A stretch of 64,000 nt of DNA from Macrostomum lignano. Taxonomy: Eukaryota. The translations under genes and the position numbers were made by a program. The stretch is taken from contig NIVC01002134.1 of NCBI GenBank assembly GCA_002269645.1, positions 34,513 to 98,512 on the forward strand. The letters are read 5' to 3'. The notes below the pieces were generated by a model. The model was not told the DNA's origin. It did not search any database and worked only from the letters and a program-made list of their open reading frames with translations. Below, piece by piece: positions 1-64,000 of this stretch; position 1 is the stretch's first letter; the number at the start of each line of letters is the position of its first letter.

Positions 1-395
1 AGATGCTCGCAGCACTCCGTCGGTTGGAACGGTAAATGCAGTAGAGCCATCGATGGAAACACGAACCAAAAACTATGGAAAGAAATCCTGCACCCACACC
101 CGCACTGCGACCGGCGCCTGGTGGCAGGCGAGGACAAGCAGACGTGCCAGAATCACATCCGTCAGAATCTACAACAGGCGGGACTGTTGCGCCAACAGAC
201 TCAGGAACTTTGTGATCAAGGTCGACGGTCGAGTGTGCGCGTCCTACCGCTCGTCGAGAGCGTTCTCTGTGAGGACGTTCAGGTGCAACGCAGTTGGTCG
301 CACAGTCCGCATCCAGACGAGGAATCGAGTACCGCTGACTCTGTGCGAAGTGCAAGTGTTTGGACGTTATGCTAAAGGCCGATCGCGAAGCAGAA
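1..395 (+). CDS. F-type lectin (FTP/fucolectin) domain exon 1 (5'-truncated)
   Basis: RAIDGN, CTHT, WWQ, NRRDCCANR, PLTLCEVQVFG motifs; donor gtaag at 396; extra A near 70 relative to copies 2 and 3. Confidence 0.9.
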
Positions 396-3300
396 GTAAG
401 AACAAAATAACCCTTTGCTCTTTGTATGACTTTAAAGTAGATTTCTATAGGCATTTCGTCGCCGAAATACAAGCTAAATATTTACCTCCTTTAAATCCTT
501 TTAGCTCCGGGAATGCGATTCGTCGGCTGCTACATCGACAAGAAAAAGCGAGACCTACCAGTGATGGCCGGCTCCGGCTCGATGAGCATCCCGAAGTGCT
601 ACCGACTGTGCAGAGCAAAGAGATACGCCTACTTCGGTGTGCAGTACAGCAAGGAGTGCTGGTGCGGAAACAGCTACGGCAAGTACGGAAAGAGATCCAA
701 GTCCGAGTGCAGGATGAAATGCTCGGGTAAAAAGTCCACCTTCTGCGGATCGAGCTGGAGAAACAGCATCTACACCACTGGACTGCCAGCTCGAAGACGA
801 CCAAGAGTATGTAAGTGATACAACGCTAACTGTCTAAAACTGAGTAGCAGATGTAATTCTTCGCTTAGTATCATTATTTGTCATACAGTTTAAACGCTAT
901 ATAGTGAGATGGAAATTAGTGACTTAAATTAACTTTGCGTGCTTTTATTACAAATAGAAAGGCACTGTGCACCGGCGTTAAAATTCCAAATAATATTTCC
1001 CCCGGAAGTACACTCGTGCTCAAATGTACACAATTTCAGCGAGACTGCCGCTGTCCAGATGCTCGCAGCATTCTATCGCTGCAAGAGGTAAATGCAGAAG
1101 AGCTATCGATGGAAACACGAACCAAAACTATGGAAAGAAATCCTGCACCCACACCCGCACTGCGACCGGCGCCTGGTGGCAGGCGAGGACAAGCAGACGT
1201 GCCAGAATCACATCCGTCAGAATCTACAACAGGCGGGACTGTTGCGCCAACAGACTCAGGAACTTTGTGATCAAGGTCGACGGTCGAGTGTGCGCGTCCT
1301 ACCGCTCGTCGAGAGCGTTCTCTGTGAGGACGTTCAGGTGCAACGCAGTTGGTCGCACAGTCCGCATCCAGACGAGGAATCGAGTACCGCTGACTCTGTG
1401 CGAAGTGCAAGTGTTTGGACGTTATGCTAAAGGCCGATCGCGAAGCAGAAGTAAGAACAAAATAACCCTTTGCTCTTTGTATGACTTTAAAGTAGATTCT
1501 ATAGGCATTTCGTCGCCGAAATACAAGCTAAATATTTACCTCCTTTAAATCCTTTTAGCTCCGGGAATGCGATTCGTCGGCTGCTACATCGACAAGAAAA
1601 AGCGAGACCTACCAGTGATGGCCGGCTCCGGCTCGATGAGCATCCCGAAGTGCTACCGACTGTGCAGAGCAAAGAGATACGCCTACTTCGGTGTGCAGTA
1701 CAGCAAGGAGTGCTGGTGCGGAAACAGCTACGGCAAGTACGGAAAGAGATCCAAGTCCGAGTGCAGGATGAAATGCTCGGTAAAAAGTCCACCTTCTGCG
1801 GATCGAGCTGGAGAAACAGCATCTACACCACTGGACTGCCAGCTCGAAGACGACCAAGAGTATGTAAGTGATACAACGCTAACTGTCTAAAACTGAGTAG
1901 CAGATGTAATTCTTCGCTTAGTATCATTATTTGTCATACAGTTTAAACGCTATATAGTGAGATGGAAATTAGTGACTTAAATTAACTTTGCGTGCTTTTA
2001 CTACCAATAGAAAGCCATTGTACAGCGGCGTTAAAAGCCGAGAATACACACGTGCTCAAATGTACACAATTTCAGCGAGGCTGCCTCTGTCCAGATGCTC
2101 GCAGCACTCCGTCGGTTGGAACGGTAAATGCAGTAGAGCCATCGATGGAAACACAAACCAAAACTATGGAAAGAAATCCTGCACCCACACCCGCACTGCG
2201 ACCGGCGCCTGGTGGCAGGCGAGGACAAGCAGACGTGCCAGAATCACATCCGTCAGAATCTACAACAGGCGGGACTGTTGCGCCAACAGACTCAGGAACT
2301 TTGTGATCAAGGTCGACGGTCGAGTGTGCGCGTCCTACCGCTCGTCGAGAGCGTTCTCTGTGAGGACGTTCAGGTGCAACGCAGTTGGTCGCACAGTCCG
2401 CATCCAGACGAGGAATCGAGTACCGCTGACTCTGTGCGAAGTACAAGTGTTCGGACGTTATGTAGGACGCACTCCAAAGCCGTCACGAGGTGAGTTTCTG
2501 TATTTTTAACTGGGAATGTGAGATTAATTTCGGCTTTACTTGCACCACTGTTAATCTGTATGTTTCGTTGAATTTTCTTTGTTCAGATTTTTGTTTAATT
2601 GATCACCGAAGAATTTCAAACAAAGCCAGTTTATGAAATTTAATTATAATTTTAGCTTGTCCAGCTGGGACGAAGGTGAAGCGAATCTCACGTCGTACCT
2701 GTTCTTGCAAGCCCGCGCCGGAAGAGCGACGGCTCGGCTCTCTCGTCTTCGTCATTGACATCACAGGCAGCATGGGCAGGGTGATTAACGCCGTTCGGAG
2801 GAACATCCGAAAGATTCTCGCTGCAAACAGGCGCTTCAGTAACTACGTTGTCGCTACTTTCGGCGACCCTTATGTGAAGAACATGAAGAAGACCAAAGAC
2901 GCTCGACAGGTGATTCGATTTCTCAATCGGCTTCGAGCATCCGGAGGTGGCGACTGTGCGGAGATGGCCATGTCTGGCGCACTGGACGCCGCAGCAGCTG
3001 CTGACCGCAACTCTGTCATGATGCTGTTCACCGACGCCTCGGCCAAGGACGCCCGACTGAAGGGTCGCGTATCGGCCAGGCTGAGGTCGAAAGGAATCAG
3101 GTTGTACACTGTCGCGAGCGGCAACCTTTGTCGGCGAGGCAGCGGACTTTACAAATCGTTGGCGAGAGGCTCAGGTGGCTACGTGGCGAGCCTGCGCTCC
3201 AGCTACTTCAACAAGGCACGGTTTATCATTTTCTTAAGCCTTTATGTTTTTAGCGACGCAATTGAATATTTTTCCTTGTCTGCCAAATGATTGAGAAAGT

Positions 3301-6300
3301 GATGAATTATTCCGAGATGTGAACTAAAGCTATCCCGTTAAATTTATTAGCTCTGAGCATTGGCTGCTTCGTGTAGTCGGACTTCTTGGGTGTGAAAAAA
3401 AGTTCGGCTGAATAATTTCATTTGCACGCCTTAAACAACAGGGCAACGATTTTACGTGATTTATTTTTAGGGACGATGAATTTTTTATGTCTTTTTCTTT
3501 ATGTTTGTAGTTGATGGAGTTCGTGAGGCGAGCAGCAAAGGGAAGAATGAGCTTCAGCGCTTTCCCAGCCAACGTAGCAGCACTAAACAGTGCACTTCGT
3601 GGGCGTAAGTATAATTTTTTGAAATTACCAATATACCAGCTAATAAAAAAATTTTCATATTGATAAATTCTGACACTTTTAGGTTGCCGTTGTCGCAACA
3701 TTAACCGCTCGATCTGTGTCCGAAAGAGTAAGAGCATCTCTATTATCAGTGTTTTGAAATACAATTTTTGTAAAACATGATTTACTTAAAAGCGCTTCGG
3801 TTAATCTCTCTTAGCTCCCGGATTGAGAAAAGTTGGCTGCTTTGTCGATGCGAAATCTAGAGATCTACCTGTTCTGGCTGGATCTGGCTCAATGAGTGTC
3901 TACAAATGCTACAAACTGTGCAGGGCGAAGAAGTATTCTTATTTTGGCGTACAGTTCTCCAAGCAGTGCTGGTGCGGCAATCGCTACGGTCGATACGGAT
4001 CCAGGCCGGCTCGCGAATGCAGAATGAGGTGCTCCGGCGACAAGTCCGCGTTCTGCGGCTCTAGCTGGAGAAACACAGTCTACACCACTGGAATTCCTTA
4101 TAGAGCTATTAAAAGTAATATTAATAAACTGATTTTTCAGGCTACTCTTTTTTGTGGATAGATAAAATTCTTGGAACGCATTTTGCTAATCATCTTTTAC
4201 TTTAAATCCTAACAGCCCCAGGTTTAAAATACATCGGTTGCTACATCGACCGAGCTAGTCGCGACCTGCCAGTGCTTGCTGGCCGAGGATCCATGAGCGT
4301 TGCTAAATGCTACAAACTCTGTCGAGCAAAGAAGTACCCGTATTTCGGCGTTCAGTACTCCAACCAGTGCTGGTGCGGCAACAGATATGGCCGGTACGGC
4401 GTGAGGGCTGCCAGAGAGTGCAAGATGCGCTGCAGCGGCGACTGGTCCAAGTTCTGCGGTTCCAGCTGGAGAAATAGGATCTATGCGACTGGACTTCGCG
4501 CTCCCGCTATTGCTAGTGAGTTTGTTGCTGGATTTTTTTAACAAATCCGGAAGAGAAATTACATTGAACAGTTCTCGTGCCTAATCGATGACTCATTAGC
4601 AAGCAGATTCATTAGCATTTGCTGTTTGACGAGTGTATACTCATAAAATATTAGGCAGACATCTTTTTGGTACGTTTATGATCTCGTAAAGCAATTATCT
4701 AGTAAAAGCTAGGCAAAATCAAATTTGACATCTAATCGAACAACAAAATGTTATAGCTCCCGGCTTAAGAAAGATTGGCTGCTTTGTTGATAACGCCATC
4801 CGCGATCTGCCTAAGTTGGTGGGCTCGGGCGTCATGACCGTGCCGAGGTGCTATCAGCTCTGCAAGCGGGCCAAGTACGCATATTTTGGCGTGCAGCACT
4901 CAAAGCAGTGCTGGTGCGGCAACAGCTACGGTCGCTACGGAGCGAAACCAATGTCGCAGTGCAAGCAGCGCTGTAGCGGCAATCGCAAAACTTTTTGCGG
5001 TGGAAATTGGCGAAACATTGTCTACTCTACGGGACTGAGGTCTTCGAGGCAATGTAATTCAAGTTGTAAAATATTCTGTCTTAATTTGATGTTTTTTCAC
5101 TGTGTTTATTTGCTTCAAAAATTTGAAAATCGATTTCAGTGCCGGGTATCAGGCATCTTGGCTGCTTTCTTGACAAAGGCAGCAGAGACTTGCGTAAATA
5201 TGCTGGATCTGGTCGCATGACAGTGTCAAAGTGTTACAAACTCTGTCGAGGCAAGAGCTACATGTACTTTGGTGTTCAAAATGGCAACCAATGCTTCTGC
5301 GGCAATAGTTACGGTCGATACGGTGTCAGACGCATCACTGAGTGCAGAAAGCGTTGCAGCGGCGACAAGTCGACTTATTGCGGAGCCTCTTGGAGAAACA
5401 GCGTCTACGCTACCGGTGTAACTCCTCCAAAAATCCTAAGTAGGTTTCTGCGATGCTATCTATAATGCCAACTAATTTGGATTCTGTGTCAACTTATACG
5501 AGTATATTTTCATTTTTGACTTTTTCCAGCACCAGGACTTCGATCTCTCGGATGCTACATCGATCGAAAGGCCCGAGATCTTCCAGTTTTGGCTGGCAGG
5601 GGCAGCTCGATGCGGATACCCGTCTGCTATAGGCTGTGCCGTGCCAAGAAATACTTGTACTTTGGAGTGCAACATTCTAACCAATGCTGGTGCGGCAACA
5701 CTTACGGACGGTACGGCGTTAGGCCAAAGAAAGAGTGCCGTATGCGGTGCCGAGGTGACGGATCGACGTATTGCGGCTCGTCCTGGAGGAACAGCGTCTA
5801 TGCCACTGGCCTAACAATGAACGATATTAGTAAGACTTTCTGCCAGTAATCTCTGTACTAATCGCATCCTATTTGCACTTATGCCATTTATTTTATGTTT
5901 TGCTGTTTAATTGCAGTGCCAGGGCTTCGCTACATCGGCTGCTTCCTTGACAGCGCCAACAGAGATCTGCCTAAGCTTGCCGGCAAAGGCAAGATGAGAA
6001 TTCAGAAGTGCTACCAGCTTTGCAGACAGAAGAACATGGCCTACTTCGGACTGCAGTACGGCAACCAGTGCTGGTGCGGCAATGAGTATGGGAAACACGG
6101 AGGTAGGAGGGCATCGGAGTGCAACAAGAGGTGCTCTGGAGACAGCAAACAGAAATGCGGCGCTTCTTGGAGAAACAGCGTCTACACTACTGGACTTGGA
6201 AATCAGGGAGAAAGTAAGATGATAACTCCTTTATACTAAATTACGCTTGTATTTTCATAGACTAAGTAAGTAAAAAATACTTAAAAATCCTTTCAGCCAA

Positions 6301-9300
6301 GCTGCCACTGTCTCACTGCTCGCAGCACTCCACAACATGGAAGGCCCCTTGCATTAGAGCCATTGACGGTAACACTAACCAGCACTTCTTCAAGCACTCC
6401 TGCACCCACACTAAAACTGCCAAAGGCGCCTGGTGGCAGGCTAAGACTAAAAAGCTCGCCAGAATCACCGAGATCACCATTCACAACAGACAGGACTGTT
6501 GTGCGAAGCGACTCAATAATTTCGTTGTGAAGGTAGACGGTCGCGAGTGCGCCTCGTACCGGTCGTCGGCAGCTTTCTCCGTGCGAACTTTCTCGTGCCA
6601 TCTGATTGGACGGGTCGTTCGAATTGAGACTAGAAATAAGGTGCCGCTAACTCTGTGCGAAGTGCAAGTCTTTGGACACTATGTCGTAGCGAGAGCCTGG
6701 CCTCCGGGTAAGCTCAAGAGAATATATATATATATCTCATACATATAACAAGCTATTTCCGAGAATTGAATGATTAGTCTATTAGTGTATTATCAAAACA
6801 GGAAAGATCTGAAAAATTATTTTATAAGCGTTTTATGCAGTACCATTTGGTGTAATGGATCTAATGGATCTAAACTTAGTCGAACATAGACCACCGATTA
6901 TAGCTCGTACTTAACATCTTTTCAGCTAAAGGAGTCAGGTATCTTGGTTGCTACGTTGACAACAAAAAGCGAGACCTGCCTTTACTATTGAACTCTCGTT
7001 CAAAGACTACCCGCAATTACTGTTACAAATCCTGCAAAGCACGTGGTTATCGCTATTTTGGTGTGCAGAACGGCAACCACTGCACGTGCGGCAACTCGTA
7101 CGGCCTGTTTGGTCGCGCTTCAGAGAAGAGCTGCCGATCGCTCTGTCAGGGCGAGAAGAGCACCTACTGCGGAGGTCCATGGAGAAACGCCGTCTACACA
7201 ACCGGAGTCAGCAGACCGCTTGCTTCAAGTAAGATTGATTTTTCTTAATAACTTAAGTCACAGCGCCACAAAAGAAAAGATATGTGGCTTGCCATTAAAT
7301 TCATGACAATAGCTAACGTCGTTAAAGTTATATTTCAATATGAGCCAGTGAAAATTGAATTCAAAAGCATTAAAAAAACCATATATTTCAGCTTTTTAAT
7401 TCATTTTGAGTCACCAAAATATCAAGCGCCTAAAATCATCATCAACTTCTCTTTCAGATAAGAGAGGGAATGATGATCTTATGCCAATCAAAGCTTCTAA
7501 ATTGAGAGATAGTTGGTAGGGTTTTTGAATGATAAAACGTCTTGGTCACGAAGCTTTTATATGTGGTTTTATTATAGATCAACTATCCGCAACTATTCTA
7601 CCAGCTCGTGTCAAGAAGTCTAGCTTAGAAGCTAGACTCATCGTCGCTAAATCCAATATTCTATCCCTGATCTCACCTCTATTTTCATAACACTTCATTT
7701 CAGCGCCGGGCATGACCAAGTTAGGATGTTTCATCGACAAGACTGCTCGCGACCTTCCAGTGCTGGGTGGCTCAGGCTCCATGAGCGCCGCCAAGTGCTA
7801 TAAGCTTTGCAGAGGCAAGAAAAAGCGATTCTTTGGCATTCAGAATGGCAACGAGTGCAGGTGCGGCAATCACTACGGTCGCTATGGTAGGCGTTCACAA
7901 ATCGAATGCAGAAAGCAGTGCACAGCAGACAAAACTGCCTACTGCGGTGCATCCTGGAGAAATATGATCTACACTACTGGACTGGATCTTGCTACTTCTA
8001 GTAAGGAGGAATATTTCTCATAAATGAATTACACATACGCATACTTTGACCGAAGAGAAAACGAGAATTACATCGCTCTCGCATTATCTATAATGCTTTA
8101 TTTAGGCGTTGGGGTCCGAAAACTCGGTTGCTTCGTCGACAGAGCTAAGCGAGACCTGCCTCATCTGTACGCTGCTGGACACAGAACTAACAAAGCCTTC
8201 TGCTGGAGATACTGCAAAAATAGGGGCTACAAGTACTTTGGTCTGCAGTTTGGCAATCACTGTACATGCGGAAACACGTACGGTCGGTACGGAAAGGCTA
8301 AATCGTCTACCTGCTCCTCCGTGTGCAAAGGCGATCGGAGAAGAAAGTGCGGCGGTGCTTGGAGAAACGAGATTTTCACAACCGGACTGAGGTCCAGACG
8401 ATACAAAAGTGAGATTCTCCAGCTTTACCTACTAAGATTTTAAACCAAAGTAAAAACAACATCGCGTACTATAAAAGTCGAACGCGCTAATCTAAATAAG
8501 TTAAAAAATTCACTTGCAGCACCTGGCATGCTCCATCTGGGTTGCTTTATTGACGCTAAGGCTCGCGATCTGCCCAAATTGGCTGGCAAGGGCCGCATGA
8601 CTGTCGGAAAGTGCTACAACTTGTGCAGAAAGCTCAAGTACAGATTCTTTGGAGTGCAGTACGCAAGTCAGTGCTGGTGCGGTAACCACTACGGACGGTA
8701 CGGTCTTCGCGACAAGAACGAGTGCCGCATGCAGTGCAGCGGCGACAAGACCACTTACTGCGGTGCAGGCTGGAGAAACGACATCTTCACAACTGGTCTT
8801 TCGGCCAGGCCAAAAGGTAAGATTACTTAGTGTTGCAATGCCTATAATTTATATCGATTACTGAAACGAGCTATCATTTACGAAAGCAACTATGATTTTT
8901 GTCCACAGACTCGGCTTATCTTGGCTGCTTCATTGACAACGCAGCCCGCGACCTGCCCAAGGTGGTGAACGCTGGAGTGAAAGCCAACAGCCACTACTGC
9001 ATCAAGCTGTGCAAGCGTGCTGGCTACAAGTACGCCGGTTTGCAATACGCCAGTTACTGCACCTGCGGCAATAGCTACGGCTCTCTGGGTCGAGTCAGCA
9101 ACAAGCAATGTAAAATGACGTGCAAGGGCGACAGGCGAGAGAAGTGCGGCGGACCGTGGAGGAACTCCGTCTACAGCACCGGACTCAAGACTAGAAAGGT
9201 GTCAAGTAAGTCTTCTTTTACACAAACTAACATAATGAACTTTTAGATTGTTAATTTTAAATGATCTTTGAGATAAATTTCAATTAATATCGTTGTTTTT

Positions 9301-12300
9301 AACAGCTCCGGGACTGAAGTACCTCGGCTGCTTCGTCGACAAAGCCACCAGAGATCTGAGACGCGAAGCTCCAAAAGGCCACATGAGCGTGCCCAAGTGC
9401 TACAGGTTCTGTCGAAAGCACAAGTACAAGTTCTTCGGAGTGCAATATGGCAACCATTGCTTCTGCGGCAATCACTATGGCCGATTCGGAATCAGACCGA
9501 ACACGGAGTGCAGGATGCAGTGCAGTGGCGATAAGACTACTTACTGCGGTGCAGGCTGGAGAAACAGTGTGTACGCTACCGGCTTGGAGCTGGCTTCCAC
9601 AGGTAAATATTTAATAAAAAGTCTACCAACACTGAAATTTCAATTTTTACATAATATCAATAAAATATAAAACGGTTTTTATTAAAGTGATGAGTGCTAG
9701 ACATTTGAGCACGTGCTGACATCCATTGGATTCTGAATAATATTCAAAGCAACACCACCTTTCAGGAGCTGGAGTTCGCAAGCTCGGCTGCTACGTCGAC
9801 ACAGCTAAGCGAGACCTGCCCCACCTGTACGCTGCTGGACACAAGACTAACAAAGCCTTCTGCTGGAGGTACTGTAAAGGCAAGGGTTACAAGTACTTTG
9901 GACTGCAGTTCGGCAACCACTGTACATGCGGAAACACGTACGGTCGGTACGGTAGAGCAAAGGCGTCGTCATGCTCAGCAGTGTGCAAAGGCGACCGACG
10001 AAGAAAGTGCGGCGGCACTTGGAGAAACGAGATTTTTACAACCGGACTGAGGTCCAAGAATGCTAAAAGTGAGTTATTGTTAGCTTTCCTACGTTTTAGC
10101 ATGAGCTGCTTAATGTAGGCTCAACTTTTATTTTAACGTTCTTGGGCGTCCTCTGACTGTAGCTCAGCTTTTAGAACACAGCACTACTTTACAAAAGCCT
10201 GGGACAAAGAACATAGACAAATTAAACCCTCGCACTCCTCTTAGGTAAATTTACAGGTTCATATCGGTTTTCCATTCGATACAGAAAAAGAACATAAGAG
10301 TGTTGAGTCTCAGTTCTCTCAATAAAAGAATATTGTTGTCAAAGTTAGTATCACTGCAGAGGCTTCATCCAACGGAATTTGCAGGTAAGCATTGGTGAAG
10401 TCGATGACGGCAAAAACGTTGCCCCGTCCAACTGGCTTAGGACGTCCTCGTTGCTTGGTGTGGTAGAGACCATGTCGTTTAACCAATTATTTACTGTCAC
10501 TTTATAATCCCCACGCAAACAAATCTTTCTATTCGGGTTTCTTACAGTCACGAATGGAGTAGACCATTTGCTCTGATCCACGGGCTTTAAGATCTTCTCC
10601 GCCACCAACCGTTCCAGTTCCAGCTTAACAGCATCACACATGCCGTAGCTGTCTGGTATTGGTCGTTGTTTAAAAAAACAATGGTGTAGCACCATCCTTT
10701 AACGTGAGGTGCGCTCAAAATTAAGCAACTTAAAAGATGTTTAGATGAGGTTCCAGTGCGTGCATCCACTCGAGGCCATTAAAGATACTGGGAGCGTTTA
10801 GATTGTCTACCATGAATATCGGGAGGCTGCCGTCTTGCCTTGAAATTGCACGTTCACAATCGACTGTCCACATATCGGAACAACTCTTCCTTGGTAATCG
10901 TTGAAATTTCTGTCCGGTATTAGACTTCCGGTTTTCTCTGTTAGACCATCGAACAGTTTTCTAGAAATTAGCGAGGCATCTGGATTTGCCACGGTATTGA
11001 AAACCGTGTTGAAATCGGTCCCGTTAATGCGCAACTTTCTGTAGATTCTCTGACTGTCCCCTTGAAATAAGAACACTTGATCTCCATTGTCCCCTAGCTG
11101 CTTATCGACATCGTTCCGAACTTCCCCATGCATAACATAAGTCTGATAGAAAATGACCCGCTTGTAGGCTTACATCTTTGCGAAGATGTCTTGGGGTTTA
11201 GTGCTTTACAGACGGCTTTGAGATGTCCCACTTTTCTACAATATCCACACTTGAGCAGCTTGTCTCGACATTCCCTCTTCATGTGTACTTGCTTTCCACT
11301 GCAGAAGCAAGATATCTGTTTTCTTGCTTCTCAACGGTAGGCTCTTTCAGGCTGTTTTCATTGCCCAATTCCGGTGACGGGGTCGATTTCCCCCTGACTG
11401 GCGCATCTGTAATAGGCCTGAGTCCGCCATGTCCTCACCTCTTTACACAGATGCGCACGCTGTTGCAACAGCAGTGACCTTTTGCAGAGTTATTCCCGCG
11501 AGTTTCTCGGCCAATAGCTTGCGTAGAATATCTTATCTTTGTTCGAAAGTTCAAATATAAACTGGTCGCGAAGACGGTCCTTGACGTCGTTGGAATCGCA
11601 CTCGTCGGCCAGTTGATTCAGTCTAGGACTGTTCGACAAGGTATCCTCGTTGGGCTCCTGCCCTGTCCTGCGAAATACGTATCGGTAGGCGATTACAGAT
11701 TTCAGTGATTTTATCTTGTCACTCAGCAAGGTCTTCATGTCATCGTAGGACTTCTTCTCAGTATCGTCTGGCACGGCTGCATCTGCGAGAAGGTTACACA
11801 TGCGCTTGCCAATAAGCGCTAGAAATGCGTCTTTCTGCTTTTCCTCCTTGAAGTCGTGAAATTTGCAGTGAATTTCGACTCTTCAAATCTACCTATTCGA
11901 ATCTTCACCATCTTCTAGTGTGTCCAGTGGGGAAAGCCTCGTCGCCATTGTTAGCTTTCTTCTTACGTTGTAGCATGAGCTGCCAATGTATTCTCAATCT
12001 TTATTTTCACGCTCAGCTTATAAATCACAACACTAAATTACAAATACGCTCGTATCTAAGGCATATAGAAAAACTAAACCCTCGCAGTTGTTATTCAATA
12101 CTTTATCATACATCGAACAAATTTAATGCTGCTTTGTTAAAAACTTGCAAAATGTGAAATTACACGGTGATGTACTTGTCAAACTCTCGTAAAAAAACAA
12201 ACAGATGATAGCTTTGAACTATATCGCTCTCTTTTAGCACCAGGAATGCTACATCTCGGCTGCTTCGTCGACTCTAAAGCTCGCGACCTACCCAAATTAG

Positions 12301-15300
12301 CTGGCAAGGGCCGCATGACTGTCGGAAAGTGCTACAACTTGTGCAGAAAGCTCAAGTACAGATTCTTTGGAGTGCAGTACGCAAGTCAGTGCTGGTGCGG
12401 TAACCACTACGGACGGTACGGTCTTCGCGACAAGAACGAGTGCCGCATGCAGTGCAGCGGCGACAAGACCACTTACTGCGGTGCAGGCTGGAGAAACGAC
12501 ATCTTCACAACTGGTCTTTCGGCCAGGCCAAAAGGTAAGATTACTTAGTGTTGCAATGCCTATAATTTATATCGATTACTGAAACGAGCTATCATTTACG
12601 ACAGCAACTATGATTTTTGTCCACAGACTCGGCTTATCTTGGCTGCTTCATTGACAACGCAGCCCGCGACCTGCCCAAGGTGGTGAACGCTGGAGTGAAA
12701 GCCAACAGCCACTACTGCATCAAGCTGTGCAAGCGTGCTGGCTACAAGTACGCCGGTTTGCAATACGCCAGTTACTGCACCTGCGGCAATAGCTACGGCT
12801 CTCTGGGTCGAGTCAGCAACAAGCAATGTAAAATGACGTGCAAGGGCGACAGGCGAGAGAAGTGCGGCGGACCGTGGAGGAACTCCGTCTACAGCACCGG
12901 ACTCAAGACTAGAAAGGTGTCAAGTAAGTCTTCTTTTACACAAACTAACATAATGAACTTTTAGATTGTTAATTTTAAATGATCTTTGAGATAAATTTCA
13001 ATTAATATCGTTGTTTTTAACAGCTCCGGGACTGAAGTACCTCGGCTGCTTCGTCGACAAAGCCACCAGAGATCTGAGACGCGAAGCTCCAAAAGGCCAC
13101 ATGAGCGTGCCCAAGTGCTACAGGTTCTGTCGAAAGCACAAGTACAAGTTCTTCGGAGTGCAATATGGCAACCATTGCTTCTGCGGCAATCACTATGGCC
13201 GATTCGGAATCAGACCGAACACCGAGTGCAGAATGCAGTGCAGCGGCGATAAGACTACTTACTGCGGTGCAGGCTGGAGAAACAGTGTGTACGCTACCGG
13301 CTTGGAGCTGGCTTCCACAGGTAAATATTTAATAAAAAGTCTACCAACACTGAAATTTCAATTTTTACATAATATCAATAAAATATAAAACGGTTTTTAT
13401 TAAAGTGATGAGTGCTAGACATTTGAGCACGTGCTGACATCCATTGGATTCTGAATAATATTCAAAGCAACACCACCTTTCAGGAGCTGGAGTTCGCAAG
13501 CTCGGCTGCTACGTCGACACAGCTAAGCGAGACCTGCCCCACCTGTACGCTGCTGGACACAAGACTAACAAAGCCTTCTGCTGGAGGTACTGTAAAGGCA
13601 AGGGTTACAAGTACTTTGGACTGCAGTTCGGCAACCACTGTACATGCGGAAACACGTACGGTCGGTACGGTAGAGCAAAGGCGTCGTCATGCTCAGCAGT
13701 GTGCAAAGGCGACCGACGAAGAAAGTGCGGCGGCACTTGGAGAAACGAGATTTTTACAACCGGACTGAGGTCCAAGAATGCTAAAAGTGAGTTATTGTTA
13801 GCTTTCCTACGTTTTAGCATGAGCTGCTTAATGTAGGCTCAACTTTTATTTTAACGTTCTTGGGCGTCCTCTGACTGTAGCTCAGCTTTTAGAACACAGC
13901 ACTACTTTACAAAAGCCTGGGACAAAGAACATAGACAAATTAAACCCTCGCACTCCTCTTAGGTAAATTTACAGGTTCATATCGGTTTTCCATTCGATAC
14001 AGAAAAAGAACATAAGAGTGTTGAGTCTCAGTTCTCTCAATAAAAGAATATTGTTGTCAAAGTTAGTATCACTGCAGAGGCTTCATCCAACGGAATTTGC
14101 AGGTAAGCATTGGTGAAGTCGATGACGGCAAAAACGTTGCCCCGTCCAACTGGCTTAGGACGTCCTCGTTGCTTGGTGTGGTAGAGACCATGTCGTTTAA
14201 CCAATTATTTACTGTCACTTTATAATCCCCACGCAAACAAATCTTTCTATTCGGGTTTCTTACAGTCACGAATGGAGTAGACCATTTGCTCTGATCCACG
14301 GGCTTTAAGATCTTCTCCGCCACCAACCGTTCCAGTTCCAGCTTAACAGCATCACACATGCCGTAGCTGTCTGGTATTGGTCGTTGTTTAAAAAAACAAT
14401 GGTGTAGCACCATCCTTTAACGTGAGGTGCGCTCAAAATTAAGCAACTTAAAAGATGTTTAGATGAGGTTCCAGTGCGTGCATCCACTCGAGGCCATTAA
14501 AGATACTGGGAGCGTTTAGATTGTCTACCATGAATATCGGGAGGCTGCCGTCTTGCCTTGAAATTGCACGTTCACAATCGACTGTCCACATATCGGAACA
14601 ACTCTTCCTTGGTAATCGTTGAAATTTCTGTCCGGTATTAGACTTCCGGTTTTCTCTGTTAGACCATCGAACAGTTTTCTAGAAATTAGCGAGGCATCTG
14701 GATTTGCCACGGTATTGAAAACCGTGTTGAAATCGGTCCCGTTAATGCGCAACTTTCTGTAGATTCTCTGACTGTCCCCTTGAAATAAGAACACTTGATC
14801 TCCATTGTCCCCTAGCTGCTTATCGACATCGTTCCGAACTTCCCCATGCATAACATAAGTCTGATAGAAAATGACCCGCTTGTAGGCTTACATCTTTGCG
14901 AAGATGTCTTGGGGTTTAGTGCTTTACAGACGGCTTTGAGATGTCCCACTTTTCTACAATATCCACACTTGAGCAGCTTGTCTCGACATTCCCTCTTCAT
15001 GTGTACTTGCTTTCCACTGCAGAAGCAAGATATCTGTTTTCTTGCTTCTCAACGGTAGGCTCTTTCAGGCTGTTTTCATTGCCCAATTCCGGTGACGGGG
15101 TCGATTTCCCCCTGACTGGCGCATCTGTAATAGGCCTGAGTCCGCCATGTCCTCACCTCTTTACACAGATGCGCACGCTGTTGCAACAGCAGTGACCTTT
15201 TGCAGAGTTATTCCCGCGAGTTTCTCGGCCAATAGCTTGCGTAGAATATCTTATCTTTGTTCGAAAGTTCAAATATAAACTGGTCGCGAAGACGGTCCTT

Positions 15301-18300
15301 GACGTCGTTGGAATCGCACTCGTCGGCCAGTTGATTCAGTCTAGGACTGTTCGACAAGGTATCCTCGTTGGGCTCCTGCCCTGTCCTGCGAAATACGTAT
15401 CGGTAGGCGATTACAGATTTCAGTGATTTTATCTTGTCACTCAGCAAGGTCTTCATGTCATCGTAGGACTTCTTCTCAGTATCGTCTGGCACGGCTGCAT
15501 CTGCGAGAAGGTTACACATGCGCTTGCCAATAAGCGCTAGAAATGCGTCTTTCTGCTTTTCCTCCTTGAAGTCGTGAAATTTGCAGTGAATTTCGACTCT
15601 TCAAATCTACCTATTCGAATCTTCACCATCTTCTAGTGTGTCCAGTGGGGAAAGCCTCGTCGCCATTGTTAGCTTTCTTCTTACGTTGTAGCATGAGCTG
15701 CCAATGTATTCTCAATCTTTATTTTCACGCTCAGCTTATAAATCACAACACTAAATTACAAATACGCTCGTATCTAAGGCATATAGAAAAACTAAACCCT
15801 CGCAGTTGTTATTCAATACTTTATCATACATCGAACAAATTTAATGCTGCTTTGTTAAAAACTTGCAAAATGTGAAATTACACGGTGATGTACTTGTCAA
15901 ACTCTCGTAAAAAAACAAACAGATGATAGCTTTGAACTATATCGCTCTCTTTTAGCACCAGGAATGCTACATCTCGGCTGCTTCGTCGACTCTAAAGCTC
16001 GCGACCTACCCAAATTAGCTGGCAAGGGCCGCATGACTGTCGGAAAGTGCTACAACTTGTGCAGAAAGCTCAAGTACAGATTCTTTGGAGTGCAGTACGC
16101 AAGTCAGTGCTGGTGCGGTAACCACTACGGACGGTACGGTCTTCGCGACAAGAACGAGTGCCGCATGCAGTGCAGCGGCGACAAGACCACTTACTGCGGT
16201 GCAGGCTGGAGAAACGACATCTTCACAACTGGTCTTTCGGCCAGGCCAAAAGGTAAGATTACTTAGTGTTGCAATGCCTATAATTTATATCGATTACTGA
16301 AACGAGCTATCATTTACGACAGCAACTATGATTTTTGTCCACAGACTCGGCTTATCTTGGCTGCTTCATTGACAACGCAGCCCGCGACCTGCCCAAGGTG
16401 GTGAACGCTGGAGTGAAAGCCAACAGCCACTACTGCATCAAGCTGTGCAAGCGTGCTGGCTACAAGTACGCCGGTTTGCAATACGCCAGTTACTGCACCT
16501 GCGGCAATAGCTACGGCTCTCTGGGTCGAGTCAGCAACAAGCAATGTAAAATGACGTGCAAGGGCGACAGGCGAGAGAAGTGCGGCGGACCGTGGAGGAA
16601 CTCCGTCTACAGCACCGGACTCAAGACTAGAAAGGTGTCAAGTAAGTCTTCTTTTACACAAACTAACATAATGAACTTTTAGATTGTTAATTTTAAATGA
16701 TCTTTGAGATAAATTTCAATTAATATCGTTGTTTTTAACAGCTCCGGGACTGAAGTACCTCGGCTGCTTCGTCGACAAAGCCACCAGAGATCTGAGACGC
16801 GAAGCTCCAAAAGGCCACATGAGCGTGCCCAAGTGCTACAGGTTCTGTCGAAAGCACAAGTACAAGTTCTTCGGAGTGCAATATGGCAACCATTGCTTCT
16901 GCGGCAATCACTATGGCCGATTCGGAATCAGACCGAACACCGAGTGCAGAATGCAGTGCAGCGGCGATAAGACTACTTACTGCGGTGCAGGCTGGAGAAA
17001 CAGTGTGTACGCTACCGGCTTGGAGCTGGCTACCACTGGTAAATATTTTTAGACGATAAAAGTATTAATATTGACTTTTCGATTTGTATATATTACCTTC
17101 AAACATGAAAAGAGCCAGCCGTCTTTTTAAGTAGTGAGTGCCTAAAAATTGAGCACTAGCTTGCAATCAAAAATATATTTGAGAAATGCAGAAATGCTAC
17201 GTGCTGACATCCATTGGATTCTGAATAATATTCAAAGCAACACCACCTTTCAGGAGCTGGAGTTCGCAAGCTCGGCTGCTACGTCGACAAAGCTAAACGA
17301 GACTTGCCCCACCTGTACGCTGCTGGACACAAGACTAACAAAGCCTTCTGCTGGAGGTACTGTAAAGGCAAGGGTTACAAGTACTTTGGACTGCAGTTCG
17401 GCAACCACTGTACATGCGGAAACACGTACGGTCGATACGGTAAAGCAAAGGCGTCGTCATGCTCAGCAGTGTGCAAAGGCGACCGACGAAGAAAGTGCGG
17501 CGGCACTTGGAGAAACGAGATTTTCACAACCGGACTGAGGTCCAAGAAGGCTAAAAGTGAGTTATTATTTAATACTTTATCATGCATCGAAAAAAATTAT
17601 TGCTGCTTTGTTAAAAACTTGCAAAATGTGAAATTACACGGTGATGTACTTGTCAAACTCTCGTAAAAAAACAAACAGATGAAAGCTTTGAACTATATCG
17701 CTCTCTTTTAGCACCAGGAATGCTACATCTCGGCTGCTTCGTCGACTCTAAAGCTCGCGACCTACCCAAATTGGCTGGCAAGGGCCGCATGACTGTCGGA
17801 AAGTGCTACAACTTGTGCAGAAAGCTCAAGTACAGATTCTTTGGAGTGCAGTACGCAAGTCAGTGCTGGTGCGGTAACCACTACGGACGGTACGGTCTTC
17901 GCGACAAGAACGAGTGCCGCATGCAGTGCAGCGGCGACAAGACCACTTACTGCGGTGCAGGCTGGAGAAACGACATCTTCACAACTGGTCTTTCGGCCAG
18001 GCCAAAAGGTAAGATTACTTAGTGTTGCAATGCCTATAATTTATATCGATTACTGAAACGAGCTATCATTTACGACAGCAACTATGATTTTTGTCCACAG
18101 ACTCGGCTTATCTTGGCTGCTTCATTGACAACGCAGCCCGCGACCTGCCCAAGGTGGTGAACGCTGGAGTGAAAGCCAACAGCCACTACTGCATCAAGCT
18201 GTGCAAGCGTGCTGGCTACAAGTACGCCGGTTTGCAATACGCCAGTTACTGCACCTGCGGCAATAGCTACGGCTCTCTGGGTCGAGTCAGCAACAAGCAA

Positions 18301-21300
18301 TGTAAAATGACGTGCAAGGGCGACAGGCGAGAGAAGTGCGGCGGACCGTGGAGGAACTCCGTCTACAGCACCGGACTCAAGACTAGAAAGGTGTCAAGTA
18401 AGTCTTCTTTTACACAAACTAACATAATGAACTTTTAGATTGTTAATTTTAAATGATCTTTGAGATAAATTTCAATTAATATCGTTGTTTTTAACAGCTC
18501 CGGGACTGAAGTACCTCGGCTGCTTCGTCGACAAAGCCACCAGAGATCTGAGACGCGAAGCTCCAAAAGGCCACATGAGCGTGCCCAAGTGCTACAGGTT
18601 CTGTCGAAAGCACAAGTACAAGTTCTTCGGAGTGCAATATGGCAACCATTGCTTCTGCGGCAATCACTATGGCCGATTCGGAATCAGACCGAACACCGAG
18701 TGCAGAATGCAGTGCAGCGGCGATAAGACTACTTACTGCGGTGCAGGCTGGAGAAACAGTGTGTACGCTACCGGCTTGGAGCTGGCTACCACTGGTAAAT
18801 ATTTTTAGACGATAAAAGTATTAATATTGACTTTTCGATTTGTATATATTACCTTCAAACATGAAAAGAGCCAGCCGTCTTTTTAAGTAGTGAGTGCCTA
18901 AAAATTGAGCACTAGCTTGCAATCAAAAATATATTTGAGAAATGCAGAAATGCTACGTGCTGACATCCATTGGATTCTGAATAATATTCAAAGCAACACC
19001 ACCTTTCAGGAGCTGGAGTTCGCAAGCTCGGCTGCTACGTCGACAAAGCTAAACGAGACTTGCCCCACCTGTACGCTGCTGGACACAAGACTAACAAAGC
19101 CTTCTGCTGGAGGTACTGTAAAGGCAAGGGTTACAAGTACTTTGGACTGCAGTTCGGCAACCACTGTACATGCGGAAACACGTACGGTCGATACGGTAAA
19201 GCAAAGGCGTCGTCATGCTCAGCAGTGTGCAAAGGCGACCGACGAAGAAAGTGCGGCGGCACTTGGAGAAACGAGATTTTCACAACCGGACTGAGGTCCA
19301 AGAAGGCTAAAAGTGAGTTATTATTTAATACTTTATCATGCATCGAAAAAATTATTGCTGCTTTGTTAAAAACTTGCAAAATGTGAAATTACACGGTGAT
19401 GTACTTGTCAAACTCTCGTAAAAAAACAAACAGATGAAAGCTTTGAACTATATCGCTCTCTTTTAGCACCAGGAATGCTACATCTCGGCTGCTTCGTCGA
19501 CTCTAAAGCTCGCGACCTACCCAAATTGGCTGGCAAGGGCCGCATGACTGTCGGAAAGTGCTACAACTTGTGCAGAAAGCTCAAGTACAGATTCTTTGGA
19601 GTGCAGTACGCAAGTCAGTGCTGGTGCGGTAACCACTACGGACGGTACGGTCTTCGCGACAAGAACGAGTGCCGCATGCAGTGCAGCGGCGACAAGACCA
19701 CTTACTGCGGTGCAGGCTGGAGAAACGACATCTTCACAACTGGTCTTTCGGCCAGGCCAAAAGGTAAGATTACTTAGTGTTGCAATGCCTATAATTTATA
19801 TCGATTACTGAAACGAGCTATCATTTACGACAGCAACTATGATTTTTGTCCACAGACTCGGCTTATCTTGGCTGCTTCATTGACAACGCAGCCCGCGACC
19901 TGCCCAAGGTGGTGAACGCTGGAGTGAAAGCCAACAGCCACTACTGCATCAAGCTGTGCAAGCGTGCTGGCTACAAGTACGCCGGTTTGCAATACGCCAG
20001 TTACTGCACCTGCGGCAATAGCTACGGCTCTCTGGGTCGAGTCAGCAACAAGCAATGTAAAATGACGTGCAAGGGCGACAGGCGAGAGAAGTGCGGCGGA
20101 CCGTGGAGGAACTCCGTCTACAGCACCGGACTCAAGACCAGAAAAGCTTCGAGTAAGTGATTGAGTAAAAGAAAGCTCGAAAAACACTTTTTTCACGATA
20201 TATTGGTACTATATAATTTTCATTTCATTTTTTTTGACAATGTTTAGCGCCGGGAATGAAATACCTCGGCTGCTTTGTCGATAGTTCGAAACGAGATCTA
20301 AGACGCGAAGCTCCAAGAGGCCACATGAGCGTGCCCAAGTGCTACAGGCTCTGTCGAAAGCACAAGTACAAGTTTTTCGGAGTGCAATATTCCAACCATT
20401 GCTTCTGCGGCAATCACTATGGCCGATTCGGAATCAGACCGAACACCGAGTGCAGAATGCAGTGCAGCGGCGACAAGACCACTTACTGCGGAGGAGGCTG
20501 GAGAAACAATGTTTACACGACAGGCTTGGAGGTGGCTACAATTGGTAAATGTGCATTTTTATTGAGTTTTTTAAGCCTCTGGACATCGCATATAAAATGA
20601 GATTAAACACAGAAAATTATCTTCAACGCATTCATTTTTTATAGCCAAGGGTGTCAGACGTCTTGGATGTTTTGTTGACAATGCCAAGCGAGACCTGCCT
20701 TTAGTACACAATGCCGGTCATAAGGCAAGCAAGCCATACTGCTGGAAATTCTGCAAGAGCCGAGGCTACGTTTACTTTGGTCTGCAGAATGGAAATCATT
20801 GCACGTGCGGCAATAACTACGGAGCTTTCGGTCGAGCCAAGAAGAGCTCGTGTCGCAAACCCTGTCGGGGAGACAAGAGGTCGAAATGCGGTGGAGCCTA
20901 CAGAAACGAAGTGTTCACAACCGGAATTGAGCTTGAGCGGCCATCGGGTGAGATTACTACAGATCGGGTGGTTTAATACAAACGATCGTTGGTTAAAATT
21001 CAATTTTTTCGGAACCTTTCACCCACTCCAGCTCCGGGCATGAAGCACATGGGCTGCTTTGTCGATTCTCGCAAACGCGACCTGCCTAAGCTTGCTGCCA
21101 CTGGCGACATGTCTGTCCTGAAGTGCCGCTTAAAGTGCAAACGACTCGGCTATAGGTACTTTGGTGTACAATTTGCCAAGCAGTGCTGGTGCGGCAACAG
21201 CTACGGTAAGCACGGCAAGAGAAGCCAGATCGAGTGCAGGATGCAGTGCACCGGCGACAAGGCCAACTACTGCGGAAATAGCTGGAGAAACGACATCTAC

Positions 21301-23924
21301 TCTACGGGGATTGAGCTGGAAGCGTCCAGTGAGTATTCTTTCCACTGCCCATTTTTCGAAAGTTTTTCCGTGTCGTCTTTAAAGTAATTCTTTCAGCTTG
21401 CAAGTCCTGTAATACAGTAAAGCAACGTTTAGAATGCATTTTTGATAAATAAAAGATTCATGCAGGGGCATCGCCACCGGGGGGGACAAGGGGGGCATGC
21501 CCCCCAGTAAAAGATAAGGGGGGGGGGGTCATGCCAATGCTTTGTCCCCCCAACCTTGTATGGAAATCAATAATTTTGCTGCAGGGTGAGAAAGCACGGT
21601 GCCAAAATAAGTGCCTGCGGCGCCAAAATAAGTGCCTACGGCGCTAAAATGAGTGCCTGCGGCGCTAAAATGAGTGCCTGCGGCGCTAAAATGAGTGCCT
21701 GCGGCGCTAAAATTAGTGCCTGCGGCGCCAAAATTAGTGCCTACGGCGCTAAAATGAGTGCCTGCGGCGCTAAAATGAGTGCCTGCGGCGCTAAAATTAG
21801 TGCCTGCGGCGCCAAAATTAGTGCCTGCGGCGCTAAAATGAGTCTCTGCGGTACCAAAATGAGTGCCTGCGGCGCTAAAATGAGTGCCTGCGGCGCTAAA
21901 AAGGAGCGCCGGCAACACCGACTCAGAAAATAATGTACACGTAGGAATTTAGTCATGTAGGTCGTACATGTAGATGTATCAATAAAATTCTTGGCTTTGT
22001 CTCCCCCCCCACCATAAAATCCATGGCGACGCCATTGGATTCAATTATCCGTCTGTCTAATATACGTTTGTATGAATGGAAGTGAGGAGAGATACATACG
22101 ATATAACATTTATTGTACAGTGTATATACTTGTAACACACTTACGAGCAGCTCTTATAGAATTTGAAGCATAACCGGTTAGCATTGTAGGGAATTAGGGA
22201 ACTTATGGAATTTTATAGTTTGGAATAAAGATAGATAAACGAGAATAGTTAAGTAGCGTCGATAGTTTATGCATCAAATCTGGCATCCTATCCGTTCTCA
22301 GCTTGCCGGCTCGGCACCAAGGAGAAGTTCGTGCCCTACCGCACCTGCTCTTGCAAGCCGGCGCCAGACCATCGCAGCCTCGGCTCCCTGGTGTTCGTCA
22401 TTGACACTACGGGCAGCATGGGCAGAGTCATCAAGTCCGTGAAGAACAACATCCGCAAAATCATCGCTGCCAATAAGCGATTCGACGACTTCGTCGTTGC
22501 CACATTCGGCGATCCCTACAAGAAGAAGCTGATGAAGACAACCAGCGCATCGAAGATCTATCGGTTCCTCAACAAGCTGAAGGCCAGAGGAGGTGGCGAC
22601 TGTCCCGAGTTCGCGATGTCGGGCGCTCTGGACGCTGCCGAGGCTGCCGAGCCGAACTCCGTCATGATTCTGTTCACGGACGCCTCAGCCAAGGACAGGC
22701 GCAAGATGGGCGCCGTGGAGGCCAAGCTGAAGGCCAAGAGAATCCGATTCTTCACGGTAGCCAGCGGCAGGCAGTGCGGCACGAACGGAAAGAACTTCGC
22801 TAAGTTGGCCAAAGTCACCTACGGACAGTTTTCTAGGCTTCACTCCAAAGTCAGCAATAAGGTAAAATTGATTTTCTATGAGCTTGTAGAGAGACCGCAG
22901 GGTTGATTTCAGATTATGTAGTCAAATAATTACTTAATGAAACTCTCCGCCCAGGTCATGGAGCTCATCAGACGAGGTGTCCGAGGCGATTTAAGCTTCA
23001 GTGCCTTCCCCTCAAGCCGTGGCGGTCTGACCAGAGTGCTGAAAGGAAGTGAGTACTCTTTTGACTTATCAATATACCAGGTAGCAGACATTTTTAACGA
23101 CTTGAAAAATTTCTCAAGCGGTGTTTATCGAAATGGGTAATCGAAGTTTGACTCACAAGAGACAGTCACATGTACCTTACCTACTTCGGAAGCCAGCCTT
23201 TTCAAGGAGCTAAAGTCAAGATGATAAAGTATCATTGAGTAAGATTATAGATACTGAAGCGCTAAATAAAACATCAATTTTGGCTGCAAACAACTTAAAA
23301 TTTTCAGAATGCCCTTGTCGAACTGTTACTCGTCGAATTTGTGTGAAGCCGCATCCAGGTAAGATTGTTTTTTGTTTGTTTAATTTAGATAGCTTAACGA
23401 TAAAATTTAATTTTTTATACGAGATAATCATTGCTTCATGTGACTTGACGTAAATGGACATCGCTGGCAAATGGCTAGTTTTTAAAGTACACTGACAAAT
23501 ATGGAAGTCGTACGGCGGCTGAACGATTGTTTAATGCACGCTCATTTAAGTACCCATTTGCCAGCAATATAGAAGGACGTTGTTACCGCACAGCTACTAC
23601 TATAAGTAGTTGTATCAAACTTTTACATACATCGCCCATTCGATCATTAAAGGATTCCTCGGCTGTTACCTGGACGACCCGGAGTATCCGGACTTCACCG
23701 TCGCCATGGTGTCCAACCGCATGACTGTGTGGAAGTGCAATAAAATCTGCAAGGCCAAGAAGTTTTCCTACTTCGGCGTCAAGAACGGCAAAATCTGCGG
23801 CTGCGGCAATCAGTATGGAAACAGCGGCGACACCGCCAATGCCAACTGCAACGTGGCTTGCGGCGGCAACCCGGGCGAGAAGTGCGGCGGGAACTCCAAC
23901 AATAGCGTCTTCGAGGTGAAGTGA
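1..23924 (+). CDS. Giant multi-exon cationic lectin-like extracellular protein (4 F-type lectin + 33 WSC + 2 vWA domains), 5' end outside window
   Basis: Successive exons are bounded by AG/GT sites and join in one frame from position 1 to TGA at 23922-23924. Two single-base homopolymer slips (~70 and ~1779) and one GC donor (3216) must be allowed. Domain order: FTP-WSC-FTP-WSC-FTP-vWA-WSCx6-FTP-WSCx24-vWA-WSC(stop). Confidence 0.8.
505..810 (+). CDS. WSC domain exon
   Basis: GCYxD...CxxxC...YFGVQ...CWCGN...C...C...CG.SWRN.IY pattern; ttttag acceptor, gtaagt donor. Confidence 0.92.
1040..1450 (+). CDS. F-type lectin domain exon 2
   Basis: Same motifs as copy 1; tttcag acceptor, gtaag donor. 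Confidence 0.9.
1559..1863 (+). CDS. WSC domain exon (copy of 505-810, 1-nt deletion ctcggg>ctcgg near 1779)
   Basis: Near-identical to 505-810 at offset ~1054; the ORF track shows the frame switch. Confidence 0.85.
2076..2489 (+). CDS. F-type lectin domain exon 3
   Basis: Same motifs; donor gtgagt at 2490. Confidence 0.9.
2656..3727 (+). CDS. vWA cassette 1, hemicentin/VWA7-type (exons 2656-3215, 3511-3604, 3683-3727)
   Basis: LVFVIDITGSM, VATFGDP, GGGDCAEMAMSGAL, LFTDASAKD match hemicentin-type vWA motifs; first two exons have the same lengths (560, 94 nt) as in cassette 2. Confidence 0.85.
3815..6213 (+). CDS. Six diverged WSC exons (3815-4114, 4216-4515, 4757-5053, 5140-5439, 5530-5829, 5917-6213)
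   Basis: Each has the WSC Cys pattern with CWCGN/CFCGN and WRN; phase-1 AG/GT boundaries. Confidence 0.9.
6297..6707 (+). CDS. F-type lectin domain exon 4 (diverged)
   Basis: RAIDGNTNQ, CTHT, WWQ, NRQDCCAKR, PLTLCEVQVFG; tttcag / gtaagc. Confidence 0.9.
6926..21328 (+). CDS. Array of 24 WSC exons
   Basis: Exon starts 6926, 7704, 8106, 8520, 8909, 9306, 9766, 12238, 12627, 13024, 13484, 15956, 16345, 16742, 17254, 17712, 18101, 18498, 19010, 19467, 19856, 20248, 20645, 21032; each 297-303 nt, phase 1. Confidence 0.9.
10078..12086 (-). mobile_element. Internally deleted Ty3/Gypsy LTR retrotransposon, copy 1
   Basis: Diverged TG..CA direct repeats at 10078-10234 and 11949-12086. TSD gttat/gttgt. 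PBS-like TGGCGACGAG next to the 5' LTR and short purine tract next to the 3' LTR. Frameshifted gag, CCHC knuckle (CGYCRKVGHLKAVC), degenerate protease and RT N-terminus (SKWSTPFV..CLRGDYK). No RNase H or integrase seen. Confidence 0.88.
13796..15804 (-). mobile_element. Internally deleted Ty3/Gypsy LTR retrotransposon, copy 2
   Basis: Apparently identical to 10078-12086 at +3718; duplicated with the host unit. Confidence 0.88.
21463..22037. mobile_element. hAT-like non-autonomous element carrying a 21-bp minisatellite (~21597-21900)
   Basis: Imperfect TIRs caggggcatcgcca / tggcgacgccattg; flanks gattcatg / gattcaat (6/8 match, 8-bp TSD-like). Confidence 0.65.
22302..23358 (+). CDS. vWA cassette 2, hemicentin/VWA7-type (exons 22302-22861, 22955-23048, 23308-23358)
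   Basis: LVFVIDTTGSM, VATFGDP, GGGDCPEFAMSGAL, LFTDASAKD; canonical GT-AG. Confidence 0.88.
23653..23924 (+). CDS. Terminal WSC exon with stop codon
   Basis: GFLGCYLDD...CNKICK...YFGVKNGKICGCGN...CGG...SVFEVK*. Confidence 0.88.
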
Positions 23925-24026
23925 ATCGGCATTGTGAAACTTTGATTCAAATAACTCACTAATGGTGTTGGAAAGATAATTAAAATGCTCCTAAATGATT
24001 CAATGATTTTCCGGATTTCATAAGCC

Positions 24027-24032
24027 AATAAA
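24027..24032 (+). terminator. Candidate polyadenylation signal AATAAA
   Basis: First AATAAA about 100 nt after the stop at 23924. Confidence 0.5.
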
Positions 24033-24604
24033 CTAAAGTACAGAAGTCATATCTTCGATTTAATTGTTTTTCATTTTGATTTTTTACATTCCTTATCAGG
24101 TTAATTCGCTCATGGATAATTTACAGGCTAATTACGAGTATTTAGCTACAATACGTTAAAAAAGGTCTTGAAGTTTTTTCAGCCTGTAGCATTTTCCCAC
24201 CGTGACTGCCTACAAGCAGAGTCTTTAGACCATCTAATAATAAATCTTGCATACTAGAGTTGCTTACGAAAGCCAATACGCAGCCACTTGCAACTTGTGC
24301 GTTAGTGGGTTTACATTTGTATTTAAGACCTATCGTATGCTGCAGTTGCTGCTGCGAATAAAAAGAAAAATATCGTGGGAACTAAAAAAAACGATGATTC
24401 AGATTAAACTACGCTAGTACCAGGCTTCAGAAGCAAGGAGCAGAGAAGCCAGAAAGACCGAACAGATTAATATAGGCCGAAAAAGAAGTCGCTAAAACAA
24501 ACAAACTGAGATTTTGTATAAATAACGCAGCTGAAACCGCCTTTCTTGAGTGTCCTTGCGTCAGATAGAGCGAAATTCTTCACCCTATAGTTGTTACTAA
24601 AGAG

Positions 24605-26948
24605 ATGGAATCCGGTACGAAAGCGCAACAAACTGGTCAGCAAGAAGCTGCCTACCTGCGCCAGTGCCTCGAGTCGCAGACCATCGACTACCTGCTGAGC
24701 AAGCCGGCCTGCTTCAATCTGCTCGCAATAGGCGAGGACGGCTTAGGTAAAGTGACCTTCCTTGAGACTCTGTTTGGAGTGAGAGCCGCAGGCTTAAGGG
24801 AAGACAAAGATCGCGCGGTGGCTGTCACTGCCGGGGCCGACCCATCCAGAGAGTTTCCCGTCAGCGTGCTGAAAGAGAAGCTCTGCTTAGGTGACTCCAG
24901 CTCAACAATTGAGTCACTAAACGAATCACAAACTCAGCAACAGCAGCAGCAGCAACAACAGTCGTTTCTAAGCGGCAACAATCGTAGACTGACGGTCCGA
25001 CTGATGAGTACAGTTAATTACACTGTTGGCGAAAGCAACCGAAGCCCATGGACTTCGGTTGCTGATTTCTTAGCCAAACAGGTTCGTATTTGTTTGAATC
25101 ATTAAAAAGTTAAAATTAATATAAATATGAGTACTGTAAATTCTAAAAACCTACAGGTGACCAGCTATGTCAACACCAGAGCCGTCAATCAATTCGATTT
25201 TCGTCCGGAAGAGGACGAACGAGTCCACTGCTGTTTGTACTTTCTGCCGCCAATTGGAGGCCGGGGCCTGCGCAGATGCGACGCTTTGGCTTTAAAGTAC
25301 CTCGAGGACAAGGTAGAAAGCTTTTAACTCGTTCTGCTACATGTAGTTTACTTATTCTAGCAAGCAATGCTCAGAAAAGGTGGCCGTAGCCTAGTGATCT
25401 ATCGCGGCGTTCTTATAGGATATGCACTCGGACCAGGCTCGATTCCAAGTGCAGTCACATTAATTCGGAGCTACGAGCTAAATTGGAATCTCGGCTTGGC
25501 TCTGCTCATGCAATTAACGGCCTTGAGGGCCGACCCCCAAGGCACAGTGAATTGTACATGCCTAACGATAGGTAAAGCTATAGGGCCGCTGTACACTCCT
25601 GTGTGAGTGTGTGCCTGTGCGTACACGTATGACCGCGTACGTATCTGGAATGGGCAGTAATGCCTCTCGCCGGTTGTATAAAAATTTTAAAGTGCGTCAG
25701 CTAATCTAAAGTATTGGCGCACATTTAGGTATCGGAAATCTTGCTTGTATTAATTCTCTACTAGGAGTAGCAAGAAAAGCATAATCTAATAATATATACA
25801 GTGTGCCAAATGGTTGTGCACTAATAGGACTACAAATGCGATGACTGTCTTAAAGTGAGCTCCAAGTTTGTTTCTGATTTATTGCGACTGTTAGTGCAAT
25901 CCATAAAACTAAAACCTCGCGCAGGTGAACTTGGTCCCTGTGCTGGCTAAAGCGGACAGTTACACGGCTGACGAGCTCAATGATCGTAAAAGTGCCGTAG
26001 CAGCCGATCTGCAACGCTTCGGCATCGCTGTGCACCAGTTTCTGCTGCCGATTCAGCAGCAGCTGCAGCAGCAGCAGCAGGCACCGCAGCCGGGTCAGCG
26101 GGTGCTGCCATCACCGCTGGCCGTCATCGGAGCTCCGCATCCGGAGACGTCGCGCACCTTGCCGTGGGGCAGCAGCGTCAGCGTTGAAGACGATCGGTAC
26201 AGCGACGTAGCAGCTGTTAGGCGTCTCATTGTGGAGAGAAACATGCTGGTAATTTTCTGACTCTGGTTGCATCTTTTTTTCATTTTCAGTTTATTGTCGT
26301 CACGTTTCTCGACAATAACCACAATAACGACAACGGTAAAATACAGGTTAATGATTAAGTCATTATTTTTAATTGATTACACACAAATAGGCAGATGTGT
26401 AACCGACTGCTCAGCCACAGCTATTGCATGGCGCATCTGAAGGCTGCTTACGCGTTGTCGCGGCTGCTCAGTCCAAGGACTGGGGGGGGGGTCGCCACAA
26501 ACAGCCATAATTGCCTAAGATAATGCTGATATCCATTTGTGAACTACAGCAATGCAGAGTTAAGTGTCTTACTCAAGCAGTGGATCGAGAATCGAACCCC
26601 CGACCTTTTAGTCGTGAGACCGACGCTCTTAACCTGTAGGCTTCAACCCATCATTCTTTGTATATTTTTCACTTTAAAACGTAAAATCCACTAAATCATT
26701 CATTATTATTTGCTTCCATCGTTTCTTCTGTGCTTTTCAGATTCTGCGCAAGTCAACGAAACGATTTCATTCGTCAATACAGAAGGTAGATATTAGCTTA
26801 TTCTGATGTATTTGTTTTACTTTTTAAAGTGAACAGATAAAAAATATAAAATCTGTGCACTACATTATCAAACCATAATTTCTCAAATTCACCAATATTA
26901 TAAAATGAATTTCAGTCCAAACTGCCGGCAACGCTACCAAGAAAGTGA
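24605..26948 (+). CDS. Divergent septin (exons 24605-25081, 25157-25312, 25925-26248, 26741-26785, 26916-26948)
   Basis: FNLLAIGEDGLGKVT (G1), DERVHCCLYFL, KVNLVPVLAKAD (G4), LPWG...EDDRYSD; the last two small exons are inferred from splice sites and frame only. Confidence 0.8.
25382..25700 (+). mobile_element. tRNA-derived SINE (family 1) in septin intron
   Basis: Head GGCCGTAGCCTAGTG..GGCTCGATTCC (A/B box-like); homologous to reverse complement of 51780-52155. Confidence 0.7.
26394..26644 (-). mobile_element. tRNA-headed CORE-like SINE (family 2)
   Basis: Minus strand GGTTCGATTC B box followed by TGAGTAAGACACTTAAC (CORE-like); second copy at 49464-49722. Confidence 0.65.
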
Positions 26949-27915
26949 ATATTTCAAAGCAGATCAAAGGTCTTAAAAACTGAATTAACTTTGGGAAAGT
27001 TTTAACTCTATTGAACTTTTTATTCGCTTTTAATTAACCGTCTTTATTGCAATAAATATAAGCACTCGTAACTGAAGACTTTATGAATTTGTAAAACTCA
27101 ATCTCTATCCAATCGCTACTGTTTTTCTAAACTTTTTCAAGCGTTTAAACAGCTACTAAGTTTGTTCAATGGATGGATTTTGATTAATAAAAATTTTAAT
27201 ATTAAATTTTAATGTTCAAGTAATAATTCTCGAAAACATACTTGCTTAAAATATCAGAGAATGCTCCAAGAATAGTTGATAAATAATTCAACTCTTGTTT
27301 GCTTCCTTTATTGAGTAAGATTTTGAATAAAGATTTAGCGAACTTCGGTATTGTAAAAGCACATAGTAGCAGGCACCGGCTGCAGCAGCTGCACCAGCTG
27401 AAGTATATGGCAAGATATACTTCAGAAGTTGGGCTCAGGAAAGTGCATAGTGTACAACTGCGAGCCAGAGGAGAGAAGAGAGGTGATAGAAAAGAGAACC
27501 AGAAGTTGGGCTCAGGAAAGTGCTACGCTCGTATTTCCTAGTTTCTATTTTCTGGCACTTTCCCCCAGAGGAAAGTCCCCAAGGCTGTTGTGGACGCCAG
27601 CCGTGAAAGCTGGGCCAAGTTGTGCTGGCTACACACTGTCCGAGCTGTCCGAGTTTTTACTGTCCACCCCTCAATGTACAATGTACAATGTACAATATAT
27701 GTGAGTAGCTCCCTGGGTAGTCCACACCGCGCGCGCACTGCAGGCGACCATCCCACCTCCTCTGCGGTGTAACTCATCTGCACGAGCCACCTTTTCACAC
27801 TGCCCACCCCCTCCATTGCCTTGCTGGACCAACTGGCACCTCCCACCAGCTTTGCTGACCGCCAGCCGGTCATAGGGGCCTGACATATCTCTCTGGCTTC
27901 GCCAATCGTTGGCTC

Positions 27916-28072
27916 ATTGTCTGCCTCCAAAGCCATAGACATAATCTACTATTGCCTGCCTCCAAAACCATAGACACAATCTACTATTGCCTGCCTCCAA
28001 AGCCATAGACATAATCTACTATTGCCTGCCTCCAAAACCGTAGACACAATCTACCATTGTCTGCCTCCAAAG
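27916..28072. repeat. 35-bp minisatellite (~4.5 copies)
   Basis: Unit attgcctgcctccaaagccatagacataatctact. Confidence 0.85.
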
Positions 28073-28848
28073 TGCTTTCCTCATAAACAAAACTTTTCAG
28101 AGAAAGTCTTACCTCTGAGTAGTCTATTATATTGTGTCTGTTTTATCGCTACGAGCAGTCCGTTGGAGAGAAGGGAAAGACGAACGGTGGGAAGGCAAGC
28201 TAGAAATAGAAACGGAACGGGAAAGTTGCCATCAAGCGGAGCGAAGAGCTCTAGACAGCTCTAGGCCGCTTCTCAAAGAGTTCTCGAATCGGAAAATTCA
28301 AGCCTTCAACCAGGCGGCAGGGAGATTTTAACTGACCTGTGAAAAAGGCAAACCAGCTCACCTCCCCACATGCATCCGCCATATCCTGCTCTAAGGTCTA
28401 CATGTAAGCGATTGCTAATGAGGGGAGATCGGAAGCTAATTAATTCGCAAACTGCTTCCATTCAGTCCTACCAACAATGGCGCACTTCTGGGACTGCAAC
28501 TGACCGTGCATCTACCGAAAAGTATTTTCTATATCTTAGCAAGTTGGAAATTATATGTATTTTTCAGCTCTAATGCAGAGGATAAAATATGCAAGTGATC
28601 CCCTGAATTCTTCTGCTGACGAGGGGCAAATTCAGCCTCACAGAGGCCATAAAACTTATCCACAGTGTCCTGCTGCCTTTAGTTGTAAGCAATATTAGCG
28701 TGTCTAATAAAAGACAAAAGACAAAATAATGACAAGCCATTAGTTGAAGCTTTGATCATAAATTCCTTCAATTATTGAAGCTTATTAAAGTATTTATCTT
28801 GCCATCACCCTTAGTGAGTTACTAAAATTCAAGGTTCACAATGCCGAT

Positions 28849-31800
28849 TCACTTCACTTCGAAGACGCTATTGTTGGAGTTCCCGCCGCACTTCTCGTTC
28901 GCGTTGCCGCCGCAAGCCACGCTGCAGTTGGCCTTCGCGGTGTCGCCGCTGTTTCCATACTCATTGCCGCAGCCACAGATTTTGCCGTTCTTGACGCCAA
29001 AGTAGGAAAACTTCTTGGCCTTGCAGATTTTATTGCACTTCCACACGGTCATGCGGTCGGACACCATGGCGACGGTGAAGTCCGGATACTCCGAGTCGTC
29101 CAGGTAACAGCCGAGGAATTCTTTAGTAGAGTGATATCAGATACAATAAGGCATTGGATTACTCCACAGTATAATGATACGCACTAGACTCAAAAGATTC
29201 AGTTCTTCGGCTTGAAACTCATAACGGTAAACACATTGGAAAAACAAACTAACATCAACTTTGCACAGATTAGAAACTCTTAGTTGTTTGTTTAAAGCTC
29301 GTGTGGAACAGAATTCTAGAACTTAACAGCTCAGATTTAGCATATTAGATTTCGTTTTGTAATGAATCGATGTAATTGTCTTACTTCTCGAGGGTCGTCT
29401 TCGAGCTGGCAGTCCAGTGGTGTAGATGCTGTTTCTCCAGCTCGATCCGCAGAAGGTGGACTTTTTACCAGAGCACTTCATCCTGCACTCGGACTTGGAC
29501 CTCTTTCCGTACTTGCCGTAGCTGTTTCCGCACCAGCACTCCTTGCTGTACTGCACACCGAAGTAGGCGTATCTCTTTGCTCTGCACAGTCGGTAGCACT
29601 TCGGGATGCTCATCGAGCCGGAGCCGGCCATCACTGGTAGGTCACGCTTTTTCTTGTCGATGTAGCAGCCGACGAATCGCATTCCCGGAGCTGTGTTTTT
29701 AACAAGTGTGCAATTTTATAATATCCAATACAACCGTTATTATTTAAATTAACGGCTAATATATACTTAGCAATGTACACGTCTTTTAACTGACTTTAGA
29801 TAAAAGCATATTAGACATTTCATAATCAATTATTTGACGAAATCTTTTTCAGCCATTTTAAATAGCATATTCATTTGCTATTAGCCATTTAGCTGGGGGG
29901 ATTGCTAATAGCTATTTTGAATAGCGTAAATTGCAGCACATATGAATAACCGATATAAATTTAAGGCATTGCAACTCTACAGCAGGTCTCACCTTTAGCC
30001 TTGGCCAAAAGACCAGTTGTGAAAATTTTGTTTCTCCAGACTCCACCGCAGTAAGTGGTCTTATCGCCGCTGCACTGCATTCTGCACTCGGTGTTCGGTC
30101 TGATTCCGAATCGGCCATAGTGATTGCCGCAGAAGCAATGGTTGCCATATTGCACTCCGAAGAACTTGTACTTGTGCTTTCGACAGAACCTGTAGCACTT
30201 GGGCACGCTCATGTGGCCTTTTGGAGCTTCGCGTCTCAGATCTCTGGTGGCTTTGTCGGCGAAGCAGCCGAGGTGCTTCAGTCCCGGAGCTGTTAAAAAA
30301 CAACGATATTTATTGAAAGGGCATGTCAACTTGAGCTCATAAAGTGAAGCCCGAGTAACCTATGTACACAAATGATACGTCATTCTGCTCACAGTGACAC
30401 CAGGAAGCTGGATTTGTCAAAAAAAGTGACAAAAAATGGACCTGAAATAGGAGAGAACAAGCAAAATGAGAATAAAGGACTATTATGTAAACTTAAGCTC
30501 ATAAGGTGGAGTCCCTAATTTTCCCCTTGCTTGTTCTATCCAATCCCAGGTCCAATTTTTGTCACTGACAAATCCAGCTTCCTGGTGTCACTGTGAGTAG
30601 AATGACGTATCATTTTTGTACATAGGTTACTCGGGCTCCACTTTATGAGCTTAAGTTGACACTTGACAGGCCCTTTATCTGAAAGACTATTCAAATTAAC
30701 AATGCAAAAGTTCATTATGTTAGTTTTGTATAAGAGAAGACTTACTTGACACTTTTCTAGTCTTGAGTCCGGTGCTGTAGACGGAGTTCCTCCACGGTCC
30801 GCCGCACTTCTCTCGCCTGTCGCCTTTGCACGTCATTTTACATTGCTTGTTGCTGACTCGACCCAGAGAGCCGTAGCTATTGCCGCAGGTGCAGTAACTG
30901 GCGTATTGCAAACCGGTGTACTTGTAGCCAGCACTCTTGCACAGGTTGATGCAGTAGTGGCTGTTGGCCTTCACTCCAGCGTTAACAACCTTGGGCAGGT
31001 CGCGGGCTGGGTTGTCGACGAAGCAGCCAAGATAAGCCGAGCCTGTGGACAAAAATCATAATCGATGTCGTTAATTACAGCTCATTTGAATAATCAAAAT
31101 AAAATCATAGGCATTGCAACACTAAAGAATCTTACCTTTTACCCTGATCGAAAGACCAGTTGTGAAAATTTTGTTTCTCCAGACTCCACCGCAGTAAGTG
31201 GTCTTATCGCCGCTGCACTGCATGCGGCACTCGGTGTTCGGTCTGATTCCGAATCGGCCATAGTGATTGCCGCAGAAGCACTGGTTGCCATTTTGCACAC
31301 CAAAGAACTTGTACTTGTGCTTTCGGCAAAACCTGTAGCACTTGGGCACGCTCATGTGGCCTTTTGGAGCTTCGCGTCTCAGATCTCTGGTGGCTTTGTC
31401 GACGTAGCAGCCGACGTACTTCAGACCCGGAGCTAAACATTTTTGAAATAAAAAAGTCGATCGAATTTATTTAGCCCTAAAACATCGTGAAAAATGTTTT
31501 TTTCAGCTTTTTTTCCTGAATCACGTACTCGAAGCTTTTCGCGTTGTGAGTCCGGTGCTGTAGATGGAGTTCCTCCACGGTCCGCCGCACTTCTCTCGCC
31601 TGTTGCCTTTGCACGTCATTTTACATTGCTTGTTGCTGACTCGACCCAGAGAGCCGTAGCTATTGCCGCAGGTGCAGTAACTGGCGTATTGCAAACCGGC
31701 GTACTTGTAGCCAGCACGCTTGCACAGGTTGATGCAGTAGTGGCTGTTGGCCTTGACTCCAGCGTTCACCACCTTGGGCAGGTCGCGGGCTGGGTTGTCG

Positions 31801-31980
31801 ACGAAGCAGCCAAGATAAGCCGAGCCTGTGGACAAAAATCATAGTTGCTGTCGTAAATTACAGCTTATTTCAATAATCGATCTCTGTAAGGCTAGTCAGT
31901 GCTAGCGGTGGCCGCTTACCTTGAGACGACAGCACATGCAGAAGGCACGCAACCAGCAATAACCAGCCTTTGCATGCCAT
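28849..31980 (-). CDS. Secreted 6xWSC protein (~608 aa), inverted paralog of the giant gene
   Basis: Exons 31980-31920 (signal peptide MACKGWLLLVACLLHVLSSQG), 31825-31529, 31432-31136, 31042-30746, 30289-29993, 29690-29385, 29120-28849. All GT-AG and phase 1; total 1827 nt, in frame to TGA. Confidence 0.88.
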
Positions 31981-32334
31981 TTTAGTTCGAGGTTGACGCT
32001 AGTCCAATTTTAGGTAATTTTCTGGCCGAGCTTGAAATAAATTGAAGAGCGAAGATTTGGCCTAAAAGCGGGCAACTTATTTACAGAGTACGCTCGTATT
32101 CCAGGCACGTGGACGTAAATCTCATTATAGTGTGTAGACAGCCAGCAATTAGCCAGCCTTTGCACGTCATTTTATTTTCACTGTTGTTGCCAATCGAACT
32201 AATTTTTCCGCTCTCGTGCTTTTGTCACTGACGCAGTCTACGGCGTGCCAGGAATTATTAGCTAGAATAAATGCAGCTCATCAGAAATTTTTGATACAGC
32301 AGAAATTATTTTTATCGGTCAATTTTGAAAGAAA

Positions 32335-32642
<308 letters not shown>

Positions 32643-32644
<2 letters not shown>

Positions 32645-33878
32645 GCCACCTCCAATCTCAGGCCCTGACAGGGTAGAAAGGACTGAACAAAGTCAATTTA
32701 GTTGGATTGCCGATATTTCGAATTAGGTAAATTCTTCGTCAGGGCTGGAAGCGTGTAAAATGTATTTGGCGCGAATTGCCGTCAATATATTATGGCGATA
32801 TCGCCAGGGAGAGACGATCCATAAATGGGTGTGCTCAAACACTTAAAACAGTACGCATGGCCAGTACATTAAAACGAGTCTGAGACTAAGAGAAATGCGG
32901 AAGGGTGGCTAGAACTGTACAAGTGGGCCTAAACGACCTTAAAGTGCAGGATAACAATTGTAAAAATAAAAGGCAAAATAAATAAACAGGGTAAATAAAA
33001 AGTATTAAATTCTCAGAGCAAAAAATGAAGCTGCACCGTACACAGTCAGAAAAATGAATAAAAAATCAGAGAAAAAAAAAAGTCAAAATAAATAAAAATA
33101 AAGCCAATGCAGAAAAATCACAGAGGGAAAAAGCAGTAAAAGAGCCTCTGTACAGGCGTTAAAAAAGACCTAGTTAGCAGGATCGAGCCTACTATGACAG
33201 AGCAGGGTCCGGAGGCTTCTCCCCTTGGTGTAGGCGGGCAGCACCGGGGTCTCGCAGTGGCGTATCACCCTGTCCTTCACCTTGGCAGCCAGGGCGTCGG
33301 AGGTCGCACAGTGGGGCAGGATCAGCGGGATGGCCGGTTTGTGCAGTATGCCGGCAAGTTCGTTGGCGCCGTGTGGAACATGAGTCCTCAGGACCTCGAT
33401 AAACTTGGCCTCCTGGCGCTGAGGCCGCTCGTCAGCTCTGGGTCCTGTGCCATCGCGTGTCCAGATGTCGGTGAAGGCGAAGTCCGTCAGACTGTGGCCA
33501 CCGCTGGGGAAGTGGCGCGCCACCGGAGTGTCGCGGGCGTGCCGGATGTAGCCGATGTGCGCCAGCATGCGACCGCGGATGCTGTTGGCGGTCTCGCTGA
33601 CGTAGACCGTGTGGTCGCACCGGCGGCAGAACACGGCATAGACGGCGTTCGTGGCGTTGCAGTCGATCCGCTGACTGATGATGAGCTGGACTGTCGTGGC
33701 TGCTGATCCGGGGCAGACGGAGGTGAACCTGGCGTGCGCCTGGCAGCACTTGCAGAGTCGGGCCGAGTTGCACGGCAGGAAGCCGAACTCCCACCGTCTG
33801 GTCGGGTAGAAGCCCAGCTCCGTCAGCACGTCGTACTTGATGGTGCGGAGGAAGCGCCGGCTGTAGCCTTGGTAGCCG
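32643..33878 (-). mobile_element. Penelope-like element 3' fragment (GIY-YIG endonuclease 33170-33878 plus 3' region)
   Basis: CNATNAVYAVFCRRC..YVSET..RMLAH..PVARHF..GHSLTD..EAKFIEVLRT..PHGANE matches the PLE-type GIY-YIG pattern; no RT present; GA tracts on both sides. Confidence 0.82.
32708..32745 (-). ncRNA. Candidate minimal type I hammerhead ribozyme
   Basis: Minus strand GCC-CUGACGA-A-GAAUU-UACCU-AAUUC-GAAA-UAUC-GGC: core boxes, 5-bp stem II, 3-bp stem I, very short palindromic stem III. Confidence 0.5.
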
Positions 33879-34503
33879 AGAGAGAGAGAAGAGAGAGGGA
33901 GAGAGAGAAAAGAAGAGATAAAAGAGAAGACAGATGAGGGAAGATACGAGAGATACGGCAGCATATCTGCAACCGTTACATGTACAGGTAAGACAAAATA
34001 TCTGATGATTTAGCTTGGCGGTGTACAGTGAGGTAATGAGCTCAGGGTGTGAGACTGGGATAAGCTTAGACCATTTGGCACTTCGGCAGAGTTGGAGAAG
34101 CTTCACTTCTTTCTGCTGCGATAAAACTTGAAAAGGCGCAGTAGTTTTATGGGAGGAATTTCTCTTCTGAAAATCTCTTGAGTGCATTGCCCGTTGACAG
34201 GCGTCGGCCCTTTTCAAACCATTATTTTCGCACTTTTTATCGGAATTTTTGACACAATTGCACCTCTCAGGTAGAGTGATGGCAATTAGTCCAACAGGTG
34301 TGCTATGGCCTGCTACAGGCTACTATATTAAAAATAGAGATTCCCATCTAACATTCGATTTTTTTAGAAATGAAGGCGCATCGATAAAACACTCAGCTGT
34401 CTTAACACGGAGTCCGCCGGCTATCCCAGAAAGTGTGTTCTAAAGTGTGTCCTCACGGATATGTGTTCTATATTTCGGGAAATATTACAAATATTGAGAC
34501 CAA

Positions 34504-36696
34504 ATGAATGCTTTACGCGCTGTCCAATGTTTTCTACTTTACGCTACAGGTGAGCTAATAAAATTCAAAACAAATTGTCGTATTTTAACATTTCATATCT
34601 AAGGAGGTGCTATAATCGCAGCTAAATTGACTTTACGGAAAATTTCAAGATTCATTTGTTTAAAACGTCAAAAAATGCGTTTTGATATGCTACGCATTTG
34701 ATACGCATACAGCAGACGGAGGCACAGGTAGCATGACTGCCCACCTTGAACAACCATAGTTTCTAAAATTATTGCTTTCAGTGATATGCTCTCACTGCCA
34801 CCTCATGAGTCTGACTGAAGCCGACGGACCCGTTGACCTCCGATCGAAGGCCAGACTCTCGGCCACCGTCATAAACATGTCGAGCCTGCTGACGGAAGCC
34901 GAATGCGCTGTGCGCTGTCGCCTCCTCGACTGCGCTGCCGCCGTCTTTGCTGCGAACTCGAGCCGGAGAGGATTTTGTCCGCTGGTTGTCGGCAACAACG
35001 AATCGGTCGAGTCGGAAAATGACCGGAGCAGCAAATCGGTTCTGATGATCAACTCGCCCGCCAGAGTGTGGCTCCGAGATGTTCGAGACAGTAGCATTTT
35101 CTTGGTAAAATTTTTCATGCTTGAGTTTTCAACTGAGTCAATTTTATATTACGTTTTTTAAGTTCCGTAGCCATGATAATTCCTGCACAGTGCATTTAGA
35201 ACAACCCAGCCTTAAATTATTCATTACATTTTCCTGCTAAACAAGAGAGAATGCATTTTCATTTTGGTTTTGGATAATCAATAGCTTACTTTTTAATAGG
35301 CTCAGAAACTCACTGGTAAACTCTCGGTGGTGAGAAAGTCAGGACTGCTGTATTACCTGTGTGAGGTGTGCTTGCGTGCTCAGTCAGTGCGCCAAGAGGC
35401 TAGCAAAGCGGGCATATCTGCTTGACTCCTCGCAGTGGCAGTGCTCGAAAACCCTTCCGAAAACTAATAAAATAACTGACTAGCTAGAGTTTCAGCACGC
35501 TTGTCAAGCAGTTTTGATTCGATTGACTCAACTTGAAACTTAAAACTTTTACACACAAGTCACAGAGTAAAAAATCGACAAAAACACTGCAGACGTTGGC
35601 ACTAACCGATCTGGCTCAATCCAGCGCGTCATCATCAACGTGACAGGCTCTTACTTCCTTGAAGTCGCTGGTGCCAAAGGTGGCGATTGTGGAGGCGGCT
35701 CGAAATTGGGAGGCCACGGCGCAAAAGTGTCAGGAATCTTCAATTTGACGGTCGGCCTGCAGCTGAGCATCGCGGTGGGACAGGCTGGTAGATCAACGGG
35801 TAGCTTAGGAGCAGCTGGCGGAGGCGGCGGCAGCTTCGTGTTCGTGAATGAAAGCTCTGCCAGGCTTCTGATTGGCATATTATTATCAGTTGTTAATAAT
35901 ATAGGAATGCAAAACCATCTCTTCCTTTCGTCAAACTACCAAGGATAGTTGTCGGCCTACCCTGAATTTTTTTTCTGCAACGTCTGTGTGAAGACCCAAC
36001 GAAGTCAGAGCTGATGCAGACACATTTGGTAGACTTGCTGATGAAACCGCTGGTAGAATCACAATTTGAATTTCAGAGCACTGTTGGGAGTTTTTTCCAA
36101 CTCAGTGCACCTCTTTATACTGAAGTTTTCCTTTAAGATGTGACACGACAGTTGAATCACTTTAGTCGAGGTAAAATCTTTATAAACCCGTTTTTACGTC
36201 AGGCATTCCGGGACTGGCCGGACCCGATGGCGGCAACTCCACAGGCGCCGACAACAACGTCGCTCTGCGTGGTTACGGAGGCGCTGACGGAAATCCGGGA
36301 CTCGCTTTGAACAGCAGCGACGTTATCAACGCTACGAGCTTCGGCGGCTGCGGCAGCGGCTGGCTGGGCAGGGCTGTCGCTCTCCGGCAAAACGACTATG
36401 ATGGCGAGCCTGGTGGCAGCAAATCCGAAAATTGGACTGGCGGCAGCGCAGCTGGTGGAACTAACGGTGACGGCGGCTTTGGTGGCGGCGGAGGCGGTGG
36501 CCGCCGTGACAACGAGCTGCCCGCGGCCGGCGCCGGCGGCTTCAGTGAAGGCGGCGCTGGACTCGGCGGAGGCCAGGCCGGCGAAGGCGGTGGCTCCTTC
36601 TGCTCAGCTGGCGACACCTGCTCAGGCTCGACCGGAGGCAACTCGGACAGCAGGCTTGGCTTTGTAGTGCTGCGTCTGTTGGGCGATGGGAGCTGA
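34504..36696 (+). pseudogene. PAN/apple + ALK/LTK-type glycine-rich gene A (probably disrupted)
   Basis: Exons 34504-34549 (signal), 34782-35132, 35593-~35874, 36203-36696. The exon-2 donor reads ctgagt where the paralog has gtaagt. Exon 3 loses homology at 35875, before the AAGGGGG motif. Confidence 0.65.
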
Positions 36697-37093
36697 AACT
36701 GATGAGGCACAGAGTCTGTCTAATACGATAATTTCTATAACACAAAAGTCAGGTAACCTAAAACGTCAAAATAAGCTTATGGTATCATATTTTCATCTAT
36801 TTTCATGGAACTATCTGATCAGCCGGTGAGTTAGCCAGTCAACGGAGTCACAGGGTAAAAATTGGACAAAAACAATGCAGACATTCTTATATCCTTGTAG
36901 ACATTGATAATAATGAAATTTACGGCCAGATTTGATTTGTCCTTGTTCATTCATTTTACAGAATTTTGATTTTGTTCGAATTGCAATAACATCAACAAAC
37001 TTTTGCTACTGACTATGAATTAATTTCTTGACTGCACTCTAGCTAGTATGCTCGTAAAACTTAGTAAAACTTGCACTTCTATACGAGCACCTA

Positions 37094-37351
37094 TATATAC
37101 TGATTAAGTACTACAGAGTACCTTTTCTTCTTTTACTTTAACTCTAACAATACACAAGTCCATACAAACTACGTGTGTCTATTTATGGCTGTCCTAACGA
37201 TGATAATAAACTAGTTAAATATAAAATCGATACTTTTTTAGTAAGAAATTACCTGCGCAAACTCTGAAGTCAAGACAGTGCTACCAAATGCAAGGCAAAG
37301 ATGCCCCCAATTCCTAAAGTTCATAACAGCACTTAGCTATCTTAATTCAAC
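37094..37351. repeat. 258-bp direct repeat, copy 1
   Basis: Apparently identical to 39063-39320 (offset 1969). Confidence 0.9.
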
Positions 37352-37974
37352 AAAAAAATACTAATTTTGCGCTGTATTCGTGCGTGCGTGCGTGTAATTG
37401 ATTTTTTCGAGAATGGCTCAACCGATTCTCTTCAAACTTGCACCATTCGATAAAAAATTTTCCTGGGATGGTGCATGCATCTTGGCTAAGAAATTGATCA
37501 ATATTAAAGTGATTAAATATTCGAAAAACATGATTTTCTGCGAAGGTCAAGCAGCTCTTTCGACCTGAAATGCATTGTAAGAATGCTAGAGAAAAACCTG
37601 ACTGACTGAATTTCAATTCTGATAAAGATTGCATCACAGCAAGTTGAAAACAGTGTCGAAGAAATGCACACCCGACTTGATTTAAATTGCGTAACCATAT
37701 TGCTAACTTAAATTGAGACTGATACTGGCTGACTGAGAAATTGATTATGTCATAACTTTTTACTCCAACCGATTTGCTATAAGAATTGAATTATAAGGGC
37801 CACAATTCATGTTCTCCAATCGACAAGAGATAGCCTAGATGCGAACAGACTGGAATGCTAATGTAGCGACCTGGGTTCGAAACTTAGTAGTGCAAAATAA
37901 TTTTTTTATTTAAACATCTTAAAAACAAAATGCTAAACATAAAAGAAGCACAACAAAAGTGGCACCATTTCAAA

Positions 37975-38412
37975 CATTAAAGGCCACCATGTCAAACATA
38001 TATGTGATTCCATGTCGAACATTAAAGAGCCACCATGTCGAACATTAAAGAGCCACCATGTCGAACATTAAAAAGCCATCATTACAGACATTAAGGTGCC
38101 ACCAGGTCAAACATTAAAGAGCCACCATGTCGAACATAAAAGAGCCACTATGTCAAACATCAACGAGTCACCATGTCAAGCGTATACATGACTCCATTTC
38201 AGACATTAAAGTGCCACCATGCCAAACATTAAAGAGCCACCATGTCAAGCGTATAAGTGACTCCATGTCAGACATTAAAGAGCCATCATTGCAGACATTA
38301 AAATGCCACCAGGTCAAACATTAAAAAGCCACCATGTCAAATATAAAAGAGCCACCATGTCAAACATTAAAGAGCCACCATGTCAAACACAAAACAGCTA
38401 CCATGTCAAACA
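37975..38412. repeat. Diverged ~23-bp minisatellite
   Basis: Unit ccaccatgtcaaacattaaagag. Confidence 0.85.
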
Positions 38413-38416
38413 TAAA

Positions 38417-38905
38417 TGGGGTGCCTACTATCTTGGAGTGCTTGCTATCTGGAGATGCGTGATATCTGGGGGTGCTTGCTATCTGGGGGTGCTTGCTATC
38501 TGGGGGTGCTTGCTATCTGGGGGTGCTTGCTATCTGGGGGTGCTTGCTATCTGGGGGTGCTTGCTATTAGGTGGATGCTTGCTATCTGGGGTGCCTGCTA
38601 TCTTGGAGTGCTTGCTATTAGGTGGATGCTTGCTATCTGGGGGTGCTTGCTATCTGGGGGGTGCTTGCTATCTAAGGGTGCTTGCTATCTTGGGGTGCTT
38701 GCTATTAGGTGGATGCTTGCTATCTGGGGTGCCTGCTATCTGGGGGTGCTTGCTATCTGGAGATGCTTGCTATCTGGGGGTGCTTGCTATCTGGGGTGCC
38801 TGCTATCTGGGGGTGCTTGCTATCTGGGGTGCCTGCTATCTGGGGGTGCTTGCTATCTGGAGATGCTTGCTATCTGGGGGTGCTTGCTATCTGGGGGGTT
38901 GCTTG
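38417..38905. repeat. ~16-bp minisatellite
   Basis: Unit gtgcttgctatctggg. Confidence 0.9.
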
Positions 38906-39062
38906 CTGTCCTGGGATGTTTTCTTTTTGCATTGCACTTCATTTGAGCAGTTTTTCTATTGTCTATGTGAAGGCTTTTTTTGGCCGTCTTTTTGATACTT
39001 GTAGAGAGCCAGAGATTCTATCTAGATGCCCCCATCGGGGGGGGGGGGGCGAAGATTGCTAG

Positions 39063-39320
39063 TATATACTGATTAAGTACTACAGAGTACCTTTTCTTCT
39101 TTTACTTTAACTCTAACAATACACAAGTCCATACAAACTACGTGTGTCTATTTATGGCTGTCCTAACGATGATAATAAACTAGTTAAATATAAAATCGAT
39201 ACTTTTTTAGTAAGAAATTACCTGCGCAAACTCTGAAGTCAAGACAGTGCTACCAAATGCAAGGCAAAGATGCCCCCAATTCCTAAAGTTCATAACAGCA
39301 CTTAGCTATCTTAATTCAAC
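39063..39320. repeat. 258-bp direct repeat, copy 2
   Basis: Matches 37094-37351. Confidence 0.9.
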
Positions 39321-39508
39321 CAGTAACAACGCATTTTTGGACAGCGTCTGCAGTTTCGTATTTGAATTTGATTTATTGATGTTCGGACAAGTGGTTGAGA
39401 ATTTTCCACCGTATTATTCAGCCAATTATAAAGAATAGGAAAAGAATGTCGTCCGAAACCTACGACACGGGGTTGTCTTTTTTCCAATCCATGCTATAAT
39501 CAATCCAC

Positions 39509-40178
39509 TCAGTCGCAAGCGTCAACAAAAGGCACCAGTAGCCGAAATTTCACTCGGCCTTGGTCGCTGTCTAAGTTGCCGCCTTGAACGGTGCTGCAGT
39601 CGCTGCCACCGCAGAATGAGCCGCCGCCGCCGCCTCCCAGACCGGCGCTCACCGCACCGCCGCCGCCGCTGTAGCCACCGCCGGCGCCACCGGCTCCATA
39701 GGTGAGGCTCGACTCACCGCCTCCGCCTCCACCGCCGAAGCCGCCTCTGCCTGTGCCACCGTCGCCAGGCCTTCCGCCGATCCAGCCTTGGGCTCGGCTG
39801 CCGCCTCCTTCACCGTCATTCTTCGTCTCTTTCTTCGACTTGGTCTTACCCAGCCAGCCGGCTCCGCAGCCGCCGCTTGCCAACATCGAGTTGAGCAACC
39901 CGCCAGAGCTGCTGAAGCCAGCTGCTCCGTTGGTACCACCCTTGCCGCCTTTGGTGCTGCCGTAGGAATCGCTGCCGCTAGTTGTTGCGGAGCCCGGCTT
40001 GCCTGAGGATGAGTAGCAGTGTAGCAGGCAGCATTTTTTATTTGTGAATGAAGAAAGTACAAGCAGCCAGAGGCTTATTGGTAACGGGTCTAAACTTTGT
40101 CGTTTTTCTTATCTCATCTGTATGTCTGGTTTGGGGTTTGGTCGGGCTGCGCTAGCTGCTGGAAAGCGGGCTTGGTTT

Positions 40179-40231
<53 letters not shown>

Positions 40232-41525
40232 CTCTCTCTCTTTCTCTCTCCATCACTTTCTGTCACGATCGAAACCTTTTTGAAAAGAGGAGTTGCTAAA
40301 GTTTTTCTTAGTCTAGTGTAGCGTAGTCGAGTTTAATGACTGCCGTCGTTATCCACTCTACTACGACTAAAAAGTGCGACTACAAAACACACCGTGTCTC
40401 ACCAACTAAAATAATGAATTTTTTGAAGAAAGCACCAAGCGTCCCTACTACCAAAGCTCTGGGTGTCCTAACTAAAGTACTTCTCGCCTCAATACCAAAT
40501 TACTAAATGTGAACCAAGGACTACTAAGTAGTTTTTGGTGTAAAAACTGCCTAGCGTAAAATGAAAGTCTACTTGAACGTTGAGCATTTTACGTGGGTAT
40601 CGGTGGTACCCACAGCCGAACAACTGACGGCTAGCCGTAGAACTCACCGCGATTACTGTCGGCGGCACCTCCGCCCCCACCTGCGGCCAACAGCAGCTCG
40701 TCGTTACCGTCGTCGATTGTCCGGTACACAAAGCTGCCTCCACCGCCGCCACCGCCGGCCCTGGCCTCGTTGGCCGCGCTACCAGCCTGACCGACCACAA
40801 TGCTTAGCCGGATGCCAGCTGCCAAGATGTAGCTTCCCGCAGCAAGAGCGCCTGGCCCGCCTTTCTTACCGGTATTTGGATGTCCGCCGCCTCGAGCCCC
40901 GGCTGCTTCGATGCGGTAGCAGCCGGGCAGGCTGATCAGCGCCTCCTGGATGTCGCCTAAACGTCCGCGGTTCGTATCTGGAGGAAACAGACATGTCCGT
41001 GATAGCAAAATGTACATAAAAATGATTGTAGCTTTCAAAATCGACCAAATAATTGCCTCTTACTAATAAAAAGATAGTTCATCACGGAAAGCGCAATTCT
41101 CTTCTCAAAATAATTTCTCTTCCAAGCCTGCGCGCCGACTTTACCACCGAGCAATCGATCAACGTGATGGCTTTGCGGACTCAGCGACTGCGACTCGTCA
41201 TTGATGATCAACATCTGGCAGACGGTGGCAGCTTCGATGAAAGCGATACCCGAACAGTTCCGCGATTGGCAGTTGAGTAGGCAGTCGATTTCGGACAATG
41301 CACCCGTTTTGTTGATTACTTCACTGCTTGTTGTGGCGTTCACAGCAATCGGCTGAGTTGAAATTGAATACTCGGCAAGCGTAAGACTAGCATTGTCACA
41401 ATGAGCGGCTGAAAATAATGAAAATTCGAGAACATTTGAAAAGTGGAATTTGATTTCAAATCAGCCGTATTTTTATTCATACTCTCACCTTCGAAGAACA
41501 GTAGAATTAAGAGGTTATAAAGCAT
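39509..41525 (-). CDS. PAN/apple + ALK/LTK-type glycine-rich secreted protein B (~401 aa, intact)
   Basis: Exons 41525-41489 (MLYNLLILLFFEA..), 41408-41064 (CLLNC..C.GIAF..C), 40977-40648 (GCYRIEAAGARGG..IVVGQAG..GGGGGSFV..LLAAGGGGG), 40002-39509; 1206 nt in frame. Confidence 0.85.
40180..40252. repeat. (CT)n microsatellite in intron
   Basis: ctctct run. Confidence 0.95.
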
Positions 41526-42716
41526 TTTCTCTTTTTAAATTCGGCAAATTTTCGATCTACTGACAAAAACAGTTGACGCGATTCTTCATAAGTTGTGCGA
41601 GGTATTGGGGTGCCTTAGTCAAATGGTTATTTAAATAAAACTGGGGTTCTCGCATTGGCTCAGTTGATTGACGACAAAGAGTGGTTGGCAAGCCACTCCG
41701 GCTGGTTACGCTCGTAGCAGTTTACATAGCAATTGTTGAAAAATGAAGCTGCACTATGAACGACCTACTGATGAAGCAATAGGGGTTTCTGTAACTGTCC
41801 ACTTACAAGCTATTTTGACAAAAATTGAAGCACTTTGCAGACAACAGGTAAATGTAAAACTGTCCATATATATTAGATCTGGTATCGAGTGTGCATGCTA
41901 CGCTCGTAGCATTTGATTCAGAGTGCTTCCGAAATAATTGTTTGTTTGTAACACCGAAGACTTCTTTCTGCCAGTTAAAATGCTGCGGTTTATTTTAACA
42001 GATCTGCCAATCATTCGGTGTAACCGACTCTGAACGAGCTAAAGAACTAGAAAGCTCTTGAAGACACTCGGCATACTCAATGACACAGGTATTAATGAAT
42101 CGATATTAAACTATCCATTTTCTAGTACATTTTCCAGCACGCATTGTATCGATGTTGCTCGTAAAAATGAATTCTCGGAAGTTCTGTTCAACAAGAGATA
42201 TTAAGATTGACAGCAGTACCGTCCACCGGACCAAGGTAATTAGCTCAAGGACTACTCAAGTAGAAGGACGGGAAACTACGTTTCTTAGAAAATTTTAAGG
42301 GGCTGGTTTTCGCCGAAAATTAACACACTACGGAGATGAAAACTTCTCACTTTTTCAGAGTACATAATAAGTACAGTAACTTCCAAGTATGAAAATGAGA
42401 ATCATCTCCTTTCTTATCCCCTAAAAAATAAAAATCCTCTTAATCTCTTCTAAAGCGCTCAAAAAGAACAATAGCGATCGTATGAGACAGGTTTGAGGCC
42501 GTGGGACCGCTATAAACTTAAAACACGTGCTTATGCGCAAACGAGAACAAAATATTGATGAACCTTTTTGCAGCCTAGCATCTCGTGGGAAATTTCTAGA
42601 ACGTAGAAATATTCTAAAATTTTACCTATAAAAGATTAGCATTTTTGAAGACTTCTTTTTACCATTCCTACTTTTGAAATAAACTTTCAGCAAGCTGTTT
42701 ATTGACCGGAGATTAA

Positions 42717-45292
42717 ATGAAGATATACTACTTTGCTGTAGTCCTTTGGATTAACTTAGCAGGTAAGCTGTTAATGATCTCGGAATTCGAACAAGCGTAT
42801 GATCCACTACTTAAATTTTCGAGCTACTAAAAATTACCAGTACATGAATTTTATCTTTTCAATTTTCTTCAGGAAGATGCGCTCTCTGTCATCTTATGAG
42901 TGCTTCGCACACCCAGGGAATAATGCAGATTTGTAAAAAGATCAACGTCTTAACAGCCGCCGTCATCAACATGTCGAGCCTGCTGACGGAAGCCGAATGC
43001 GCTGTGCGCTGCCGCCTCCTCGGCTGCACTGCCGCCGTCTTTGCTGCGAACTCGAGCCGGCGCGGATTTTGCCAGCTGGTTGTCGGCAACAACGAATCGG
43101 CCGGGTCGGCAAATGACCGGAGCAGCAACTCGGTTCTGACGATCAACTCGCCCGCAAAAGTGTGGCTTCTCGATGGTCGAGACGCGAACCTTTCGTTGGC
43201 TAACTTTTCAAACGTCAAATTTAAAAGTAAGTGCTCAGGGGACAGATTAACATGCTTTGAGGCTTGCGACTCTTACTCTACTGTGTACTGCATGCTTGGC
43301 GATGAGAAATTTAGGTTCACTGTACATCCTGCGTGAGCCTGTCGTCTTATTTTTGTGCGTGTTCGTGCTCAAGAATCATAACGGCCGTAACTGGCTGCGG
43401 TCCACTGTCCGCCTCGATTTACGTCGCATTGTTTATTTTCGAAGACCCCCTGCAACTGATGATTCGATCTACATGTGGATATCCCTTCTTTCTCTTTTTT
43501 CTGAAAAGTTACCTACTAAGTATTAAAAAGCTATATGTCAAGGACCACTAAAAGATTACGCTACTACTTAAGTAGTCCTTGCTAGATGTACTTTGCTTTG
43601 CTTCTGCTTTTAATAGCGTCGGAAAAGACGTAGTTAAGGGACAACAAGAATGTCCTAAGAATGTTTCTTACGATTTCCAACAAAAGCAATCAAATTCGAC
43701 GAAAATATTGCAGACGTTGGCACTGGCCCATCTGGCTCAATCCAGCGCGTGATCATCAACGTGACAGGCTCTTACCTACTTGAAGTCGCTGGTGCAAAAG
43801 GTGGCGATTGTGGATATGGCTTAAAATTGGGAGGTCGTGGCGCCAAAGTGTCGGGCACCTTCAATTTAACGGTCGGCCTGCAGCTGAGCATCGCGGTGGG
43901 CCAGGCTGGCCGATCAACGAGTAGTCAAGCAGCAGCTGGCGGAGGCGGTGGCAGCTTCGTGTTCGTGGATGAGAGCTCTGCCAGGCTGCTGATTGCGGCT
44001 GGCGGTGGCGGCGGCGCTTCTTGCGCCTGTGATGGTGAGAATCATCATTTTCCAGAATTTTTTTCTGACAAAGTGCCAAGTTTACAGCACTAAGTTCATT
44101 TGGAAAATAATATCGCATTCAATGCGGTAAATATTTTTGTTAGCTAGTGATATGATTGAGAATATAAGCCATGTAAAACAACATCGACGCGAAATTGGGC
44201 GTCAATGGGCGCAAGCCAAGGCCTAAGTAGAAATTAGAATCAATCAGTAGTCTCATGGTTGATTTCTAGACATGCATGTCTCGTTAAGCCGATGTAAATT
44301 CTAGCAATAAAAGGATGCCGATTGATGATACTGAAGTCGTAATTGGCATCGTTTTTGATTCTGCGATCTCACTAAGCGCACTCAGCTACCGTAAAAGCCA
44401 GCTAATGAGGCCTGGCCTGATTTGCAGAAGTAGCATATTTATATATAGGATTGGGACGCAGAGGAGACACCTCTTGCGCGTACGCGTTTGCAAAACAGGC
44501 GGGAGGGGCATGCAGGCAGCAGCAGCCTGAGGGCTCAGCGCAAGCGCTAAGGCAGTCCGTCAGAGTGGCAGTGCGGGCCTGCATGGCCACGGCGCAGTTG
44601 CTTGGTCGGTCGGTGCAGCAGGGCAGAGGAATGGACGCACCACGGTCAGGGTCCATAGGTAGCAGCATTTGATGGCGCCGGCGTAGGGTAGCGATAACAG
44701 GAGGGGTCTCTGCGTGGCTGTCATCAGAGCGTTAGTCGGCAGGCAAGATAATTAATTATCTCTCCTAAAAACCACGTCAGGCAATCCGGGACTGGCCGGA
44801 CCCGATGGCGGCAACTCCACAGGCGCCGACAACAACGCCGCTCTGCGTGGCTACGGAGGCGCTGACGGAAATCCGGGACTCGCTTTGAACAGCAGCGACG
44901 TCATCAACGCTACGAGCTTCGGCGGCTGCGGCGCCGGCTGGCTGGGCAGGGCTGTCGCTCTTCGGCAAAACGACTACGATGGCGAGCCTGGTTGGAGCAA
45001 AGCTGACGGTTGGACTGGCGGCAGCGGAGCTAAAGGAAGCCAAGGTAAGGGCGGCTTCGGCGGCGGCGGAGGTGGTGGCCGCTGTGACGACGTCAGCAAC
45101 GAGCTGCCCGCGGCTGGCGCCGGCGGCGGCTTCAGCGGAGGCGGCGCTGGTCTCGGCGGAGGCCAGGCCGGCGGAGGCGGTGGCTCCTTCTGCTCAGCTG
45201 GTGACAGCTGCTCAGGCGAGACCGGAGGCAACTCGGACAGCCAGCACGGCTTTGTTGTGCTGCGTCTGGTGGGCGATGGGAGCTGCGACTGA
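42717..45292 (+). CDS. PAN/apple + ALK/LTK-type glycine-rich secreted protein C (~410 aa, intact)
   Basis: Exons 42717-42762 (MKIYYFAVVLWINLAG), 42873-43226, 43714-44034, 44781-45292; GT-AG, phase 1, 1233 nt in frame. Confidence 0.86.
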
Positions 45293-46439
45293 TGATTAAG
45301 CACAGAGTCTAGCCGCAAGTGATGAAAAGGAATAAATGGTTTTGATCAGAGAATCATGAATTAGCGAGCTGAATAATAGGTAATTATCCAAAAATGTTTT
45401 GAGTATGTGAGGGGAATTTAATGGAGCCTGAAATTCTAAAACTAGCGGTCTCACCTCATGTCATTTAAAAAACTCCTGGTTCAATTAGTGATTCGTTTTA
45501 ATGATTTATCACTTGTGTTAATTATGTTATATTAACTGGAATTTTAGGGTAAAAGTGGTGGTGGACAAAATGACAAGGGATTTTCGTTGCAGTGAGTCGA
45601 ATAGTACAGCTCCCAGAGATGCCATAAAATCATCAGATGAACAATTGTGATGGCATAAAGATACATGCATATTAGCAAAGTAGAACTCTCTTCGTACTTA
45701 TTTTTCAATAGGATCTTTATCTCTTTCTTACATTATTTATCTGTGTCAATCTCTGAACACAATTATACATTTTAAGCGTGGCTGAACTCCGAATCAGACG
45801 TTAACCCGAATGTGTTTTTGAACTTGAAAAAAAATAAACAAAACGATGTCCGTTGAAAGCAATATTTAAGGTTACATCTTTAAAACTGTTTTTTTCGAGC
45901 CGAATTTTTATGTAACTCACCTGTTATACTTATCTAAATTATAAAAAGATTACTTTTTAAGAAATTTAAGAATTTTAAAGAAATTATTTATTACCTTTTC
46001 CTCAGCTTCTTTTTTGCTCCAAAAAATATTAATTTCTGTTTTGCTTTGTTATAATTCTGCCGTAAATTTTCTCAGAAAGACGTTCAGTTTTAATGTTTCC
46101 TTGATTGATCAGCGCAATATATTATGAATAAGATCTTTTTGAAGAATAAAAATTTTTGAATAAAAAAAGATAAACTTTTTTTCTTGCAAGAAAGTGAGAA
46201 TTTCTTGGCTTTTAATGAATAAGAAAATTACTTTTTCTCGCGAGAATTTCTTCTGAAGATTTTCTTATGAGATTCTGAGACAAGAAAATCTTGCTAAGAA
46301 AATCTATGAAGAAAAAGATTTTCTCACTCTCGTATGAATAAAATCACCCGTTTCTCAATGTCTGTGTAAAAAAGGAGTTTTTGACGAGCTCCTTCTTCTA
46401 AAGCTCAGACACTGAATTTCTATCACTGAATTTTTTTCT

Positions 46440-46720
46440 TGCTTTAGATTTGAAATGTTTGCGGTTGTTACGGTCGGTCTTTGCCTTTGAATCGGCATTT
46501 CATGTTGGCAATCCTTCTTCAAAGTCTTCTTCGTGTCGAACGACTTTCCAGTCAACGTTTCCAGCTCTGTGCACTTCGCGTTAATGGCTTCCTCCTTCTG
46601 CCGTTTTACCACCGGCGTGCTGCTCTTGGTCAACAAAATCGCATGTTTTGTCAGGACGTCGATGATGCAGTCCGCATCATCTTCATGCACTTGTGCGTCT
46701 TGCCCTTCCATTTGTTCATC
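46440..46720 (-). mobile_element. Frameshifted Myb/SANT-like domain, probable PIF/Harbinger remnant
   Basis: IIDVLTKHAILLTKSSTPVVKRQKEEA...TKKTLKK continues as IANMKCRFKGK after a 1-nt shift, resembling the Myb/SANT-like (Myb_DNA-bind_5) pattern. Confidence 0.5.
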
Positions 46721-47430
46721 TGCCTTCATTTTTCCTTTGCAAGGCAAAAAATAGGCCAGCCAAAAACTTTCTCGAGTGCACCCAGTCTTATTTCTGTCTC
46801 TCGAGATTCCACCCAACCCTGCCCAGGTTGGCCCATAGACGACAATTTGCTTCATAAATTCTTGCGAGAAAGTCTTGCAAGCCAAGAAAACTTGGCTTTT
46901 GCAGATTTTCTTAGCTTGAGAGAATTTCTACGCGCGAAAATCTCGACAGTTGAGAATTTTCCTTTTTTACTTGGCTTACAAGAATTTCTGCCGAGATTTT
47001 CTCGATTTTTATTCATCCTTCAAGTTCTTGATCAATGTCATATGCATATAAGCTGTTTTTGTCTTACAGGACTTTTTTAATGGGGGTCAGCCAGCAAAAG
47101 CACAGCTGTAGGAACTGCTTTCGGAAAAGACTGATTAAACCCTTCAACAAGACCTTGAACTAAGAAAAGAATTTGCTAGCTAGCTACTGCAAAATCTCAA
47201 GCTAGAAGATAAAAAAATTCTTGAGAGATGACAGAAAAATAGAAGATATTAGCGCGTGGTGGGACGCCTGTGAACTTGAAACATCTGGCGAGTAGACAAC
47301 AGAGGTAGAAAGTCGCTCCACTGTCAACTAAGGCGTCGGAGCTTGAGGAGAGCCAATACTCGGTAGAAGTCCTCGCGCACGCTGCGATACCGAGTATGTT
47401 ATAAGATGTATTGCTTGTCGCAGTCGCTTC

Positions 47431-47892
47431 CAGGGGCGTAGCCAGGAATTTTGATTGGGGGGGGGGCCGTGAGTTAGGGGGCGCTAGCTTCTTATAGGGG
47501 GGCGCCAGTTTCTTTTAGGGGGGGGCGCCAGTTTCTTATAGGGGGGGGCGCCAGTTTCTTTTAGGGGGGGGCGCCAGTTTCTTTTAGGGGGGGCGCCGGT
47601 TTCTTATAGGGGGGCGCCAGTTTCTTTTAGGGGGGGGGCGCCAGTTTCTTTTAGGGGGGCGCCAGTTTCTTATAGGGGGGCGCCAGTTTCTTTTAGGGGG
47701 GGGCGCCAGTTTCTTTTAGGGGGGGGGGGTGCCAGTTTCTTTTAGGGGGGGGCGCCAGTTTCTTATAGGGGGGGGCGCCAGTTTCTTTTAGGGGGGGGGC
47801 GCCAGTTTCTTTTAGGGGGGGGGGGCGCCAAGGCCAGAGTTGGTGATTGGGGGGCCACGGCCCCCCTTGCCCCCCCTCTGGCTACGCCCCTG
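47431..47892. mobile_element. hAT-type MITE carrying a G-rich ~23-25-bp minisatellite
   Basis: Perfect 15-bp TIR CAGGGGCGTAGCCAG / CTGGCTACGCCCCTG; perfect 8-bp TSD gtcgcttc. Confidence 0.92.
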
Positions 47893-48784
47893 GTCGCTTC
47901 AACAATCAATGAAACTTCCCTAGCTTGAATACTTGGCACAACGGTTACACATGTGCCTCGTAGTATTGCGAATTTGACAGACAATAAAATCATAAATTAT
48001 TCATGAGGACAAGCATCATATAATTATTGTATTAATAAAAACTTATTACTGTCTTTAATTTACGTTGTATTATTTTGAAAGTCATCTAACTGAGCGAAGG
48101 CTAACATACTATACACACTACTACATGTATGTCCGTGTAGTAGTAGATAGCGGAGAAGAGAGAGAAGGCGGATTTAAAGATAAATTATTAAAGCCAAAGC
48201 CAATTGTTTGGCCTGCAGTCAGTCATTTAGAGAGGCCGAAATTAAGTGACAGTCTTAATAGTGTCGATAAGCAGTCTTAAAGGCGTCCAAAAATCGATAT
48301 TAGCACGTGAGCAGCCTTAAAGCGGATGGATTTCATTTTATCAGCAGTGCTCTACCAAGAACAAGCTAATTCAAAATGTCAGTTTAGGTGGCTATATGAC
48401 TATGTCAACAAGGAGCTATCAAGCGTTCGGTGCAGTTGAGAAAAACAACTTGGCGGATGTAGGAAGAACAGACGATTTTGTGACGAGCAGAAATCCTGGT
48501 AAAACAAACAATTTGAAGTGATAACTTGAATTTGCTTGCTTATATAGTTTAGTTAAAGTGTCTGCATGAGCCAGGCTTTCGAGAAGACATTGCAGTCTCC
48601 CATCATCGCGCGATGCAAATACTTGAGGCCTAACAGGAATTGACAGAAAGATACTTTGCAGTAGGGGCATAGGAAAAGTCTTCCTGTGATTTCGGATTTG
48701 CTGTCTATATAATCCAGCCATTTATGACAGAGTAAACTGAAATTTGTTGGTTAAAAATCCAATTTTAACTAAGTTTCTTTCACA

Positions 48785-51237
48785 ATGCGTTCAGATTCTT
48801 ATAGCTACAGACAAGTAGTCATTGTTTTTCTTCTGGATATCGTGCTGACATGGCACACTGGACGTGCTGACGAAGGTAATAATGCATACATGTAGTAAAA
48901 TTGAAAAAGGCTTGACGTCTTGACGCTTTGCTAAATTAGTTCAACTGTTTCATATTTTTAGCCAACTGCAGCCCTGCTCGTTATGTGCAGCACAACGAGA
49001 CTCTCTTCATCAACTCAACTATCGGTAGCAGACTCCTAAACTTTACTGAAGTGCCAACGGTGCAGCAGTGCCTGCTGATGTGTCGCATGCGGGCCTGCGC
49101 CGCCCTTGAGTTTTAAAAGCGTACATCTCGATGCCGCCTAGTAAAAGTGTCGCAGGTGCCGCCGAAACAACAAGGCTGGGTGATCAACAAAAAGAGAATC
49201 CTGACAAAGTCGGAGGGCACGGTTGTTATGAAAGTGGAAAACTTTGACGAGCTGATGAAACCGCATTACGCTCGGAGATTTCAGGGTGAGATCATATTGA
49301 CATTGACGCTGCTCATTTTTAAAGGTCAGCTATGATAACCAAAGGCGCTACACTCTCAGATTCTGCCAATCTCTCTAAAGGCCGGTTTTTTTGCCTCTAA
49401 GTGCAACAGTAAGACACGAATTTTTTGCATTAAACTTGCATTAAACATTTTGGACTATGGACTGATGTGCAACCAACAGTTCAGCCGCAGCTATTGTGCG
49501 GCGCATCTGAAGGCTGCGTACGGCTGTTCAGTCCAAGGACTGGGGGGTTGCCACACACACCCCTCATTGCCCCAGCTAATGCTGGCACCCATTTTACAGC
49601 TGGGTGAACTGAAGCAATGCAGATAGTTAAGTGTCTTGCTCACAGACACAAATTGTTCCGAGTGGGTTAGAACCGAAGCCTCGACCTTTGTCGTGAGTCC
49701 GACGCTCTAACCACTAGGCTACAACGATTTGCAAGTTCAGCATAAGCTAGTAAAGGAGCATTCGATTAATGTATATGAAATTTTCAAATATTAGTTAGTG
49801 ATTATGCTAACGCTACGTTAACAACACTTCAGCAACCGGCACAGGCAGGAACGGCAAAATTCAGCGAGAAGCGATCAAAGTGACCGGCTGCTACGAGATC
49901 GAAGTCAATGGTGCCAGAGGAGGGAGCTGTTCAGGAAATATTGGAGGCATGGGTGCCAAAACTGTTGGCCACTTCTTTTTGACGGACGGCACTGTACTTG
50001 GCATTCTGGTGGTAGGACAGGCCGGCACCGACTGCAGCCAAACGGTCCAAGTCGGCGGCGGCGGTGGCGGCAGCTTCGTGTTGCTGATGACGTCGAACGC
50101 TTCTTCGCTCCTAGTGGCGGCTGGCGGTGGCGGCGGTGCTTCTTCGACTAGTGCTGGTTAGTAAATTGATAAATTGACACTCCCTTATGCTGGCCATTAG
50201 TATTTACGAGCTATTGTTCCAATCGATATCGTCATTTCAAGTAATGCTGCGACTGTAGAATTTACTAGCGAGATTCGAACATTTCTGCTTTAAGTGTACT
50301 AAATTAGGTCATTGTCAAAATCAGCAAATAAGCTGCTGGTACATGTATGCGTTTAATCTGCAAGTTTGTTTAACTAAATTTTCTAATAACAGCCGGCTGA
50401 AAACGGAAAAAAGTGAAAGCAGCTATTTAGTTTCAGGGCGCCGTCTTAGGGGCGCCAGCACCAAGGGGCGTTTGCAGTACGCCCTGATACAAAGGAATTA
50501 CGTAGTCCATATAATAAAAATTACTACTATAGGCGCAATTATCTGCCTTTTCGGAGTTAGGGTAGGTGCATATTCCAGGGGCTTTTAGAATTAATCCTCA
50601 ACAAAACGCATTGGCTAAACAGACATCACAATAATAGTTCGTTGCAGAAACAATCAACCAGAGGGTACATACAAAAATGTACATGTAATACAGAAGCGCT
50701 TCTTTAATATCATTTCAAGGAAATCCCGGACTATCTGGTACAGCCGGCGGCAACTCGACCTCAAGAATGAACTACCGCGGCTATGGCGGCTCGGCTGGAG
50801 GACCAGGCTTTTTCAAAAACACCAGCTACATTGACTACTATCAAATAATAAAAACCATCGGCGGATGCGGCGCTGGCTGGCTGGGCAAGGCCACGGATTT
50901 TGGAGAGAACTATCAAAGCGGCCAACCTGGCGGCAGTCAAGCTGACAACTGGGTCGGCGGCATGGCTGGTGGCAGGGATGGCAACGGCGGCAACGGCGGC
51001 TTTGGAGGAGGTGGCGGCGGCGGCGGCGGCGGCGGCAGCGATGGATGGAGAGGCGGGGGCGGAGGAGGCGGCGGCGGCTTCAGCGGAGGCGGCGCTGGTC
51101 TCGGCCGAGGCCAGGCCGGCGGAGGCGGTGGCTCCTTTTGCTCAGCTGGCGACAGCTGCTTAGGCGAGACCGGTGGCAACTCGGACAGCGGGCACGGCTT
51201 TGTAAAGCTGCGTCTGCTGAGTGACGACTGCGAATGA
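48785..51237 (+). pseudogene. PAN/apple + ALK/LTK-type glycine-rich gene D (single in-frame stop)
   Basis: Exons 48785-48875, 48962-49285, 49833-50156, 50720-51237 with intact splice sites and frame; TAA at 49114-49116 inside the PAN exon. Confidence 0.7.
49464..49722 (-). mobile_element. tRNA-headed CORE-like SINE (family 2), second copy
   Basis: Minus strand TAGCCTAGTGG A box ... TGAGCAAGACACTTAAC...CAGCTGTAAAATGGG, resembling the CORE-SINE domain. Confidence 0.7.
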
Positions 51238-51779
51238 TTGAGTGTGCATGCAGCGTCAACAAAGCCAAACCAAGTCGTGAAGGAAGCGCCACGTCAACAA
51301 ACAAGCAAGATAGGTCTGCAGCTGCAGGGCATGAACTAGCGAAAGCAGAAGATTGAAAACAGAACACTCACACTTAAAACATTTGAAAATTTTGTGTCTG
51401 CAAGTACAAACCTATGTTTATGCTTATTGAATCTATGCTATTAAATCGTAAAATAGTATGATTATAAGCAATTGAAACTTCTGGAACTTCGTTCATTTCT
51501 GCACTATGTACTTTAATAAGTCGTTATGTTAAATATTGGTATTTTTTAATATTAGTTCTGAGCCATAGCCGTCTAATATATACACACTCAATTAAAAATT
51601 TATAATATTTAACTTGTTGTACCGCAAACTTGTATAAATACATGGGGGTACTAAAACTAAAATATATGAAACCCTTCTTTCTATTGCAGCACAGGACAAA
51701 ATTTGAACTCATTCATTTAAATTCGTTCCGTGAGCAGTCGCATTTTATCAACACTGGCTGAGACCAGTGTCACCAGTAT

Positions 51780-52155
51780 TTTATTATTTTATTAGAGGCA
51801 GGGGGGTTGTGTGCACCCTGGCGCACTTTAATTAGCGACATAGGCACACAACCGGCGAGAGGCATTACTGCCCATTCCGCCGACTCCCCTGAGCAGGCAT
51901 ACAAGCGCGCGGATACGTACGCAGGCACACACTCACACAGGAGTGTACAGCGACCCTAACTTTATTTTATCGTTAGGCATGTACACTGCACTGCACCTTG
52001 GGGGGTTTGGCTCTCAAGGCCGTTAATTGCACGAGCAGAGCCAAGCCGAGATTCCAATTCAGCCCCAAATTAATGTGACTGCACTTGGAATCGAGCCTGG
52101 GTCGCTGGCACACCAGAGCCTGCGCTAGACCGCTGGGCTACGGCCCCCCCCCCCT
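51780..52155 (-). mobile_element. tRNA-derived SINE (family 1), full-length
   Basis: tRNA-like head, A-rich tail, 13-bp TSD gtgtcaccagtat (51767-51779 and 52156-52168). Confidence 0.85.
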
Positions 52156-52647
52156 GTGTCACCAGTATGCTTAAAGCCTTTTTGAGAATTTTTTAATAAC
52201 TCACTTACTTGTGGAAGACTTGTATTTTTTGTACTTTTCAGTAAATATCACGTCTTTTAAAACCGAGCAGAGATAACTATTAATGGCTTAAATATCAAAG
52301 CGCTTTCAATTGCACCATATTATAATTACTAAATGAGCAGCCATTTGCACTTCAAATTTATTTGCATATCATAAAACTGTGACCGTTAGTAATTATAAAG
52401 TGATTAGCTTTAATAGCTTCATTGTAATAAATGCTACACTAAATTCAACTAACAATAAAAATGTCATTATAAGTCAAGTTTCACTCCAGTACCTCACCAC
52501 ATAAACTGGGTTAAAATTACTATAGATGTTTACAGACCATTATTGGTTTTGCTAGAAAGTTGATAAGTCAGGCAATGGAGTGTAGAATCTCCACTGGTCT
52601 TGCCCATAGACATAGACAGACATTGACGGAAAAAGGGAAACCCAGGT

Positions 52648-54650
52648 GATGATTCGGCCATAGACATCTCTCTCTATTTACCCAGTTGATGATTCGGCCA
52701 TAGACATCTCTCTCTATTTACCCAGTTGATGATTCGGCCATAGATATCTCTCTCTATTTACCCAGTTGATGATTCGGCCATAGACATCTCTCTCTATTTA
52801 CCCAGTTGATGATTCGGCCATAGACATCTCTCTCTATTTACCCAGTTGATGATTCGGCCATAGACATCTCTCTCTATTTACCCAGTTGATGATTCGGCCA
52901 TAGACATAGACATCTCTCTCTATCTACCCAGTTGATGATTCGGCCATAGACATCTCTCTCTATCTACCCAGTTGATGATTCGGCCATAGACATCTCTCTC
53001 TATTTACCCAGTTGATGATTCGGCCATAGACATCTCTCTCTATTTACCCAGTTGATGATTCGGCCATAGACATCTCTCTCTATCTACCCAGTTGATGATT
53101 CGGCCATAGACATCTCTCTCTATCTACCCAGTTGATGATTCGGCCATAGACATCTCTCTCTATCTACCCAGTTGATGATTCGGCCATAGAAATCTCTCTC
53201 TATCTACCCAGTTGATGATTCGGCCATAGATATCTCTCTCTATTTACCCAGTTGATGATTCGCCCATAGACATCTCTCTCTATTTACCCAGTTGATGATT
53301 CGCCCATAGACATCTCTCTCTATTTACCCAGTTGATGATTCGGCCATAGACATCTCTCTCTATTTACCCAGTTGATGATTCGGCCATAGACATCTCTCTC
53401 TATTTACCCAGTTGATGATTCGGCCATAGACATCTCTCTCTATTTACCCAGTTGATGATTCGGCCATAGACATAGACATCTCTCTCTATCTACCCAGTTG
53501 ATGATTCGGCCATAGACATCTCTCTCTATCTACCCAGTTGATGATTCGGCCATAGACATCTCTCTCTATTTACCCAGTTGATGATTCGGCCATAGACATC
53601 TCTCTCTATTTACCCAGTTGATGATTCGGCCATAGACATCTCTCTCTATCTACCCAGTTGATGATTCGGCCATAGACATCTCTCTCTATCTACCCAGTTG
53701 ATGATTCGGCCATAGACATCTCTCTCTATCTACCCAGTTGATGATTCGGCCATAGACATCTCTCTCTATCTACCCAGTTGATGATTCGGCCATAGATATC
53801 TCTCTCTATTTACCCAGTTGATGATTCGCCCATAGACATCTCTCTCTATTTACCCAGTTGATGATTCGCCCATAGACATCTCTCTCTATTTACCCAGTTG
53901 ATGATTCGGCCATAGACATCTCTCTCTATTTACCCAGTTGATGATTCGGCCATAGACATCTCTCTCTATTTACCCAGTTGATGATTCGGCCATAGACATC
54001 TCTCTCTATTTACCCAGTTGATGATTCGGCCATAGACATAGACATCTCTCTCTATCTACCCAGTTGATGATTCGGCCATAGACATCTCTCTCTATCTACC
54101 CAGTTGATGATTCGGCCATAGACATCTCTCTCTATTTACCCAGTTGATGATTCGGCCATAGACATCTCTCTCTATTTACCCAGTTGATGATTCGCCCATA
54201 GACATCTCTCTCTATCTACCCAGTTGATGATTCGGCCATAGACATCTCTCTCTATCTACCCAGTTGATGATTCGGCCATAGACATCTCTCTCTATCTACC
54301 CAGTTGATGATTCGGCCATAGACATCTCTCTCTATCTACCCAGTTGATGATTCGGCCATAGATATCTCTCTCTATTTACCCAGTTGATGATTCGCCCATA
54401 GACATCTCTCTCTATTTACCCAGTTGATGATTCGCCCATAGACATCTCTCTCTATTTACCCAGTTGATGATTCGGCCATAGACATAGACATCTCTCTCTA
54501 TCTACCCAGTTGATAATTCGGCCATAGACATCTCTCTCTATCTACCCAATTGATGATTCGGCCATAGACATCTCTCTCTATCTACCCAGTTGATGATTCG
54601 GCCATAGACATCTCTCTCTATCTACCCAGTTGATGATTCGGCCATAGACA
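52648..54650. repeat. 40-bp satellite array (~50 copies)
   Basis: Unit gatgattcggccatagacatctctctctatttacccagtt. Confidence 0.97.
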
Positions 54651-54867
54651 TCTCTCTCCAGACATCTCCCCCTCTCCCTTTATTTAACTTGCTGATAAAT
54701 GCAATACTATATCAACATATACCGGTATACTAAAGCTAGCCTTAGTAATGGTACCCAGTAAACTTCATTATTTAAACAGTAATAAGTCAGGTAACTTAAA
54801 ATAAGCATACAGAAATTCAAGTTATTTCATTCGTACAATATAATAGACTTGATTTGATTAGTAGAAG

Positions 54868-57800
54868 TCAGCCAGACTTCAACAGCAAGCCGTGCAGTAG
54901 GCAGTCGGCGCAGCGTAGCGGACAGCACAAACCGGACAGCTGTCCGAGGAGAGCGGCCTGTTTGTCCGGCTGGCCGGCAAGCAGCTGACGGAGCAGATGA
55001 GCGCAGCGCTGAGCCAGTTCCGTCTGACAGACTCGCTGCAGTACAGTGGCCGAAGGCAGGGCGGCTACGCGACTACACAGAGAGGTGAGGCTGGCTTGCG
55101 CCTCCTGCAATGCGTCATTAAAACAAATAAACGATTTACGGTGTTTTTGTAGATTATTTCATTATCAGATGATTAACAAAATATGATACTCGTAGTAAAG
55201 CAAGTGACTTATCGAGTTCAGTGACTGAACTAACATCAGTGACCTTGAGACTCATTCAGTGATTGAACTAACATCAGTGACCTTGGGACTCATTCAGTGA
55301 CTGAACTAACATCAGTGACCTTGGGACTCATTCAGTGACTGAACTATCATCAGTGACCTTGAGGTTCATTCAGTGACTGAGCTATCAGTGACCTTGAGAT
55401 TCTTTCAGTGACTGAACTAACATCAGTGACCTTGAGGTTCATTCAGTGACTGAGCTATCAGTGACCTTGGGATTCATTCAGTGACTGAGCTGTCAGTGAC
55501 CTTGGGATTCATTCAGTGACTGAGCTATCAGTGACCTTGGGATTCATTCAGTGACTGAACTAACATCAGTGACATTGAGACTCCTTCAGTGACTGAGCTA
55601 TCAGTGACCTTGAGATTCTTTCAGTGACTGAACTAACATCAGTGACCTTGAGATTCATTCAGTGACTGAGCTATCAGTGATTTTGAGATTCATTCAGTGA
55701 CTGAACTAACATCAGTGACCTTGAGATTCATTCAGTGACTGAACTAACATCAGTGACCTTGAGATTCATTCAGTGACTGAACTATCAGTGACCTTGGGAT
55801 TGATTCAGTGACTGAGCTATCAGTGACCTTGGGACTCATTCAGTGACTGAACTAACATCAGTGACCTTGGGACTCATTCAGTGACTGAAGTAACATCAGT
55901 GACCTTGGGATTCATTCAGTGGCTGAACTACCAGTGACCTTGGAATTCATTCAGTGACTGAACAAAAAAGAAGCAAACCAACAAACCTCAGGCTCCAGCT
56001 GTCTGTCTGTCTCGGCGCTATCCAGGCGATCCAACAGCTGCAAGAAGTCCAAGTACAGCTGGCCGCCCAGCTGCCAGTCCTGCCTGTCGCCAGCCAGCCG
56101 AGCAACTGGTGCCAGATGACGCCGAACTCGACTGAGCTGCCCGGCTACCAGCCAGCGCGGCGCCAGACTGTTCAGCAGGATGTCGTGCGCCGGTCGCCAC
56201 TGACCGGCTGCCAGCCAGTGTCGGGCCTCTCGACGCTGCCAATCGGCCAGGTTGACAGGTAATTGAGCGCCGTCGCTAATGTAGAAGCAGCGAGTTCGAC
56301 AGGCCAAGGCCCAGGCTGAGTGAAGCCAGTGGCGCGACAGGCCGAGCTGGTTGGTGAGGAAATTTTGCAGAGCCGGGTCGCGAACTGTGCCCAGGTGACG
56401 GCTCAGACAGGCGCTGACTGCTCGGGTTCTGCAGGGTTGGGATTTTGGGAATAAACCAGATTTTTCCCAGCGATTGGATCTAATAGACCGAATCGAATTG
56501 AAACTTTTTTGAATCCTCAAGTTGGAATTTGAATACTCAACTAGGGATCTGAATCCTCAATTGGGGATCTGAGTCCTTAATTAGGGATCTGAATCATCAA
56601 CTAGGGATCTGAGTCCTCAATTAGGGATCTAAATCCTCAATTAGGGATCTGAATCCTCAATTGGGGATCTGAGTCCTCAATTAGGGATCTGAATCCTCAA
56701 TTGGGGATCTGAGTCCTCAATTAGGGATCTGAATCATCAACTAGGGATCTGAGTCCTCAATTAGGGATCTGATTCCTCAATTAGGGATCTAAATCCTCAA
56801 TTAGGGATCTGAATCCTCAACTAGGGACCTGAATCCTCAATTAGGGATCTGAATCCTCAATTAGGGATCTGAATCCTCAATTAGGGATCTGAATCCTTAA
56901 TTAGGGATCTAAATCCTCAATTAAGGATCTGAATCCTCAATTAGGGACCTGAATCCTTAACTAGGGATCTAAATCCTCGATTGGGGATCTGAATCCTCAA
57001 TTAGGGATCTCAATCCTCAATTAAGGATCTGAGTCCTCAATTAGGGATCTGAATCATCAACTAGGGATCTGAGTCCTCAATTAGGGATCTAAATCCTCAA
57101 TTAGGGATCTAAATCCTCAATTAGGGATCTAAATCCTCAATTAGGGATCTGAATCCTCAATTAGGGATCTGAATCCTCAATTAGGGATCTAAATCCTCAA
57201 TTAGGGATCTGAATCCTCAATTAGGGATCTGAATCCTCAATTAGGGATCTAAATCCTCAATTGGGGATCTGAATTCTCAACTAGAGATATAAAAATCCTG
57301 TATTGAAACCCACAGAGCGATCTCTCACCTGGCTAAATCGTCGTCAATATGAAGCAGCACAAACAGGGCCCAGTCCCACAGTCCCTGGGACTCCAGTTTA
57401 GCCGCATAGCCGCAGTGCAGCGCCTGAGTGGCCGAGTCGGTGAGGTGGCTGTAGCCAATCGCGCGCAGACTGCGCCACAGATGCCAGGCGGGCCCAAAGT
57501 CGATGGGATCTGGACCGTAGCCGCGCGGATCCAACAGCCTAGCCAGCCGGTGGCTTCGTTTGCAGTGCAGGCGCACTAAATGATAGGCGGTGTCCCAGCG
57601 TGCGCCGCCGTGCTCCGGATTTAACGGCGGCGGCGGTGCGCCGGGCTCCGGCGATTTGAAGGCCGATTTGTAGGCGCGCAATGCCGGGCCAAGACCGTCG
57701 CCGTAGGGTACGGAGAACCACAGGTAGAGAGTGAATGCTCGGGTCCAGTCCATGCCCTCTGGATTGGTTGTTTTGCATCAGAGGAGGTGAACTTTCGATA

Positions 57801-60800
57801 CATATCGGCATATTGTAATTCATACGACAATACTTAGAAATTTTGTCTAGGATTTTCTTAGAAACGCATATTTTTTAAACTTACTAATTACCAAATTACT
57901 ATTATTTTGATACATATCGGCAAATCCAAGAGTACATTTAATATTAACTTTAAATCTCTAGAAGTCTAGTACAAAATTAAACTGTATTTTCTATACATAT
58001 CGGTAGACTGAAATGATAGTAGAACAGTCAAACACTTTTATGAAACTTATATTGGCTTTTGATACATATCTGATGCTAACCTGATGGCATAAACTTAAAA
58101 ATCAAAGTTGATTATATAAATACAATTTTCGATACATATCCGTAATTAATACTAATAGATATACCTGTCCCATTGACATCGCCAGCCAGGAGTCGATAGA
58201 GTCGCCAAACAGCTGGCGGTATAAAATCTTTTGCTCCAGTCTGCTGCCAACAGGCCACCTGCTGGGCCACCAGGTCGCGTACAGATTCCGAGTGCGGCTG
58301 GCCCAACAGCAGCGCCAGTCGGTAGTGGCGCCGTTTTAGCGCTAAAGCGCACGCCTCAGTGAACTGACCGGCGCTTAACAAGCGAAACACAGCCACGGCG
58401 CAATCGCCCTCACTGTCGGGATCTTCAACAGTCTGTTGCTGTTGCTGCTGCTGCTGCTGAAGTTCGGCAACAACTGGCCTTCGCTGAACCCATTCTGTGA
58501 AAGCCTCTTTCCGAGGCAACCGAGTCGCTAAGAATTCGTCCTGCGGCAGATGCTGCTGCTGCTCACCACCAGCTGCATCAGAAGACGCAACCGTCGAGGA
58601 TTTCAACGGAGCCCAGAGCGCTCGAGTGAGGCTGAGCAGGCGGGACAGGACACTGTCAGGCTGGGACTCCAGCTCGGCCAGGTACTGGGTCAGGGGTTCG
58701 AGTCCCGGCTCCGGAGACCATCTAGGGCATTGAAGAAGACTCTGCTGGCTGCCTCGGTCGGACACGGAGGTGTCGAGAGCAGCATTGAGCAGATTCTCTT
58801 CGTGTACGCTGGCCTCGCGACTCGACTCGGGAGCGAACACGCTGGTCAAGTGAATCTGCAAATTAATTTCAATATGCATTAAAAGACACTTAAATTCTAA
58901 CAATACTACTTATTAATAAATCGCATTCAGTTGAGTTGTTTCGCAAAAATTAGAAACTCCGATATGTATCGAAAATAAATATAATCAACAACGCAAGTTT
59001 ACCAGACGTGACAAAAGGTGCCAAGTATTATAGTATAAGTAAGCAACTATACTCACGATACTACTGAACTTCAGATCTGAGGAAAACTGAAGAAACTCTG
59101 AAGAGTCCCGACATGTATCGAAAGATACAAAAGTCCAGTGACATATAAAAAATTGGCAGTAAATAATTTCGGAAAAATTGTTGACTCACTAGTTTCTGAG
59201 ATGTGATGCATTCCGTTGTAGCTTCAAAACCCCGATATGTATCGAAAACAAATATACATAAAAACACTAATTCAACGAATCTCGAAACCATGATTGTAAG
59301 CAATGCCATTGATACTACTTTTGTACTTAGCATATGAATTAGTACTCGTACGAAAATATAGAACAAATCCGATATGTATCGACAGAACAACTATAGTAGT
59401 AACAAATTAACCAACTCTGGTCCTGATGACATTTCAACCGAATTACACTTAAATATACAAAACTGCTAATAATACTACTTATCTACTCTTATACGCACTG
59501 AAAAAAACTTTTCAAAAAAGGAGGAAATCCCCGATATGTATCGAAAGATACAAAACTCTAACTAAATGAAACCAAAATTTTTATGTTTAATGTTTTCTTC
59601 GTTTCTACACATTAGTGTTTACTGAACCCGATATGTATCGAAAAACTATTATAACAATAAAAGTTTAATCAGTTTTACTGAATTACACTTAATTACACAA
59701 AAACGGCTAAAACGCTAATAATACTACTTATCTATTTTTTCGCGCCGATATAAAGCATAATTTAGATACAAAAAGCTATTGAAAAACGAATGCCAATATG
59801 TATCGAAAACAAATATACATATATAAATATCGAATACCAACCCTGGGTCCATCGATAGCTAGCAGTTCTCCGGACGGTCCCCAAGAGACGCGGCGAGACC
59901 TGCTACGCCAGAAGGCGACATCGGCCAGACTAAAATCGGCCGCGCATTGTCGCAAGTCGCCACCGCCGCCACCGTAGCCGGCAAAGCTGAGCTTCACAGA
60001 TTCGGGAAACCTCAGCCGAGCAGCTGGCCTAGCCGGCATCGAGGACGGCACCGGAGACTCCGGGGCGAAGGCGAATTCCATTGGTTTCACTCGCAATGGC
60101 GATTGGGTTGGCAGGCCTGGACCAAGATGTTGCTGCTGCTGCTGCTGCTGGCCAGTACGACGCAGCTTCGATGGTGATGGGGAGGTCGATAGCAGGCCAG
60201 TCGGTGAGGCTAAGAACGACCGACGAGAGTCCACGTAAGACAGTTGCTGTTGGGAATACATTTATCTGTCTGCGGCATGCAGTCATGAGGAGCAGGTCAT
60301 GAATTGCTGGGAAAAACTTTAATAAACCGTTATACATTACTAACTTGTCAGGTCTAATAAATCTGACTTGTCAGATCTATTAAATCTGACTGTCAGGTCT
60401 ATTAAATATTACTTGTCAGGCCTATTAAATCTGACTTGTCAGGTCTATAAGTCTGACTGTCAGGTCTATTAAATCTGACTTGTCAGGTGTAGTAAATCTG
60501 GCTTGTCAGGTCTATTAAATCTGACTTGTCAGGTCTATTAAATCTGACTTGTCAGGTGTATTAAATCTGACTTGTCAGGTCTATTAAATCTGACTTGTCA
60601 GGTGTATTAAATCTGACTTGTCAGGTCTATTAAATCTGACTTGTCAGGTCTATTAACTCTGACTTGTCAGGTCTATTAAATCTGACTTGTCAGGTGTATT
60701 AAATCTGACTTGTCAGGTCTATTAAATCTGACTTGTCAGGTCTATTAACTCTGACTTGTCAGGTCTATTAAATCTGGCTTGTCAGGTCTACTAACTTTGA

Positions 60801-63759
60801 CTTGTCAGGTCTATTAAATCTGACTTGTCAGGTGTATTAACTCTGACTTGTCAGGTCTATTAACTCTGACTTGTCAGGTCTATTAACTCTGACTTGTCAG
60901 GTCTATTAACTTTGACTTGTCAGGTCTATTAACTCTGACTTGTCAGGTCTACCAGTATTAACTCTGACTTGTCAGGTCTATTAACTCTGACTTGTCAGGT
61001 GTATTAAATCTGACTTGTCAGGTCTATTAAATCTGACTTGTCAGGTGTATTAAATCTGACTTGTCAGGTCTATTAAATCTGACTTGTCAGGTGTATTAAA
61101 TTTGACTGTCAGGTGTATTACATCTGACTTGTTAGGCCTATTAAATCTGACTTGTCAGGTCTTATTAAATGACTTATTTATGTGTATTAAAGTGTACTAA
61201 ATGACTGATCAGGCCTATTAAATCTGACTTGTCAGGTCTATTAAATCTGACTGTCAGGTGTATTAAATCTGACTTGTCAGGTGTATTAACTCTGACTTGT
61301 CAGGTGTATTTAAATCTGACTTGTCAGGTGTATTACATCTGACTTGTTAGGCCTATTAAATCTGACTTGTCAGGTCTTATTAAATGACTTATTTATGTGT
61401 ATTAAAGTGTACTAAATGACTGATCAGGCCTATTAAATCTGACTTGTCAGGTCTATTAAATCTGACTGTCAGGTGTATTAAATCTGACTTGTCAGGTGTA
61501 TTAACTCTGACTTGTCAGGTGTATTTAAATCTGACTTGTCAGGTGTATTACATCTGACTTGTTAGGCCTATTAAATCTGACTTGTCAGGTCTTATTAAAT
61601 GACTTATTTATGTGTATTAAAGTGTACTAAATGACTGATCAGGCCTATTAAATCTGACTTGTCAGGTCTATTAAATCTGACTTGTCAGGTCTATTAAATC
61701 TGACTTTCAAAAAGCAAATTAGAAAACAAAAAAGCACAGTGGAATTAAAACAACACTAATGATACATGACCGTATTCAGTAATAATATATTATTGGTTAA
61801 AAATTAAACTAAAAAGCATGATTAGTAAGAGTACGCTCGTATTGCAATAAAAATTCAAGCTAAACATAAAACACATAACTTACTACTATTAATAAATATA
61901 AATAAGCCAACAGAACATTAAAAGCAGCAACAATAATAGCAGGCAAAAAAGCAAACAGATTTCAAGCAATTCAAGCCAGCATAATTATAAAATAATGGGT
62001 AAAAAAGCAAACGGTTAATACAAACCATTATTTCTGGCATTTCTAGCACCAATGACAATATTGCAGTCTTTTAACAGTTAAATAAAAGTCATGGAATGCG
62101 GCCAGCTGCATTTACCAGATTGAATTTATATATTTTAATTATAAACATGTAGACTAGCAACTGTCAACGCAAATTAAATAGATTATAAATAGAGCTAAGT
62201 TTAATACCTACATGCAGTTGAAGCAAATTCAACCAATATCAAGTGATAAACGCAGTCATTATTATATAAATACTAAAAGAAGAGAAAATGGACGCAAAAG
62301 AATGTGCGCTTGGGCTAATTGCAGAGTAAAACTGGGCACTAATGGACGGCTTAAAACTTCAAGCGACAGTCGGTGAGATCGATTTGAGAGTACAGAGTAG
62401 AGGCAGAGAAAAGAAAGGAAGAATAGAGATTAGAATTAACTATTCGCGTTAGGATAAGAGATGCGGGAGAAGAGAGGATGAGATTTGTAGATAAGATTAG
62501 GAGGATCAGATTTGCGGATAGGAGAGGGCGAGATTTGTGGATAGGAGATGGTGAGACTTGTGGATAGGAGATGGTGAGATTTGAGGATAGGAGGGTGAGA
62601 GTTGTGGATAGGAGATGGTGAGATTTGTGGATAGGAGATGGTGAGACTTGTGGATAGGAGGGTGAGAGTTGTGGATAGGAGATGGTGAGATTTGTGGATA
62701 GGAGATGGTGAGACTTGTGGATAGGAGATGGTGAGATTTGTGGATAGGAGATGGTGAGACTTGTGGATAGGAGATGGTGAGATTTGAGGATAGGAGGGTG
62801 AGAGTTGTGGATAGGAGATGGTGAGATTTGTGGATAGGAGATGGTGAGACTTGTGGATAGGAGGGTGAGAGTTGTGGATAGGAGATGATGAGATTTGTGG
62901 ATAGGAGATGGTGAGACTTGTGGATAGGAGATGGTGAGATTTGAGGATAGGAGGGTGAGAGTTGTGGATAGGAGATGGTGAGATTTGTGGATAGGAGATG
63001 GTGAGACTTGTGGATAGGAGGGTGAGAGTTGTGGATAGGAGATGGTGAGATTTGTGGATAGGAGATAATGAGACTTGTGGATAGATCTTGAGATTCAAGA
63101 CAGAGATAAGATCGAGATAAAAAATGATAAAAATAACGATTTTCAATCAATCAATCGTTGTTAATGGGTGCTAAAAGCCAGTCCAGTTATCTCAAAAGAG
63201 TATCTGAGTCGGATTTTCGCCAAGAGCCATGCTGCCCTTGAAGCCTAGCAGATCGGAGAGACGACACCAACTGCTTTTGCTGTTGCTGCTGTTGCAGTCT
63301 CGGCGGAGTCAGAGTGGCGGATTTCTCGCCGCCAAGAATATTACAATTATTTGGCGTCATAGTGGGCCGACGGCAAGTCACGGCCACTCTAGAAGTGGAG
63401 GCTGTACGCCACATCAACCTCTGGCACTGGCTGCCAGTGTTCAAAGACTCACAGGATGATTGATTAATTTGATCCTCGCAATTAAATAATTCAGTTTTCA
63501 TGCTTTGCAAAGTGGCAGCGCTCAGGCCAAGTTGTTTTACTAAAGCAACTGAAGCTGGGTCGGATGAAGCTGATGAAGGCGGTTCCGGCTGAGGTAAAGG
63601 CTGCTGAGGAGGCGGTGGCGGTGGCATGGGCTGCCCAATGGGGTAGAGGTGACCATTTTGCAGAACGCAAGGCAACACGAGGCCATTGGGAAGTGGATAA
63701 AAATAGTAGCGATAATGCGTGTTACTACCCGGATGTGACTGCTGCTGACAATGCTGCAT
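54868..63759 (-). CDS. NUP98: Nucleoporin Nup98-Nup96 precursor, Nup96 portion (continues beyond window)
   Basis: Exons ~63759-63270 (LGLSAATLQSMKTELF; boundaries uncertain), 60246-59842 (RSRRVSWGP), 58855-58165 (RKEAFTEW, RLALLLGQ), 57758-57329 (MDWTRAFTLYLWF, YAAKLESQGLWDWALFVLLHI), 56428-55987, 55104-54868 (stop); splice phases consistent. Confidence 0.88.
55215..55960. repeat. Intronic ~35-38-bp minisatellite
   Basis: Unit cagtgactgaactaacatcagtgaccttgagattcatt and variants. Confidence 0.92.
56520..57290. repeat. Intronic 20-bp minisatellite
   Basis: Unit ttagggatctgaatcctcaa. Confidence 0.95.
60345..61710. repeat. Intronic 23-bp minisatellite with 215-bp higher-order repeat at the distal end
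   Basis: Unit tattaaatctgacttgtcaggtc; variant block recurs at 61161, 61376, 61591. Confidence 0.93.
62490..63085. repeat. Intronic 23-bp minisatellite
   Basis: Unit gtggataggagatggtgagattt. Confidence 0.93.
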
Positions 63760-63811
63760 GCCGGATGTCTTTTAGTGCTGAAATATTTACGATTTTTTAC
63801 GGTAAAGGATG

Positions 63812-64000
63812 TCAGGTACAATGGGATTAACTAGTTAAGGATCTGAGGTACAATGGGATTAACTAGTTAAGGATCTGAGGTACAATGGGATTAACTAGTT
63901 AAGGATCTCAGGTACAATGGGATTAACTAGTTAAGGATCTCAGGTACAATGGGATTAACTAGTTAAGGATCTCAGGTACAATGGGATTAACTAGTTAAGG
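63812..64000. repeat. Intronic 32-bp minisatellite (runs off window)
   Basis: Unit ggtacaatgggattaactagttaaggatctca. Confidence 0.93.

Follow-up and report, generated by a model that had tools for sequence, protein, structure and literature searches.

A very large Macrostomum lignano gene for a probably secreted, polycationic array of WSC, F-type lectin and VWA domains

In this study we ask whether the numerous cysteine-rich domains that can be read from a 64,000-nucleotide stretch of Macrostomum lignano DNA (contig NIVC01002134.1, hereafter the window) belong to one gene, and what its product might do. The initial annotation had joined them into more than 4,000 residues of tandem domains ending at a stop codon, and considered a glue, a mucus, an egg cement or an agglutinin. 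Our analysis confirms that positions 1 to 23,924 form the 3' part, 24 kb long, of a single very large protein-coding gene, and the structural half of the earlier reading holds: the lectin-like domains make up a single long array that is rich in Cys, polycationic and of extracellular type. As to its role, we find it rather probable that the gene encodes a secreted polycationic protein, specific to its lineage, that binds glycans multivalently, with secretion, glycan binding and cross-linking all predicted from the sequence.

Motif scanning, tblastn and splice modelling were combined to rebuild a 43-exon gene on the plus strand, with one domain per exon (Table 1). Exon borders carry AG acceptors and GT donors throughout, the sole exception being a GC donor after position 3215, and all domain exons are of phase 1-1. 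In the uncorrected sequence 3,927 codons, spread over 38 exons, are open up to the stop. Spliced together, the 43 exons amount to 12,873 nt, and two 1-bp corrections, at homopolymer frameshifts in FTP1 and WSC02, give a single open reading frame of 4,290 aa, which is a lower bound, as the first FTP exon crosses the window edge and the N-terminus, with a possible signal peptide, lies beyond it. The motif scan and tblastn, with Pfam on representative exons, gave 33 WSC, four F-type lectin (FTP) and two VWA exons, exactly the tally of the initial annotation.

Table 1 Features of the giant gene and of its surroundings (positions in the window)
Feature	Position	Strand	Remarks
Exon FTP1, F-type lectin domain	1-395	+	5' end cut by window edge; extra homopolymer A at ~68 shifts frame
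Exon WSC01	505-810	+	K+R 24, D+E 4, 8 Cys
Exon FTP2	1040-1450	+	
Exon WSC02	1559-1863	+	G lost at ~1778 (GGG to GG), frame shifted
Exon FTP3	2076-2489	+	H-X26-R-X-D-X4-R intact; gapless alignment to FBP32 (3CQO)
Exon VWA1 (VWA_4, hemicentin type)	2665-3215	+	Non-canonical GC donor AAG/GCACGG at end
31-aa extension after VWA1 (LMEFVRRAAKGRMSFSAFP...)	3511-3604	+	Boundary kept in paralogues P0010, P0017
15-aa basic Cys linker (RCRCRNINRSICVRK)	3683-3727	+	
WSC03-WSC08, six exons	3815-4114, 4216-4515, 4757-5053, 5140-5439, 5530-5829, 5917-6213	+	
Exon FTP4	6297-6707	+	72% aa identity to FTP3; motif intact
WSC09-WSC11, three exons	6926-7228, 7704-8000, 8106-8408	+	
Cassette copy 1, WSC A-B-C-D	8520-8816, 8909-9205, 9306-9602, 9766-10068	+	
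2.2-kb intron with retroelement fragment	10069-12237		gag-, protease- and RT-like ORFs on minus strand, 10351-11801
Cassette copy 2	12238-12534, 12627-12923, 13024-13320, 13484-13786	+	
Second copy of retroelement-bearing intron	13787-15955		Duplicated along with cassette
Cassette copy 3	15956-16252, 16345-16641, 16742-17038, 17254-17556	+	
Cassette copy 4	17712-18008, 18101-18397, 18498-18794, 19010-19312	+	
Cassette copy 5	19467-19763, 19856-20152, 20248-20544, 20645-20947	+	More diverged
Exon WSC32	21032-21328	+	
Intronic minisatellite, 21 bp x 14.5	21597-21901		Also at paralogous locus L001
Exon VWA2 (VWA_4)	22302-22861	+	E 2.5e-35
31-aa extension after VWA2	22955-23048	+	
17-aa Cys linker (KCPCRTVTRRICVKPHP)	23308-23358	+	Conserved in paralogue P0079
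Terminal exon WSC33	23653-23924	+	Divergent, weakly basic; ends ...NSVFEVK, stop TGA 23922-23924
Candidate poly(A) signal AATAAA	24027-24032	+	103 nt past stop, read from sequence
Convergent paralogue, six cationic WSC exons (B, C, B, C, WSC01-like, terminal WSC)	28852-31838	-	

Three representative WSC exons matched the Pfam WSC profile (PF01822) with E-values of 2e-20 to 2e-17 and scores of 64-73 bits (cut-off 27.8), and tblastn recovered all 33, each with the eight-Cys pattern. Among solved structures, Kremen1 (E 2e-9) and the fungal WSC 7PZ2 come closest. In known animal WSC proteins, which are receptors or enzymes, the domain occurs once or twice; among the best 150 of 1.84 billion representatives, no other protein held more than 23 WSC stretches, and this largest other array is acidic (pI 4.4). 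Beta-glucan and chitin are ligands of fungal WSC lectins. For animal WSC domains, glycan specificity is poorly established and the ligands are poorly defined. The WSC domains described here may be glycan binding.

The identification of F-type lectins in the initial annotation was borne out by Pfam, where representative FTP exons scored over the cut-offs of F5_F8_type_C_2 (PF22633, E 4e-13) and F5_F8_type_C (PF00754, E 1.5e-7), and by PDB matches to FBP32 (3CQO, E 3e-27), a Streptococcus pneumoniae fucolectin-related protein and eel AAA. In all four domains the predicted fucose-binding triad is conserved, as are the neighbouring Cys-Cys pair and the calcium motif AIDGN, and each domain matches the expression H.{26}R.D.{4}[RK]. 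Alignment with the FBP32 crystal sequence is gapless across the fucose-binding motif, with H, R-x-D, CC and R all in register, and the calcium-binding motif h2-D-G-x is represented by AIDGN in both proteins. The X26 spacing is thus identical to that of FBP32 and agrees also with eel AAA (His52/Arg79). Fucose binding may be expected of these domains; F5/8-type-C-like folds can have ligands besides fucose. A review of F-type lectins gives the spacer as X24 (PMC5712786).

Both VWA exons proved to be of the hemicentin type, as had been proposed, with the hemicentin/VWA7-type profile VWA_4 (PF25106) matching VWA1 at E 1.4e-35 over profile positions 1-166 of 169, and VWA2 over positions 1-157 at the E-value given in Table 1. 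The MIDAS-like motif reads D-I/T-T-G-S in both, Thr replacing the first Ser of the canonical D-x-S-x-S. No PDB relative of the VWA exons was found by sequence.

The domains are arranged in the order FTP-WSC-FTP-WSC-FTP, VWA_4, six WSC, FTP, three WSC, five WSC A-B-C-D cassettes, WSC, VWA_4 and the terminal WSC, like beads on a string with inter-domain linkers of just 10-13 residues. Cys makes up 7.2% of the protein, with eight in every FTP and every WSC exon. Its basic character, suspected earlier from the first WSC exon (about 24 K+R against 4 D+E, a count that proved exact) and from the F-lectin and vWA domains, extends to the whole protein, in which 838 K+R stand against 216 D+E (calculated pI ~10.0, net charge ~+620); the FTP domains have a pI of 10-11.8. 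N-glycosylation sequons are strongly depleted (2 observed, 26 +/- 5 expected). The 4,290-aa product contains no transmembrane segment, in agreement with the earlier reading (highest 19-residue Kyte-Doolittle mean 1.37), and its C-terminus is not hydrophobic. The giant protein is probably secreted, as far as can be predicted for a product whose N-terminus lies beyond the window. The mosaic of FTP, WSC and VWA_4 is unusual; the initial annotation knew of no such combination at this scale, and our literature search found no paper combining an F-type lectin with WSC.

Macrostomum lignano database proteins match the window at 90-99% identity, and beyond the N-terminal FTP-WSC units (VWA1, the cassette, the C-terminus) none of 5.8 billion proteins reached at least 90% identity to the plus-strand gene. 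The sole other high-identity protein match, P0253, belongs to the convergent minus-strand paralogue, whose exons are 88-99% identical in DNA to those of the plus strand, several matches ending at exon boundaries (e.g. 29393-29692 against 503-802). At a second locus (L005) six VWA, twelve WSC, one VWA and a terminal WSC lie on one strand, and over their full length the last 525 aa of its product share 56% identity with the C-terminal module of the giant gene. The terminal WSC module is also found in P0002, P0008 and P0079, and smaller relatives (P0008, with three FTP before the terminal WSC, P0016 and P0080) have signal peptides and the same terminal WSC. Strong positive charge marks the subfamily to which the giant gene belongs; the remaining WSC and VWA_4 proteins of M. 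lignano lack it. These sequences are best explained if the giant gene is a member of a lineage-specific family built of F-lectin, WSC and VWA_4 modules.

The origin of the gene itself is best explained if single-domain phase 1-1 exons were duplicated in tandem many times over. Twenty WSC exons, WSC12 to WSC31, are five repeats of a four-WSC cassette, of which copies 1-4 are ~98-100% identical in DNA and copy 5 ~91-93%. One cassette was duplicated together with its retroelement-bearing intron as a 3718-bp unit, with 99.6% identity over 4813 bp and no gaps; the retroelement ORFs gave no Pfam match and a weak PDB match to reverse transcriptase (E ~0.05). Because the copies are nearly identical, their number, and hence the count of 33 WSC, is assembly-dependent, and some of the array might be polymorphic or have arisen during assembly. 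The cassettes, the retroelement in two introns, the frameshifts and the convergent paralogue had all gone unnoticed in the initial annotation.

According to the multivalent glycan binder reading, the giant protein would be exported into an extracellular secretion, where it could bind many glycan chains simultaneously, fucosylated ones through the F-lectin sites and others through WSC. Its charge would favour binding to polyanionic surfaces, and the outcome would be cross-linking or agglutination of glycan-bearing targets.

Several roles can be proposed for such a protein. It is possible, if on balance doubtful, that it is a reproductive secretion, a prostate seminal fluid, female-tract or egg-coat protein whose array binds glycans of sperm, eggs or the partner's antrum; by analogy with the F-lectin repeats of oyster sperm bindin, the fast exon amplification might then reflect sexual selection. 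The very recent tandem duplication and paralogue turnover at the locus would suit this, and F-type lectins function in fertilisation of other animals (PMC5712786). In M. lignano, the BLAST table of 76 prostate-limited transcripts includes WSC-domain proteins, the top annotations being 'fungistatic metabolite' and 'transmembrane receptor' with six each (PMC5977470); in the list for RNA815_80.4 matches with those fungal names stand alongside WSC-domain proteins, and WSC proteins would on that reading be the most frequent annotated class of the prostate-limited set, a lead that the initial annotation had not taken up. That transcript (Mlig-pro5, two WSC domains) is prostate-specific (PMC4490696), and the WSCD2-like Mlig-pro46 influences sperm competitiveness (PMC6953679). 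However, the WSC sequence of RNA815_80.4 has diverged strongly and contains no RDLP-type cationic sequence such as the giant gene has, the prostate candidates are short transcripts of ~1 kb, and 'fucolectin', 'lectin' and 'hemicentin' are absent from the BLAST table of the prostate-limited set (PMC5977470). With 36 primers from 18 of the 76 transcripts, and up to 4 mismatches allowed, the window gave no match except one chance 4-mismatch hit, so that by this comparison no link to the published prostate-limited transcripts was found.

We regard as unlikely a role as mucosal or humoral defence agglutinin, released from epidermal, rhabdite, pharyngeal or gut gland cells to clump microbes in mucus, with fucose- and glucan-containing microbial surfaces and anionic envelopes as targets. 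The beta-glucan or chitin binding of fungal WSC lectins speaks for it, as does the extreme multivalency and positive charge, suited to agglutination, and the depletion of sequons would prevent self-binding. F-type lectins are best known for innate immune recognition (PMC5712786), and their motif is intact here; nothing in the sequence, however, separates defence from a reproductive role.

The glycan binder could also be placed in a wider frame, which we hold to be rather a long shot: the gene would have the largest WSC array yet seen and the first F-lectin, WSC and VWA_4 mosaic to be described, as flagship of Macrostomum-specific polycationic 'folded-domain' glycan cross-linkers that expand by exon-cassette amplification and form a new structural secretion matrix (e.g. 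an ejaculate/sperm-anchoring, egg-coat or mucus scaffold), held by lectin and electrostatic binding. If so, charge-based extracellular cohesion would have been reached by a second route, independent of Mlig-ap1.

It is very unlikely, in our opinion, that the locus is decaying or inflated by assembly, and partly or wholly non-functional, with real frameshifts, the GC donor a splice defect and the cassettes mis-assembled. Such a view could point to the two frameshifts and the GC donor, to cassette copies that are nearly identical down to the duplicated retroelement, to frameshifted stretches in database models of the same family (P0001, P0006, P0109), and to the lack of a high-identity annotated protein for most of the gene. 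Against it, FTP-WSC units 1 and 2, over ~900 bp, show zero substitutions and only three 1-bp indels in homopolymers, one of which lies in an intron, and indels without substitutions are typical of errors in the consensus rather than of divergence; the two frameshifts look like assembly errors. Paralogous exons have dN/dS of 0.04-0.39 and have therefore evolved as coding sequence, the long open stretch keeps every splice phase, the eight Cys are kept in 33/33 WSC exons, and symmetric phase 1-1 exons could be skipped with the frame unaffected.

Among the options of glue, mucus, egg cement and agglutinin, glue is the weakest, and we consider highly improbable a temporary-adhesive or egg-cement component whose polycationic lectin domains glue glycosylated partners or substrates: Mlig-ap1 does work via positive charge on negatively charged sugars, and adhesives of sea stars and sea urchins repeatedly contain Cys-rich lectin, discoidin and vW-type domains (PMC6410801), and the giant protein is itself strongly positive. 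But the adhesive system of M. lignano has been characterised: Mlig-ap1 and Mlig-ap2, identified in footprints by mass spectrometry, have other domains and RNAi of each gives a non-adhesive phenotype (PMC6410801). WSC was not found in the flatworm-adhesion papers searched, and a search for M. lignano together with WSC gave just two papers, both on reproduction. The giant gene is itself neither Mlig-ap1 nor Mlig-ap2, all its 43 exons being FTP, WSC, VWA_4, extensions or short linkers.

Compared with known systems, the predicted glycan binder shares parts with several of them. The eight-Cys WSC pattern is common to Kremen1/2, polycystin-1, WSCD1/2, fungal Wsc sensors and WSC lectins, whereas the giant gene differs from known animal WSC proteins in having 33 tandem WSC and neither a transmembrane segment nor a catalytic domain. 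With the F-type lectins (eel AAA 1K12, striped bass FBP32 3CQO, oyster sperm bindin) its FTPs share the His/Arg/Arg triad, Cys-Cys and AIDGN, and tandem and mosaic arrangements are typical of that family (PMC5712786); here, in contrast, they are a minority, interleaved with WSC and VWA_4, and extremely basic. The hemicentin/VWA7-type VWA is an extracellular-type domain, but Ig, EGF and fibulin modules of hemicentin are missing and the MIDAS-like motif is D-x-T-G-S. Like the giant gene, Mlig-ap1 and Mlig-ap2 are very large, secreted (in our case predicted), repeat-built and Cys-rich M. lignano proteins, and Mlig-ap1 is also polycationic and binds anionic sugars (PMC6410801); their features are C-type lectin, vWD/C8/TIL, EGF, LDLR, TSP-1 and low-complexity KR repeats (PMC6410801), while in the giant protein the domains are entirely different and the charge sits on folded lectin-type domains. 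Prostate-limited candidates (Mlig-pro5/RNA815_80.4, Mlig-pro46 and others) bring WSC domains into secreted proteins of the same species, but are short, with about two WSC domains of divergent sequence. The closest likeness is to the M. lignano family (A0A1I8J1D5, BOX15_Mlig031442g2, BOX15_Mlig000253g1, BOX15_Mlig025149g1), which has the same modules, a subfamily that is equally basic, signal peptides in the complete models, and the same tail of VWA_4, 31 aa, Cys linker and terminal WSC ending in ...VFEV(D)K; in contrast to its annotated, uncharacterised members of 240-1,155 aa, the giant locus reaches at least 4,290 aa and joins all three domain types.

The mega-gene, the long lectin gene that opens the window, carries 33 WSC, four F-type lectin (FTP) and two VWA exons, as found by tblastn with domain queries derived from the window, where WSC02 appeared as two matches owing to a frameshift. 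These numbers are exactly those of the initial annotation; a motif scan also gave 33 WSC-type open segments, and Pfam agreed on representative exons: WSC PF01822 (E 2e-20 to 2e-17), F5_F8_type_C_2 / F5_F8_type_C for the FTP exons (E ~5e-13) and VWA_4 PF25106 of hemicentin/VWA7 type (E ~2e-35). Eight cysteines are retained in every WSC (33/33) and every FTP (4/4) exon, and in the VWA domains the MIDAS motif takes the variant form D-x-T-G-S. In PDB sequence searches the closest solved structures to WSC01 were Kremen1 and a fungal WSC structure, while VWA1 returned no solved relative.

Each domain has an exon to itself, bounded by AG at the acceptor and GT at the donor site, and all domain exons are of phase 1-1. 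Every VWA exon is followed by two small exons, the first for a 31-aa extension and the second for a 15-17-aa Cys-rich basic linker, with boundaries that match those of the paralogous proteins P0010, P0017 and P0079. Spliced together across 42 modelled introns, the 43 exons give 12,873 nt. Without correction the reading frame stays open through 3,927 codons, beginning in WSC02 and closing at the stop (23922-23924), and two single-base corrections turn the entire model into one ORF of 4,290 aa, in keeping with the product of over 4,000 aa proposed initially. The corrections drop an extra A at ~68, within FTP1, and restore a G lacking from WSC02 at ~1778. Along ~900 bp of alignment FTP-WSC units 1 and 2 show no substitutions and differ solely by three 1-bp indels in homopolymers, of which the one at 442 lies in an intron; judged from the assembled sequence, true divergence would account for this pattern far less well than consensus errors between nearly identical repeat units. 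One donor, that of VWA1 at 3215, is GC (AAG|GCACGG; next exon from 3511), located at a position equivalent to the GT of VWA2 and to the boundary in paralogues. Other GT donors, considered by eye, disrupt the frame or else bring in a hydrophobic 10-mer missing from the paralogues, so the GC donor was kept; we read the intron as GC-AG, though a splice defect is possible.

The last exon encodes a divergent WSC ending in ...NSVFEVK*, and an AATAAA motif is located 103 nt 3' of the stop. Because the same type of terminal module also closes smaller family members (P0002, P0008, P0079), we regard position 23924 as the true gene end. The 5' end is outside the window, since position 1 falls within an FTP exon. 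Database models P0001, P0003 and P0006 hold more alternating WSC-FTP units than positions 1-2500 and also have frameshifted stretches, placed elsewhere; therefore further FTP-WSC units probably precede the window, their number varying between assemblies or copies.

WSC12-WSC31 form a four-WSC cassette (A-B-C-D) repeated five times. Units 1 and 2 measure 3,718 bp each and are 99.6% identical, without gaps, over 4.8 kb, and the later ones have a period of ~1,756 bp. Copies 1-4 are ~98-100% identical to each other, copy 5 only ~91-93% to the rest. With copies so similar, the figure of 33 WSC domains is assembly-dependent, or may be polymorphic. Both long units share a 2.2-kb intron bearing a truncated retroelement (see the table), and consequently the cassette duplication is later than the insertion. 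The retroelement ORFs had no Pfam match, and the PDB search gave a weak reverse-transcriptase match alone (MMLV reverse transcriptase).

Several lines of sequence evidence favour the mega-gene being a real coding gene. Paralogous exon pairs, both those inside the array and those between it and the convergent copy (28.8-31.8 kb), have dN/dS of 0.04-0.39 (FTP3 versus FTP4, 0.17; VWA1 versus VWA2, 0.22; A1 versus A2, dN 0.009 and dS 0.20), which together with the unbroken cysteine pattern argues for coding function. The same is indicated by DNA matches to the convergent, tail-to-tail paralogue, several of which end at exon boundaries (e.g. 98.7% over exactly 300 nt) with flanking introns that do not align; this pattern points to gene conversion confined to exons, or else to strong constraint. 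The terminal WSC of the convergent gene is 91% identical in protein to 23653-23924, and UniProt A0A1I8J1C5 (P0253) is its partial model. Further support comes from two paralogous loci, the giant array L005 and the small L001 (WSC-FTP-FTP-WSC), and from complete small relatives (P0008, P0016, P0080) that start with a signal peptide. The L005 product P0079 shows 56% full-length identity to the last 525 aa of the mega-gene, and the public gene model of this locus is 821 aa, limited to the last 7 kb. The window is eukaryotic: protein searches returned 90-99% identical matches for it from the free-living flatworm M. lignano only, and no database protein of at least 90% identity spans VWA1, the cassette or the C-terminus.

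Three Logan contigs (L002-L004; SRR31628425, SRR31628392, SRR31628393), of mRNA or genome origin, encode cationic WSC domains arranged D-A-B, within a single continuous frame of ~350 aa with 51% protein identity to the cassette; they may represent a spliced transcript from a related species and were left out of the evidence for the gene. Neighbouring features are collected in the table. The glycine-rich ORFs look like a local multi-copy family, the 264-aa ORF is possibly a Penelope-like element, and repeats are very abundant in the window's right half.

Features of the window (NIVC01002134.1, window coordinates) and of the paralogous array L005
Feature	Position	Strand	Content
Mega-gene	1-23924	+	43 exons; FTP, WSC and VWA_4 domains
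Retroelement-bearing 2.2-kb intron, two copies	10069-12237; 13787-15955	minus (element)	truncated; gag-, protease- and RT-like ORFs
Septin gene exons	24605-26260	+	directly downstream of mega-gene; Pfam Septin E 2.5e-13, second ORF
Convergent tail-to-tail paralogue	28852-31838	minus	six cationic WSC exons
(GA)n tract	32343-32641		adjoins the 264-aa ORF
264-aa ORF	33170-34217	minus	GIY-YIG-like stretch by eye; no Pfam match
Glycine-rich ORFs, several copies	34700-51300	both	GGCGAGWLG...GGGGGSFC...GGNSDS; one matches ALK/LTK glycine-rich domain PF12810, E 8.5e-10
Long minisatellites, many	37956-38907; 52640-54658; 55217-57288; 60343-61706; 62508-63084		e.g. 40 bp x 50 copies, 95% identity
Nup96 nucleoporin domain exons	57325-58903	minus	PF12110 E 5.6e-35
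L005 array (Mlig_3_7)	1-17348 of NIVC01001234.1	one strand	VWA_4 x6 (period ~1,584 bp), WSC x12, VWA_4, terminal WSC

The predicted product is strongly cationic, with 838 K+R, 19.5% of residues, against 216 D+E (+14.5 per 100 aa), a net charge of ~+620 and a calculated pI of ~10.0. Recounting WSC01 gave the same 24 K+R and 4 D+E as before, and the F-lectin and vWA domains are basic as had been noted (pI ~11.7 for FTP1-3, 10.3-11.3 for the VWA domains); all modules are basic save the terminal WSC, which is near neutral. Within the family this charge marks a cationic subfamily, whose members P0001, P0016 and P0079 have +14 to +20 per 100 aa; WSC or VWA_4 proteins of M. lignano outside it (P0080, P0083) are neutral. 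Cysteine makes up 7.2% of residues and the inter-domain linkers are 10-13 residues long. The absence of a transmembrane segment before the stop holds, and the C-terminus is not hydrophobic. Only two N-glycosylation sequons (N-x-S/T) occur in the 4,290 aa, compared with 26 +/- 5 expected from composition shuffles; for the non-redundant part the values are 2 and 20 +/- 4.

All four FTP domains contain H-X26-R-X-D-X4-R (motif definitions in PMC5712786). They match striped-bass FBP32 (3CQO) at E 3e-27, the alignment being gapless across the fucose-binding motif, and share with it the His/Arg/Arg triad, the Cys-Cys pair and the AIDGN calcium motif. From these features we infer a secreted array that cross-links glycans. 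The protein would be exported as 39 small modules rich in disulfides, strung rigidly together and combining many glycan-binding sites with very high positive charge; it should attach to glycoconjugates and polyanionic surfaces and link them to one another, leading to agglutination or gelling, and having so few N-glycan sites itself would lessen self-binding. The initial observation is thus confirmed and the structural interpretation of the mega-gene supported; the functional one, a candidate glue, mucus or defence protein, is plausible but unproven, with glue the least likely among the roles suggested.

If expressed as modelled, the gene illustrates the extent to which a multivalent lectin can be built by amplifying one-domain exons, since its product has 39 folded modules of carbohydrate- or protein-binding type, a charge of ~+620 and hardly any N-glycan sites. 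In current M. lignano gene models the FTP/WSC/VWA_4 family is badly broken up: annotated pieces run to 240-1,155 aa, whereas the present model reaches at least 4,290 aa, a difference of consequence for any proteomic or RNAi screen. The predicted product is striking and makes a good candidate in studies of flatworm reproduction or adhesion, although its N-terminus lies beyond the window and its repeat number depends on the assembly.

The characterised glue proteins of M. lignano are Mlig-ap1 and Mlig-ap2, which were identified in adhesive footprints and whose knock-down by RNAi, each separately, gives a non-adhesive phenotype (PMC6410801). They are built of C-type lectin, vWD/C8/TIL, EGF, LDLR, TSP-1 and low-complexity KR repeats (PMC6410801), and this domain content rules out identity with the mega-gene. 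Expressed as modelled, the mega-gene would be a new candidate for research on charge-based bioadhesion and cohesion in this species. WSC proteins are also prominent, so far without explanation, among prostate-limited seminal-fluid candidates (PMC5977470, PMC4490696, PMC6953679), and on the same proviso the mega-gene would be a new candidate for seminal-fluid and sexual-conflict research. Published primers of 18 prostate candidates did not map to the window (0/18), and the prostate transcript RNA815_80.4 (Mlig-pro5) is a distant WSC relative, distinct from the mega-gene. Our literature search found no paper combining 'F-type lectin' and 'WSC', and no match to the Mlig_3_7 gene IDs of the paralogues. 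A single-exon query was run against 1.84 billion representative proteins; in its 150 best-scoring matches the three longest WSC arrays besides this one comprise 23 stretches (an acidic protein, pI 4.4), 16 and 13. The mega-gene is a new architecture made from known domains, within a lineage-specific family.

What the first reader, a model, noticed from the sequence alone, without database searches (positions are those of the whole stretch)
34504..51237. Cluster of four secreted PAN/apple + ALK/LTK-type glycine-rich proteins without kinase or TM domain
Seen: four genes share a 4-exon, phase-1 plan: signal peptide; a 4-Cys PAN-like domain; GxYxIEaxGAxGG..VGQAG..GGGGGSFV..AAGGGGG; and GGCGAGW..GGFGGGGGG..GGGGSFC..G.V.L.L. 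They stop right after the glycine-rich domain. Established: this resembles the polyglycine-helix ligand-binding ectodomain of ALK/LTK receptors. Inference: a lineage-expanded family of soluble decoys or glycan/pattern-binding proteins. I do not recognise this architecture.
Basis: partly seen in the sequence, partly recalled or inferred. Interest (0 to 1): 0.75.

Follow-up and report, generated by a model that had tools for sequence, protein, structure and literature searches.

The report
Secreted apple-like plus ALK-type glycine-rich genes
A 17-kb tandem cluster of four related animal genes (two intact, two damaged) encodes small secreted proteins that join an apple-like module to the glycine-rich fold that the ALK receptor and some phage tail fibres use for binding. 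The same architecture already sits unnamed in flatworm and coral databases, and its function is untested.

Summary
The four loci are real and lie exactly at 34504-51237. Each has a signal-peptide mini-exon, a 4-Cys apple-like exon and two exons encoding a complete ALK/LTK-type glycine-rich domain (GRD), with a stop 6-10 codons after the last strand.

Only g2 (minus strand) and g3 are intact with all introns in phase 1. g4 carries an in-frame TAA in the apple-like core. g1 has lost two splice donors, one invariant polyglycine strand and its conserved C-terminal Cys.

GRD identity is firm:
- Pfam PF12810 is above its cut-off on the exon-3 pieces.
- A family profile hits solved ALK/LTK/SCD-2 structures at E 1e-21.
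- An AlphaFold model (pLDDT 84) matches ALK/LTK structures at Foldseek E 4e-12.

The PAN/apple call is weaker: Pfam is below its cut-off, and only the predicted fold and the Cys register support it. No TM or kinase coding is present.

The architecture is not new. Macrostomum lignano, corals and a jellyfish have the same uncharacterised proteins, and the GRD is a widespread C-terminal module of bacterial, phage and animal extracellular proteins.

The most likely function, by inference, is soluble binding or recognition proteins. An ALK-decoy role is unlikely. Verdict: new member of a known but unstudied kind.

The parts
34504..34549 (+). g1 exon 1 (MNALRAVQCFLLYAT, putative signal peptide), phase-1 donor GTGAGC
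34782..35104 (+). g1 exon 2, 4-Cys apple-like domain. The homologous phase-1 donor is lost; only a phase-0 GTAAAA donor remains.
35593..35874 (+). g1 exon 3, first half of the GRD. The homologous phase-1 acceptor is at 35593 and an alternative phase-0 acceptor at 35625. The 3' end (AAGGGGG strand plus donor) is replaced by unrelated sequence after 35874.
36203..36696 (+). g1 exon 4, second half of the GRD. TGC>TGA removes the conserved C-terminal Cys, and there are Gly>Glu changes at conserved glycines. Probable pseudogene.
41489..41525 (-). g2 exon 1 (MLYNLLILLFFE, putative signal peptide)
41064..41408 (-). g2 exon 2, apple-like domain plus linker helix. The distal donor A|GTAAGA is favoured by homology; an alternative proximal donor ends the exon at 41145.
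40648..40977 (-). g2 exon 3, GRD N-terminal half (TNF-like strands and first polyglycine runs)
39509..40002 (-). g2 exon 4, GRD C-terminal half, with a TGA stop 10 codons after the last strand (motif GRVKFRLL)
42717..42762 (+). g3 exon 1 (MKIYYFAVVLWINLA, putative signal peptide)
42873..43226 (+). g3 exon 2, apple-like domain plus linker; symmetric phase 1-1 exon
43714..44034 (+). g3 exon 3, GRD N-terminal half (PF12810 39.5 bits)
44781..45292 (+). g3 exon 4, GRD C-terminal half and stop
48785..48875 (+). g4 exon 1 (MRSDSYSYRQVVIVFLLDIVLTW..., putative signal peptide)
48962..49285 (+). g4 exon 2, apple-like domain interrupted by an in-frame TAA at 49114-49116
49833..50156 (+). g4 exon 3, GRD N-terminal half (PF12810 33.8 bits)
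50720..51237 (+). g4 exon 4, GRD C-terminal half and stop

Best explanation
This is a tandem array of four paralogues of an uncharacterised metazoan family of small (about 400 aa) secreted two-module proteins. Exon 1 gives a signal peptide. Exon 2, a symmetric phase 1-1 exon, gives a fast-evolving four-cysteine PAN/apple-like module plus a linker helix. Exons 3-4 give one complete ALK/LTK-type glycine-rich domain: a TNF-like beta-sandwich carrying a lattice of polyglycine-II strands. The protein ends a few residues after the last strand.

Shown: the domain identity of the GRD, the gene structures, the absence of TM and kinase coding, the existence of the same architecture in Macrostomum lignano and cnidarians, and the defects in two of the four copies.

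Inferred: the GRD acts as a rigid C-terminal binding head. Its invariant glycine runs form the scaffold and its variable inter-run loops form the binding surface. This is the role it has in ALK/LTK (cytokine binding) and in phage tail-fibre tips (host-receptor binding). The apple-like module would supply a second, rapidly diverging protein- or glycan-binding site. On this reading the proteins are soluble extracellular recognition or adhesion factors (lectin- or opsonin-like, or mucus/matrix components). They are not ALK decoys or receptor fragments.
For: Gene models and phases.

GRD identity:
- PF12810 scores 29.7-39.5 bits on the exon-3 pieces against a cut-off of 24.5.
- The family profile hits ALK, LTK and SCD-2 chains at E 1e-21 to 6e-13 across the whole domain.
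- The AF2 model of g2 has pLDDT 84 and pTM 0.73. About 140 residues have pLDDT above 90 with no alpha or beta assignment, between the TNF-like strands.
- The 21 best PDB Foldseek hits are all ALK/LTK/SCD-2 GRDs, E 4e-12, TM up to 0.64.

Apple-like fold:
- The exon-2 model has pLDDT 76.
- The top 28 PDB hits are all PAN/apple, including the HGF N domain, Sarcocystis galactose lectin SML-2 and the plasminogen PAp domain; the best of them have prob 0.98-0.99.
- The four Cys align with PAN_1-positive coral homologues.

No TM or kinase:
- There is no strongly hydrophobic 19-mer outside the N-terminus and one GRD beta-strand region.
- There are no kinase motifs in the six frames of the window.
- g2 is on the opposite strand, between g1 and g3.
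- In most homologues that carry an N-terminal extension (mostly 215-276 residues), the protein ends right after the GRD.

Family: M. lignano hits reach E 3e-60, and Porites and Stylophora have 450-456 aa proteins with PF00024+PF12810.

GRD as a general C-terminal extracellular head:
- 8048 cluster representatives match the profile.
- Partner domains are EGF, C-type lectin, fn3, LamG, PKD/Ig and pilin N-methyl.
- 66 viral structure matches, several of them phage virion or tail proteins.
- In the Pam3 tail fibre the TNF-like plus glycine-rich domains recognise the host receptor and resemble C. elegans ALK (PMC9608196).

Conservation pattern: glycines are near-invariant (mean column entropy 0.49) and non-glycine positions are variable (1.65).

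Selection: GRD dN/dS is 0.16-0.5, while the apple exon has dN about 1 between the older paralogues.

Neighbourhood: the other genes nearby encode secreted lectin-type or adhesive domains (F5/8 type C, WSC, VWA).
Against: - No expression, binding or localisation data exist for any member, so the function is purely inferred.
- The signal peptides were judged by eye; no predictor was available.
- The PAN assignment fails Pfam's cut-off, and the profile-profile comparison is not significant.
- Two of the four copies are damaged, so the array may be partly decaying.
- The full-length proteins score 23 bits on PF12810, just under the 24.5 cut-off.
Confidence: 0.6

Rival explanations
1. Soluble decoys or ligand traps for the ligand of the animal's own ALK-type receptor.
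For: They share the fold with the ligand-binding TG domain of ALK/LTK. They are secreted-type proteins without a signalling part.
Against: - In pairwise blastp the g3 GRD matches human ALK GRD only at E 0.037 over 63 residues. It matches M. lignano at 1e-31, a jellyfish at 2.5e-15 and Bacillus proteins at 1e-9 to 1e-10.
- The GRD is a very widespread module: 8048 cluster representatives match the profile, and none of the 20 top hits scanned against Pfam showed a kinase domain.
- The paralogues differ strongly in the inter-glycine loops. That is not expected for traps of one conserved ligand.
- From my own memory of the ALK-ALKAL structures, the acidic ALK residues E974 and E978 are not matched in the profile alignment. 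This point has low weight.
Confidence: 0.07
2. Structural glycine-rich extracellular material (adhesive, eggshell, cuticle or mucus component). On this reading the GRD and the apple-like module serve assembly rather than specific recognition.
For: - The proteins are 21-23% glycine with 4-10 N-glycosylation sequons.
- The genes lie in a tandem multi-copy array.
- The neighbours are VWA, WSC and F5/8C genes of adhesive or matrix type.
- Source databases name relatives 'glycine-rich cell wall structural protein-like' or 'loricrin-like'. These are automatic names only.
Against: - The glycines are not low-complexity filler. They form a globular, confidently predicted domain.
- The proteins are small and carry a single domain each, unlike typical fibrous matrix proteins.
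- Known functions of this fold are specific binding.
Confidence: 0.2
3. Exons of a larger ALK-like receptor gene, or mis-assembled fragments, whose TM and kinase exons lie elsewhere.
For: UniRef gives some relatives the automatic name 'receptor protein-tyrosine kinase' or 'protein kinase domain-containing'.
Against: - Each copy has its own start exon and a stop just after the GRD.
- g2 is on the opposite strand.
- Flatworm relatives keep a conserved Cys near the C-terminus.
- There are no kinase motifs in the six frames of the 64 kb.
- The 'kinase' name of M. lignano P0037 is not backed by any Pfam kinase hit.
Confidence: 0.02
4. A decaying, non-functional array: all four copies are pseudogenes or unexpressed.
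For: g1 has at least four lesions and g4 has a nonsense codon.
Against: - g2 and g3 have complete ORFs, canonical GT-AG introns and all invariant GRD residues.
- GRD dN/dS is 0.2-0.4 between old paralogues with dS above 1.
Confidence: 0.08

Closest known systems
Uncharacterised PAN/apple + GRD proteins of Macrostomum lignano (e.g. UniRef A0A1I8HRN4 'Apple domain-containing protein', BOX15_Mlig028980g1) and of cnidarians (Porites harrisoni ABFA07_017308, Stylophora pistillata AWC38_SpisGene21703, Rhopilema esculentum 'PE_PGRS3-like')
   Same: - Same order: N-terminal Cys-rich apple-type module, then a single C-terminal GRD.
- Same length class (370-495 aa) and same C-terminal end right after the last strand.
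- 39-51% identity over the GRD.
   Different: - The window proteins are only about 42% identical to the best hit, so they come from a different species.
- The coral proteins pass Pfam PAN_1 and carry an extra 50-aa Cys module between PAN and GRD. The window and M. lignano N-domains do not pass PAN_1.
- The intron inside the GRD is absent in the Porites and M. lignano genes examined.
[quoted passage not shown]
   Same: Same fold and same Pfam family (PF12810). The profile match covers the whole domain at E 1e-21, and Foldseek gives E 4e-12 with TM up to 0.64.
   Different: - No EGF-like module, TM helix, kinase, MAM or LDLa domain.
- About 20-26% identity in structural alignments, and pairwise blastp against human ALK gives only E 0.037.
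- An apple-like module precedes the GRD.
Phage tail-fibre proteins with TNF-like + glycine-rich domains (cyanophage Pam3 gp24, PDB 7YPX; related predicted phage virion proteins)
   Same: A C-terminal TNF-like plus glycine-rich head on an extracellular protein. Glycine runs are conserved and the tips are variable.
   Different: - The phage proteins are trimeric fibres with an N-terminal helical shaft and need a chaperone.
- The Foldseek match to solved Pam3 itself is not significant (E 0.27), although predicted phage proteins match at E 6e-16 to 1e-13.
- The oligomeric state of the window proteins is unknown.
PAN/apple modules (HGF N domain, plasminogen PAp, Sarcocystis SML-2 and Toxoplasma MIC4 lectins)
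   Same: Predicted beta-sheet plus helix fold and a C-x3-C...C...C core. These are the best structural matches.
   Different: - Pfam scores are below the cut-off and TM-scores are only 0.37-0.44.
- A C-terminal amphipathic helix follows the domain.

Membership tests
ALK/LTK glycine-rich domain (Pfam PF12810; TNF-like + polyglycine fold) | Significant match to the PF12810 profile | tested here: met
   Exon-3 translations of all four copies score 29.7-39.5 bits against a cut-off of 24.5. The full-length g2 and g3 proteins score 23.0-23.1 bits, just below the cut-off, E 9e-5.
ALK/LTK glycine-rich domain (Pfam PF12810; TNF-like + polyglycine fold) | Sequence-profile homology to solved GRDs across the whole domain | tested here: met
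   The family profile hits ALK (7mzw, 7n00), LTK (7nx0) and SCD-2 (7lir) at E 1e-21 to 6e-13. Profile positions 17-316 align to chain residues 41-322.
ALK/LTK glycine-rich domain (Pfam PF12810; TNF-like + polyglycine fold) | Three-dimensional fold: TNF-like beta-sandwich bearing the glycine-rich subdomain | tested here: met
   The AF2 model has pLDDT 84. The top 21 PDB matches are all ALK/LTK/SCD-2 GRDs, E 4e-12 to 2e-6, TM (target) up to 0.64.
ALK/LTK glycine-rich domain (Pfam PF12810; TNF-like + polyglycine fold) | Polyglycine-II (left-handed) backbone geometry of the glycine runs | not testable with these tools
   Model coordinates cannot be read. The evidence is indirect only: residues 200-343 have pLDDT mostly above 90 with no DSSP helix or strand, and the glycine runs are invariant.
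ALK/LTK receptor tyrosine kinases | Transmembrane helix and cytoplasmic tyrosine-kinase domain after the ectodomain | tested here: not met
   The stop lies 6-10 codons after the last GRD strand. There is no TM-grade hydrophobic segment and no kinase motif in six frames of the 64 kb.
ALK/LTK receptor tyrosine kinases | Membrane-proximal EGF-like module, and in ALK MAM/LDLa modules, flanking the GRD | tested here: not met
   Pfam finds only PF12810 and sub-threshold PAN_1.
PAN/apple domain (Pfam PF00024 / PF14295) | Match to the PAN_1 or PAN_4 profile above the curated cut-off | tested here: not met
   The scores are 12.3-15.3 bits against a cut-off of 21.4, E 0.018-0.16. Coral homologues pass at 24.4-31.9 bits.
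PAN/apple domain (Pfam PF00024 / PF14295) | Conserved cysteine core in register with accepted PAN domains | tested here: inconclusive
   The C-x3-C-x4-C-x(10-13)-C core aligns with the coral PAN_1-positive segments. hhalign puts the Cys in register, but at E 0.11 and probability 0.5%.
PAN/apple domain (Pfam PF00024 / PF14295) | PAN/apple fold (antiparallel sheet packed on one helix) | tested here: inconclusive
   The exon-2 AF2 model has pLDDT 76. The top 28 PDB hits are all PAN/apple, but at E 0.009-0.15 and TM 0.25-0.44.
Secreted PAN-GRD family of flatworms and cnidarians (uncharacterised) | N-terminal apple-type module followed by one C-terminal GRD, ending right after it, without TM | tested here: met
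Soluble decoy receptor of ALK ligands | Close relationship to the cognate receptor's ligand-binding domain, and binding of its ligand | tested here: not met
   The relationship was tested. The g3 GRD is closer to flatworm, cnidarian and Bacillus GRDs than to human ALK (E 0.037). Ligand binding and the species' own ALK could not be tested.

The most novel reading that the evidence does not exclude
The secreted PAN-GRD proteins (with relatives that put EGF, C-type lectin and other modules in front of a C-terminal GRD) could be an unrecognised class of invertebrate soluble recognition proteins, analogous to C1q-domain or fibrinogen-related proteins. The polyglycine-lattice head would bind microbial or matrix ligands through its variable loops. 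This ancient secreted family, shared with bacteria and phages, could also be the source from which the ALK/LTK ligand-binding ectodomain was recruited.
Probability: 0.2. Interest if true: 0.65.

Novelty: new member of a known kind. Interest (0 to 1): 0.4.

Why it matters
The ALK/LTK glycine-rich domain is usually discussed as a peculiarity of two receptor kinases. This cluster, with its flatworm and cnidarian relatives, shows that animals also make small free-standing secreted versions. These are combined with swappable recognition modules in phase-1 exons, and they are closer to bacterial GRDs than to ALK.

None of these proteins has been studied; seven full-text literature searches found nothing on them. 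If they bind glycans or microbes, they would add a new fold to invertebrate pattern recognition. They would also give a tractable model, in RNAi-amenable flatworms, for what this fold did before it was wired to a kinase.

As it stands, this is an annotation-level finding of a known but uncharacterised architecture, not a new kind of system.

Tried and rejected
1. Source organism. Neither gave any hit. The organism therefore stays unidentified beyond 'animal whose closest relatives for this family are in Macrostomum lignano'.
3. Sequence proof of PAN homology failed. Pfam is below its cut-off, hhalign gives E 0.11, and the PDB profile search with the N-domain gave only a spurious adiponectin hit.
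4. A variant genetic code was considered to explain the TAA in g4 and rejected. All four genes end in TGA by shared ancestry. Conserved-domain exons elsewhere in the window (VWA, WSC, Nup96) are uninterrupted ordinary ORFs.
5. A mini-intron removing the g4 TAA was rejected, because only 10 nt separate the possible GT and AG.
6. Additional family copies suggested by GC-skew peaks at 32-34, 52-54 and 62-64 kb were rejected. These regions are simple or satellite repeats.
7. A kinase link through M. lignano P0037, named 'protein kinase domain-containing', was rejected. It has no Pfam kinase hit and looks like a fused gene model.
8. Conservation of intron positions with the Porites and M. lignano genes was checked. 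The intra-GRD intron is not shared.
9. Literature. Searches for PF12810, for ALK GRD with polyglycine, and for Macrostomum found no paper on secreted animal GRD proteins. The two 2021 Nature structure papers requested by PMC id (De Munck et al.; Reshetnyak et al.) were not held.

Full report
**What is there**

The window is eukaryotic: spliced genes, many satellites, 43-50% GC. Six-frame reading and manual splice mapping give four paralogous loci in 34504-51237. I call them g1 (+), g2 (-), g3 (+) and g4 (+). tblastn of the assembled proteins against the whole window finds exactly these four copies, E 1e-17 to 1e-116, and nothing else. The GC-skew peaks elsewhere are simple or satellite repeats.

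The common plan is as follows:
- Exon 1 (37-91 nt) encodes a hydrophobic N-terminus.
- Exon 2 (about 320-350 nt) encodes a domain with a C-x3-C-x4-C-x(10-13)-C core.
- Exon 3 begins precisely at the N-terminal edge of the glycine-rich domain (..G..G.IQ....G.Y.IE..GA.GG).
- Exon 4 carries the second half and a TGA stop 6-10 codons after the final strand (G.V.LRL).

In g2, g3 and g4 all three introns are GT-AG and phase 1. Exon 2 is therefore a symmetric 1-1 exon, the usual signature of shuffled extracellular modules (established knowledge).

**Corrections to the observation**

Only g2 and g3 are intact.
- g4 has an in-frame TAA at 49114-49116 (codon 82), in the middle of the Cys core.
- g1 is about 81% identical to g3 in the GRD and is the youngest duplicate (dS 0.14-0.36). 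It has several lesions:
  - It has lost the homologous exon-2 donor.
  - It has lost the last 45 nt of exon 3 (AAGGGGGASCACD, one of the invariant polyglycine strands) with its donor. Similarity to g3 ends abruptly after 35874.
  - It has TGC>TGA two codons before the ancestral stop, which removes a C-terminal Cys conserved in the other three copies and in the full-length M. lignano relatives whose C-termini are complete.
  - It has Gly>Glu changes at conserved glycines.
  - An in-frame g1 product is possible only with a phase-0 intron 2 and a GC donor for intron 3.
- For g2, a distal exon-2 donor (exon end 41064, A|GTAAGA) adds 27 residues (GKVGAQAWKRNYFEKRIALSVMNYLFI). These align with all relatives (...G.E.G..VWK...), so this donor is preferred over the proximal one at 41145.

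**The C-terminal domain**

- The exon-3 pieces of all four copies pass Pfam's cut-off for PF12810, ALK_LTK_GRD (29.7-39.5 bits against 24.5). The full proteins score 23 bits.
- A profile of g2, g3 and 46 relatives matches the solved ectodomains of human ALK and LTK across the whole domain, and that of C. elegans SCD-2 over its N-terminal part, at E 1e-21 to 6e-13.
- An AlphaFold2 model of g2 (pLDDT 84, pTM 0.73) has eight strands flanking a stretch of about 140 residues. That stretch is confidently placed (pLDDT mostly above 90) but is neither helix nor strand by DSSP, as expected for polyglycine-II segments.
- Its 21 best PDB matches are all ALK/LTK/SCD-2 GRD structures, E 4e-12 to 2e-6, TM up to 0.64.

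**The N-terminal domain**

- Pfam PAN_1 is below its cut-off (12-15 bits against 21.4).
- Coral relatives with the same architecture pass it (24-32 bits), and the four cysteines align with theirs. However, a profile-profile comparison is not significant (E 0.11).
- A separate AF2 model of g2 exon 2 (pLDDT 76) finds PAN/apple domains as its top 28 PDB matches. These include the HGF N domain, the galactose-binding Sarcocystis lectin SML-2, plasminogen PAp and others. The matches are weak, at E 0.009-0.15 and TM 0.25-0.44.

I therefore call it 'PAN/apple-like, moderate confidence'.

**No receptor part**

- There is no TM-grade hydrophobic segment beyond the N-terminus.
- There are no kinase catalytic motifs in any frame of the 64 kb.
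- g2 lies on the opposite strand, between g1 and g3.
- Every copy has its own first exon and stop.
- In most relatives with an N-terminal extension, the protein ends right after the GRD (215-276 residues from GRD start to C-terminus for most).
- The 'protein kinase domain-containing' name of one M. lignano relative (P0037) is not backed by any Pfam kinase hit.

**Relatives**

- The best hits are Macrostomum lignano proteins, E 3e-60 to 1e-40 and 40-51% identity. Their sources name them Apple-, WSC- or F5/8C-domain-containing; the WSC and F5/8C names were not confirmed by my Pfam scan.
- Next come Porites harrisoni and Stylophora pistillata (450-456 aa, PF00024+PF12810), a jellyfish protein with EGF before the GRD, and many metagenomic and bacterial proteins.
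- The window's own organism is not in the database, and two searches with Nup96-like ORFs gave nothing. The source is therefore an unidentified animal, probably a flatworm.
- An exhaustive profile search found 8048 cluster representatives at E<=1e-3 (3404 at <=1e-10). Many carry 2-8 GRDs, and many have the GRD at the very C-terminus.
- Partner domains include EGF, C-type lectin+EGF, fn3, LamG+Ig, EB, PKD/Ig, DUF285 and a pilin N-methyl motif.
- Against predicted viral structures the g2 model has 66 matches at E<=1e-3. The best are E 6e-16 and 1e-13 (TM 0.65), and several of the 66 are phage virion or tail proteins.
- The solved Pam3 tail fibre has TNF-like plus glycine-rich domains at its receptor-binding tip. 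Its authors note the similarity to C. elegans ALK (PMC9608196).
- In pairwise blastp the g3 GRD matches M. lignano at 1e-31, a jellyfish at 2.5e-15 and Bacillus proteins at 1e-9 to 1e-10. It matches human ALK only at 0.037.

**How it probably works**

Shown: a secreted-type two-module protein with a bona fide GRD.

Inferred:
- The invariant glycine runs (mean column entropy 0.49) build the rigid lattice. The variable inter-run loops (entropy 1.65) form the functional surface. This is what is described for the phage fibre tip.
- The GRD is under purifying selection (dN/dS 0.16-0.5). The apple-like exon has diverged almost to saturation between the older paralogues (dN about 1), as expected for a specificity-determining module.
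- PAN/apple domains with solved complexes bind galactose or heparin, as the PDB titles show.
- The other genes nearby in the window encode F5/8 type C, WSC and VWA domains, which are lectin-type or adhesive extracellular modules.

I therefore favour soluble extracellular recognition or adhesion proteins (about 0.6 for the whole statement; the architecture itself is above 0.9). A structural-matrix role is the main rival (0.2). The other rivals are an ALK-ligand decoy (0.07), a fully dead array (0.08) and a receptor fragment (0.02).

**Novelty**

The domain family and this very architecture are already present in public protein sets, though only with automatic names. Seven full-text literature searches found no study of them. 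This is a new member of a known but uncharacterised kind. Its interest is moderate, mainly as a handle on what the ALK-type glycine-rich fold does outside receptor kinases.

Noticed in passing
window 53-2509 (+): Three tandem, near-identical ORFs (53-730, 1024-1548, 1988-2509) each encode an F5/8 type C / NedA-like galactose-binding domain. This looks like a tandemly repeated lectin-type exon or gene.
   Followed up: partly
window 2676-5220, 8024-8443 and 20989-22906 (+): There is a duplicated block of VWA-domain exons (2676-3290, 22331-22906) and WSC-domain exons (4816-5220, 8024-8443, 20989-21387). These are the other secreted adhesive or carbohydrate-binding genes upstream of the cluster (Pfam).
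   Followed up: partly
window 52640-54658, 55217-55963, 56510-57288, 60343-61706, 62498-63084, 63805-64000: A dense series of different satellite arrays (40-bp x 50, 38-bp x 20, 20-bp x 39, 23/46-bp x 54, 23/67/90-bp, 32-bp). They lie downstream of g4 and interleave with the Nup96-like gene. They explain the GC-skew peaks.
   Followed up: no
window 37956-38907 and 47477-47822: Minisatellites (23-bp x 20, 17-bp x 29, 23-bp x 15) lie in the intergenic spacers between g1 and g2 and between g3 and g4. The long ORFs at 38303-39062 are artefacts of the 17-bp repeat.
   Followed up: no
window 33170-33964 (-): A 264-aa ORF just upstream of g1 has a Cys-rich segment and a ...YVSETANSIRGRMLAH... stretch reminiscent of a GIY-YIG nuclease, possibly a Penelope-like retroelement remnant. 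Pfam gave no hit at E<=0.01. A (GA)n tract lies at 32343-32641.
   Followed up: partly
window 57325-57753 and 58112-58903 (-); 24605-25105 (+): There are housekeeping exons: Nup96 (Pfam E 6e-35) and a septin. The Nup96-like ORFs found no relative in the word-indexed 5.8-billion-protein search, so the source genome has no close relative there.
   Followed up: partly
window 46355-47080 (both strands): Overlapping 176-aa and 199-aa ORFs on opposite strands lie between g3 and g4. Neither has a Pfam match, and their nature is unknown.
   Followed up: partly
g2, window 41064 vs 41145 (-): The 374-aa g2 model with the proximal exon-2 donor was accepted by the structure tool as a protein of the window, while my g3 model was not. 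This may mean the existing annotation uses the proximal donor for g2 and a different model, or none, for g3. Homology favours the distal donor.
   Followed up: partly
L002 19339-19581 (Porites harrisoni JBDLLT020000386.1): A weak second PAN-like tblastn hit (E 5e-4) lies about 6 kb downstream of the Porites PAN-GRD gene. It may be a neighbouring paralogue.
   Followed up: no
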